From contig MEDY01000207.1 of the NCBI GenBank assembly GCA_001724265.1, positions 1-51,793 on the forward strand: a stretch of DNA of 51,793 nucleotides, written 5' to 3'. The DNA is from Rhizaria sp. SCN 62-66 (lineage: Eukaryota). How positions within the stretch are numbered: the stretch's first letter is position 1; each line of letters starts with the position of its first letter. The translations under genes and the position numbers were made by a program. Below, piece after piece: positions 1 through 51,793 of the stretch. The notes below the pieces were generated by a model, which worked only from the letters and a program-made list of their open reading frames with translations, did no database searches and had not been told where the DNA came from.

Positions 1-171
1 GGACGCGGCAGCGAGGTCACCCTGGGCAGCAGCCTCGACCATGTTGCGGACCTGGAACTTCTTCACAGCCTTGTCCTTGGGGACGCAGCGGCGGCAGTTG
101 GAGCAACGAACGAACTTGGCAGCGCCACGACCGTAGCGATCCTTGCCACCATTACGACGCTTCTTGGGCAT
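1..171 (-). CDS. RPS26: 40S ribosomal protein S26 (eS26), 3' part outside window
   Basis: Reverse complement from ATG at 171 reads [49 protein letters not shown], the eS26 N-terminus with its Cys Zn ligands. Not in the ORF track because it runs off the window edge. Confidence 0.96.
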
Positions 172-177
172 TTGGAG

Positions 178-514
178 CTACAGAAGAGAAAAGGGGGGTG
201 GGAGCACAGAGAGCAAGAGCAAGAGTGGGGGGGGGGAGCGTCTAGATGAGACGATTTGTACGGCAAAACGAGGAAGTGCAGGATGGCGGGAGCGTTCATG
301 GGCAATTAAAGAGCAAGAGCTGGCTTAGCAAAATAGTAGGATTCGTTCCAGAGGTCCGGGACCCAGTTGGGAAGCTAGAACAAACCGGCCGCAGGAACAC
401 TGCGGGGGTCCGACCCTCAGGGCGACTCAAACAAACCCCGCCATGATACGGAAACAAGCGTGAGAGAACCTGCGGGTTATGCTCAAGATAGAAAAGATGG
501 CATATAATCCTTAC
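178..514 (-). other. 5'-UTR intron of RPS26
   Basis: GTAAGG donor at 514; long pyrimidine tract and TAG acceptor ending at 178, 6 nt before the ATG. Confidence 0.65.
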
Positions 515-559
515 GTAAAACAGTAGTTGTAAATAACGCAGTGCAAGTCCAGAACAGTG

Positions 560-725
560 CCATCTCGGGGCGCGGCCGGGTCCCCCGACTGTCCCGCGGT
601 GTGGGCCGGCTCTAAGTGCCGGGCAGGCCGGCTAAGGGGCGACCGTGAGACGGACGGCCGATCGGTCGGTAAAAAGGAGTGTAGTGTGGGCCCCGTATCC
701 CCCTTCAGCACGTGGGGGCGACGTA
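560..725. promoter_or_regulatory. GC-rich bidirectional promoter (RPS26 / desaturase) with GTGTGGGCC and GGGGCGAC motifs
   Basis: GC island between divergent genes. GTGTGGGCC at 599-607 and 684-692; GGGGCGAC at 636-643 and 715-722. The same words recur upstream of RPS2. Confidence 0.5.
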
Positions 726-774
726 GTCGGAATTGATTACTTGTTCTCTTTCTGGCTGGACAAGAGGATTAAAA

Positions 775-1899
775 ATGGCTTCAACGGCTGTTAAAAAGGA
801 CTATGTGTCACACCACATGCCCGTGGCGCGCGTCACGGACACTATCCGCGCTATCAAGGGTGTTAGCAAACCGATGGAGCTGCCGTCGGACGTCTACACC
901 ACGACCGAGGCTCCCAAGGTCTCCCGCCAGATGACGACGTCGCGCAAGATTGCCGCCGGCATTATCTTCGCTTCCCACGTCTTCGGCCTTATCGGCGTGT
1001 ACCAGATGCTGACCATGCCCGGGCTCATGGGCCTCAAGTGCTTCATGGGCTGCATGCTCATCTACGTGCTGACGGGCACGACGGGCGTCACGGCCGGCGT
1101 CCACCGCCTCTGGGCGCACCGCTCCTACAAGGCCAAGTGGCCCGCTCGCCTCATCCTCGCCTTCTGCAACACGATCGCGAACCAGTCGTCGATCTACCAC
1201 TGGGCGATCGAGCACCGCGTGCACCACCGCCATGTCGACACCGACGCCGACCCGCACAACATCAACCGCGGCTTCTTCTTCGCCCACATGGGTTGGCTCT
1301 TCGCGCCCCGCACCGACGCCTTCGCCGCCGCGCGCAAGGAGATCGACGACTCTGACCTCCGCGCCGACCCCATCGTGATGTTCCAGGACCGCCACTACGC
1401 CTGGCTGTCGATCCTGCTCTGCTACGTCATGCCCACCATCCTCGGCGCGCCCTTCGTCGGCGGCTCCTACTGGAAGGCCTTCTGCATTTTTGCCATGTTC
1501 CGCTGGACGCTCACGCTGCACGTCACCTGGACTGTCAACTCCGTCGCCCACACCTTCGGCACGCGCCCCTACCGCCCCGAGGAGAAGGCCACCGAGTTCG
1601 CCCCCGTGTCTTTCTTCTCCGGCGGCGAGGGCTGGCACAACTACCACCACGCCTTCCCCTGGGACTACGCCGCCTCGGAGACCTCGGCCGACATCTTTTG
1701 GCGCTTCAACCTCGCGCGCTTCTGGATCGACTCGTTCGCCGCGCTCGGCTGGGTGCACGACCGCAAGGTGCAGCGCAACGTTTGGGGCGTGCCGCTCACC
1801 TGCCCCGGAGAGGCGCCCGTGCCGGCCGGCGCCCACGGCCACAGCCACGGCCACCACGGCGCGCACGCCGCGCCCGCCGTCGCCGAGGCCAAGCAGTAA
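775..1899 (+). CDS. Delta-9 (stearoyl-CoA type) fatty acid desaturase, intronless
   Basis: His boxes HRLWAH, HRVHH and HNYHH; DPHN..RGFFFAHMGW; VNSVAH; hydrophobic segments. First ATG at 775, TAA stop. No fused cytochrome b5 domain. Confidence 0.93.
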   Translation: MASTAVKKDYVSHHMPVARVTDTIRAIKGVSKPMELPSDVYTTTEAPKVSRQMTTSRKIAAGIIFASHVFGLIGVYQMLTMPGLMGLKCFMGCMLIYVLTGTTGVTAGVHRLWAHRSYKAKWPARLILAFCNTIANQSSIYHWAIEHRVHHRHVDTDADPHNINRGFFFAHMGWLFAPRTDAFAAARKEIDDSDLRADPIVMFQDRHYAWLSILLCYVMPTILGAPFVGGSYWKAFCIFAMFRWTLTLHVTWTVNSVAHTFGTRPYRPEEKATEFAPVSFFSGGEGWHNYHHAFPWDYAASETSADIFWRFNLARFWIDSFAALGWVHDRKVQRNVWGVPLTCPGEAPVPAGAHGHSHGHHGAHAAPAVAEAKQ

Positions 1900-2547
1900 G
1901 CAGTCAGTGCACGGTCGATGTCGCTGACGCTGTGTCTCTGCACTTCTCATGATTCATGCGCGTTGATACGTGGGTGATTTATGAGAGTTTTCATGTCAAC
2001 ATTGTCTTAATATGTCCTCTGTCCTCCCTCCTCTCCGTCTTTTGTGCGCGTGGTATCATCTGCAACTCCTGACTGTTTATGTCTGCAATTGTTTACTGAC
2101 GACGCCGCCGCGAAAGCTAACCTCAAGTAATACAACATTGTTCCATTGAACTCCAATGCTCCTCCTCTATCTCTATCTCACATCTCACGCGAAACACTAA
2201 TCAATAAACTACAATGCAATCCGTACATCATGTTGTACATCATGGGATGAAACACTTAAAGCAACAGTGCGGGCTTACTACGGGACACATGGGATAAATA
2301 AACAAACACGAGAGACGCAAAGCAAGTAATGTCGAGCATTGTATGAGATGAAAAAGAATCTAGAAGTAATAGTAGTAGCGGACGCGATGGTGTATTAGAT
2401 CATCAAGTGACAAGCAACACTTGTCTCTCATGCAAGAGCAAGAACTCAAATACCGACTTTATGACAACAGATAGAACGCACAGGCGTGTTGTTTTTCAGC
2501 ACGCCTGACGACGACTACCAAAGTAGCACGAGGCGATGTTTGGGCAC

Positions 2548-3357
2548 TTACGCGACAACCTTCTTGGTCTTGGAAGCCTTGAGGTAGTCGGAGAACTCCT
2601 GGTAGGGGGACATGGGGAGCTCGCCAACCTTCCAGAACTCGGGTGAGAGGAAGGTGTAAGTCTTGCGGAGAGCGTAGAACGCAGCGAAGACGAAGTTACC
2701 GATGGTGCGGGTACGGCCGTGCGAGCAGGTGTAGGCATCGGAGACACCGGCCATGATGAGGACGCGCTTGACGGTGTTGGCAGCGACGAGGCCGGTGCCG
2801 CGGGGGGCGGGGATGATGCGGCAGAGGACGGAGCCGCAGCGGCCGGTGACCTTGAAGGGGACGGTGTGGGGAGCACCGGCACGGGAGCCCCAGTAGCCAC
2901 GGCGGACGGGGATGACGTTGAGCTTAGCATCAACAATGGCACCACGGATGGAGCCGGCAGCCTCCTTAGCGCAACGAACGCCAAGGCCGACGTGGCCATT
3001 GCTGTCACCGACGAGCACCCAGGCCTTGAAGCGAGTCTGCTGACCAGCAGAAGAAGCACGCTGCACGGGCGAGAGGTGGATCATCTCATCCTTGAGCTTG
3101 TCGCCGAGGAAAAAGTCGACGATCTGGTACTCCTTGATGGGGAGAGCGAACAGGAAGATGTCGTCGAGAGACTTGATCTTCTTGTCCTTGACCAGACGGC
3201 CGAGCTTAGTGGTGGGAACCCACTCCTCCTTGCCATCGCGGGCACCACGGCCACGGCCGCCGGCACGGCGGGGGCCACGGCCGCGGCCGCGCTCGTCCTG
3301 GCCGCCGAAGCCGGCCTTGAAACCATCGCGTTGAGTAGGAGCAGCGTCAGAGCTCAT
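2548..3357 (-). CDS. RPS2: 40S ribosomal protein S2 (uS5)
   Basis: RG-rich N-terminus, [46 protein letters not shown]. Confidence 0.98.
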
Positions 3358-3363
3358 TGTCCG

Positions 3364-3632
3364 CTAGAACTGAGAGCGCAAAACAGGGAATAACAAAGGC
3401 GGAGAGGGAAGAACAAGAGATGAGAATAGGACTATAGGTCGGTACAATATCGCCATAAGAAAGAAAGGGACATTGGAAGGCAGGGGAGTGCGCGCAAAGG
3501 GTGGCGAAAAGAAGCCCACCAAAGCGTGAAATGGGCTGCGTCCGGACCCCCGGATACCATCCACAACGCGACCATATGAAAATGCCATAAAGCAAACCAG
3601 TTAGTATACACCATCAGCTGTCAATAACATAC
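3364..3632 (-). other. 5'-UTR intron of RPS2
   Basis: GTATGT donor at 3632; pyrimidine tract and TAG acceptor ending at 3364, 6 nt before the ATG. Confidence 0.6.
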
Positions 3633-3684
3633 ATCAATATATCAACAACGCGACTCTATCATCCATTAAGGCGTCGTCCAAGTC

Positions 3685-3810
3685 TGCTCTCGGGGCCCAC
3701 ACCGCGGACAGAGTGCGGGGGCGACTTAAGTTAAAGTCCTTCGACCAGCCTGACCGTGCTCACAGTCGGTGCCAGTCAGTCTGTACGATCGATCGATCGA
3801 CCGACTTGGA
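3685..3810. promoter_or_regulatory. RPS2 / membrane-protein divergent promoter with ribosomal-protein-type motif
   Basis: GGCCCACACCGCGGACAG (3694-3711) nearly matches the reverse complement of 589-607; GGGGCGAC at 3718-3725. Confidence 0.5.
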
Positions 3811-3927
3811 AGTCACACCTGAGGGTGAAGTGGGGTATATCTGGTGTGAGCTGTAGCAACCGTCCATTGCTTTGGTTTTCTGTTCTTGGCATTAAGTGGC
3901 AAAACACCTGCGTGTTTTATTCACAAA

Positions 3928-6900
3928 ATGCAAGAATCGTATCATAACGCCTTCTTTTCGGACTCGAACGCTGTCGCGTTGAAGCCAGAGGACGCAAATT
4001 CTCTCGCCTCTTCGAACGACTTCTTTGATGTAGACGCTAAGATTGAGGTACGCAGCTCAAGTATACTTTGAAATACTACTTGCAACAGATTATATTTGGA
4101 GATTGCTCTTATATCTTACTATTACCTAGCGCAAATCCTGTCTGTAAATAAGCTCACCGCCAACGTCATTATGTGTATCACATCTCGCCCCTCATAACGC
4201 TGCACAGCCATGTGCTCTCGCTAAAGAGGTGTCTCTCTACCACCGCTATGTGCGTCTGCTGACGGGCATCTCCCCCGTCTGCACCACACTCGCACCTGAG
4301 GCCCGCCGTCCCCCTAGCGAGCTGTTCGCTCGCGCCCCTGACCGCGCTCGCAACAACGACACTAACACAGGTATCAACTCCAGTAGCGGCGCAGCAACGC
4401 CCGCTGTGTCGTCCTCCTTGTCAGTTTCATCTGACTCAACACGGCCCGTGTCCATGACGCATCGCCTGCTTGCGATGTCCCTTAACACGTGGCAAATCAT
4501 CGTCTTCATCCTCGCCGCCGTGGTCCACGCCGTGACGTCGACGCTCATCGCCTTCCACTCCCCCGCCGAGGTGCACCACCCGTTCTTCACGGCTCTAGGC
4601 GCCGCGCTCGACATCCCGCTGGTGTACTTCTCGCTGCACGCCGCGGCGCACTTCGTCCGCCTCTCGCTGCTCCCGCTTCTGACGTCGACGACGCTGTCGA
4701 GCGCCACGGTATACCCCGCCACGCTGCACGAGTGCCGCCGCGCGCTGTCGCGCCCCGCGCTGCTCGCGCTCGCGCTCACCGTCGCCGGCGCGCTTTCGGG
4801 CGCGCACCACGCGCTGGGGCTGTGTCTGCTGGGGGTGGCGGCCGTACGCGTGCCGCCGCTGCCGGGCTGGCTGCCCGCGGCGCCGACGCCCGCGATGGTG
4901 GCCAGCTACCGCGCGATGCTGATGCACCACGCGGGCCTCACATCCACGGGCGAGCTGCTCTCGGACACGTCGCACGCGTCGGCCTTCACGCGCTTCAACT
5001 ACCAGTACTCGTCGCTGGCGACGAACCTGGCCACCGCGCAGGCCGTCTCGGGGCACGAGGTGACGGGCCAGAGTGCGGGGGCGGGGGGACTCATGGGGTT
5101 TAGCATCGTCAACAAGGTTGTGCGCTACTTCACCACGACCAATGACGGCGGCGACGACTTCGACGACGAGGACGAGGCCGAGAGCCTCAGCGAAAAGGCT
5201 AGAGCCAAGGCCACCGCCGCGGCCGCGAGAAAGGCGGCGGCGATGACCAAGAGCGAGAAGGCCGCCGCCAAGGCCTTCATCCGCGCGCTGCACCGGTCGG
5301 AGAAGGGAGAACGCATGCTCACGGTCGCCATGCCGGGAAGTAAGGTCGCCAAGCGCAGCAACGCCGCCGACATGACCCTGTCGCTCAGCTCCAGCGGCAG
5401 AAAGGGCAAGGGTAAGGGCCGCCGGGCGAATTCTAAGGGCAAGGGTAAGGGCAATGGTGGTCGCAGCCGCGGTAAGGGCAAGGGCAAAGGCAAGGGCAAA
5501 GGCAAGGGTAAGGGCAAGGGCAAGGGCAACAAGGCCAAGGCTGCTGTCGATCTCTCTACGACTGCCGCTGCGACTGCCGCTGCGGGCTCTACTGAGCCCG
5601 TTGCCGAGGCCGACGCCGACACCGACTCCGTGATCGACGCGCTCGACGACGACGCTGACGTGGACACGGGCGCGGTGGACGGCTACGACGACAGCGCGGC
5701 CACGAGCACCCTCGCCGAGGCCGATGAGGCTGAGACTGAGACTGACCACGGCCACGACTCTGGTGAGGCTGAGCATGACCCCAGCTCTAGCCCGAGCTCC
5801 ATCACCAGCTTTACCACCAGCGCCGTGGCCGCCGCCAACGCGGTCGGCAGCCCCGCGAGCGCTGACGGCGCGGCAATGGACAGCACGGCAGCGGACGGCG
5901 CGGCGTTCGTGGTGGTCCCGGGCCCTGCGCCGCACATCGGCGGCGTGCCCACGGTGCCGCTCTGGTTGCTGCTGCTCAACATCCCCGCCGCGGCGCTCGT
6001 CGCCATCGCCACGCCGCTGGGCGTCGCAGTCTTTGCCGCCGTTATCGGGCTGCTCACCGCGCGCACGCGGTCGGTGTGGCGCGCGCTGTCATACGACCGG
6101 CTGTGCCCCATCACGTCGGTGCAACCACGCGCCCGCGACATCGACATCTGCCTTACGCACGTCGAGCGCAACTACGCCATGCCCGCATTCATGGTCTTCG
6201 TCATAGTTGCCGTGCAGTTCATCTTCCGCACGCTCGCATACATCACCGACAAGCCCCGTACGTCAGATATCACGCGCCATAATCATGATTTGCTGTATCA
6301 TCCCACTTCTTGCATCTTTTTTATCTAACTCGCGTCTCTGTATATTCCTTGTGTTTCCTTCGACTTATTAACTTCACAGACGACGCGACGGCGCCGAACC
6401 TACCTCAGATGTTGCTGACAGTGGCCATCACCCCCGTGATCCTCTCCTCGCTCGTCCTCTTCACGCTCGCGGCCCTCACGTCCAACATCGCGTACCTCAA
6501 CAAGGTCGTGCACCGCTACTACGTGCAGGCGCGCCTCTACAGCGCGGTCCGCCAGCAGGTCGCCAAGGCGCTTCTCTTAACCTCGGCAGCCGCCACCGCC
6601 AACGCGGCGCTGCCAGACAGCAGCAACAGCAACAGCGGCGTGATCGGCATCGCGATCGCGGTGGCGGGCGCGGTGGCCGCGGCGGCGACCGAGGCGGCTG
6701 TGGCGGGGCTGGAGGCGGCGGACGCGGCGGCGGAGCTCGAGGCCGACTCGGACGACGACTACGACTACGACTACTACACGAACGAGGGCGACGACGACGG
6801 CAATGAGGACGGGGACACCGTCACGAAGCGCAAGGGCGGCGACAAGAAGAAAGGCAAGAAGGGCAAGGACAAGAAGGAAAAGCACCACAGCCACGCTAAG

Positions 6901-7392
6901 GACAAGGACAAGACCAAGTCGGCTGCGGTGTCCTCCGTCGTCTCTGTCTTCAGCGACGACACGGCGACCGTGCTGGGTGACGCCGACGCCGACGCGGACG
7001 CCGCGCAGCCGCAGGAGACCAAGGCTGAGCGCAAGCGCCGCCGCGCCGCCGCCAAGCTGGACAAGCAGCGGCGCCGCGCGGCCGCCACGCTGCCACCCGA
7101 CCCGCCGCTGACGGTGCGCGAATATGAGTCGCACTGGCGCCTGCCCGTGGCGTCGTCGCTGGGCCTGGCCGTGACGGCCGTGGAGCCCGCGGCGTGGTCG
7201 TCATCCTGGCACGAGGGCTCGCGCGAGCACCAGGAGATGCTGCTGGGACAGCTCGTCGACTCGACCGAGCTGCTCGTCGCGTTCCACTTCATGGGTTGGG
7301 AGGTGCACTACTCCACCGCGTGGTCCTACATCGCGGCCGGCGCGGCCTTCTTCTCCAGTATGATGAAGGACAAGGCGCGCGAGCTCATCTAA
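3928..7392 (+). CDS. Multipass membrane protein (~1060 aa) with low-complexity loops; possible 7TM ion channel / gustatory-receptor-like. Exons 3928-4047, 4208-6257, 6380-7392
   Basis: GTACGC/CAG and GTACGT/CAG introns join the ORFs in frame. Multiple hydrophobic helices; C-terminal FHFMGWEVHYSTAWSYIAAGAAFF segment. Confidence 0.75.
5402..5529 (+). repeat. Coding (AAGGGY)n repeat giving a KG dipeptide tract
   Basis: ggtaagggcaagggcaaaggcaag... encodes GKGKGKGKGKGKGKGKGKG. Confidence 0.85.
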
Positions 7393-7677
7393 GCATGACC
7401 CATCCCTGTCCCGTATTTATGTGCCACGTCGAAGGGGGTCAAGCTAGAACCTGAAATTATACTTGTTATATAGAGATTTATTAAAAAACAATCTGAATAT
7501 TATCGCTAACTAAATGAATACAACGATTATGCTTTCAAAACCCAACATGGATGTTATGATGTTAAAGAATACGATGTATTGTACGTAGACATAATAGCAG
7601 AGTGAACAAACCAAACAATCTCTAAAGCATAAATAACTTTCCTAAAAAATCATAATTACAACGAACTCCACACTGCT

Positions 7678-10600
7678 TTAGATGCCGAAGATATCTGCGA
7701 GACTGATCCAGTGATGGCTGAAGCGCTCGAGCAGCGCGTTGACGTGGCGGTGCACCTTGTAGAAGACCTGCTGCTCCTCAACCGTGAGCGTCGCGTCAAC
7801 GGGTCCCAGGGCGCTGGTGGCGACGGCGGCGGCGTTCTTGACGCGCCACTGCTGCTCGGCCTCGATCGCCGTCGCCGCGGCGTCGACGTCGAAGAGCCAC
7901 GCGTAGTACGACACCTGGTTGTACACTGCCGAGTCCGACAGGTCGCGCTTGACGGCCTCGAACGCGGTGTCGTGGCGCCCGCCGAGCGCGCGCAGAGCGA
8001 CCGACGGGTCGCGGGTCGCGTCGTGGCCCTCTGGCTTGAGCTGTGACGAAGCGTAGCGGCGCAGGAGCCCGTGGATGGCGACCGAGAGCGTGTTGCACAC
8101 GACGGTGGCCACAAGGTCAGGGCTCTCGTTCGCGCCGCCGCAGCCCGGCGTGGGGCAGCGGAGCCCGCAGATGCCGCCAGAAGTGGCCGCGCCGCCGGCG
8201 GAGACGGGCGCGACGAGGCGCTGCACCGCCGCCGGGTCCGTGTGCAGGCGCGCCATCAGGAGCTCCATGGTGAGGCCGCTGTCGCCGGTGGCCAGCAGCG
8301 ACTGGCTGGCGCCGCTGGACTTGGATTCGGCGGCCTCGGCCTCGACGAGCGACTTGAGGTGCGTGAGCTGGCTCGCCTGAACGAAGTTGTACACGCCGGG
8401 GTAGTGGTAGCTCACGTCGCACACAGGGCACACGATCTTGAGCGGCGTGCACTGCTTGTACTTGTCGTAGAGTGACGACGCCGAGTCCGCGTCCTCGTCG
8501 TCGTTGCCGAAGACGTCGGAGTAGCTGCTCGCGCCGCCAGACGCGGCGGCGCGCGCGCGACGGAAGCGGCTGGCGTCGAGGCCGAGCGCGAGTGCGAGCT
8601 GCTCGGGCGTGATATCCTCGATGACCTCGCAGAGACGCATGATCGGGGGAAGAATCTGCTGCTCCTTGTAGTACTTGATGTCGATGACGGGTGCCACGGA
8701 AGGGGTGCCTCTCGCCGGCTTCTTCGCCTTGGCGAGCGCGTCGGTGAACGTCGTCTTATGCATCGCACGCTCCGCGATCGAGCCGCTGCCCTCGGTGAAA
8801 ACGTATTCGATGACGTCGTTGACGCGCACAACCTTGCCCTCGTTGATCATGGCGAGCGCGACGTTGACGTGCGGCAGCGCCTTGATGTCGGCGTAGTCCT
8901 CCGGGGGCTTGCTCAGCGACTTTGTCATGACGAACTTGTCGAGCGGCACCTCGCCACTGTCAATCTGCTTGCTCAGCTCCTCCAAGAAGACGCGGATCGC
9001 GCTCACGAGGTCGTCGCGCGCGCGGTCGGCGAGGATCAGCCCGAGCACGTGGTCCGCAGCCTCGCGGGAGATGGGCGCCCAGTCACGGCGCACGGAGTCG
9101 AGACCCTTGGCCGTGCGCTCGAAGCGCAGCAGCTTCTCCTGCGGCGCATACGACTCGCGGTCCACGCGGTACACCGTGGAGCTAGACTGCGAGTCGCGCG
9201 CGTTGATCTTGGCCTCGTCGTCGAACATGTGCTTGTTGCGCTCGTCGATCAGCGTCTCCTCAGTGAGCTTCAGCGCGGCGTACTTCTTCTTCTTGAGCAG
9301 AAGCATCGACTTGAACATACCGTCGTCGCCGATGCGGAGGATCTTGTACGGCTTGTTGATCGCCTTGCGGATGTTGGCAGACTGGTCGCGAGCGAGCTTA
9401 AGCGAGCTGGTGAGCGTGTTGACCATGATCGAGTCGGTATCACCGTAGATGACGCTGCCGCGGAGCACCTCTGCGGTGCTCACAGCGGCCTCGAGTGCGC
9501 GACGGCCCTGCGTGGTGATCAGCGCGGCGATGGGCTGGCAGTAGAAGCGCGACGACGGGAAACCGAGGCAACCGTACATGGAGTTGGCAACGAGCTTGAG
9601 CGCGAGCTGACGGATATTGAGCGACGAGCGCTCGCCGGCGTTCTTCTCGAGCTTAAGCATGTCGCGCACGACCTTACGACGCTCGATAAGATGACCGACG
9701 ACGCCGGGCAAAATACCCGTGGGGATGGCGTTGTTCTCGGCGTCGACGGCGGGCGGCAGCAGCGCGTCCAGGTCCTCGCACCGCACCCAGTGCGTCATGG
9801 TGCTGAAGCAAAGGTTGTACTCGCGGATAATCGACGGGTACAGCGAGTTGAAATCGAGCACGGCGACCCAGGTGTCGTAGAAGCCCTTCTTAGGCTCCAG
9901 CACACGGCCACCAACGTACTTGGCCTTGCCGCGCTTGCGGCTCTTCTTGCCCGAGACGGAGCTGGCCGCGTTGTTGGCCGAGACGTCGTCGATGGGCTCG
10001 CCGTCATCGCCGAGCCCCAGGCGGCGGTCGAGCGCCTCTCGGGCCTCGCGCTCCTTGGCGGTAAGCTTCTCAGGCGGGATGAAACCGGCGCGCGTGAAGG
10101 CGTGCAGCAGCAGGTACTCAACGCGCTCGGCACGGGCGGAGCGCAGCGTGCGCGACCAGAGGTTGCCGCACGTCATGGTGAGCTGCGCGGTGAGCGGGAT
10201 GAGCTCGAGCTTGAACATGAGCGCGAGCTGCACGTGCGCATCCTGCACGTTCATCGTCGCCAGCTCCAGAATCGAGTCGCTGCGGCCGAACATGAGCGCC
10301 GTGGCCGAGGCCGCGACCTCGCGCAGGTTGAGCTGCAGCTGCTCCTGCGCGAGGAACGGCAGCGTGAACATCTTGCTGCCCATGAGGAACTCCTGAGCGC
10401 TCAGCTGCGTGTCGACAAGCAGGCGGCCCGCGCCCGCGCCGGCATCGACGGGCGCCACGTGCACGCTCTCGCGCGGCGGGTTCGTGCGCTTCAGGCGGCC
10501 AATCTTCGACCACTGCTGGCCGACCTTGAGCTGGCGCGCGCGCTGCAGCAGGAGGTCCATGCCCCAGCCGTGGAGGTCGTGCGAGACGATGACGTCGGGA

Positions 10601-12133
10601 TCGCTTGACTCGAGCTTGCGCAGCAAGTGCATCAGGAGGATGTTCTCCGCGTCGAACGCGAGCAGCGCGCCATGGCGGAAGGCGCTGGCCTTGGTCTTGA
10701 AGTCGTGTGGCCATACCATGCCCTTAGGCGGGCGGATAAATGTCACCGTCTCCTTAGCCGCCTCGTCGAGGGTCTTGTTGTCGATGTTGACGCTGTTGTG
10801 GAAGCGCAGCGTCGCAGCCACAATCTCGTGCGTGTTGCTGTTGGGCACCAGCAGCGTCTTGAGCGACAGCGACGCGACCGACAGGTTCGGGCTCGGCAAG
10901 TCGATGCTCACGCTGCCCGCGGCGCCGGAGCTGCTGCCGGCAACAGCGTTGTTGTTGGCGTCGAGCACGGGCGCCTTAAAGAGCGTGACGTCGAACTGCG
11001 ACTCGACCTCGAACTCGAGCTCGCACCACGACACGTGGTTCTTGCGCTGCACGGCAACGGCGTTCTTGATGCTCAGCCACGAGGGACCCTTGAGGCCCTG
11101 GGACATGAGCACGAGCTCGGCCTTGCTGGCGCGGGTGCCGAACACGTGGCTGAACGTCTTGCCCTAAGATTGGAGAACAAGAAGAAAAAAAGATAACAAA
11201 TTGAGATAAGTATTCGCAGTGAGCGTACGCAATAATGACGAAATATGAACGGAGATGTGAGTAAAATAGAACTTATTAGTCCTCCATAGTACGTACCTGC
11301 ATCTCGCGGGGCAGCGGCTCGTACTCGGTCGAATAGAGCACGTGCAGGTACTCCGCGCTAGCGGGGATGATGTTCACGCCATCGAGCAGCGACGCGCGCT
11401 CAGGCGGGATCTCTCCTGGCGCAATGCTGGCAATGACGCCGTCCTCCTCGTCGTCGTCGTCGTCGCTGGGAACTGTCGCCTGCTTGCTCTCGTCGCCGTC
11501 CGCAGCGGCGGCCTTGGCCGCGGCCTTGGCGGCCTTGGCCTTGGCCTTGGCGCTGGCCTTGGCCTTGGCCGCGGCGGCGAGCGTCTCGTCCTCGGACATG
11601 AGCATCTTGCGCCCGAAGCAGTACTTCATCGTCACTGGCTTGGCCTCAATCTCGCTGACGCCGCGGCTCTGCATGAGAGTCTTGACTTCCATGAACACGT
11701 CGCCCGACGTCACCGCGTGTGAGGTCGTGGACTTGGGGTCAGTGGCGCTCGCGAGCTTGAGCCTGCGGGGCAGGATGTGAAGAGAGCGCTTGACGTTCTT
11801 GATCACGACGCAGCAGCTCGCGGTCTTGACCGTCGCCATGTCGACCTTATAGGGCGCGGCGTCCTTGCGCTGGCCCGCGGCGCGAGCAGCGGCGACGAGC
11901 TCGAGGTACGTGTCGCGGGTCATGGCTCGGCCAAACATATACACGTGGCTCGCAGCGGGGTTGACGCCGACGCTAGAGCCGAAGCCGTCGCGCAGCGAGC
12001 GCGCCGTCTCGGTCGACATGGGCTGTGCGTCACCCTCGTACATGTCGTACCAGAAAACGATCAAGTCGTTCAGGTCCGACGCCGCGAGGGCGCCGACAAG
12101 GGAGGCGTCCACAACCGCAGAGTCGGAGGACAT
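7678..12133 (-). CDS. POLA1: DNA polymerase alpha catalytic subunit. Exons 12133-11297, 11163-7678
   Basis: Family B motifs DFNSLYPSII, KLVANSMYGCLG, YGDTDS, LLLKKKKYAAL; Pol alpha-type GKTFSHVFGT and LKGPSWL. Phase-0 GTACGT...TAG intron. Confidence 0.96.
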
Positions 12134-12796
12134 CGCGCAGAAGAGAGCTTGGTGAAGGACTGATGCAGGGGGGTCGGGGGCGCGAGGCGCTGGGATCGTT
12201 GGTGGGCGGAGGAAAGGGACTGTTGGGAAAGGGTAGAAATCACATGTACAGATTGTTTCTTAAGAAATAATTACAAAATACAATATACAATTCACTAAAA
12301 TATCCCGATCTATTGCTATAAATCAATTTAAACGAGTGTGGACGGCGTACATACTGCTTGAGCACTCCCACAACAAGAGGCGCCAAAAGGCTTGAGGCGC
12401 CAACCGAAGTTGAGGTTCAGACTCTAGGAGACCGTGAGCAGAGGTTGGTCTGTCGGCATGGTGCGGTGTAGTGCGGAACAACCTAGTGCGTGTTACCAAT
12501 GAACACAAGCATTGCGTTGGTTATCAATAGAATGTTTTGTGTGTTGTCTTTCCTTGTCTTATTTTGTTGCGCCTCAGCCCTGTGTCCTCCTTTCTCTCTA
12601 GACCACGAAAGTGAGAGGACTGGGACGTTCGTGGTGGCGCAACTTCAGACCCGATATGTTAGGTTTACCAGACACAACACCATCGTATGAGCATGCGCGT
12701 TTCTCGAACTACATATACTCTAAAATAACAATATTAAACTGCAACTCACCAAACCGCTGTCTTGTTGCTGTATTGTCCCGTCTTCAGAAAGCAACA

Positions 12797-14977
12797 ATGT
12801 CCGAGCACAAGGTTGTCGTCGCGACCATCCGCGACTCGCTCTCCACGCTCGTGGCCCTCGAGGTCGCGGTCGCGGCCGGCGTCTCCGCCTCCGTCACTGA
12901 GAGCACCCCGGCCTCCGCCCATGTCGAGACCGTGACCGCCCTGTACGCCGCCGCTGCCGCTGGTTCCGCCGGCAACGCCGCGCTGTCCCTGTCCCCCGCC
13001 GGCGTCCCCGCCGCCGAGGCGTCGTACTTCGCCGCCCTCGCGCTCACGCACCTCATCCCCGCGGGCCGCGTGCTCGACATCCTCGCCGCGCTCAACACGC
13101 ACCTGGAGCTCCGCACCGCGCTGGCCGGCGCCGTCTTCACGGGCCTCGACATCGCCGTCGCCTCCGCCATCCTCACCAACAAGCGCGCCGCCACCGCCGT
13201 CACCGGCGCCGCCGCGGGCGCGACCTACACCAACGTCGTCCGCTGGATCGCTGCGCTCACTGCCCCCGCGACCGCGGCGTGCAGCAACGCCGTCGTGGCC
13301 ATCTCCCGCAAGGCCTTCGCGGCCGCCAACGCGGCGATCGAGGCCAACAACGCGGCCCGCCGCACGGTGCGCGCGCAGCTTTCGGCGCAGGGCTCGTTCG
13401 AGGTCGACCTGCCCGGCGCCGTCGAGGGCAAGGTGGTGACGCGCTTCCCCCCGGAGCCGTCCGGGTACCTGCACATCGGCCACGTCAAGGCGCTGATCCT
13501 GAACCACTACTTCGCGGAGAAGTTCAAGGGCAAGATGCTGCTGCGCTTCGACGACACCAACCCCAGCAAGGAGAAGGACGAGTTCGTGGACAACATCATG
13601 AAGGACCTGCGCACGCTCGGCGTCACCTGGGAGGGCCCCACGTACACGTCCGACCTCATGGAGACCTTCTACGACTACGGCCGCAAGATGATCAAGGAGA
13701 ACACCGCGTACGCCGACAACACTCCCGTGGATAAGATGCGCGAGGAGCGCGCCGAGGGCATCGAGTCCGAGTGCTGCAAGACGCTGAAGCCCGAGCAGAG
13801 CCTCGAGATCTTCGAGCGCATGATCAAGGGCGAGGAGTCCGCTGCGCCGTACGTGATCCGCGCGCGCATGAGCATGGCCGACCCCGTGGGGTGCATGCGT
13901 GACCCGACGCTGTTCCGCACCAACACGACGCCGCACCACCGCCAGGGCACCAAGTACACGTGCTACCCCACCTACGACTTCGCGTGCCCCATCATCGACT
14001 CGCTCGAGGGCGTGACGCACACGCTCCGCACCAACGAGTACCACGACCGCAACGCGCAGTACTTCTGGATCTGCGACGCCTGCGGCATCCGCCGCCCCGC
14101 CATCTGGGACTTCTCCCGTCTTAACTTCCAGTATACGCTGCTGTCGAAGCGCAAGCTGCAGAGCTTCGTGGACCGCGGGCTCGTCGAGGGCTGGTTCGAC
14201 CCCCGTTTCCCCACGCTGCAGGGCATCCTGCGCCGTGGCTTGCTGGTTGAGACGCTCAAGGAGTTCATGATCTCCCAGGGCGCGTCCAAGAACATCAACC
14301 TGATGGAGTGGGAGAAGCTCTGGTCGCTCAACAAAGCCAAGCTCGAGCCCGTGGCGCCGCGCTACAACGCCGTCGACGCCGACACCAAGGTGCGCTTCGA
14401 GCTGAGCGACGTCGCCGCACCCGAGGACGTTGAGACCCCTCTGCACGCCAAGAACCCCGCCGTGGGCGTCAAGAACGTGGTCAAGTCGCCTGTCGTCCTG
14501 ATCGAGGGCAGCGACGCCGCCGTGCTGTCGGTCGGCGAGGAGGTCACGCTGCTATCGTGGGGCAACGCCATCGTCGAGGAGATCGTCAAGGACGCCGCGG
14601 GCAAGATCGTCGCGCTTAAGGGCAAGACCAACGTCGCCGGCAACGTCCGTTCGACCAAGGTCAAGGCGCATTGGGTGGGCTTCCGCGACGAGGCCGAGCT
14701 GGTCCCGCTGAGCCTGGTCGAGTACGGCCACCTCATCAACGTCACCAAGCTCGAGGAGGACCAGTCCGTCGACGACGTCATCAACCACAACTCGAAGCGC
14801 GTCACGGCCGCGCTCGGCGAGGCCGCGCTTAAGGGCCTCAAGGAGAACGACATCATCCAGCTCCAGCGCAAGGGCTTCTACCGCGTCGACCGCGCGCCCA
14901 CGGCGGAGAACCCCAACCAGGAGTACGTCCTCATCCTCATCCCTGACGGCAAGAGCGGCTCCATCAAGACCTGCTAA
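12797..14977 (+). CDS. Cytoplasmic glutamyl-tRNA synthetase with N-terminal GST-like region
   Basis: VVTRFPPEPSGYLHIGH, RFDDTNP, YPTYDFACP, LRTNEY, LLSKRKL, IQLQRKGFY. First ATG at 12797. No ProRS fusion. Confidence 0.96.
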   Translation: MSEHKVVVATIRDSLSTLVALEVAVAAGVSASVTESTPASAHVETVTALYAAAAAGSAGNAALSLSPAGVPAAEASYFAALALTHLIPAGRVLDILAALNTHLELRTALAGAVFTGLDIAVASAILTNKRAATAVTGAAAGATYTNVVRWIAALTAPATAACSNAVVAISRKAFAAANAAIEANNAARRTVRAQLSAQGSFEVDLPGAVEGKVVTRFPPEPSGYLHIGHVKALILNHYFAEKFKGKMLLRFDDTNPSKEKDEFVDNIMKDLRTLGVTWEGPTYTSDLMETFYDYGRKMIKENTAYADNTPVDKMREERAEGIESECCKTLKPEQSLEIFERMIKGEESAAPYVIRARMSMADPVGCMRDPTLFRTNTTPHHRQGTKYTCYPTYDFACPIIDSLEGVTHTLRTNEYHDRNAQYFWICDACGIRRPAIWDFSRLNFQYTLLSKRKLQSFVDRGLVEGWFDPRFPTLQGILRRGLLVETLKEFMISQGASKNINLMEWEKLWSLNKAKLEPVAPRYNAVDADTKVRFELSDVAAPEDVETPLHAKNPAVGVKNVVKSPVVLIEGSDAAVLSVGEEVTLLSWGNAIVEEIVKDAAGKIVALKGKTNVAGNVRSTKVKAHWVGFRDEAELVPLSLVEYGHLINVTKLEEDQSVDDVINHNSKRVTAALGEAALKGLKENDIIQLQRKGFYRVDRAPTAENPNQEYVLILIPDGKSGSIKTC

Positions 14978-15298
14978 GTGGCAGTTGTGCTGTGCGCTGA
15001 TGCGTCAACATTAACAAGGGCGTGAGCTCTCGTTGTGAAGCGATATATGAAACAAAACTTCTTAATTTGAATACATTGCTGCTTTCTTTACTCTGTCATC
15101 ATTGGATTTCACTCCTCAACTGTTATGTTTATGATTCAAGAGAGACCTTTATAAGTCGCAAATTGCGTTTGTGGTTGTGGAATGAAAAAAAGTAGTACGG
15201 CTGGGCGTGGGTGAAGAAGATATTTTCAGTTGAGTGTAGCGTGAGCCAGCATCCGTGTGGACGAGTTTAGCCGAGCTAAATAAGTACTACGTGTTAGC

Positions 15299-17712
15299 AT
15301 GAAGCTGTCTTTCTTTTTACTCTGCGCCCTGGCTGCGCTGAGTCTCGGTGTGATCGTAACTGCAACATCTCTGAAGGAGGCTGCTGCTGCCTCCAGCGCT
15401 GCAAACGCCGCCCGCGTCAAGCAGCAACAGGAGCAACAGCAGCAGCAACCGGACTCGACTTTCTCTGTTAACGCCGACCTTCTCTTTAAGCGCGACCAGC
15501 ACACAGCGTTCCACACCGCGACGGCGCACCGCGACTTCGCCACCCACGCCGAGTTCCTGACGCAGCAGACGGTGCTCTTCTGGCCGCAGCTCGCCGCGCG
15601 CATCGACGCGCACCTCGCCGCCAAGTCGATCCGCGTCGCGCCCGCGCCCTCCGCGGCAAGCAAGCTTGGCGCGACGGGCGTCGCGGGCGTGGAGCCGTTC
15701 ACGTTCGTGGACCTGGGCAGCGGGCCCTGCGCGCTGGGCGCGCTCGTGCTGCAGCGGTACCCCGCACAGGCCACCGTGCAGTGCGTCGACGTCGACCACA
15801 ACCTGCTGCTCAAAGGCGAGCAGCGCTTCCTCCCGTACGCCAACACGCTTGGCGCGGCCGGCGATGTGAGCAGCAAGCAGCGGCTCAACTTCGTGCACGC
15901 CTCGGCCAACAGTACGGGGCTGGACCAGGGCTCGGCGGATATTGTCGTCGCTCAGTTCCTCATCCAGGTACGCAACCACTCGATGAAGCATCAATATAGC
16001 AAGACAACGGGCACACATTCACATATCTTATGCACGCTTTTGAAACTACTTTTTTTTTCTCACTCACAACTGTGCACTTGTGTCTATATATTCACATCTC
16101 TACCATCCTCTTGCCTCCTCCCTTGCGTCTCGCAGCATGTCTACAACCCGCGGTCGGTGGTCGCTGAGGTGACCCGCATTCTCGCTCCTGGCGGCGCATT
16201 CTTTGTCCTCGACTCTGACTAGCACTTGGCCGACGCAGTCCACCCGTCGCCGCCTTCTCTGCAATATGGACAGCAGCTCCATGCTGTGCGCGCAAGGTTC
16301 GTCACCCAATCGTTCACAAAAGCGGAGATATCTCTTTCAGATCGTTTATTATGTCGTCACAACGCGTGTCTCAGCTTAGTAATACCGTGTATTATAGTTT
16401 GGTTGTTAATGTATTCGATCTTATGCTTCGAATCTATTGTTCTCCTTCGCATTTTTGTTCTGTCACCAACAGGCAGCACTTCGCCCAGATCGGTTCCGCC
16501 TCCCTGCTTCCCTGGCTGGGCTCCCTCTGCAAGCACCAGGGCCTTCTCTCCCAGTTCTTCACCCCGGTTACCACCACCAGCGATGACGCCCCCAGTGCGG
16601 CGCTGCAGCAGCTCTGGGACACTGCCCTCCCGCACCAGCAGCTCATCCTCCCGCTCTCCGCCGCCTCCGCAGACTCTGTCGCCGGCGATGGCGACAGCGG
16701 ACTCGCAGACGCGGAGGCCGTGAGCGCGCGCGACCGCTGGCGCGGGCGCTTCCTGACGCTGCTGCACCCGCAGCAGTACTGGGCGCTGACGCGCGAGGGT
16801 GCGGTGAGCCGCGAGGAGCTGCTGCAGGCCATCAAGGTGTACGAGGACTGGGGCCGCAGCGAAGCCGTCGCCGACGAGTTTATCATGCAGTCGTTCGCGC
16901 TCCTGTGGTCCTTCACGAAGCCCGCCGTGGTGGCAAACCGCGCCGCCGCCGCGCGCGAGGAGATCGACGACGACGGCGGCTACCTGCCGGGGTTGGGCGC
17001 GCTCCTTGACTTCGAGCAGAGCATCGAGGAGGGCCGGCTGCGCCAGGAAGCGGCCGACGCGGCCGACGCCGACTCGGCCGACGATCTGTGGGCTGCGCTC
17101 GACCTCCTCAAGTCGCGCGGTAAGGACGGCGACGGCGGCGAGGGCGCGGAGGGCGACAAGGAAGGCGACATGCTCGCCGCGCTGCTCGCGATGATCGGCA
17201 ACGACGGCGTGCTGACCCCGCTCACCGCCAATGCCAACAAGGCGGACAAAGCAAATGGCGACGGCGACGTCAATACTGCGGCCGAGCGGTCGAACGCGGA
17301 GGCCAGCGCCAGCGGCGCTGCTGCTAGTGGCAGCACTCCGGCCCCTGCGAACGTTGAGGAGTTCAAGAAGCGCGTCCTCGACGGGGTTGACGCCATCGAG
17401 GCGCTGACATCGGCCGGAAAGCCTGTTTCGCTCACTGGCGCGCCCACAGGCGCGACCGGCGACGCGGGCAGTACGAAGCCTCGTGCGAAGCGTGCTGCTC
17501 CCGGTGCGATTGGGAGCAGTCGCGGTCGGCTCACTGACGGTGCTGTAGACGCGATGGCGTCGCTCAGCCGGAAGGCCGCTGCGTCGGACGCCGATTTCGA
17601 TGTCGATCTTGATATCGATCTCGGTGACATCTCCGGCGATGATGACGATGACCATGGAGACTATGGTTTTGACAACGATGATGACAGCCACAAGGTCAAG
17701 GATGAGCTGTGA
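15299..17712 (+). CDS. Class I SAM-dependent methyltransferase with signal peptide and C-terminal KDEL; contains in-frame TAG at 16220-16222. Exons 15299-15967, 16136-16296, 16473-17712
   Basis: Signal peptide MKLSFFLLCALAALSLGVIVTA; motif I VDLGSGP, CVDVD, ADIVVAQFLIQH, RILAPGG. The frame continues past the TAG to a phase-2 donor matching the next acceptor. Ends HKVKDEL-TGA. Confidence 0.75.
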
Positions 17713-17981
17713 AAGGGGGGTACATGATGCGTTATGCTCACAAAAATAAGTCACATGAATAAGATTCTCTGGCTGATGGTCAGTCAGACTTTTCACTGGT
17801 CACACTTCGCACTAATCACAAACAGCGTAGTACAATGTAATACAGACGCAGTATTATCAGACAAAACAAAATCTGTGTATACCAAAAATGCCAGAGCAAT
17901 CGTGAAAACGAGGACTACATATAAACGTTTACAGAAACAAATTCAACCTCTCATGCGAATGTGCAAACAATCTCACACCGC

Positions 17982-20900
17982 TTACATCTCGAACGCCAGC
18001 GCGAGGCGCATCATCTTCTCCCTGGTCACGCCCCAAACGGCCGCGCCGGCGTTGTTCTGAAGCACGAACACGGCGGTGTCGTGGCGCGCCGCGTGCACGA
18101 GCGTCGCGGCCGTCTTAGCGTGCTGCAGCCCGTCGTAGTAGGCGTGCTTGCGGGCCGGGATACGCAGCTTGGACCGCAGGAACGGCGACGACGACAGGTG
18201 CTGCCACGCCGGTGAGTGATCGTGTGCGGGCATCACGAACACGAAGGACAGCGGGCCGGGGGACGTCGCGGCGGCCACGGCGGCGGACGCGGCCGCGGTC
18301 GCAGCGGCGGCAGCGGTCTCCTCGGGCGCGGCGGCCGCGAGGCGCTTCTTGGTCAGCGCGACCGGCACGGGGGCGCCTGCGGCAGCGGAGAGGAGCTCCT
18401 CGCAGTGGGCCGCCGCGGCGTACATGTGGTAGTCGTCGAACGGGGGGTTGACTTGGTACGAACCAGACCGCGGCGCAAACTAAATCGAATAAAAACGATA
18501 TAAGAAGGACATTTAAGAATAGACTTCGTGAGGAAAGTGTGATCATATTGTTTTGCGTTATGAGTTGGTGTTTGCCATAAGGAATATCCTTGAATTGAGA
18601 TATATTGAAGCCAAAGTGATTGTTCAACGTACGCGGAAGAAGGAGCCCAGAGAGCCGAAGGGCGCGTCAGTGTCGGGGAACGCGGAGCAATAGCGCGCAA
18701 AGCGGCAGTTGAATGGACTCGCAAATGCTTCCGTAGTGACGCCAAAGTCCTCCTTGAGTGCATCGAAGACCTGGTACGGCAGCGCGGCCTGGTTACCGCC
18801 ACCGGTACTTGTGCCGCCCTGTGAAGAGAAAGAAAGACATAAAATAACACATAAAACAGCAATGTGAGCTATAACTAACTAAAAAAGCAATAAAGATCGT
18901 GTTATATCTTAATTAAATATGCAAACGCCGGAATGTACTTATTTCGTGTTGTTCATACCTGGAGCGACTTGTAGCGGAGCGCGGCGGCGAGCAGGCACTG
19001 CGCGAACTGGTGCGGGAACGGCAGGTGCACGGGCTGCGCCGAGCCGACCTTCCAGCCACCGGAGGGCATCCCGCCCACGGTCTCCGCCGCGGCCGCCGCG
19101 CCGGGGGCCGGGAGTGGGAGGTCGAAGCTGAGCTCCTCGCCGCGCGCCATGGCACCCAGCAGTTGCCGGGTGCTCGACGCTGCCGGCAGCGCGGCCAACA
19201 CCGACGACACGGCCGCGCTGTTGGCGCTCACGCCCGCGCCGCTCGCCGTCGCGTTGCCCGCGGTCGCGCCGTTGAGCGCGGCGGTCACCGCGGCGATGTG
19301 CTTCGACTTGAAGTACAGGTCCTTGGAGGTCTCGAGCGACGCTGGCGCCGGCACCGCGCCCGACGCGGTCTCGCTGGCGACGCCGTAGAAGAGCCAGAAG
19401 AGCTTGATGAAGTGGAAGAGCGTGAGGTCGACCACGAGCGGCGACGGGCGCTGGCCCGCGAAGGGTCCCGGTGGCGGGGGAATGGCGGTGCCCGCGCTTG
19501 CGGCGGCCACGGCGGCGGCCGCCAGCGCCTGGGCAGAGCGCGCCGGGGCGGCCTGCGCGCCCGGGGAGTTGGCCAGGCAGACGCGGATGCGCTTGTGCAG
19601 CAGGGCCTGGGCCAGGAGCGGCCACTTGGACTCCTCTGCGGTGGGCTCAGAGGCCCAGTACTCAAGGACCTACAAACGATGTAGTAGCACAAATGCCATA
19701 GAAACGTAAGATGTACTGAAACAATAACACTGAAATTTCAAAAACAGTCGGGAACATGGGTGTATAATATGCTGAAAGATGCACGTACCGCTACATCACC
19801 GTTGGAAGTGACGAAGGAGCCACCAGTCTTAGAAGCCTCAATAGCAGACGCAGTCCTGCAAGGGTTCCGAGTGACAAAAACAAACAGGTGAAAAATATGT
19901 TAGAAAAGAATGCATGAAGTAAGATGGGGTGAAATCAACGAAGAATCGAGCAATTATTGTTGTGAGCGCGAGTGTGTTTAGTGTCTTGAGTGCGTACCTG
20001 CTCGAAAGCACGCGGCAGACCTCTGCGGCCTCCTGCGGGGTCGCGCCGGCGGCCACGAGCCGGGTGCCAAGCCCGACGTCCGTGGCGACGGCCTCGGTGG
20101 CCGGCAGCAGCGGGTCCGACAGCGCCAGCGAGGGCTGCGTCAGCGGCGCGATGCCAATCGTCGCGCCCGCGGCGGCCATTGCGGCGGCGTTCCGGAGCTT
20201 CTCCTTGGGGTCGCTCGCCTTGGCGGGGACGAGCGCGGCGCCCGCCGTGGCAAGCGCAAACGAGCGCGTCTTGCGCCGCTCCGGGTCCGGCATGCCGCCG
20301 TTGGCGCCGAGCGCGATGGCCCGCCCGTCGCCTTCCACGTCTTCGTCGAACTCGTTCACGCTCTCAACCGCAGCAGCAGAGTCGTCGTCGTCGTCGTCGC
20401 CGTCAGCCCGGGGCGCGGTCTCGGTGACCGTGAGCGCCTTGGCGACGGCGGCGCCCGCGGTCGTGGCGGCGGCCTTGGCGCGGAGCGTCAGGAGCCAGTT
20501 CTCAAACTCGTTGTAGGCGTTGCGGCGGATGAAGCTGTCGGTCTTTTTGCGGAACACCTTGTACAGCTCGTGCACGCCGTTGGCGCGGGCGAGCTCCGAG
20601 AGCACGAGCGCGCGCGGCCCGTTGGCCCATGGCGCCAGCGCGCCGCGCACGCCGCCCGCGGAGGTGAGCACGTCCGAGCTGGGGTCGCGGACCCCGTAGC
20701 CGGCGGCCGAGGACGAGGACGTGGCCGTGGAGGCGGCGCCCGCGGCAGAGGGCACGAAGCGGGCCCAGGGGCCGTGCGTCTCGGCGTGGGTGCGCGCCGA
20801 CTGCTCGCAAACACAGACGCAGACATAGACAAGGATGCAGATGCAGAGACAGAAAGAATAAACAAAGATAATGAGTGATGTGAGTAGAACGGAGATGCTT

Positions 20901-22102
20901 GACAAATTGATTGTGGTGAAATTGCCATTTTGAGAGCGATTTGTTTTGTTTGTGTGCTCACTCAGAGTTTGTTCAACATTTGAGACATCTCGCCGCGGGA
21001 CTGTGCCCGCGGGATTCCCGAATAAAAACTGTCATCACGAGCACGATATTCAAACCACACCGAATATCGTCATTAAATCAACATAATGCAGATCAATGTG
21101 CGCGTTATGCGATGCAAGAATATCCGTCACGCTGCGTACCTGTGCAGGGGTCGTCGCATTGCTCGACGACGACGCAGCCTTGCTCTTACTGCTGTTGTCC
21201 GACGAGCTCGCGACGGCGGTGGCCGGCGCAACGCCGAGCGACGCGAGGATGCTCGACACGGCGGCTGACTTGACCGACGTGCCGCCGGTGCCGCCCGCCG
21301 CGGCCCCGGTGCCCGCGGTGGCGCTGCTGGCGGCCGCGGAGACCGTAGGCGCGAGCTCGGAGGCGCGGAGCAGCGCGGTGGCGGTAGGCGCGGGCACGGG
21401 CAGCGGCCGCATGAGCGCCAGCGCGGCGTCCAGCAGCACGGCCGCGGGCACGCGCCGGTGCGAGCTCGTGGGCGCGGACGCGGGCGCGGGCGCAGCGCCG
21501 CTGGCCTCGTCGTCTTCCTCCTGCTCCTCATGCTCCTGCTCTTGCTCCAACTCTTGCTCCTGGGCGTGAGCGTGCTCGACACCGTCATCTTCGTCGTCGT
21601 CATCAGTACTCGCAGCAGCGGCGTCGGCAGCAGCAGCAGCTGCTGCGGCGGCGGCAGCGAGGGCCTTCTTCTTCTTCTTGGTCAGCGCAAGGGTGCTGCC
21701 GTTCGAGTCCGTGGCGCTGGGAGCTGAACTTGTGCTGGGGTAGTAATAGTTGTCGAAATCGTCGCTGGCGTCGTGTTGTGTCTTGGCCTTCTTCACCTTA
21801 GCCGCAACCATCTCAGTAGCGTCGCTTGCAGGGGCAGCAACAGTCTTAGCAGACGCAGCAGGTGCAGCGGCGACGGGGGCGGCGGGGCGAGGCTTTTTGT
21901 TCTGGAACGATGCCGTCACGGTAGACGACGCAGAAACAGACGAATCCTTCTTCGCGGCAATTCTCGCGTTCTTCCCGGATGCATCACTGCCAGAAGAATG
22001 CTTTTGCGCGGTTTTATTCTGTGAGTGAGCATGTGCAGAGGCATGACGGACCGGGGAAGAGTCGCCCGCACGAGCGCCGGAGGCCGCTGGGCGCTTCGGC
22101 AT
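17982..22102 (-). CDS. PCIF1: Cap-specific adenosine N6-methyltransferase (PCIF1/CAPAM-like), ~1075 aa. Exons 22102-21140, 20800-19998, 19855-19789, 19669-18959, 18818-18633, 18479-17982
   Basis: Spliced product contains LRYKSL, QAALP..VF..L...FGV..EAFASPFNC....YCSAFPDTDAPFGSLGSFF, GSYQVNPPF (catalytic NPPF), PLSFVFVMP, H.YYDGLQH and LQN. All intron phases are consistent. Confidence 0.88.
20954..21044 (-). ncRNA. Candidate intronic box C/D snoRNA
   Basis: Lies in PCIF1 intron 1, sense strand. Box C GTGATGA (21038-21032), box D CTGA (20965-20962), 6-bp terminal stem GTGCTC/GAGCAC, internal CCGCGGG/CCCGCGG hairpin. Confidence 0.7.
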
Positions 22103-22561
22103 GGACTGTGTTTTCTACAAGAGCAATGTGAGGCAAATACATCGTCGAATGTGAGTGCAATAGAAATGACGTTAATTTGGCGTGGATTTCACTGTAATTT
22201 TACTTTTAATATGCCGCGGATGTCGCTCCTCGCATCAATCAACTCTCTTTTGCTTATGGCTGTTCACCTCTCTCGACCTCTCGCGCCGTCCACTCACCCG
22301 CCCCTCGTATATTCCCCACTCCAGTCCCGCCACACTCTCCGTCTAAACAAACGACACGCGGATTGGTGTGTCTCATACCGTATTGATTGCTGGGTAGCTG
22401 GGTATTTGTTCGTGGTACTTCCGCTGTCGGTGTCTTAGCGCAATCAGCCGCGCCGGACCTAGTCCAACGCATCCAGGGCATCTAACCCGTCGAATCTTCC
22501 TCAGATCTTCATCTGATAAGTTTCCCACCGCGCCAAACCGTGTGCACAGCTAGCCTCGTAG

Positions 22562-25500
22562 ATGAGCCTTCCTCCGCCGCCTCTTGCAGTGCATTACCAC
22601 CCGCTGTTGCTCTCCGGGCGCGACCTGGAGGCTACGCTGAGCGATGTCGACCCTTCCGCCCCGCCCTACTGCCTGCCCGCCGCCTCGGCTGCCACGCTCC
22701 CTGGCGTGCCGCAGACCGTGCCGTTCCCTGCCTACCGCGGGCCCGCGGCGTTGTCGGTACGCCTGGCGCCGTCCCCGGCCGCGGACCGGCACCTGAACCC
22801 GCCGTTCGGCCCCCTGTACCCCTGGTTCAGTCTGCTCTGGAGCCGGTGGTGCGCCCCGTCCCCGCGCTTCGCGGCGCTGACCCCCGCCGAGACCGAGGCC
22901 GAGCTCGCGGCCGGGCTCGAGTTCCTCCGCCTGCTCGCCGCGCGCCTACACGCCGTGATGCCGACTATGCGCAAGTCGTCCCTCGCGAAGGCAGTCACGG
23001 GCGCGACGTACCTCTACCACGTCTTCTATTCGCGCTTCTCTGTCGTCGACTTCTGTCCCGAAGAAACGGCCGCCGCGGCGCTCTTTCTCGGGCTCAAGAT
23101 GGCCGAGGCCAGGCTGGGCTCGCACCACGTGCTCTTGGCCGCGATCGCAACACAGGACACCGCGAACAAGGGCGGCAATGCTGCTGCTAGCGCTGCTGCT
23201 GCTGCTGCTGCAACTGCGACAACTGGCTCTAGCTCGAGTGCCCCTGCTTCAGCTGTAACGACTGTTTCCACGACCTCGCGGACTGGCGCTAACAAGCCGA
23301 CCTTTGTCCCCCTGATGCCGCAGCTGACCGTCGCCGCTACAGCGCAAGTCGTCGCGTTATCGGAAGCGGCTAAAATGCACACTGCACACACCCGCCATGC
23401 GTACTACAACAACAGTAGCAACAGCGCTGCAACCAGTGACAGTGCGAGTGCGAATACTTCGAGTTCGACTGCCCCGCCGCTGGGCTCGTTGACGGCAACG
23501 TCGTTGATCGCGCTCACAGTCACCCCGCCTCCCCCCGCTGCCACACAGTCGCAGCCTATGTATGCTACAGCGGCGCCTGCGACCAGTAGCGCTGAACCGC
23601 AAAGTCAAGCAGCCAAGGACTGCGACGACAGCACTAGCAGCTCGAGTGCCGCTGCACCTGCTACTGCCACTGCGCCTGCCACTGCGACTACGCGCGCGCC
23701 GAATGCGGCTGTGAGCAGCGTGCTGAGCTGCACCCCGCCCCACCTTTTCCCGCGCATGCCGCAGCGCGCCCAATTTGTGACGCTGGCTTCGGCCGTGACA
23801 CCGGCGGAGCTCGTGCTGCTGCAGCTCAATGGCGCGCCCGCGGGCTCGTGCTCGGCGCTGCTGCTGGAGCGCTTGCTCGCGCTCGAGCTGGCGCTGCTAG
23901 ACGCCTGCGACTACTCCTCCGCGCAGTCAGGTCCGTCAATCATAATGACCGATTAAAACAGTGCTATGATATTGTTAGTCGAAATTTTATTAGGTGCAAA
24001 TGTCGGAGATCGTGCTCTCTCTTTTCTTTACTCGCTCTTATCTTGTCTTAATATGGTTTGGTCTTCTCTATGCACGCTCTCTCTCTTCCTTAGGTCCCCT
24101 GGCGGCTCTTGACAAGCTGACGGCGCTGTTGGCCGGCAACAAGTGGGCCTGTTTGGGCAACCTCAACGCGCCCGCGCCCGCGACCGCGCCCGCGAGCAAC
24201 TCGACGAGCGCGTCGCAGGCGCCCTCGCACGCCGCGCTGAGCCAGTCGCAGAACCAGGCGCGGCGCCACTTCATCGAGATCCAGCGCCGCGCGGGCATCC
24301 TCATCGACACTGTGCTCGTGCGCAGCCCGCTGTGTCTGAGCGTCAGCGCGACGGCGCTGGCGGCCGCAGCCGTGGTCGCAGCGACCGTGCAGAACGGCCA
24401 GGAGCGTTACCTGCTGCCCGATGTCCCCACTCTCACCAACAACGCCGAAAACAACACCGGCGCGGGCGACGGCGGCTTGAGCGCTGGCGGCGCGGTGAGC
24501 AGCAGCGAGGACGTGAGTGGGTTGTTGGAGGGCGAGACCGAGAAGGACGCGCTGGCGCTCATCGCGCTGGCGGAGCGGCAGCACAAGGCCGCCGTCGCGC
24601 AGGGGCTTCTGCTGCCGGCGACCTCGAGCAGCAGCGGCGCCGGCGCCGCGGGCGCGCCTGCGAGCAGTCCCGCGGTGCCGGCCAACGAGCTCTGGCTGCG
24701 CTGCGTGCTGGGCCTCTCGACCGAGGGCGTGGTGACGGTTATGGCGCTGGCGCACACAATGCTCGTCGTCGCGGCGGCGGGCGCGCCGGTGCCTGTGGCC
24801 GCGGTCAACGCGACCGTCGCCGCGCTGACGTACAACAACACGCACGCGCCCGCGCCCGCGCACACGGGCCCCAAGCTACCGCTGGCACTGGTTGCCGCGC
24901 TGGCGGGCTACCCGTACGGCCCCGCCAGCGCCACGGCCAACCCCAACACTGGCACTGGCGCTGGTGCTGGTTACGTGATCACGAGTACCGGTGCAGGTGC
25001 GAGCGGCAAGGGCCACAAGAGCCCTCGGAAGCCCCAGTCAAGCCAAACCAATGCTAATGCCGACGCCAACGCCAGCGCGAAGAATGCCTCTAGAACCACC
25101 ACCACGGAGCAAAGCACAGCCTCGACCAACACCGCGGCCGACTCGAGCGCGGGCGCTGCTGCCGGCGCGACTGACGGTGCTGCTGCGAACCCGACCGTGT
25201 CGCGGCGCGTGTCTGCGATCCCCCGCAAGCAGCGCGCTGCCGCGGCCGGGCCCGTGACGCTCCCGGTGCCCGTATCCGTGTCGACGCCCGTGGCGGCCGC
25301 GGCGGCCGCGGGCGCAGGCTACGGGTACGGTGACGACGGCGGCGTGGGCGCGCTGGGCGGCCACGGCGATGGCGGGTATGGCGCGGGCGCGCCGGGCGCG
25401 GACAACGACACCGAGGCTGGGAACAAGAATGACTCCAGCAACAGCAACACCAACAGCAATAATCGCGACCGCGAGTCCGAGACCGGGACAGGCACGGGCG

Positions 25501-25775
25501 ACGTGGACGGCGACGCTGAGGGCGACGGCGACCGCGACGGCACGGGCATGACTGGGACGGAGCTGGGCACAGAGCTGGGGACAGAAACCGGGACCGGCGG
25601 CGGAGACATCGGAGGCGGCGGCGGCGGCGGCGGCGCGCGGGCCGGGGCCGGGGCGCGGACTCCCGGCGCGCTGCTCGACAGCGGCGGCGAGAGCGGCGCC
25701 GGCAGCAGCGGCAGCGACAGCGACAGCGATTGCGCGGGCGGGCTCGGCAGGAGGCGCCGGCAGAGCCTGAACTGA
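22562..25775 (+). CDS. Cyclin of the transcription-associated class (T/K/L-like) with long low-complexity inserts. Exons 22562-23930, 24094-25775
   Basis: PSPR..LTP.E.E.EL..GLEFL..LA.RL; ATYLYHVFYSRFS...AAAALFLGLKMAE; ERLLALELALLDACDY (cyclin box helices). Phase-1 GT-AG intron. Confidence 0.75.
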
Positions 25776-26234
25776 ACTACTTGAAGCGCGCCTGTGGATG
25801 AATTATGGTATAAGAGATTTGCTAGGAGACTAGAACTACGTGTAGATAGAAATTTTGAACTTTGTTTAAACAATAAATGTGATTATTGATCTTAAAAATG
25901 ACCACTATGACGAACTGCAGGACATAATTACGGCAATGCAGTCGAGGTAAAATGAATTCCTTTTTTCGGCCCATGTGGCCGAGTTTAGACTCAGTCGGCG
26001 CTGTGCGGTTCCGCAAGTTCGCGCGCACACAGCGATGTCAACGACAATAGCGTATTTTATTACACAATTAGTAATCAAGCATTTATTTCTATTTCTTATC
26101 CGTTTACTGTTGCTACTGACGTTCGCCATCCCCCACGCCGCTCACCTTCTCCAATCGCTCCCGACTCTCTTCCTCATTCTGCACTTGCCGCCCCTGCTGC
26201 CCGCCCGCAGCGTCTTCCGCGCGCCCCCGCCAGG

Positions 26235-29200
26235 ATGCCCCCGAAGGACAAGACCTCGGTGCTGTCCGCCGCGACGGCCACCGCGCTGCTCGGCGACGCC
26301 TCGGTTGCCCCGGACCGCTACCGCGTCGGCGGCAACATCGTCCGCTCGCCTGTGTGCTTCTCCGACGACGAAAAGACCTTTTTCTGCTGCGCTGGCTCCT
26401 CGGTTAAGACGTTCAACGTCACCACGGGCGCGCTGCTGGGCGTGCTTGAGGGCCACACTGCGCGCGTGTCGACCGTACTGATCAACCCCGAGAACGCGCT
26501 CCAGGTGTACACGGCGTCGCATGACGGCACGGTGCGCCTGTGGGACTACATCGAGTCGTCGTGCCTTGCAGTCTTCCAGGTCGGCATGCCCATCCTGCAC
26601 GCCGTGATGCAAAAGGACGCCGCCACCATCTACCTTAACTGCGACCCGCACCACTACGCGCGCCTCCTCCACAGCAGCGCCAGCAACACCGCCGCTCCTG
26701 GTGCTGACCCCGAGTCGAGCGCCGAGACCGCGACCGACAGCAGCAGCTCCAGCTCCAGCTCCAGCTCAAGCAGCAACTCCGAGTCCGCACTGTCGATCTC
26801 GTCGTGCCGCATTGTGTCGCTGTGCACCCGCACGCGCCGCACCGCGATTCTCTTCCGCGCGCGCGCGTGCCTGCAGCTCTGCATCTCCCCGGCGGGCGAC
26901 TTCCTGCTCTCGCTATCGGCGCAGACGCTGCAGCTCTACTCGTTCGCCGCCGCCGCCGTGCTCGCGCTGCCGCTGCCGCGCCGCACGACGACGCTCGCGG
27001 TGCACCCCTCGGAGCCCGTGCTGGCGCTGGGTGACGTCACCGGCCGCGTCACGCTCGTCTACAACTACTCGTCGCTGCCCGCCATCGCGGCCTCGCTGCG
27101 CGCCGCACACCCGTCGCTGAGCAGCGACGCGCTGTCGGACGCCGTGGCGGCCAAGATGCCGCGCACAGAGCTGCACTGGCACGCCGCGGCCGTGTCGGCG
27201 CTGGCCTTCTCCGAGGATGGCTCCTATGTCATCTCGGGCGGTGAGGAGGCCGTGCTGGTCTTCTGGCAGCTCGAGACGGGCCAGCGCCAGTTCCTGCCGC
27301 GTCTTGGCGCGCCACTGCAGCACATCACGACCTCGCCCCGTGGCTCGCTCTACGCCGTGGCGTGTGGCGACAACGCGATCCGCATGGTCAGCTCCATCTC
27401 CAACGCCGTCGTACACCACATCCAGGGGCTCCAGCTCGCCGCCGTCGCCTCAGCCGCCGCGGCCGCCACCGCCGCCGCCGCCGCCGCGACCGCCGCCGAG
27501 AAGGCCGCCGCGGCTGCCAACAGCACTGGCAGCGACGCGAGCACCAATGTGGGCGCGCTCGAGGCCGCGGCAACGGCTGCGCTGGAGCGCGTGGCCGTCC
27601 GCGCCGAGCGCGCGCGGCTGATCGCGGCGGGCTACAGCGTGGCCGCCGCGGAGGCCGCCGCCGAGGCTGCGTCGTCGTCGGCCGCGCAGCTGCTGTCGAG
27701 CACGCTGCCCGCCGGGCTGACAGTGGACCCCGCGACGGGCAGCGTGCTGCTGGGCGGGTGCGCGGGCCAGCTCCAGCTCTTCGACTCGGTGCTCGACAAG
27801 CACGTCGCCTCGCTCGCCGTGGTGGACCGCAACCAGGTCGCGCCAACGCATCTCACCGCGGCCGCGCACAACACCAACGGCGCGACGGCCAGCGGCGCCA
27901 ACGCGGCGCTGGCGCCCGTGGTGCGCGTCGAGCACGCCGTGTACGCGCCCGACGGCAGCTGGCTCGTCACCCTCGACCGCTGGGCCAACTGCGGCGCCGC
28001 CAACAAGGGTTCGCTCAAGTTCTGGCAGCGCGCTGCCACGGCCGCCGCCACCGCCGCGGACTCGGCCACCGGCAACGGCGCGGTGGCCGGCGCCGCCGGG
28101 GCCACGGGCGCGGGCGCCGGCGCGACGACCGCGGTCGGCGCGGCGACGTACGTGCTTTCGTCGCGCTCCGAGGCGCCCCACGGCCAGGCGACGAGCGTGA
28201 CGGGCGTGGCTTACCACCCCACGCTGCCGCTGGTGGTGACCACGGCCGCCGACGGGACCTTCAAGCTGTGGGCGCCGCACGGCGTCGAGTCGACGCTGGT
28301 CACCAACACGCGCCGCGACCGCAAGCGCACCGACACCGATGACGGCGGCCGCAAGCGCATCTTGCCCTCGGCCTCGGGCCACCTCACCAGCAGCCACGGC
28401 GCGGGCGCGCCCGCGACGGTGCTGCGGACCACCCCGTTGTGGGGCTCGGTCGCGGCCGGCGAGTCGCGCTTCGCGGGCGCGCCCCGCTGCGTCGCCTTCT
28501 CGGGCGACGGTTCGCTGCTCGCGCTCGCCGCGGGCCCCGCCATCGCGCTGTGGGCCGTGTCGCCCGCGACGGGCGCCGCGACGCTGATGCAGACGCTGAC
28601 GCACCCGCCGCCGTGCGCGCCGGTCCGCGCGCTCGCGCTGCCGCCGCAGTCGTCCGTGGTCGTCGCAGCGACGGGCAGCGCGCTCTACGCGTGGTCGCTG
28701 CTGACGTGCTCGGTCGCGTGGAGCTACCACATGCGCGTCGCGGCCGTCTCGGCGCACCCCACGCTGCCGTACTTCGCCGCGCTCGTCGTGCTGCCCTCGC
28801 AGCAGCAGAACACCACCGCGAGCGCCGCCGCTGAGCCCACCGCCGCTGCTGTGGCAGCCGCCCCCGTGACCGGCGGGTCAAAGAAGCGCCGCGGCCCCGG
28901 CGCCACAACCGCTGCCGACCTCGCGAGCAACACGACGCACACCGGCGACGCCGCTGACGTCGCGGCCGCGTCGCCCGCGAGCGTGGTCAAGCCCGCCAAG
29001 CGGTGCGTGATCCTGGTTTTCCACGCCGACTCCCCGGTGCCCGTGCGCGTCATCGACGCCTCGGACGCGCGCTTTGACAAGGCCGCCAACCCGGCCGCGG
29101 GCACGCTCGCCGGCGCGGGCGGGAAGGGCCGCCGCGGCCACCGCAAGCACGACGCCGGCGCGGCGCCCTCGCTGTCCAACACCAACAGCATCAGCGACGA

Positions 29201-29933
29201 CAACGGCGCCGGCGCCGGCGTGCCCGCGAGCGTGGGCGGCGCCAACGCCGTCTTCGCGTCCGCCGGCGACGACGACAACGGTGACGCGCTGGCGGCCGCC
29301 GTCCCGCGCTCGCTGTACAGCGCGGCGCTGACCTGGGTGACGCACCCACTGGGCTCGCCCGCCGACGCGCTGCCGCTGCCGCCCGTAGCCGCCGACGACG
29401 CGCGCCCCCGCGACCGCGCGTCGCTGGTGTACCTGTCGCGCTCGCATGAGCTCGTCCGCGTCCCGCTCGCGCTTTACCCGCGCGCCGCCGACGCCGAGAC
29501 CGCGGTGTCGCTCGCGCATGCCACGGCCCAGGCCGCCGTCAACGCAGCTGCGGCCGCCGCGGGCGCTGCGGGCAGCGCGGGCGCGGTCGGCAACGCCTTC
29601 TTGCAGCTCTACGGCGCCAGCAAGCGCGCGCAGTCGGGGCTCTCCGCGGCGGCCGCTGCGGCGGCGGCGGCGGGGCCCGTGGACTCGGCGTCGCTGGCCG
29701 CCAGTACCAACCACGGGCTCCACGCGGCGCTGCTCGCATTCCTGCGCACGCCCGCGCACGCTGTGGGCTCGCTCGCGCTCGTTTACGGCGGCTTTATGGA
29801 GGCATTCCTGCGCAAGCGCGCCAAGGCGAGCACCAAGCCCGTCGTCGTCGCCGCCGCGTCGGCTCACGGCAGCAGTGCCGGTGGCATCGGCGCCGGGTTC
29901 GGCAGTGTGGGCTTCGACGCTGTGCTTGGTTGA
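26235..29933 (+). CDS. WDR75: WD repeat protein 75 (UTP17/NAN1), SSU processome UtpA subunit
   Basis: GGNIVRSPVCFSDD; WD repeats; LHWHAAAVSALAFSEDGSYVISGGEEAVLVFWQLETGQRQFLPRLG; LKFW. Confidence 0.9.
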   Translation: MPPKDKTSVLSAATATALLGDASVAPDRYRVGGNIVRSPVCFSDDEKTFFCCAGSSVKTFNVTTGALLGVLEGHTARVSTVLINPENALQVYTASHDGTVRLWDYIESSCLAVFQVGMPILHAVMQKDAATIYLNCDPHHYARLLHSSASNTAAPGADPESSAETATDSSSSSSSSSSSSNSESALSISSCRIVSLCTRTRRTAILFRARACLQLCISPAGDFLLSLSAQTLQLYSFAAAAVLALPLPRRTTTLAVHPSEPVLALGDVTGRVTLVYNYSSLPAIAASLRAAHPSLSSDALSDAVAAKMPRTELHWHAAAVSALAFSEDGSYVISGGEEAVLVFWQLETGQRQFLPRLGAPLQHITTSPRGSLYAVACGDNAIRMVSSISNAVVHHIQGLQLAAVASAAAAATAAAAAATAAEKAAAAANSTGSDASTNVGALEAAATAALERVAVRAERARLIAAGYSVAAAEAAAEAASSSAAQLLSSTLPAGLTVDPATGSVLLGGCAGQLQLFDSVLDKHVASLAVVDRNQVAPTHLTAAAHNTNGATASGANAALAPVVRVEHAVYAPDGSWLVTLDRWANCGAANKGSLKFWQRAATAAATAADSATGNGAVAGAAGATGAGAGATTAVGAATYVLSSRSEAPHGQATSVTGVAYHPTLPLVVTTAADGTFKLWAPHGVESTLVTNTRRDRKRTDTDDGGRKRILPSASGHLTSSHGAGAPATVLRTTPLWGSVAAGESRFAGAPRCVAFSGDGSLLALAAGPAIALWAVSPATGAATLMQTLTHPPPCAPVRALALPPQSSVVVAATGSALYAWSLLTCSVAWSYHMRVAAVSAHPTLPYFAALVVLPSQQQNTTASAAAEPTAAAVAAAPVTGGSKKRRGPGATTAADLASNTTHTGDAADVAAASPASVVKPAKRCVILVFHADSPVPVRVIDASDARFDKAANPAAGTLAGAGGKGRRGHRKHDAGAAPSLSNTNSISDDNGAGAGVPASVGGANAVFASAGDDDNGDALAAAVPRSLYSAALTWVTHPLGSPADALPLPPVAADDARPRDRASLVYLSRSHELVRVPLALYPRAADAETAVSLAHATAQAAVNAAAAAAGAAGSAGAVGNAFLQLYGASKRAQSGLSAAAAAAAAAGPVDSASLAASTNHGLHAALLAFLRTPAHAVGSLALVYGGFMEAFLRKRAKASTKPVVVAAASAHGSSAGGIGAGFGSVGFDAVLG

Positions 29934-31144
29934 ACAAGCAATAGCTCGGCATGACAAGAATTGCCTGTAAAGTTATTCCTAAGAGTAGTATGACCGGTGT
30001 ATGGCCCAGTTTGAGCTCATATTAGTAAGGAATGACCTGTACGTAAACTATAGTGATGGCCACTGAGGCACCCATTGAACAACTGGGACTTCGCGTGATG
30101 TCTCTCTCATTAGCGTTAATTATCGTGTCAAAATACAAATATAATTCATATCTGTACATGCACTAAACTTATTTGTTGTGGAGCAATTCCAAAAATCGTG
30201 TAAAGTATGCTATGTGCATTGTCAGTCATCGTCGATGATGACGCTCCCCTTCCACTCGAGTCACTTCGATGATCTCGCATCAACGCTTGCATCGAACGCG
30301 TCAACCTTGATCATGGCAATTTTATGTTTGAGCAGTGTGATGTTTTAGTGCCAGCGCGTCGCGATCGCGATGATAGCGGGCGTGAGCGACTGCCGCTGTC
30401 CGTGTGATGTTAGTGACAGCAGTGTTCTAACCACAGTTGTAACTTTGTTTTTAATATTCCAGTATATAATGAAAGAATTAAGAATAACTTTTTCACTTAA
30501 CTTATTTTGTGATCTTTTCAATTTTTATTTGTAGCTTTAATTTTATCAGACGATCAAATTATGCATCGACCGAAAGTGAGAGAAAAAATTCGATGGCATG
30601 TCGAACATGAGCGAGGAGAACAATATCGCATTAAAATGTCATTAAAGCAATATGAAGTATGTGAAATCCAAATTGAAATGTATTGTTGCACAATGTGCAT
30701 ATCTTTTGCGACGATTTTTATCTTCCGACACGGTAGTAATCAATTTGCTTCAATTTGTACAGATATCTTCGACGAGTCAGAGTGTTACATGTTGAAACGA
30801 CAACAGTGAAATAAACAGTAGCCAGCGGTAGTTATGATAAAACAAGTGAATAATTGGAAACAAAATCCGGAGAAGATAGCAACACGAGTAACAAAAGCTC
30901 TTTGGTAGCACATATCAACCCTTGACAAACAGGATATTTTCAGGTATGATTAGTTGTTTGCATGAGCATGGAATAAAATACAGATGATAATTCAATCTTA
31001 GCAAGATCCAGAATTGCGCTTTCCTTAATTAGATAGCTATCTCAATTCTAGAAGCTGCTGCTAAGCCACGCGCCAGCTTGCTTCGGTCATTTTTATCATT
31101 GACCTTGGCACATTCGGCTGTGACGAGTGAGGTTCGTCGCTGAC

Positions 31145-32665
31145 TCAGCGACGGAACGAGTTGCCGGACACCGGGGCCCACTTGCTCGACCCGGACTTCG
31201 TGCCCCCGGTGCCGACACCCGCGCCAGGAGCTGGGGCCGGAGCCGGGGCAGGGGCAGCAGCAGGGGCGCTGTTGTTGAGGCCCGGCGGCAGCGGCGGCGG
31301 CATCACTTCGGCGGTCGGCAGCGGCGGCACCGGCGGCGGCGCGCCCAAGTTGTTGCCTCCCGAGATGTTTGCGGTCAGCACGGGCGACGCCAGCGCGAGC
31401 ACCATCGGCGGCGGCACCGACGGCGGCAGCGCGGGCACGGGCGGCAGCGCACCGCCGCCATTGGCACTGGCTCCACTGCTGGCGCCGCCGGGCGCCGACG
31501 TGGGGATCGGCGGCGGCGGCGGGCCGGCCGCGCCGGGCTTGCTGGGCGGCATCGACGGCAGCGCAGGGGGCGGCACGGCGTCCGTGGGCGCCGGCGGCAC
31601 CGGCGGCGGCGCGGCGGCACTGTCGTTGGCGCTGCCGTTAGCGCCGGCAGGAGTACTAAAGGGCGCGGCGGCGGAGACGGCGGGGGGCGCCGAGGCGGGC
31701 GCGAGCGGCGGCGAGGGCACCGGCGCGGGGGGGATGGGCATGGCGGGCATCGCGCTCTCGCGGCGCGGCGGCACAGACGTCGGTACTGGGGGCGCGCCGC
31801 TGTTGGGCGCGTTGCTGCTGCTGCTGTTGTTGTTCGCGCTCGAGTTAGCGGGAGGGAGCGGGGGCGGCGGCGGGGGACCGGGGCGCATGGACGGGCTCGC
31901 GCTGTTGGCGGGGATGGCGGCGACGCCGAGAGACAGCGATGGGAGAGCGGCGGCGTTGTTGGCGGCGTTGGCGTTGTTGTTGTTGTTGTTGTTGTTGGAG
32001 AGAGCGGGGGAGATGTGCGCGTGGAGCGGGGAGCCGATGGGGGACCCCACCTCGTTCTCATCGATCGTGTCGAACGCGCGATGCGACACGCGGTTGTTCG
32101 TGCGGTTCTTGACCACGGGCTTGCTGTGGTGCGTGAGCTGGCTCTGCAGCTGCTTCTCCTCGGCTGTGAGCTTGACGGGCGTGTTGCTCAGGTCCGGCTT
32201 AGCGTCCTTCTTCTTGTCCTGGCCCCACTTGCCGCCCTTGTTATTGTTGCTGTTGTTGTCCTTGGCGGCCGCAGGGGGCGCGGCGGGAACGGGGGGCATT
32301 CCCTTTCTACCGTTTAGCCCCGAGGGCGACGCAACGGGCGCCGCGCGAGGCGAGGCCACGCCGGCGGGCGCCTTCTTGGCCAGGTCGGCGAGCTTCAGAG
32401 GCTCGCCCAGCGGGACCACGCGCGGGGACACGAGCGGGGAGCGCGTGGCGGCAAGATCGGCGGGCGCGACGTTGCGGGAATCTGCGGCAGAGGCTTCGGC
32501 GTTGGAGACGGCGTTGATGACGGAGCGCCAGTAAGACACCTGCGCGGTGTGGTGGGCGAGCTGTTGCGAGGCGTGTACGAGCAGCCACCCCTTGGCGGCG
32601 CTGCAGCCTTCGGAAGCGAGCGCCGAGAGCGCCGCGTCGGACGGGAGCTCGGGGTCGAAATCCAT
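31145..32665 (-). CDS. Proline-rich, largely disordered protein of unknown function
   Basis: Intronless ORF with coding-type codon usage; short helical N-terminus, then many PPPVP/PPxP tracts. Likely start ATG at 32665. Confidence 0.75.
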   Translation of the reverse strand: MDFDPELPSDAALSALASEGCSAAKGWLLVHASQQLAHHTAQVSYWRSVINAVSNAEASAADSRNVAPADLAATRSPLVSPRVVPLGEPLKLADLAKKAPAGVASPRAAPVASPSGLNGRKGMPPVPAAPPAAAKDNNSNNNKGGKWGQDKKKDAKPDLSNTPVKLTAEEKQLQSQLTHHSKPVVKNRTNNRVSHRAFDTIDENEVGSPIGSPLHAHISPALSNNNNNNNNANAANNAAALPSLSLGVAAIPANSASPSMRPGPPPPPPLPPANSSANNNSSSSNAPNSGAPPVPTSVPPRRESAMPAMPIPPAPVPSPPLAPASAPPAVSAAAPFSTPAGANGSANDSAAAPPPVPPAPTDAVPPPALPSMPPSKPGAAGPPPPPIPTSAPGGASSGASANGGGALPPVPALPPSVPPPMVLALASPVLTANISGGNNLGAPPPVPPLPTAEVMPPPLPPGLNNSAPAAAPAPAPAPAPGAGVGTGGTKSGSSKWAPVSGNSFRR

Positions 32666-33221
32666 GGTCGTGCGCGGGGCGAAGGGAACAAAGAGGACCG
32701 AGGATGGATGCAAAGGCGGGAAGATGTGACACCGCCGAGGTTAAGAAGGCTGCACGACAGGAAAAAAGAAATAATGAGCGATATGTCAAAGGCAAAGCAA
32801 ATGAAAAAATCAAGCTTAGTAGAAAAGCGCCAAAAGTTCTATTGCAAAAGAGATACACGACTTAATGCGGTTTTAGTGACGTGATAATCGCACATGATGC
32901 GGCGCGCAAAGGAGGAGAGATATGACGCAAGCCAGAAGTCGATATCTTTCCAACCGTAATCTAAAGTTCATTTTCCTCGTTTATCGCGCTGAAACAGAGC
33001 CCCACGGAGTTATGACCACAATATTCAAGAAGGCGAGAACTTAATGTGTTCAATAAATTACGTTGTTTTATTGCAAATACACAAATGCGGGGCGCAATCC
33101 CCGCTTAATACTAGTCATAACTCTTCGGCCCTGACATCAGCATGTGACGACTAGATCGAGTAGTCATTTCCAGACATAGATAACCAGTAGTACGCGTTCC
33201 ACCTCAGCGCGTATGTGTTCT

Positions 33222-36200
33222 TCAGATGTTCACCGCGTCGGGGTCCTGCATCGCCACCGCGAGCTGCGCCGCCAGCACTTCGTTGACCCCCTCCAGTCCG
33301 TACAGCGCCTCGAATCCGCACTCGGCGTCCGCGCTCTTGCGGCTGCCGCCCGCGGCCGCGCCCGCAGCCACGCTAGACGCGTCCTTGCCCTCGTCCGCGC
33401 CCGCGGCGGCGGTGGAGGAGGCCGCGGCCGCGAGGGCGGCGAGGCGGGCATGCACAGGCACCGCCGCCGCGCCCGCGAGCGTGATGTTGGTGAGCGCGCG
33501 CAGCAGCACCGTGGCGCCCGAGACGGACAGCGCCGCGCTGCCGCCGTTGCCGCTCGCGCCGGAGCCGGAGCCGTTGCTGCTGCCAGCGCGCGCGAGCACG
33601 CTGCTGACCACTGAAGTCAGCACCGGCACAGCAGCACTGGCAGCGTTGGCGTGTGCGTGTGCGCGAGCGTGTGCGTTGCGCGTGCTGCCAGCGGGCTTGG
33701 CGGCGGCGACGGCAAGCGCGGCGGTGGCCTCCGCGGTGGCGGCAAGCACGACAAGCTGCCCCGCGGTCCGCAGCAGGTACGCCTGCACGGGCGGGGTCAC
33801 CACGACGGAGACCGCCGCCGCCGAGGCCGCCGCGGCGTCGGGGCCCGCGGCCACCGAGGCCGAAGTCCACAGCGACTGCGGCGGCGGCAGCGCCACGTGC
33901 GACAGTAGCGACACCACCAGGCGCAGCGCGGCGGCCGCAGATCGGGCCATGGCAGCCGCGGTCGTCGCCGCGGACACCGACGAAGCGCCCGCACCGGCGT
34001 TGGCCACGACGGTCTGAGCATTGCTGCTGCTGTTAGTGATGAGGGCGTGCAGCGCGGTGGCGATGCTCTCGATGCGGGCCCACATCGTGGTGAGCGCGAC
34101 GACGGGCTGCAGCCACAGCAGCGGGCCAGCGCTGTTGGCGTGCGCGGCGGCGACGCCGATGACCGCGACGAGGCGTGCGCGCGCCGCGGCGAACGCGGCC
34201 CACTTGTCGCCTACGGCCGAGGCGCAGCCGCTCGCGCTCGCGTGCTTGATGTGCGCACCGGGAGCGCACCACGCGCCGAGCCCACTGACGACGACGCCGG
34301 CGTTGCCCGCACTCGCACTCGTTGAACTGGCATTGCCCGATCCAAACCCGAGCCCAAAGCCGTTACTGCTGCTGCCGGCGGCGGCGGCGCTGTCGGTGTG
34401 GGTGTGGAGCGAGCGCGTGACCGTGGCGGGCGAGAGCAGTGTCGCGCCGACCTCGCGGGCATACTCGCCGGCGGCGTCAACCGCGGCGGCAACCGTGGCG
34501 GCAACGTACCCGCGCGCGCGGTCCTCGAGTCCACCCCTGAGCGCGAGCGAGACGGCCGCGGCGGGGCGCCCGGCGCGGTGGTGGCCCGCGGCCGCCGCCG
34601 CCGCGACCGCGCGCGCTTCGTCGACTAGTCCGTACTTGGCGCAGAGCGCGAGGAGCTTGTTCGTGGTGGCCGCGGAGTCGGGCGCGGTGCGCGCGACGAG
34701 GACTGCGATGCGCGCGCGGCCCTGCGAGAGGCAGTGCTCGTAGTAAGTCACCGCGAGCGGCCAGAGCGGGGTCCCCGCGTAGGTGTCCGCGAAGGCGACC
34801 AAGTACCACTCGCGCAGGTCGAGCGGCGCGGCGGGGTCGCAAGCCGTCTCGAGCGCGAGGCGGGCCAGCGCGGGCGCGCCCGTGGCAGCGACGGCGGCGC
34901 TGGCGAGCGCGACCGTGGTCGGCAGCGTCGTCTGCGCCGTGTGGGCCAGCAGGTCCGCCAGGTGCGCGCTCAGGAAGGGCAGCCGCACGGCGCCGTGCAC
35001 AGCCTGCAGCGACAGTAGCGCGTCGGTCGACAGGATCGCGAACAGCGCGCAGTCGAACACGCTTGCGGCAGAGGCGTTGGGATTCTTGGCGCTGGCGCTG
35101 GCGTTGGGGGAGATGGTGACGTTCTTGCTGTGGCAAGCCTTGTCGGCGAGCCATGTGACGGCATCGCGGCTCGCCCAGGGCTCCTTGAACGCCAGCGTGG
35201 CGCCCAGTAGCTCGGTCCAGGACTCAGAGGCCGCGGCAAGCGCGGGAGCCTCGCCCGCGAGCAGCTCGAGCAACGGCGCCGTCTCAGGCAGCGCCGCGAA
35301 GACCGCCGACGCGCGCGCGGAGGCGACGTCGCGCTGCCAGAGCAGAAACTGCTGCTGCAGCGCGTCCACGCTCGCGCTCCCACTGACGCCAGACGCGGAG
35401 GAGTAGCCGTTGCTGTTCTCGCCGTCCTCGCCGTCATCGTCGTCGTCGTTGTCGACGTTGGCGTTGGCGTTGAGTGAGGGCAGGGACACGTTGAGCGAGC
35501 TGGCGAGTTCCGCGATGGCGGCGTTGCCGGCGAAGGTGGGGCACGTAAGCACGAGCGTGACGAGCAGCTCGCGCGCGCCGGGCGCCTGCGTCTCGAGCAC
35601 GTCGTTGGCGGCCAGCAGGCGCACGGCATCGACCACGCGCCCGCATGCCAGGAGCCGGCCCACGGCGGCCCAGTACGCCGCGCTGTGTACGCCGCTGCTG
35701 CCGCCGTTGCTGCTGCCTGTAGCAGACGCGATAAAGGTGTTCAGGTACGCGGGGGGCTCGGCGGTGCGCTGGAGCCAGTCCAGGTACTGGGCCGTGATGT
35801 TGGCGTGAGGGTCCAGGTGCGCGATCTCGAACAGGTGCCAGAGCGCCTTGCCCGTCTCCAGCACGCGCAGCGCCGCCAGATCGGGGTACCGCGCGCTGTG
35901 CGTGGCTTGGCCGTTGCTGCTGTTGTTGTTGTGGTTGGCGAGGGCGGCGGCGTGGAGGAAGGCCTCGAGCTCCGCGCGGTAGGCCTTGCTCTGGTGTAAG
36001 AGGTATGCGCGGCGGGTCGCGTCGTCGGTCAGAGTCGGCGCGGTGGCCTGCAGGGCTGCGAAGATGCCGTGCCAGCTCGTCAGCAGCGAACGCAGCAACA
36101 GTGGGTCGTCCGAGTGGCGGTGGAACTGCACCTGCGACGGGGCCGACGCGCTGGCGGCAGCGGCGACGGCGAAGGTGGACCCGGGGCCGAAGGACGCGAC

Positions 36201-36236
36201 GGCCGACGGATGGCCCTTGCTGAGCGGGGCGGACAT
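33222..36236 (-). CDS. NUP85: Nuclear pore Y-complex protein Nup85
   Basis: LWHLFEIAHLD...YLDWLQ; YW..V.RLL..GR...AVRLL; W.ELL.A.L.F..P; AHLADLL; LREWYL..FA; LWPLAVTYYEHC...GR. Confidence 0.82.
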   Translation of the reverse strand: MSAPLSKGHPSAVASFGPGSTFAVAAAASASAPSQVQFHRHSDDPLLLRSLLTSWHGIFAALQATAPTLTDDATRRAYLLHQSKAYRAELEAFLHAAALANHNNNSSNGQATHSARYPDLAALRVLETGKALWHLFEIAHLDPHANITAQYLDWLQRTAEPPAYLNTFIASATGSSNGGSSGVHSAAYWAAVGRLLACGRVVDAVRLLAANDVLETQAPGARELLVTLVLTCPTFAGNAAIAELASSLNVSLPSLNANANVDNDDDDDGEDGENSNGYSSASGVSGSASVDALQQQFLLWQRDVASARASAVFAALPETAPLLELLAGEAPALAAASESWTELLGATLAFKEPWASRDAVTWLADKACHSKNVTISPNASASAKNPNASAASVFDCALFAILSTDALLSLQAVHGAVRLPFLSAHLADLLAHTAQTTLPTTVALASAAVAATGAPALARLALETACDPAAPLDLREWYLVAFADTYAGTPLWPLAVTYYEHCLSQGRARIAVLVARTAPDSAATTNKLLALCAKYGLVDEARAVAAAAAAGHHRAGRPAAAVSLALRGGLEDRARGYVAATVAAAVDAAGEYAREVGATLLSPATVTRSLHTHTDSAAAAGSSSNGFGLGFGSGNASSTSASAGNAGVVVSGLGAWCAPGAHIKHASASGCASAVGDKWAAFAAARARLVAVIGVAAAHANSAGPLLWLQPVVALTTMWARIESIATALHALITNSSSNAQTVVANAGAGASSVSAATTAAAMARSAAAALRLVVSLLSHVALPPPQSLWTSASVAAGPDAAAASAAAVSVVVTPPVQAYLLRTAGQLVVLAATAEATAALAVAAAKPAGSTRNAHARAHAHANAASAAVPVLTSVVSSVLARAGSSNGSGSGASGNGGSAALSVSGATVLLRALTNITLAGAAAVPVHARLAALAAAASSTAAAGADEGKDASSVAAGAAAGGSRKSADAECGFEALYGLEGVNEVLAAQLAVAMQDPDAVNI

Positions 36237-36956
36237 CTGTAGGACTGTCGGTGCCAGCAGAGTCTTTGAGAAACGGAAACGGGTGGGGTCTGTTGTTGAT
36301 GGTCAGTGAGGTTGTTGTTAGTAAGGGCAATGACAGGGATGGGAGAAGAAGAGCGGGTCGGCAACAGTCGAGCAGTTGTGAGACAGGAGAGGTGAATGCA
36401 GAGGATAGATGAGATCTGTTTGAAAAAGTGTGAGTACAAAAAAACACATCGCAATCATGCAGTACTGATGACCTCCGTATCATTTCTAATGACGGATGTT
36501 GGAGATGTGGCTTAATGTCCAGAAGCAAGGAGCTGTTGCGCTGCCTGTCTACCGGTTAGCGAGACCGAGGACACGCTTGCACTAAAGGATATATGATATA
36601 GGCAGCTAGTAACCGCAACATCGTAAGTAAGGGAATGTAACCACCACAATGGGATATACTGACGTCGAAGGATGCGTTCAGAGGCTCTTGTTTACGTGCG
36701 CTAGATGTGTTTGCGAGGTCTCTCCAGTGTGTTTGAGGTCGATGACCGTGGGAGTTCGAGAGGCCTCGGACCAGGTTGAGTCGCGTTCGGGAATGAGGAA
36801 ATACGTCATCAAAAATCCGACAGTAGCATTGCGCACACTGGCACACATTTGAACACAACGCGAATATTATATTCCTTTAATAATCACTCTTGTGAACCTC
36901 TTTCTCATGCGACCATCACCTCCTTTTATCCTTCCTCTTGCTCAGACCGAGTGCCT

Positions 36957-38667
36957 ATGTCCAAGGATCTCGCAAAGTCCACCCTGGACCACCTAAACTG
37001 TACGTCATGCATTAACAACACTTATTTATGGATATAATAATAGCGACTCTACCGTGCTATTTTGGTTTTGTTGTCATTGACGTATGTCTTTATGGTAGAC
37101 TACCGCGTTTCAGCCGCTCACTCTCGTTTCACAATGCTTGCTCTGTGCTCCCTGTCTCCCTCTGCATATGCACTCACACCCGCTTCTCTTACGTATTTCT
37201 TTAACATAGTCTTTGACAACATGATGTCACGGACGTCCTTCGCCAAGCGTCGCACCCTGGAGGAGCCCAACATCAACGCCAAGGTACGCACACAGCGCTT
37301 TTGCACAACGCAAACCTTGCGACAGTTGCTTTCGTTCCCCTGTCTCTGTCCGCTGCTCTTGAATCGTACCCAACCATAACATCACTGGGACATTGCGGAT
37401 ATAACGCACACTTGCACTGTTTACGATATATGCTTTCTTCTGTTCCGCATTGATACTCAATCTCTAGCTTTTGTGACTCACACCTTAATATTCACCAATC
37501 GCAATTGCCTTTCTCTGTTTCGCCCCGCGCGCACAGTACCTGTTCAAGCGCGACGGCTGCGCCCCCGGCGTGAACAAGCAGGACCCCAACGCGGACCCCA
37601 AGGCGCTTGCGGCCGCCAAGAAGGCCAAGAAGGCGGCCAAGGAGGCCCACGCGCGCGGCGCCAAGCGTGCCCTCCAGGCCGACGACGTCGACGCCGACGC
37701 CTCCGAGCCCGAGGCCGAAGAGGAGGAGGAAAGCGACGATGACTCGAGCGAGGCCGTGTCCGCGCAGCCGAAGCGCCAGTCCGAGGCTGAGCTCAAGTTC
37801 CAGGCGAACCAGAGCCGTCTCGTGCCGATCAACTACGCGACGCTGGACGAGCTGAAGCAGCGCATCCGCGACAAGGTCGAGGCGTCGCGGGTCACACGCG
37901 AGGCCGGCGAGGGCAAGCGCGCGTTGATCAAGGCCAAGCGTGCGGAGAAGGCGGCGCGCGAGAAGGCCAAGGCGAAGAAGAAGGCCGGCGAGAACGCGGG
38001 CACGGTGCAGCAGCAGCAGAAGGCGCGCCAGGGCGACGACAAGAATGGCAAGGCCGACGCTGACGCCGCGTCCAACGGCGCCAACGTCGCGCACAAGAGC
38101 AAGCGGCCGCGGCCGACGCTGGCGCCGGACGCGGCGGCGCTCAAGACGGACGCGAGCAAGATCGGCCTCGAGCTGCAGTTCGGCGCCGTCGCCGTGCCGC
38201 AGAAGGTCAAGGACCTGGAGAAGGCGCTGTCCACCACGGACTCGGGCGCTCCCGTCCGCGGGTCCGGCAGCGCGGGCGCGGCGCTGGCCAAGATCCGCGA
38301 GGAGAAGGCGGCTCTGGCGCGGCTGCGCGAGAGCGGCAAGGTGGCCGAGGCCGAGGCGCTGGAGCAGAAGAGCAAGATGGAGAAGCTGCTGATGCTGGCG
38401 CAGGGCGGCAAGGTGGTCGACTCGGAGAAGCGGCTGCGCAAGGAGAAGAAGGATGGCAAGAGCAAGAAGGAGGAGAGCGAGAAGAAGTGGAAGGCGCAGA
38501 AGAAGGGCGAGGAGACGCAGCGCAACAAGGCGGCGGCGACGCGCGAGAGCAACGTCAAGGCGCGCCTCGAGAAGCGCATGCAGCAGAAGCAGGGCACGTA
38601 CAAGAAGCCCAAGAAGCCCGTCAAGAAGGACGGCAAGGGCGGCAAGGGCAAGGGCAGCAAGAAGTAA
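36957..38667 (+). CDS. SURF6: SURF6/RRP14 nucleolar ribosome biogenesis protein. Exons 36957-36999, 37210-37283, 37537-38667
   Basis: Spliced N-terminus LDHLNFFDNMMS resembles Rrp14-N. Lys-rich C-terminus with AQGGKVVDSEKRLRK..K.KK.ES.KKW...RESNVKAR (SURF6 domain). Confidence 0.82.
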
Positions 38668-39183
38668 GCGGCCAGCCCAGCATGACCTGCTTTGTCGCAT
38701 TCCGCGCGCGCTGTAACACTGTGCTCGCTCCATCTTTTTTGTTATTGTTAACTAGTACACCTAAGTATGACGTTTGATGTTGGTATATTGATATAGTAGA
38801 AACGAAAAAATAAAGACTTTTAAACTATAATCACTTGCTTTATATTTCGTTCTTGTATCTTTGGTGTATCTATTCGATGTTTTAGCAGACGTGACACGTG
38901 TGTCTGTGTCAACGGCCAGCGTCGCTGGCTTCATGATGCTCGTCAGCTGGGGTTTCGATGAAGCATTTTTGCAAGGGGTGTTTGTAGTGCTCCAATCGTC
39001 AGATTGATATGTCGTACTGTTAATTTGTTTGAATAGCGGTATAAATGCAATTTCGATTTTCCTTATTTCGCCAAAACGTATTTGTCCCCACTTTTGCGTA
39101 CTTTTCTCACCCCCCCCACATACACGATCACCACCCCCACGTTGCGTTCGTCGCCCCACTTTGCCTCGCTGCCATCCAGTCGC

Positions 39184-39949
39184 ATGTCCTCCTCCGAGCC
39201 CCAGAGCTCTTCCCTCGCCGCGCCCTCTGGCGCCGACGCCGGGTCCGACCGCATCTCGTACGACGGCTACGCCCCGCAGTCGTACATGGACAGGCACGTG
39301 GTGCGCCACCTGCGCCACATGCGCGACAAGGAGTACATCCGCATCGCCTGGCGCAACTGCAAGGAGTACTCCGCCGTCTACCAGGCCTGCACTGAGAGTA
39401 CGTTTACATGACTGCAATGCACACACGAAGTGCCATTCTGATTCAGCTTGATTGGCATGCACTATAGCTGTTGGAAGTGCCGGCTTCGTCGAAGGATGCT
39501 GCGCTTTCGCAGATTGTCTCTGTTTGCTAACGGACTATTTACCCATTATTCTTATTGGACGTTATTTGTTTTGCATTATAGAGCACCCCTACCTGGCTCC
39601 GTTTAAGTGCCGCGACTCTCTCAACGAGATGAAGGTCTGCATCAACCGTCAGTACGTCACAGCCACATAGTGTCCTCCCATCAAGCTGATATTGTACTAT
39701 ATAATATACATTGGTACTGCCTGCTTTTTGTGACGTTTATGTTATTTTATCATGTTGCTATGTGCACTAACCTTCCTCTTTCTTTTGTTTTGTGTTGTTC
39801 CGTGTCTGTCTCTGTGCCCTCTCAGGATGGTGCGCCAGCGCGAGCAGGCGGTCGAGATCGACCGTGTCCCCACCGTCGACCCATCGCAGCTCATTGACAT
39901 TGACACCGCGTCGAAGCAGCTTGGCAGCGATGTCACCAAGGGACAGTGA
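39184..39949 (+). CDS. Twin CX9C mitochondrial intermembrane protein (Cmc1-like). Exons 39184-39397, 39582-39651, 39826-39949
   Basis: Spliced sequence C-KEYSAVYQA-C-TEKHPYLAPFK-C-RDSLNEMKV-C; two GTACGT...AG introns keep the frame. Confidence 0.82.
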
Positions 39950-41352
39950 GCGTGTCGTTGTGAAAACCATACCTACCTGTAATCCTTGACACACGAAAAG
40001 CAGCTGTCGAGGGACTTAGGGTTGCATTCAGGGGGAAGTTGTCAGAAGGAAATATTAATAGATTTACGCAGTATGTTGTCTGTGACGGCGACAATGCAGG
40101 TGGTAAGCACGAATTCCGCCCACTGTCGCAGTCACTGAGTGTTGCAGGGGTACGGCACCGGCCATTCGTGCTGTCTGTATTGCCATTGTATCTTAAGTCA
40201 TTGACTTGTGGGGATTATTGAGGACTTGGGGGCACCCGATTTCATGACTTCAATACAAAACCATATAATTTATTCACGTTTATTCGTTCTTTCTTGAAAC
40301 AACCTTCTCGGCATCATTGCATTTCTGGACGTTCGGCGATGTTTGATGATCAATAAACCAACACACGCGCAGATAAAGCTTTGAAAGTTGACTTGACATA
40401 TCGCAATACGCGTAACGTGGGATGATTTAAGTCAGAAATACACAGAGACATGATGATAGGCTGTCTCACGTGATCGACCAATCTTGCGGTCGCAATGGAC
40501 CAACGGACATCCAGTTTTAGCGAACGAAGTCAGGAGAGATATGGCACATATCCATCATAACTAGCCCAAAGCTGTTGTATTATTGATGGAATTATCAGCT
40601 TTGCGCTGTATTTAGAATTGAACGATCTGGAGCTGCTGTATTCGACACTTTGTGTTCAATGCTCAAATTACGATCTGCATTGGCACAACACACATTCGGA
40701 GCATTTCCAGAGCTATACAACCGAATCACATTGATTTATTTTATGTATACAAGAATCTATTGCTAAAAAGCAGTATGACCGTAGCATTTTCTGAAAAGAA
40801 ATTGTTAGCACATGTTTCTTCTGGGAAAGCTGCGTTGCTGACAGAGATGAGGGGCAACGCTATTTCATCAAAAGTGGATAATCTGCAGCTTAAAACCTAT
40901 TAAATCAGTTGAAATTATAAATCCCCAATGGAAATCTTAAGGAAACCAGCATACTAACATTTTACTTATTTGTAACGATGAATTACCGAGATATCGCGAG
41001 TTGGACACATTGTTGCGATCTTTGCTTTTAGAAGGCACCACGGATCGCGCTGGAGGTTTTGTCATTTCGCTCTCTGGGGAGAGTTTTATTATTACAGAGT
41101 TCTTCTTCCAATGTGACTATGATAGCAATATTATTCTTGATTGCAGTAGTATCAAAGCGGAAATATAATATATTAAATATATGCGCGAGAAAATCATTGT
41201 TACAAGTCAGATCTCTTATATTTTCGTTTCGGCCCCTTCTTGCCCATACGTGTAGCCCCTTCGCAACCTTGTAGTTTGGCGTTGTTTGACTTCGATTACA
41301 AGCTTCTAAGCCTCCAATCCTTCTATTAATAATCCGCCACAACTTTTCAACA

Positions 41353-44300
41353 ATGACTGCGCAGACGTCGTTTTTGACACGCCGTATTATGACAGGACGG
41401 TTCTCTCACTTTTCGCTGCTCTTGGTTGCGGTCATTGCCGCGGCGGCTCTGAGTAGCACCTACGTCGCCGCCGCCGGTTTCGTCCAAGCCTCTCTCTCTG
41501 CCGCATACGACTTTACCGATGGCTACACCGCCTCTGGTGGCGTTGAAGTTCCGCTTAGCGTTTCTACCGCGAACCAGATCGCCAACGGTCTGGGCGAGTT
41601 GCTGTTCAGTGACTCGAACAAAGCCACGACCTGGAGTCAAGATGTACGTCTCTCTCTCACGCCATGGACTTGCATTGAAATTAAATTATTATTTCATGCG
41701 GTAAAATATCAATTACATTTGTTTTCACTTTTATTATTTTGATTTTGTTTGTACACATTTAGGGCCCGTACTACGGTGTTTCATTCGATGGCACCTCTGC
41801 ATCGTCGCTCACCAGCGCCGCCACTATCACCGAGGCGATTGATTCCCTCAACCCTTCGCCCTATGACCCGTCAATTGTGGTCCACGCTATTATCACCCCT
41901 GCGTCCACAACCGCTATGTACGCGCCGCTGCTTGCCATCGGCGAGTCCTTCTCGGCCGAGGAGAGCGGCTCCGGCACCGAGGACTGCAGCAAGGTCACCC
42001 TCGTTCTCGTCCAGAACAACCACCTGCTCCGTCTTCTGGGAAACACGCCCAACTCCACGCGCTGTGTAGAACTGTACAGCACCGCTTTGCCCACCACGCG
42101 CCCGCTCGCGCCCGTGAACGTGGCGCTCAACGTGCGTGAGACCGAACCCGGCGTACTGCGCGCGACCATCGCCGTCGACGGACTGCTCACCAGCGCCTCG
42201 CCCGTCGACTCGGAGCTCACGCTCGCGGCCGACACGCTCAAGCAGAAGCTCACCGTTGCACCCGCGGCCGCCGGCGCTGTGTCGCAGTGGCGTGGCACGG
42301 TGCACCACATCGCCGCATACTTGGGCCGCTCTATCGGCAACACTGACTTCAAGGCCATCACCAACGCTGTGCTGCCCGTGCTGCCGCCGCGCCTCGCCCC
42401 GCGCGTGGCCGCCAAGGCCGACGGCAGCGTCACCGCGATGGCCGGCGGCCTGCTGGTCGCCGAGCACAGCGGTCTTGGTTTCACCGTTGGCAGCGACATC
42501 ATCAGCGCCGGCGACGGCGCCATCTCCGAGGTGACCGTGAGCAGTGTCAGCAGCGAGAGCTTCTGGGCCTGCTACTCGCTCACGGTCACCCCCACTGGGT
42601 CCGACGCCGCGGTCACAATCTCTGAGTCGTCCCAGCTCCCCGTGACTGTGAGCAGCTCGAGCGTGCTTACGGTCACCAGCACCGGCGACTACAAGACTTG
42701 CATCACTCCGGCCCCCGTCGCGACGCACATCAACGTCGTCGCGCGTACGGTCATCCTCCCCTCAAACGCCGCCGCCTCGGCGCCGCAGGTGACCGCAAAC
42801 GAGACGCGCTACTCGTCGTGGTGGCCGGTCGCGCAGTCAGTCGCCGTCTCCGTGTCGGACGCGTCGCCGCCCACCGCGGTGGACCTGACCACAAAGCTCA
42901 CCGCGCGCACGCGCCGCTGGCTGGAGCCCTTCACGGGCGCTAACAACGACGCCTCGCTGCAGATGATCTCGGCCAAGATCACCGCACTGCCCAGCTCTTC
43001 GGCGTTTGCGCTGTACAGCTGGGACGCACAGGCCGCCGCTCTGGGCCCCGCCAGCGAGGCCGCGGCCGCAAAGGTCCTCAACGAGTCCTACTGGCAGCGC
43101 ATCACCGCCGTGCCTTTCACTGTCGCGGCCACCAAGCTGCCCGGCGAGACCGCGTCTTCGTTCAAGGTCGCCGTCAAGCACACGTACACCACGGCAAGCA
43201 CCGTCGCGCCTGCCGCCCCGCTAAGCTCCGCCGAGCTTGAGGCCAGCGCGTTCACATTTACTGTGACGAGCGAGAATGGCCGCGAGTCCGAGCCCACGAC
43301 GCGCTCGCTGAGTGCTGAGACTTGGGTGACCGTGCGCGCCAACGCCCCCGGCTCCAGCCCCGCGAGCGTGGTGTCGGTGCAGCCGCTGACAACGACCGTG
43401 ATCACCGCACCCTTTGCTGACGCGGCCGCCGAGGCCAACGTGGCGTCCGCGCTGGGTCACAGTCAGCCCGCGGAGTCTACAACTCCGGACTACATCAGCC
43501 TCGTGATCACCTCGCTGCCCACGGTTGGCACGCTCATGGTCCCCGTCACCCACACCACCAGCATCAACAGCGCTGACAATAGCGATGTCAGCGAGTACAT
43601 TGACCACAGCGGCGTCGACGATAACGCGCAGAGGCGCGCTAAGACAACTGCGGACGTGCTTGCAACGCTGTCCCAGACACATCCGCACCTCAAGACGGCG
43701 TCGTTCAGCACCAAGCTGGCCGCTCTGGTCCGTCTCACCGGCCGCTCTCCGCGCGCGGCCAACCGCCTCCTCCGCGGCGGCGACGACGAGGACGAGTTTG
43801 CCACGGCTGCCACGCCGGTCGCGATGCGCAACCTGACCGAGGAGGACCTGCCGTTCGCGACTGCGGGGCCCACGGTCACCTACCGCGCGCCCGACGGCGT
43901 GCAGAGCCGCCTCAACGCACCAGTTTCGGACTCGTTCACGTACTTCGCATACGACCGCCGCTACGGCGTCGCCGCGTCGGAGGCCACCACAACCGCGGTC
44001 ACGCTTGCTGTGATCACGAACGCACCCAAGCTGCGCCCGCAGACCACACCGAACGTCTCCAACACCGGCGCCGTGACCGACGCTGAGGTCAAGCTGGCGT
44101 ACAACGACGAGGAGAGCGCGCTTCGGATCAAGGTGGGCAGCTCGCTGTCGCTGAACATGACGTTCAGCGACTCCGACGAGGGCGACATGAGCGCGAGCAC
44201 CGTCGACGTTGTCATCACGTGCAACTGCGGCGGCCTGCGTTTCAGCCTCAACGGCACGCAGGCGGAAACAAGCGCGATCGTGCTCGAGTCGACCGAGCTC

Positions 44301-45038
44301 GTTGGCACGCTCTCGTTCTCGGCCCGCATGGGCAACCTGCAGTCGGCGCTGGACCTTGTGACCATGACTGCCGTGGGCGCAACGGGCAGCGGGCCGATCC
44401 GCGTGACGGCGACTGCAACCGAGACGAGCGAGACGGGCAAGGGCACCGCCTCGACGGCCTTCTACGTCAACGCCTGGGACATCAAGTACGGCGGCGCGAC
44501 CGGGTTCAGCGGGATCATCTTCACGATTGTGATGTTCGTCGCCGTGCCCGTCGTTGGGCTGGTGCTGCTTTGGGTTCTGCTCAAGTGCTGCGGCCGCCGC
44601 ATCAAGCGCGCGCTCTGCGGTCCCAGCGCCAAGGAGCAGGCCGAGCTGGACGCCAAGAACAAGCAGGAGGCCGAGGCCGTTAAGTCCAGCGGGCTGGCCA
44701 ACTGCCCTAGCCCCACGTCGTCGTTCGACGGCATGGGCAGCTTCGGCGCCCCCAGCAGCCCGTCGTCGGGCACGAACAACTTCTACATCATCACCACGGC
44801 CTCCCCCGAGGCGACGCTCAGCGCGGCCGACGTGCAGGCTATGCTCTCCCAGCTCCCGGCGTCGCCGAACCAGACCTTTACGCACCACGCGATGGCGGTT
44901 ACCATGCCGGCCAACTTGAACAGGAAGGTGCCTCCGCTGCCCCATGGTGCGGTTAAGCCCGGCGTGGGGGCGCCGATGCCGCCGCCCTACAAGCTCCGCG
45001 ACGACGACGTCAGCGGCGCACAGCCGGCGTCGCAGTGA
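41353..45038 (+). CDS. Type I cell-surface protein (~1190 aa): signal peptide, beta-rich ectodomain, single TM, PPPY tail. Exons 41353-41643, 41763-45038
   Basis: N-terminal hydrophobic signal FSLLLVAVIAAAALS; phase-0 GTACGT intron; TM IIFTIVMFVAVPVVGLVLLWVLL followed by KCCGRR; C-terminal PMPPPY. Confidence 0.85.
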
Positions 45039-48000
45039 GCGCTACGAATAGCTCCACGAACGGGTTTTTGAAAGAATATATTATAATTTTAGAGAGAGGT
45101 AGAGGTAAGACATTGCTTATGAAGGCCAGTTACACATGTGAGGCAGTCACCGAGATGATTGCATGAGATAAGAATCAGAGTTCGATGGAGCTGTGACCCT
45201 TATGTACAAATATAATACACTTGAAACATACGCGAAACACAATTGTTATTTTAGTCGACGTTGATTATATAGCAGGACATTTTGAAAATGGCGACGTCAA
45301 CAACTCAAAATAGTTTGTGGTCCGTTGGCTTTGCTCACAGTCACCACCCAAGGTGCCCGCCCGCTTTGACCGACGGTGTCCGTCCGGTGGGGTCCGGGGT
45401 GAGCTCCGCCTTCGTCTATTTGTGCGGTCATCGAGCGTTTGAGTTTGATTTATGCGGAGTAAAGCAGTGGGACTACTATTGGGTTTACTTGTTAATTAGT
45501 TGGGAGCGTGGTTCCTGTTCAATTGACCCTGGTATTCATCAAGTCTCGAAGGACCGTTCCGTCTGTGGTGACCCCACTTCGGCAGCTCCTGTCCCCGGCC
45601 TCAGCCGCCCTCCAGGGCTATGCTGTCCCAGAATTCCCCAGCTCAACTTATTGCTCGTGCACGTATCTTCTATGCGCCGCTGTAACGCGCCTTCTGTCGC
45701 GAGTTTGCTTGCGCCAGAGCCCGCGCTGCGCCAGTGCCTAGAGGGGATACTGTAGTTGCTGCCACCCGTTGAGCGCGCTCTCCAACCTCTGTGCTCCCGC
45801 ACAGAGGCCAGTCGTTTGCTTACGACGCGATTACGCACCAAGAGCTGCTGATCAGTACGCCTCATCGAGTTGTGCGGCTCTCACTACCGCTTTTCCACCC
45901 GCTTTGTCATACGCTTTGCGCTTTCGCGATCTCTTGCTTGTTCTCGCTTTTGTTTTGCTTCTGCGACCGCCACCGCTGCCGCTACTCGCTAGCTGCGACT
46001 GCATCTTGTCATAACTTCTGCTGCTATGCACCCAGCTTTGTCATTGTTGCCGCTTCCGTCTTTGCTCGCGTCATCGAGTCTAACCCACTCGTTGCTTCGT
46101 GCATGATCATTTGCGTTGCGCCACTGCCATGGTTGATGTTGTTGCTGTATGAGCTGTGAGCTGTGACTTGCTGTTGTTGTGCTTCCGATATTGCTGCTAC
46201 TGCCGTTGTCTCAGTTTGCTCATTTGAGCGTGCGTGCTTGTTTCTTCGCGTTTGCGGTTGCTCCCGGCGTTGTGTGTGCTGTATAAGCGTTGGCTGCCGC
46301 TGTCTCATGTGTGTTGCTCTCGACTGCAGTTGTTGCCTGCTCATGTTATCGCACTGTGGCACAGTTAAGTTAGTGTTGCTTACGTTGCTCTAGTCTATTA
46401 CAACTCAGTATAGCACATCGCAGTGCGTTTCAGTGTCATATCGTGCGACACAGTGTAGTTTTATGCAGCTTTCGGCTGCATATGCGACACTGCGTTGCCT
46501 TGTTCGACGTTGGAGCGCAATGCGTTGTGCCACGCTGTGTTGTTAGTGTCGAGTAGTGGTTGTTGGTCTGTTGTTATTATTGCTATTCTCCTATTTGTTG
46601 CCCTTGGTTGGTGCACTATTCGCGTACATGCTACACACAAGTGACACAGCCGTTTGCAAGCAACCTGTTTATCAAACTTGTTGATCTTCCTGCGGCATGT
46701 TGTTCTTTGTGTGTTGTTTTGTATTGCGTGCTGGTTGGTTGGTTCATCATAGTGGGGTTTAGCCACTGTTTGTGTCACTTGCTGTTTTCATTGATTTGAT
46801 CACACCAAAACGACGGATGCAGAGGTCTAGGCTCCATGAAAGATAGCAAAGCAAACTAAAGAAGACAAAGAAGCGAAGAAAGAAAGAAAAACATCCCGTT
46901 CCTCCTCTCAACACTGAGCACTGTCGCTAGTACTCCGTATTGCTGTTCATTATGTCGTCTAAACCACGACAGGAACACTACGATGCCTGCGACTCAAAAA
47001 CACACTTCTCATAACGCACTGGCACGCGCTTTCACACGCTTTGACACGCACTCAGTTCGCACATGTTGTCGCGATTGCTGTTTGTTTTGTCGCCGCTGTT
47101 TGGGTGCCGCCACTGTTGTCCTCGTTCCTTATCGTGTCGTACTCGTTAACTCGCAGTTTTCACTTGCAGCGGCTCACACCGTATTTACAGCATTCCAGCG
47201 TGTTCTCTTACTCCTGGCCACACTTAGCACAGTCGGTGCAAGTGCCTCTCGACCCATTGCGAGTCATGGCCGCACGCACCGCTACTCTGTCACCGCCGTA
47301 GCGGCACCTGCACTGGCGCTCACAGTCCGCTCACCGCCCTTCGACCCGTACGTCCCCGCCCAGTGCCCCACAGCACTGCGCATGACAGCGCTCCACAGCT
47401 TCTGCACTGCACGGCTCCGCACAGCGCTGCCGTGTCTGCGCACTGCTGCCGTGCCCTTGTTCCTGATTACCAAGACATTTCTCCCCCGTTCCCCCAAACA
47501 CACATATCCCCGTTCCTCCAATTTCTTTCTCTCTATGTTTCTCTATCATCGCCACTAGTTAGCAGTAGCCAGCCAAGCCATGAGTCACGAACAGCAGCAG
47601 CAGCAAATTAGCAGCAATACGCAGTAGTTCTCGCCAACAGCAACCGCAGCAGTAAGCGCTGAGCTGGGATACTTAGCTGGGGTACTTCGACGGGATTTCT
47701 TGCATTCTTGGGTTAGTTATTGATTGAACAAGAGATTTGGCTCAGAGCAGTAGCATCAGCATCATCAACAAGATTAACTTTAGCAATTGATTTGCGAGGG
47801 TTGTGATTGCGTTTGTTGTGTTTGTAGCTGTTTTGGTCTGAGTCTTTGCCCAGCTTCTTTTGCCACGCTTGCGATCTCGGCGTGTTACTTGCACATCTAA
47901 GATGTTCAGCAAGAAATATTTCGACTTTGTGTGCGTGACTGAGGGAAAAGGACGGAACCACTGAGCTTACACTTTGAATTTAAAGTGTATTCTCCGTTTT

Positions 48001-48933
48001 GACGCAGTCACATTTTCACCTGTCATTGTACACTTTCATTTGTTGGAGGTGTACGTGCAGGTGTGTTTGTTTCTGCGGTCGCTTTACTCGGAATTGACGG
48101 TGCTGTTATCTTTTGATGCCTAAATGAGAGAGAAAACAAAACAAAACGTGTGACTTTGTGTCGACGTTTGACGCACGCACGGTGTGTGCGGATACGTTTT
48201 CTTCTTAAATCGTGACAACAAAGCATTCTGGCCCTATAATAACAAGACGACGACAAGAAAAGCAGCCTTAACGTTCAACACCAACAACAAAAACAAGAAG
48301 AATCAGCGCCATTCACAAGAAGCATAGTGTATAAGCATAATGCTCTTTGTTGATGTGCAGGTTTTCCCGCTGGTTCCCGTTCCCTCACAGCAATCACTGT
48401 TTGCAACAAGGATTCACAGCAACGATCATACTAGCACTCACGCAATTCTTGCCACAAGCACGTACAGTTTTAGTTTCATCTCTAGATCATGCTGTTCGTG
48501 ACAATCTTTGCGTTTCTGCGTCTATTCGTGTTGTGACTGTTATTGTAACGGTGACGCTGTCGCAGCCGCTTTGCACCGCTCCCTGGCACTGCCTCCGCCT
48601 CAGTCTCGACTGCTTGGTTGTTGTGCCCGTGCGAGTGCGTTGCTTGCTGTAGCGCTCGCGCTGACTTGCTGTTCCCACCAAAACTCAAATGAGACTCAAG
48701 CTCAAGCTCTTTACTGTTCACATAGGGAACCACACAGGCATCATTCTTTCCAACTTTTTCGCTCACGCCTTCATTTGTCATTGTGTTTTGCCTATACTCT
48801 TGCTCCGCTTTAGTCACGTTGCTCTGCCACAGTCATTTGTACTTGTGACCAACTGACTGACTGCCTGACTCCCCCTCTCTCCACTAACCGCGCCGTGTTG
48901 GTCGCCACACTAACACTTGCACCACGATTTGCA

Positions 48934-50883
48934 ATGAACTCCCTTAAGGTCGAGTACGGCCCTGCCCAGGCCTTCCCCATGACCAACGCCGCCAGTAACA
49001 CCAACTCTGGTGTCGTCAGCGCGAGCGCGAGCGCGTTGCCGACCGCCGCGACGGCCGCCGCGGTGCCCGAGTCCGTGCAGAAGGCCCGCGCGCTGTCGGA
49101 CTTCTGCCGGACCGCGCTCACGGCAGGCGGCGCGCCTTACTCAGAGCTCCTCAAGCTCCTCACTGGTACGTGAGTGTCACTTGTGACATTTGTTCACACA
49201 TTCTTGCAATTGCACACCATAAAATGCGCAGACTAGGATTTATTTTCGGTATATTATCTCTCAACATATTTTTCAGATATCATTTTATTTATACTTAGCT
49301 CCGTTCAAATCTCATATGCTTTTTGTTCCTTAATTTCTGTTTATTTTCACAGGCAAGAACACCGCTGCGCTGAGCACACGCTCCGTGCTCATCACCAAGT
49401 CATCCTCTCTGGAGCGCCTTTTCCTTGCGCTGTCATCCAACTCGTCCTCCTTCTCCCCGTCCTCGCACGAGGGCCTGACGACGCTGCTGCGATCGTACCC
49501 CATCTCGCAGCACCCCGTCTCGACGACGCGCGCCTGGTGCCGCCTCATGGTCAACCTGTCGCTGGCCAGCGCGCGCTACGCGCACGACACGATCACGGCG
49601 CTCGTGCGCGGCTTCACAGACCCGGTGCTGATGGCGCGCGTCGAGCAGGAGCTGACCGAGGACGACGCCGCCGCCGCCGCGCTCAACGCCGGCGTCAGCC
49701 TCGACGACGTCACCTCTGCCTCGTCAGACCTGGACCTGGCCACTACCGAGACCGAGACCGAGACCGAGGACAGCGACGCTGACTCGGGCACCGAGTCGAC
49801 CAAGGCTAAGGCCATGAACGACGACTCCGACGACGGCAACGACGCCAAGAGCGCCAATGCCAGTGCGAGCGCTGTCTCGAGCAAGCAGCGCCGCTTGGAG
49901 GAGAAGAAGGCCCGCGCCACCGATCGCGCCGCCGCGCGCGCGGCCCGCGCGGCCCGGCGCGCCTCGCAGCGCGCGGCGCGGCAGCAGCTGCGCGCGTACA
50001 CGGCCGCTGTGACTGCCGCGGCGGCGTCGCAGGCGCCCGCGCGCGTGAGCCAGGCGCATGACGTGCTGCGCGAGGCGCTGCTAGAGCTGGTGGACCTCAT
50101 GCCCACGGCGACGTCGCTGCTGGGCGACATCCTCGTCGCTGAGTTCCCGTCGTCCTTCGTCGGCGGCGGCGGCGCGACGGCGCTGACGGTGAGCAACGTT
50201 TACGTCCGCAACCTGCTGGTAGTGTCGGAGCGCGTGGCCGTGGTGCGCGACCGCGTGATCACGGCCATCGTCGAACGCATCCTCGAGCTCGACGTCGAGG
50301 TCGACTGCCTGCCCATCGCGGCAGCCGCGGCGGTGCGGCCCATGCACGTCGCCGCGCTCGAGAAGGAGTACCTCAACACGGCCAGCGCCAGCGCCAGCGC
50401 GGCTGCGGCTGCGAGCGACGGCAGCGACAGCGACGCCGCGAGCAGCAAGAGCAAGAAGAGCAAGAAGAAGCAGGCCGCCTGCGACGACAGCGACGCCGAC
50501 GCCGGCTTCGAGGCCGACACGGAGGCCGGCGCGGAGGCGACGCTGGGCAGCCTGTCGAAGCGCGCGCGCGCGGCCCGCATCTCGGTCGCGTCATCGGCGG
50601 CGACGCGCCACCACGCGCTCGTGCGCTGGCTGGGCGGGCTCAAGGTCCGCGTCCTGGGCGTCGCCGCGCCTTCCGCCGGCACCGCCGCCGCCGGCACCGG
50701 TCCGGCCGGCGCCGCCGCGGCCGCCGCGGGGTCCGGGCAGGCCGAGAGCGCGGCCGCCAAGGCGATGCAGGGACTTGTGCCCATGTCGCTGCGCAGGCTG
50801 CGGCGCCTCGTCGCGGGCCCGCCCTCGACCGCCTCCGCCACCATCGTCAGCACCAGCAACAGCGCTGCCGCAGCTGCTGCTAC

Positions 50884-50916
<33 letters not shown>

Positions 50917-51793
50917 AGGTCTTAGCACCTCTGGCCCCGCTGCCGCTGGGAGCGTGGGCGCGGGCGCGGCGGCCGTGGCCCCGTCGCCGCTGCTGCGCGC
51001 CGCCGCGACGCCCGCGGACGCGCTCGTGGCCGCGGGCGCGCTGGGCGGCAACATGGGCTCGCTCGCCCAGCTCGTCTATGGCGGCCCCGCGGCCATTGGC
51101 GCCACGGGCGCCGCGGGCTCTGCGGCCCACGGCCACGGCTCGGGCGCCGGGTCCCCTTCGCTGTCGCCGGCCTTCACCGCCGCCGCCGCCCGCCATAGCC
51201 ACGGCCACGGGCACGGCCACTATTACAGCGCCCACGGGCACGCTGCGAACGCCGCCGCCGCCTCTGCCACTGCTGCCGCTGCAGCGCAGGGCGCTGGCGC
51301 GGGCGCGGGCAGCGGCAGCGGGCACAACTCGCCGGTGATGGCGCCCGCCGCGGCCGCCGCGGCTGCCACCGCCTTCACGACGGGCCTGCGCCTGGGCACA
51401 GTGCCCGCGGTCGCGCTGCCGCCCGCGGCCGCCGCCTTTCTCGCCAGCGTCTACCCCTCGTCTTCGTCCTCCAACGCCGGCGCCGCCGCGGTGGGCAAGC
51501 ACACCTCGGGCTCGAGCTCTTCTAGCTCCAGCCCCACCGCCGACTCGAGCTCTAGCGTGAGCCCTAGCGCTGACGCAGCTTCCCCCGCGACTGCCTCCGC
51601 GACTGCGCCCGCGACAGCGCCGCTGAGCGCGGCCGACCGCGCGCTGCGCCGCGACGCCGACACGGAGCTGACTGTGCTGCTGTCCCCGGACACCGCGGCA
51701 GTGGCGACGACGGCGGCCCGCTTGCGCGGCGCCGCCGACGCGCGCCTCCGCCGCGGCGCCGCCAGCGCCGCCCGCGCCCAGCGCCGCGCCGCG
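48934..51793 (+). CDS. RRN3: RNA polymerase I initiation factor RRN3 (TIF-IA), 3' part outside window. Exons 48934-49165, 49353->51793
   Basis: Open frame to the window end: LMVNLSLASARY...LVRGF; AHDVLREALLELVDLMPTA..LL..IL..EFP; YVRNLL...VRDRVITAIVERILELDVE. Start uncertain (48934 or 48979). Confidence 0.8.

What the first reader, a model, noticed from the sequence alone, without database searches (positions are those of the whole stretch)
775..45038. No gene in the window terminates with UAG
Seen: the 14 complete genes end in TAA (7: desaturase, RPS2, membrane protein, POLA1, GluRS, PCIF1, SURF6) or TGA (7: methyltransferase, cyclin, WDR75, Pro-rich, NUP85, CX9C, surface protein). The only in-frame TAG in roughly 12,000 reconstructed codons is the internal one at 16220. 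Known: nuclear codes that uncouple UAG (sense) from UAA (stop) exist but are rare (a rhizarian, Iotanema, some ciliates). Inference: this genome may use such a variant code, with UAG a very rare sense codon. The sample is small, so the evidence is suggestive only.
Basis: partly seen in the sequence, partly recalled or inferred. Interest (0 to 1): 0.8.

Follow-up and report, generated by a model that had tools for sequence, protein, structure and literature searches.

The report
Lone in-frame TAG; no TAG stops
In this 52-kb piece of an uncultured wastewater protist none of 14 genes ends in TAG and one otherwise intact enzyme gene has a TAG in its middle; this is most likely an ordinary inactivating mutation plus small-sample chance, and only possibly a changed genetic code.

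Summary
Both observations hold. I rebuilt 14 complete genes: 7 end in TAA, 7 in TGA and 0 in TAG. The only in-frame TAG in about 11,500 modelled codons is at 16220-16222.

That TAG lies in exon 2 of a three-exon gene for a class I SAM methyltransferase with a signal peptide and a C-terminal KDEL. Homologues are single proteins, and their similarity runs straight across the TAG, with invariant prolines 8 and 11 residues downstream. The TAG is not an assembly error: it is present in an identical JGI contig and in a contig of a slightly different strain from another study.

The code-change reading is not established, and I think it the less likely one.
- Zero of 14 has a chance of about 0.03-0.1 for ordinary TAG use.
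- With this GC3-rich codon usage, 76% of one-step nonsense mutations give TAG.
- Known UAG-only codes carry internal UAG in 78-91% of genes; here it is 1 of 14.
- Strain differences downstream of the TAG are mostly non-synonymous (2 synonymous, 5 non-synonymous), against 16:1 elsewhere.

No tRNA gene, eRF1 gene or further genome sequence could be reached. My estimates are: nonsense allele under the standard code about 0.6, UAG decoded genome-wide about 0.15, leaky read-through about 0.1.

The parts
16220..16222 (+). In-frame TAG, codon 252 of the methyltransferase CDS. It is followed by C (TAG CAC TTG).
   Evidence: It aligns to one variable column in 10 homologues (E x3, D x3, T x2, M, A), between invariant D305/D307 and invariant P316/P319.
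15299..15967 (+). Methyltransferase exon 1: signal peptide (MKLSFFLLCALAAL...) and the SAM-binding part.
   Evidence: Pfam Methyltransf_25/11/12. Aligns to P0005 residues 53-186.
15968..16135 (+). Intron 1, 168 nt, GTACGC...CAG, 43% GC, open in frame.
   Evidence: It appears as a 56-column insertion against all 10 homologues. GC.
16136..16296 (+). Methyltransferase exon 2, which holds the TAG.
   Evidence: HVYNPRSVVAEVTRILAPGGAFFVLDSD-TAG-HLADAVHPSPPSLQYGQQLHAVRA aligns to P0005 residues 187-241.
16297..16472 (+). Intron 2, 176 nt, GTTCGT...CAG, 39% GC.
   Evidence: Splicing joins AG+G into one codon and gives one frame open to KDEL.
16473..17712 (+). Methyltransferase exon 3: conserved C-terminal half of the fold, then an acidic tail ending HKVKDEL and TGA.
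   Evidence: Aligns to P0005 residues 286-393 and P0007 residues 216-283. GC3 is 0.90 in the conserved part.
775..1899 (+). Fatty-acid desaturase, ends TAA.
2548..3357 (-). Ribosomal protein uS5 (RPS2), ends TAA.
4454..7392 (+). Membrane protein, 2 exons (intron 6258-6379). The start is uncertain. Ends TAA.
7678..12133 (-). DNA polymerase alpha catalytic subunit, 2 exons (intron 11164-11296), ends TAA.
12794..14977 (+). Glutamyl-tRNA synthetase, ends TAA.
17982..22102 (-). PCIF1-like gene of 5 exons (22102-21140, 20800-19998, 19855-19789, 19669-18959, 18479-17982), 1,013 aa, ends TAA.
   Evidence: only one combination of splice sites gives a single open frame.
22562..25775 (+). It has no Pfam match.
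26235..29933 (+). WDR75, ends TGA.
31145..32665 (-). Proline-rich protein, ends TGA.
33222..36236 (-). NUP85, ends TGA.
37570..38667 (+). SURF6, ends TAA.
39184..39411 (+). Small CX9C protein, ends TGA.
41877..45038 (+). Surface or transmembrane protein, ends TGA.

Best explanation
The organism uses the standard code. The TAG at 16220 is a premature stop: a single-base nonsense mutation, fixed in all sampled populations, in a dispensable ER-lumen SAM methyltransferase gene. It is recent enough that the rest of the gene is still intact. That none of the 14 genes ends in TAG is a small-sample effect in a lineage that favours TAA and TGA.

Shown: the TAG, its place inside conserved coding sequence, its presence in several assemblies, and the terminator tally. 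Inferred: that translation ends at the TAG.
For: 1. With the window's codon usage, 1,875 of 2,477 one-step paths from sense to stop (76%) give TAG. A TAG interruption is therefore what a random nonsense mutation would produce here.
2. There is one internal TAG in 11,525 codons and in 1 of 14 genes. The long conserved genes have none.
3. Among the strain differences that one search listed (40 rows shown, 32 more not shown), classed 16 as synonymous and 1 as non-synonymous across GluRS, PCIF1, 'cyclin', WDR75 and methyltransferase exon 1. Downstream of the TAG it classed 2 as synonymous and 5 as non-synonymous. Fisher p = 0.003, or 0.008 if the two changes in one codon count once.
4. P(0 of 14) is 0.04-0.23 for TAG shares of 0.20-0.10, which is not rare.
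5. The related contig L002 also shows TAA x6, TGA x2 and TAG x0 in 8 ORF-genes, with no internal TAG. This fits a clade that simply uses TAG little.
Against: - The gene is otherwise flawless. It has a signal peptide and KDEL at its two ends, three exons in register, canonical splice sites, and no second stop or frameshift in 438 codons after the TAG.
- GC3 is still 0.90 in the conserved part downstream, against 0.39-0.43 GC in the introns.
- No allele without the TAG was found. L001, the X4 contig and the 7 contigs of P0002 all carry it, and no longer ORF appeared in the 183-583 aa range.
- All 5 non-synonymous differences lie in low-complexity linker or tail, which may evolve fast anyway.
- The TAG has C at +4, whereas 13 of the 14 real stops have a purine there.
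- Zero of 14 TAG terminators is still somewhat unexpected against a composition baseline of 0.23.
Confidence: 0.6

Rival explanations
1. UAG is not a terminator in this organism. It is decoded by a tRNA(CUA) as a very rare, perhaps inefficient, sense codon, while UAA and UGA stay stops. This is the reader's reading: a UAG-only code change at an early or low-usage stage.
For: - 0 of 14 terminators are TAG.
- The one in-frame TAG sits in a gene that is otherwise complete from signal peptide to KDEL. Similarity continues across it, with invariant P316 and P319 downstream.
- It falls at a variable loop column in a gene of lower codon bias (GC3 0.81), which is where a rare codon would be tolerated.
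- It is fixed in every assembly seen.
- Its frequency (0.09 per 1,000) is of the order of the rarest sense codons here, ATA at 0.17 and CGA at 0.35.
- C at +4 differs from the purine at +4 in 13 of the 14 real stops.
Against: - There is a single site, and the residue cannot be inferred because the column holds E, D, T, M and A.
- Described UAG-only codes have internal UAG in 78-91% of genes (PMC11687900, section 10 read) or 384 in 71 genes (PMC5304391, passages read).
- About 16% of codons here are one step from TAG (1,875 paths over 11,525 codons), and G-ending codons are favoured. A freely readable TAG should therefore have accumulated.
- No tRNA gene is present in the window, L001 or L002.
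- Strain differences downstream look relaxed.
Confidence: 0.15
2. The code is standard, but this TAG is leaky. Near-cognate read-through in a weak context (TAG-C) yields some full-length enzyme, so the gene is kept partly functional.
For: - The +4 base is C, against a purine at 13 of 14 true stops. That stop-C is the weakest eukaryotic termination context is recalled knowledge, from no call.
- The site is a variable loop column that could accept any residue.
- The downstream frame and GC3 are kept.
Against: - The downstream hexamer CAC-TTG does not match the tobamovirus-type CAR-YYA read-through motif (motif recalled, from no call).
- The 60, 90 and 120 nt after the TAG in the spliced mRNA fold no better than shuffles (z = -0.01, -0.06, +0.73).
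- Read-through in the middle of a catalytic fold, as opposed to a C-terminal extension, has no precedent that I know of.
Confidence: 0.1
3. The TAG is removed or changed in the RNA, either by an 18-nt in-frame mini-intron (GT at 16205 to AG at 16222) or by RNA editing.
For: A GT...AG pair of exactly 18 nt ends on the TAG.
Against: - The 10 introns modelled here are 119-479 nt long. Their donors are GTACGC x3, GTACGT x4, GTTCGT, GTATGA and GTCCGT. GTCCTC does not fit.
- Removing the 18 nt would delete VLDSD, including the invariant D305 and D307.
- No RNA contig covers the site.
Confidence: 0.03
4. The TAG is an assembly or sequencing error.
For: None found.
Against: The same TAG is in L001, in the X4 contig from another study and strain, and in 7 contigs from three sources.
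Confidence: 0.01

Closest known systems
Rhizarian exLh (Sainouroidea): UAG = Leu, UAA/UGA = stop (PMC5304391, passages read)
   Same: The terminators seen there are only UAA (56) and UGA (15). UAG appears inside conserved genes.
   Different: That organism has 384 in-frame UAG in 71 genes, at conserved Leu positions. Here there is 1 in 14 genes, at a variable column. No taxonomic link was shown.
Iotanema spirale (Fornicata): UAG = Gln (PMC5304391, passages read)
   Same: UAG is uncoupled from UAA.
   Different: It has many internal UAG codons with a consistent Gln signal. It is an anaerobic flagellate, whereas this is a GC-rich organism with 93% GC3 in its most biased genes.
Phyllopharyngean ciliates: UAG = Leu or Gln (PMC11687900, abstract and section 10 read)
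   Same: A UAG-only reassignment with UAA/UGA kept. UAG terminator use was already low (10.5-16.2%) in relatives that keep the standard code.
   Different: 78-91% of their genes hold an internal UAG, and suppressor tRNA genes were found. Neither holds here.
Unitary pseudogene or fixed nonsense allele under the standard code (general knowledge)
   Same: A single premature stop inside a conserved domain, and a raised non-synonymous share downstream.
   Different: There is no second lesion, no intact allele was found, and codon bias is retained.
Programmed UAG read-through of the tobamovirus/MuLV type (recalled knowledge)
   Same: A UAG followed by C, with an open frame beyond it.
   Different: There is no CAR-YYA motif and no downstream structure. 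The site is mid-domain and does not precede an extension.

Membership tests
Nuclear code with UAG sense and UAA/UGA stop | UAG never or almost never ends genes | tested here: inconclusive
   0 of 14 complete genes end in TAG. Chance is 0.04-0.23 for TAG shares of 0.20-0.10.
Nuclear code with UAG sense and UAA/UGA stop | Many in-frame UAG codons in conserved genes | tested here: not met
   1 in 11,525 codons, in 1 of 14 genes. There are none in POLA1, GluRS, uS5, WDR75 or NUP85.
Nuclear code with UAG sense and UAA/UGA stop | In-frame UAG aligns to one consistent amino acid | tested here: inconclusive
   There is a single site. The column holds E x3, D x3, T x2, M and A in 10 homologues.
Nuclear code with UAG sense and UAA/UGA stop | A tRNA gene with anticodon CUA | not testable with these tools
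   0 tRNA genes in the window, L001 and L002. No Rfam match. No genome is held.
Nuclear code with UAG sense and UAA/UGA stop | Altered eRF1 or direct peptide evidence | not testable with these tools
   The eRF1 gene is not in the window, and no proteome data are available.
Nonsense allele / young pseudogene | Premature stop inside a domain that the fold needs | tested here: met
   The TAG matches P0005 residue 217. The methyltransferase fold of P0005 spans residues 57-358 in structure matches, and similarity continues to residue 393.
Nonsense allele / young pseudogene | Relaxed constraint downstream of the stop | tested here: inconclusive
   2 synonymous and 5 non-synonymous downstream, against 16 and 1 elsewhere. 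All 5 lie in low-complexity sequence, and 32 difference rows were not shown.
Nonsense allele / young pseudogene | Further disabling lesions, or an intact allele in the population | tested here: not met
   There is no other stop or frameshift. Every assembly seen carries the TAG.
Programmed stop-codon read-through | Stimulating 3' context or RNA structure | tested here: not met
   The context is TAG CAC TTG. Folds of 60-120 nt downstream give z between -0.06 and +0.73.

The most novel reading that the evidence does not exclude
This uncultured, GC-rich wastewater protist no longer uses UAG as a terminator and reads it, inefficiently, as a sense codon. That would be a UAG-only reassignment caught at a very low-usage stage, in a lineage outside the ciliates, Sainouroidea and Fornicata. 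It may be shared with the related organism of L002, which also shows 0 of 8 TAG terminators.
Probability: 0.15. Interest if true: 0.75.

Novelty: already known. Interest (0 to 1): 0.3.

Why it matters
If UAG were decoded here, this would be an early stage of stop-codon capture in a free-living eukaryote. The described UAG-only codes that I read about (PMC5304391, PMC11687900) are all in widespread use. It would also offer a candidate kind of host for the giant viruses that earlier notes of this scan report as reading TAG as glutamine. If it is a nonsense allele, as I think more likely, the finding is ordinary. The useful lesson is that in genomes with extreme GC3, TAG is by far the commonest nonsense codon, so a lone in-frame TAG is weak evidence for recoding.

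Tried and rejected
- Whole genome: none is held.
- Earlier notes: none for this genome or for look-alike stretches. A word search on in-frame TAG, sense codon and UAG found nothing.
- RNA evidence: the RNA contigs of X5 and X6 leave 16002-16668 almost uncovered (mean depth 0.15 and 0.77). No splice joint of this gene is among the 15 joints shown (704 more were not shown). X5 also covers intron and intergenic positions, so it may hold DNA. Expression, splicing and mRNA decay therefore remain untested.
- More DNA of the organism:
  - The one metagenome scan returned only L001, which lies wholly inside the window, and L002.
  - The POLA1 scans of genome contigs and viral contigs gave no locus.
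  - The record behind L002 could not be extended.
- A repeated organism-specific motif to fish for other contigs: only alanine-codon low-complexity repeats turned up.
- Hidden genes in the gaps: 72 ORFs of at least 60 aa from the regions without gene models gave no Pfam match above cut-off. The T-rich 45.0-48.9 kb stretch has many TAG-ended ORFs but no codon-position signal.
- An ORF at the left edge ending in TAG (2-136, + strand) is the antisense frame of eS26 (codon score -46 against +16).
- Taxonomy:
  - uS5 matches solved ribosome chains at 292-361 bits; I did not look up their species.
  - The best labelled GluRS relatives are Diphylleia rotans, at 50-51% identity.
  - Neither result places the organism.
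- The mini-intron, the read-through structure and the assembly-error readings are treated under the rival explanations.
Full report
**What the window is.** It is a 51.8-kb contig of 62% GC, and the public runs that hold it are bioreactor and wastewater metagenomes. It is eukaryotic and compact. Exons are GC-rich, with GC3 of 0.76-0.96 per gene and about 93% in the most biased genes. Introns and spacers are AT-rich, at 46% GC overall. No whole genome is held. ARAGORN finds no tRNA gene and Rfam finds nothing. Earlier notes of the scan do not cover this genome.

**Gene models and terminators.** I rebuilt the genes from ORFs, codon-position GC, Pfam and splice-site searches. There are 14 complete genes, plus eS26 running off the left edge and RRN3 running off the right edge. 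The ORFs at 22102-19838 and the PCIF1 ORFs join into one five-exon gene of 1,013 aa, and only one splice combination gives a single open frame. Seven genes end in TAA, seven in TGA and none in TAG. Across 11,525 modelled codons the only internal stop triplet is the TAG at 16220-16222. ORFs of at least 60 aa in the regions without models gave no Pfam match above cut-off (72 ORFs).

**The gene with the TAG.** It has three exons: 15299-15967, 16136-16296 and 16473-17712. It encodes an N-terminal signal peptide, a class I SAM methyltransferase domain (Pfam Methyltransf_11/25) and a C-terminal HKVKDEL.

An exhaustive HMMER search of 1.84 billion representatives found 12 proteins at E of 0.001 or better, including the window's own ORF. 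The five best foreign hits (P0003-P0007) are single proteins of 363-460 aa. P0005 and P0007 end in REEL and KDEL.
- BLASTP to P0005 covers exon 1 and exon 2 as one alignment, with intron 1 as a gap.
- Exon 3 aligns to later parts of P0005 and P0007.
- In an 11-sequence alignment the TAG occupies exactly one column. That column holds E x3, D x3, T x2, M and A. It lies between invariant D305/D307 and invariant P316/P319.
- Structure matches of P0005 place the methyltransferase fold at residues 57-358. The TAG corresponds to residue 217.

The TAG therefore interrupts conserved coding sequence in the middle of the fold. A protein ending there would lack the rest of the domain and the KDEL.

**Not an artefact.** L001, a 2,431-nt contig from another JGI sample, is identical to the window and carries the TAG. 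Run X4, from a different study, has a 1,588-nt contig over 15081-16669 that includes both introns. Its 6 substitutions and 1 deletion are all listed and none touches the TAG. The 307-aa ORF that stops at this TAG is on record from 7 contigs in three sources. No longer version turned up among proteins of 183-583 aa.

**Is 0 of 14 more than chance?** TAG makes up 22.8% of stop triplets in the window's non-coding DNA. At a TAG share of 0.20-0.25 the chance of 0 of 14 is 0.044-0.018. At 0.10-0.15 it is 0.23-0.10. Ciliates that keep the standard code use TAG for 10.5-16.2% of genes (PMC11687900, section 10 read). The distantly related contig L002 has 52.5% GC, and its methyltransferase region is 34% identical to the window's. 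Its 8 ORF-genes end in TAA x6, TGA x2 and TAG x0, and its long ORFs hold no internal TAG. This could mean a clade that uses TAG little, or a shared peculiarity. Eight genes cannot tell these apart.

**Evidence against a code change.**
- *Frequency.* In the known UAG-only codes the codon is common. It occurs 384 times in 71 genes of the rhizarian exLh (PMC5304391, passages read), and 78-91% of genes in the ciliates have an internal UAG (PMC11687900, section 10 read). Here it is 1 gene of 14.
- *Mutation supply.* 1,875 of 2,477 one-step sense-to-stop paths (76%) lead to TAG, because GAG, AAG, CAG, TCG and TAC are abundant codons. So TAG is the expected nonsense codon. If it were freely readable, it should have accumulated.
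- *Strain differences.* Among the differences that one search listed, coding changes outside the region after the TAG are 16 synonymous to 1 non-synonymous. Downstream of the TAG they are 2 to 5. Fisher p is 0.003, or 0.008 counting codons. Three caveats apply: all five lie in low-complexity linker or tail, the numbers are small, and 32 rows were not displayed.

**Evidence that keeps it alive.**
- The gene has no second lesion in 438 downstream codons.
- It keeps GC3 of 0.90 in its conserved downstream part.
- It carries the TAG in every assembly seen.
- The TAG sits at a column that tolerates many residues.
- It has C at +4, whereas 13 of the 14 true stops have a purine there.
- TAG at 0.09 per 1,000 is not far below the rarest sense codons, ATA at 0.17 and CGA at 0.35.

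**Other readings.**
- *Leaky read-through.* It is possible, but there is no known stimulating context (motif recalled, not from a call). No structure is present either: z is -0.01, -0.06 and +0.73 for 60, 90 and 120 nt.
- *An 18-nt GT...AG segment ending on the TAG.* It fits none of the 10 introns, which are 119-479 nt long with donors of the type GTAYGY. Removing it would also delete two invariant aspartates.

**Verdict.** The interpretation cannot be settled from 52 kb, and the balance favours an ordinary fixed nonsense allele plus a small-sample absence of TAG terminators (about 0.6). A UAG-decoding code comes next (about 0.15), then leaky read-through (about 0.1). The test is cheap once the organism's other contigs are in hand. 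One search shows that closer relatives exist (GluRS at 73% and 65% identity), and their DNA I could not fetch.

Noticed in passing
window 15299-17712; P0003-P0007, P0014: The methyltransferase belongs to a very small eukaryote-type family with a signal peptide and a KDEL/REEL end, so it is presumably active in the ER lumen. Only 12 proteins at E of 0.001 or better, and 7 at 1e-10 or better, were found among 1.84 billion representatives. Its substrate is unknown, and its nearest structural neighbours are bacterial UbiE/Methyltransf_11 enzymes.
   Followed up: partly
window 17982-22102 (-): The PCIF1-like gene (NPPF motif) is a five-exon gene of 1,013 aa with a long alanine-rich N-terminal extension. 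The ORFs at 19838-22114 are its first exons and not separate genes.
   Followed up: yes
window 45039-48933: A 3.9-kb stretch shows no codon-position signal and no Pfam match. It is T-rich on the + strand (AT skew -0.23 at 46-48 kb) and has many TAG-ended ORFs. It lies between the surface-protein gene and RRN3, and what it is remains unknown.
   Followed up: partly
window, 10 introns: The 5' splice sites are uniform: GTACGC x3, GTACGT x4, GTTCGT, GTATGA and GTCCGT. Introns are 119-479 nt long; the two in the methyltransferase gene are 39% and 43% GC.
   Followed up: yes
L002 1-20426: The related 214-kb metagenome contig (52.5% GC, genes apparently without introns) also has no TAG terminator among 8 ORF-genes (TAA x6, TGA x2). 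Its long ORFs hold no internal TAG.
   Followed up: partly
P0016, P0135, P0017 (GluRS relatives): GluRS has closer relatives than any other protein searched: 73% identity (a cluster of 3, one member on a 20-kb JGI contig) and 65% (an NCBI record). The best labelled relatives are two Diphylleia rotans transcripts at 50-51%.
   Followed up: no
window 1-171 (-): The left edge holds the first 57 codons of ribosomal protein eS26 ([10 protein letters not shown]...), running off the window.
   Followed up: yes

Follow-up and report, generated by a model that had tools for sequence, protein, structure and literature searches.

Introduction

Pyrrolysine-encoding UAG codons occur in the methylamine methyltransferase genes (corrinoid-dependent MtmB/MtbB/MttB) of archaea and bacteria. 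The locus described here resembles them in so far as a gene called for a methyltransferase has a UAG in frame. It comes from a eukaryote, however, has spliceosomal introns, and encodes a product with a signal peptide and a KDEL end that is predicted to be SAM-dependent and falls in another protein family. Since MtmB/MtbB/MttB are of a different family and belong to archaea and bacteria, the pyrrolysine system is not a candidate.

Nuclear code changes that affect only UAG are known from very few lineages, according to the account in PMC5304391. The figures given there for the rhizarian exLh (UAG = Leu) are 56 UAA, 15 UGA and 0 UAG terminators, with 384 in-frame UAGs in 71 genes, and those for Iotanema spirale (UAG = Gln) are 104 UAA, 15 UGA and 0 UAG terminators, with 204 in-frame UAGs in 126 genes; in-frame UAGs in the known UAG-sense organisms range from 1.6 to 5.4 per gene (PMC5304391). 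A stop codon could also be read through in an unchanged code: in TMV-type readthrough the UAG is followed by the motif CARYYA (CARNBA in yeast), all six positions of which are reported to matter (PMC4132726), the 3′ base is described as strongly affecting termination stringency (PMC4132726; PMC9272376), and yeast is reported to insert Gln, Tyr and Lys at UAG (PMC4150775). In filamentous ascomycetes, premature stops in apparent pseudogenes are corrected by A-to-I editing of the mRNA (PMC11156358, PMC10776026); in Fusarium graminearum, PUK1 and another 70 genes are reported to need UAG-to-UGG editing, with U preferred at −1 (PMC11156358). An edited A is expected to lie in a hairpin loop. Lastly, a unitary pseudogene, or a loss-of-function nonsense allele that has been fixed, would look much alike, with one premature stop interrupting a conserved domain while the rest of the gene is intact.

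Here we describe a gene of an uncultured, GC-rich, intron-poor eukaryote of wastewater/bioreactor metagenomes, which carries one in-frame TAG, and compare it with these systems. "The window" refers to the whole stretch of DNA analysed, 51,793 nucleotides long; all the features below are on its forward (+) strand.

Results

Structure of the gene

The gene has three exons and extends from an ATG at 15299 to KDEL and TGA at 17710-17712, with a reading frame of 690 codons. Exon 1 (15299..15967; 223 codons, ending in phase 0) opens with the ATG, a signal-peptide-like N-terminus and a poly-Q run, and contains methyltransferase motif I (VDLGSGPC) to motif II (VVAQFLIQ), as identified from the translation and from the alignment with six relatives. 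It is followed by intron 1 (15968..16135; GTACGC...TCGCAG, 168 nt, GC 0.43), which lacks an in-frame stop and is read through in P0003, a 307-aa ORF call ending at the TAG; in the relatives, FVFQ|HLYxPR runs uninterrupted across the exon 1/2 junction. Exon 2 (16136..16296) translates as HVYNPRSVVAEVTRILAPGGAFFVLDSD, then the TAG, then HLADAVHPSPPSLQYGQQLHAVRA, and ends in phase 2; it comprises the end of the Methyltransf_11 core (RILAPGGAFFVLDSD), the TAG and a conserved HLADAVHPSPPS block. The TAG (16220..16222) is codon 252 of the 690 and is followed by C, and the stretch across it reads VLDSD-x-HLADAVHPSPPS, also written VLDSD-x-HLADAVHPSPPSLQYGQQLHAVR, where x is the TAG. Intron 2 (16297..16472; GTTCGT...CAACAG, 176 nt, GC 0.39) begins with a phase-2 donor GT at 16297 and is open in two of the three frames, and AVRA|R|QHFAQIG is uninterrupted across the exon 2/3 junction in the relatives. 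Exon 3 (16473..17712) encodes the conserved C-terminal region, with LLPWL, LLHPQQYWALTR, FIMQSFALLWSF and LLDFEQSIEEG, and then an acidic low-complexity tail, KDEL and the TGA.

Once spliced, the model aligns colinearly over both junctions with each of the six known relatives. A first-pass annotation had placed the TAG at 16220 in frame, with no other stop in exon 2, and had joined the phase-2 donor at 16297 to a last exon ending in KDEL; its coordinates hold throughout, and the translations and the alignment with relatives agree with the join. The frame after the TAG is the true coding frame because the motif there is conserved in all five relatives that reach the region. Since the frame of exon 3 is free of stops from 16219 onwards, a frameshift at the TAG was considered; it was rejected because the conserved motif that follows the TAG lies in the zero frame. 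The stop thus lies within a conserved and otherwise open frame of 690 codons and is no chance ORF artefact.

Family assignment and the column of the TAG

The conserved block D-x-D-[T/M/E]-x-x-x-D-x-x-x-P-x-PPT contains the TAG, which lies four residues past strand β5 of the class I core, so the alignment with relatives bears out the earlier claim that it lies inside the methyltransferase core; termination at this point cuts off the 438 codons of the conserved C-terminal part. In the five relatives aligned over the region, the column is occupied by T, T, M, E and E, and by Trp in none; such variability gives no sign of a special residue. Against Pfam PF08241 (Methyltransf_11), exon 1 matches profile positions 2-70 of 95 (E 0.0081, 17.2 bits) and residues 1-24 of exon 2 match positions 72-95 of 95 (16.7 bits), each piece, when scored singly, being below the cut-off of 21.2 bits. 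Over the β1-β5 core the protein belongs to PF08241, and all six relatives pass, with a best E of 9.8e-19, while every NCBIfam match is far under its cut-off. A profile built from the relatives matches 31 solved methyltransferases in the PDB. With 3mgg_A (276 aa), the best match of solved structure, the alignment has reached only residue 146 at the column of the TAG, and 130 residues follow. In the AlphaFold model of one relative (P0008), β5 spans 204-213 and the column corresponds to T217; this model has a mean pLDDT of 52 and is confident only for residues 100-213, with pLDDT <50 after 215. A complete seven-stranded class I fold needs elements beyond β5 (αE, β6 and β7).

The encoded protein is predicted, from its signal peptide and KDEL, to be an ER-targeted class I SAM-dependent methyltransferase. 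A sequence search of 1.84 billion representatives recovered only six relatives, and the family appears to be a rare, unannotated eukaryotic subfamily of class I methyltransferases with a signal peptide and KDEL. It shares the glycine-rich motif I, the acidic residue after β2 and the R-x-L-x-PGG β5 region with other class I Methyltransf_11/UbiE-like enzymes (PDB 3mgg, CouO 5m58, Coq5 4obw), but differs from them in having a signal peptide and a KDEL/REEL end, as well as a conserved C-terminal region of ~200 residues (pLDDT <50).

The TAG in genomic DNA

The TAG at 16220-16222 is unchanged in contigs of the runs X1 (contig depth ~36), X3 and X4, which come from three studies, and in a JGI metagenome contig (L001). 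The window itself may derive from X1 and X3; X4 comes from a 2025 run of a different study and represents a different haplotype, with 12 other bases and one deletion distinguishing it from the window over 2,478 covered bases. The P0003 call, which ends at the TAG, is recorded on seven contigs. A longer version without the TAG was found neither among proteins of 168-538 aa nor among the 1.84 billion representatives. Residues 1-160 of exon 3 had no match at 226-721 aa in the 5.8-billion cluster set, exon 1 had none at 392-2000 aa in the search for longer proteins, and the search for near relatives of P0003 returned only P0003 itself; hence, no close orthologue was found by these searches. A search for related loci with exon 1 alone recovered one locus, identical to the window.

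Single-base errors happen in metagenome assemblies, and the possibility of a sequencing error had previously been left standing. Nevertheless, it is scarcely credible that the TAG arose in sequencing or assembly, or that the assembler picked up a rare allele, as the same base recurs in three studies, in a distinct haplotype, in the JGI contig and in an ORF recorded on seven contigs. The TAG is a genuine genomic codon, common to two haplotypes, within a conserved block.

Stop-codon usage in the window

No other in-frame TAG was found in the ~11,700 ORF codons of the window (the sum of the ORF lengths; ~16 genes), which include five long conserved proteins; the nine Pfam-supported ORFs (~6,300 codons) and the other long ORFs have none. 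A six-frame classifier, correct for 144 of 148 training windows, was applied to the 145 TAGs flanked on either side by 40 codons free of TAA and TGA; it scored just one as sense on both sides, weakly (margin 0.03) and at a probable gene start. The putative terminators at 15 ORF ends are TAA (eight) and TGA (seven) and never TAG, only five of the C-termini being verified by profile, structure alignment or KDEL; likewise, none of the 13 ORFs with their last 30 codons scored as coding ends in TAG. The absence of TAG from 15 ends has P = 0.035 if the share of TAG among stops is 0.20, while assumed shares of 0.10 to 0.15 give P = 0.09 to 0.21; a sample of this size has little power. The +4 base is a purine after all 15 putative terminators and C after the present TAG, so that UAG-C here is a different context from the organism's own stops. 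ARAGORN found no tRNA gene in the window, and Rfam gave no match there.

Intactness, haplotype differences and RNA

Apart from the TAG, the start codon, both splice sites, the 689 sense codons and the KDEL are all intact. No further lesion was found downstream of the TAG, and the first 200 codons of exon 3 keep a strong codon bias, with a GC3 of 0.91. The coding changes between the two haplotypes are four synonymous and three non-synonymous, against a neutral expectation of ~1:3 (P = 0.07, seven differences); downstream of the TAG alone they are two and three, respectively (P = 0.36), too few for power, and the three non-synonymous changes there are all in the poorly conserved tail. Contigs from a poly-A RNA library (X5) cover 15473-15723 and 16938-17453 at similar depth in exon 1 and exon 3; the library may contain DNA, the evidence consists of contigs only, and 15808-16918, including exon 2, lies outside their cover. 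These contigs showed no splice joints. Apparent skips from 15445-15447 to 16938-17127 were rejected as such: their sides are 20-23 letters long, in low-complexity CAG and GAC/GGC repeats, and they come from other sequences.

Discussion

The most likely explanation, which we hold to be probable though well short of certain, is a recent nonsense mutation that has become fixed. The first-pass annotation had kept such a mutation as a fallback; with the TAG real and no decoding signal found, it becomes the leading reading. The TAG probably arose by a single-base change of a sense codon, for example from GAG (Glu, present in two relatives), which is one step away. The codon would be read as a stop, with translation ending after 251 residues, four past β5, and the conserved C-terminal region and the KDEL signal would be lost; from this loss we infer that the truncated product is inactive, which would mean either that the gene is a unitary pseudogene of recent origin or that the sampled populations are fixed for a loss-of-function allele. 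Full-length protein, if made at all, would be owed solely to near-cognate tRNAs misreading the weak UAG-C context at a basal rate. As in other unitary pseudogenes and fixed nonsense alleles, a single premature stop interrupts a conserved domain of a gene that is otherwise intact, and the stop is confirmed by DNA of several samples and by two haplotypes; the difference is that here there is neither a second lesion nor a sign of decay, as the GC3 of exon 3 illustrates. The intactness of the gene, the codon bias of exon 3, the haplotype ratios, the RNA cover, the terminator pattern and the unusual +4 base count against this reading, yet all are also expected of a very recent mutation.

The first-pass annotation had proposed instead that the UAG is decoded as sense, a claim that none of the tests supported: other in-frame TAGs are lacking in the window, the CARYYA motif is incomplete, and the downstream hairpin is at chance level. 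Among the routes to decoding, functional readthrough is unlikely, though the likeliest of them. It would have near-cognate tRNAs (Gln, Tyr or Lys) decode a leaky UAG-C at a tolerant loop position and so make a reduced yet useful amount of the full-length, KDEL-bearing enzyme. The C at +4, unlike the purine after every putative terminator, is the sole feature that favours leakiness, in keeping with the reported influence of the 3′ base (PMC4132726; PMC9272376); since the column is variable (T/M/E), the Gln, Tyr or Lys that yeast is reported to insert (PMC4150775) should be tolerated. The intact remainder of the gene, the sharing of the TAG by two haplotypes and the RNA-library contigs 3′ of it (from a library that may hold DNA) are also consistent with readthrough. 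Nevertheless, the C at +4 is the first base of a conserved His codon, so no selection is needed to explain it, and the hexamer 3′ of the TAG, CACUUG, matches CARYYA at 4/6 positions and fails CARNBA at 2/6 as well. The CA after UAG and the pyrimidines at +7 and +8 resemble the TMV-type signal, but that signal calls for a purine at +6 and an A at +9, where the present sequence has C and G, respectively. The hairpin previously suggested as a signal (CGACG/CGTCG, 16231..16249; 5 bp with a 9-nt loop, starting 9 nt 3′ of the TAG) does exist and is part of the MFE fold; its stability is what fails, as the energy of the 92-nt region 16205-16296 is −22 kcal/mol, while shuffled versions average −24.97 (z +0.92) and 161 of 200 of them are at least as stable. 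In addition, the stop lies in the middle of a catalytic fold and would yield no useful short isoform, unlike the known dual-product cases, where it stands between two functional products. Restorative A-to-I editing of UAG to UGG (Trp) would resemble the ascomycete cases, where an apparent pseudogene with a single in-frame UAG is otherwise intact and conserved, and the preferred U at −1 (PMC11156358) is present, as it is in any UAG. Yet the predicted MFE structure of 16205-16296 puts the A in unpaired sequence that separates two helices and outside any hairpin loop, where an edited A would be expected, none of the five aligned relatives has Trp at the column, the RNA contigs do not reach the site, and nothing marks the organism as a filamentous ascomycete. 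Its introns of ~130-176 nt with GT[A/T]CG[C/T] donors and its GC3 of ~0.9 are not known to be typical of that group. Editing is accordingly very improbable, and alternative splicing that drops the TAG is, if anything, more so. On paper, the TAG could be removed in frame either between the earlier proposed donor at 16169 (GAG|GTGACC, phase 0) and an acceptor at 16476 (the second AG of CAGGCAG, 16475-16476), or by joining exon 1 straight to 16223, in which case the TAG would supply its own AG as the phase-0 acceptor. Donors at the three introns established in this analysis have the form GT[A/T]CG[C/T], which fits neither GTGACC nor any of the six GTs that precede the TAG in exon 2; moreover, each route deletes motifs that are invariant in the relatives, R-x-L-x-PG and D-x-D, so that function would not be rescued, and no such joints were seen in the RNA contigs, which do not cover the region.

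A change of the code is doubtful to a degree between readthrough and editing. UAG might be a rare sense or unassigned codon, through an early or low-usage UAG-only reassignment, with only UAA and UGA terminating; the lack of TAG at the 15 ORF ends and at the 13 coding-scored ends fits this, and the same terminator pattern is reported in exLh and Iotanema spirale (PMC5304391). Those codes are also alike in having in-frame UAG in a conserved block, of which there is one here. Against such a reassignment, a single in-frame TAG in ~11,700 ORF codons, or one in ~16 genes, contrasts with the 384 (71 genes) and 204 (126 genes) of exLh and Iotanema spirale, and with the 1.6 to 5.4 per gene of UAG-sense organisms in general (PMC5304391), and leaves the route as first proposed unsupported. 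Neither Leu nor Gln, the residues of those two UAG-only codes, is conserved at the column, a usable G-ending sense codon should be favoured at a GC3 of ~0.9, the terminator pattern is unremarkable at TAG shares of 0.10 to 0.15, and the window holds no tRNA; we regard reassignment as improbable. A slightly wider version is hardly less so: the organism would have no UAG terminators, UAA or UGA followed by a purine ending all the genes seen, and a rare in-frame UAG would be decoded to give the full-length methyltransferase. Early low-usage UAG-only reassignment and organism-wide leakiness of UAG-C would be the means of such decoding, and even taken jointly they have a small chance of being right. 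If they are, this would be a new, incipient variant of the nuclear code at very low codon usage.

Quite apart from its stop codon, the gene has some interest of its own as that of a predicted ER-lumenal SAM-dependent enzyme. If the recent nonsense mutation is the true explanation, the locus would be just another young pseudogene of an uncultured protist; its chief value would lie in the warning that a clean in-frame stop in a conserved domain alone is no evidence of recoding. If, on the other hand, the UAG is decoded, the near-absence of in-frame UAG together with the lack of UAG terminators would represent an early stage of a UAG-only code change.

Gene structure and position of the in-frame TAG

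The methyltransferase gene (15299-17712, + strand) comprises three exons. Exon 1 (15299-15967; 223 codons, phase 0) opens with the signal-peptide-like MKLSFFLLCALAALSLGVIVTA and proceeds through a poly-Q stretch and methyltransferase motif I (VDLGSGPC) to its terminal ...VVAQFLIQ, and is followed by intron 1 (15968-16135, 168 nt, GTACGC...TCGCAG). Exon 2 (16136-16296) reads HVYNPRSVVAEVTRILAPGGAFFVLDSD*HLADAVHPSPPSLQYGQQLHAVRA, with the TAG in frame at 16220-16222, and ends in phase 2 at the donor GTTCGT (16297); beyond intron 2 (16297-16472), exon 3 (16473-17712) adds 412 further residues and terminates in KVKDEL-TGA. The coordinates of the first-pass annotation, including those of the CGACG/CGTCG hairpin at 16231-16249, were all correct, and its gene model holds: the spliced translation, scripted from window coordinates with X in place of TAG and then aligned with the relatives, is colinear with them over both junctions, FLIQ/HVYNPR at exons 1/2 corresponding to FVFQ/HLYxPR, and AVRA/R/QHFAQIGSASLLPWL at exons 2/3 to ALHSARHATGLTSGNLFRWL.

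A HMMER search with exon 1 against 1.84 billion representatives matched seven proteins: six relatives (P0004-P0009; identity 36-43%) and P0003, a 307-aa prokaryote-style ORF of the window's own gene that crosses intron 1 and ends at the TAG. A prokaryote-style caller yields this product because both introns lack in-frame stops; intron 2 can be read through without a stop in two of its three frames, and the stop-free share of mononucleotide shuffles was 0.089 for 15968-16135 and 0.046 for 16297-16472. Directly after the TAG column, all five relatives reaching the region have x-x-x-D-x-x-[YFW]-P-x-PPT, and the window has HLADAVHPSPPS; this match lies in the zero frame, which is therefore the coding frame. 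A frameshift at the TAG, with the exon 3 frame open from 16219, is excluded by the same match. Residues at the TAG column are variable (T, T, M, E and E). Exons 1 and 2 jointly span positions 2-70 and 72-95 of the 95-position Pfam profile PF08241, which matched all six relatives, and the alignment with 3mgg_A (276 aa), the top relative of solved structure, stops at its residue 146, at the TAG column. In the AlphaFold model of P0008, confident for residues 100-213 only (mean pLDDT 52), strand beta5 is predicted at 204-213 and the TAG column falls at T217.

Occurrence of the TAG in metagenome contigs

The window is metagenome-derived, and parts of it occur in 12 of the 13 listed runs, from nine studies. 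Comparison was made on contigs only. Two runs from different studies, both possible sources of the window, showed no differences, X1 in one contig over 15000-18000 and X3 over 16005-16805. In X4, a run of a third study (dated 2025), a contig over 15081-16669 differs from the window at six bases (15238, 15694, 15913, 16035, 16069 and 16584), lacks one base (16103) and is unchanged at 16220-16222; over four X4 pieces (2,478 bases), 12 base differences and one deletion were counted, and X4 is therefore a distinct haplotype having the TAG in common with the window. L001, a JGI metagenome contig of 2,431 nt, matches window 14436-16866 without a single difference, TAG included. The identical 307-aa ORF is on record for seven contigs, and no longer, TAG-less version was found among proteins of 168-538 aa. 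With the same TAG in all these sources, a sequencing or assembly error is hardly credible, and the TAG is confirmed as a genuine in-frame UAG, present population-wide, within the conserved core of a class I methyltransferase that is rare and targeted to the ER. The CAG (poly-Q) run at 15420-15450 draws many unrelated 31-letter contigs, with depth spiking to 1,730, and also produces artefactual 'skip' joints to stretches of exon 3 rich in GAC/GGC.

Between the window and X4, coding differences upstream of the TAG are synonymous (E132 and S205), and those downstream comprise two synonymous (D314 and G672) and three non-synonymous changes (S491P, D680Y and S682N). The covered sites number 405 synonymous and 1,217 non-synonymous. 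Synonymous differences thus make up four of seven over the whole covered gene (P = 0.07) and two of five downstream of the TAG (P = 0.36), both on thin data. GC3 is 0.91 in the first 200 codons of exon 3, and no further lesions were found in the gene; high codon bias and the lack of a further lesion are as compatible with a very recent mutation as with continued use. Contigs of X5, a poly-A RNA library, span 15473-15723, 16938-17177 and 17164-17453, i.e., exons 1 and 3 and not exon 2, a hint that the gene is transcribed, although such libraries may contain DNA.

Alternative explanations for the TAG

Functional readthrough of the UAG, favoured by the weak context that a following C gives, is unlikely. 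The sole feature in favour is the C at +4, generally known as the leakiest base after a stop; a purine comes next after each of the 15 putative terminators (G in nine, A in six), whereas the methyltransferase TAG is followed by C. That C, however, simply opens a conserved His codon, and the 3' hexamer CACUUG agrees with CARYYA (or yeast CARNBA) at four of six positions, all six of which matter according to mutagenesis in PMC4132726, where, as in PMC9272376, the 3' base is also described as strongly influencing termination stringency. Folding of the 92 nt that start at 16205 gives -22 kcal/mol, where shuffles average -24.97 (z +0.92; 161 of 200 shuffles equal or better), so the hairpin at 16231-16249 is unremarkable. 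Reassignment, under which UAG would not act as a terminator here, is very improbable. The window holds ~16 genes, Pfam-supported ones being fatty-acid desaturase, uS5, DNA polymerase alpha, GluRS, PCIF1-like, WDR75, Nup85, SURF6 and RRN3; the stretches ~39500-41300 and 45000-49300, of lower GC (0.45-0.56) and without long coding-like ORFs or Rfam or tRNA matches, may be intergenic or genes with many small exons. A six-frame codon classifier, trained on Pfam-supported ORFs (144 of 148 training windows called correctly), was applied to all 145 window TAGs with 40 TAA/TGA-free codons on either side; the methyltransferase TAG, with intron 2 within 40 codons, falls outside this screen. A single TAG, 32839-32841 (- strand), was called sense on either side, upstream by a margin of 0.03, and so it probably precedes the start of the 31145-32740 gene (- strand) at short distance instead of standing in frame inside it. 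By summed ORF lengths, the window has one in-frame TAG in ~11,700 stop-to-stop ORF codons; for known variants in which UAG alone has changed its meaning, the counts are 384 in-frame UAGs over 71 genes and 204 over 126 (PMC5304391). On the other side, TAG ends none of 15 long ORFs (8 TAA, 7 TGA; ends at 1897, 2550 (-), 7680 (-), 14975, 17710, 29931, 33224 (-), 38665 and 45036 included) and none of 13 ORFs with coding-scored last 30 codons (8 TAA, 5 TGA). Five C-termini were independently verified: DNA polymerase alpha, GluRS and SURF6 by profile ends, uS5 by PDB alignments and the methyltransferase by KDEL. TAG is absent from terminators despite GC3 near 0.9. The chance of no TAG in 15 is 0.035 at a true share of 0.20 and 0.21 at a share of 0.10, and in this small sample the pattern points to TAG avoidance, which is suggestive but not conclusive. 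No tRNA genes or Rfam families were found in the window.

A-to-I editing of UAG to UGG is very improbable. Such repair of premature stops is described in filamentous ascomycetes, with U at -1 and hairpin loops preferred (PMC11156358); here the A of the TAG lies outside any predicted hairpin loop, and Trp occupies the column in no relative. Splicing-out of the TAG is likewise very improbable: none of the six GTs of exon 2 upstream of it, the GTGACC donor at 16169 proposed in the first-pass annotation among them, fits the form GT[A/T]CG[C/T], and invariant motifs are lost in every in-frame skip. The three defined introns begin GTACGC, GTTCGT and GTACGT, the last being the DNA polymerase alpha intron (11164-11296, - strand), and the same donor form occurs at the ORF ends 39398, 41644 and 49166. 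Introns are AT-rich, about 130-176 nt, with T-rich tracts, and most genes are a single long exon.

Implications for the methyltransferase family

The family (window 15299-17712 and P0004-P0010) is rare, with six relatives among 1.84 billion representatives, whose labels go no further than a generic 'UbiE'. Its architecture is that of a Methyltransf_11 core with a signal peptide, a conserved C-terminal region of ~200 residues, for which AlphaFold gave no usable model, and KDEL/REEL ends, two relatives ending in KDEL or REEL as the window gene does in KDEL. Judged from sequence, it looks like a family of ER-lumen SAM-dependent methyltransferases. The earlier view that the UAG is decoded as sense gained support from none of the tests run; the recoding idea is kept alive by the absence of TAG among the terminators and by the purine that follows every true stop. 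A recent nonsense mutation is the commonest cause of such a pattern. We hold it, with moderate confidence, to be the best reading here, and it would cut the protein after beta5, with loss of the KDEL-bearing C-terminal 438 codons.
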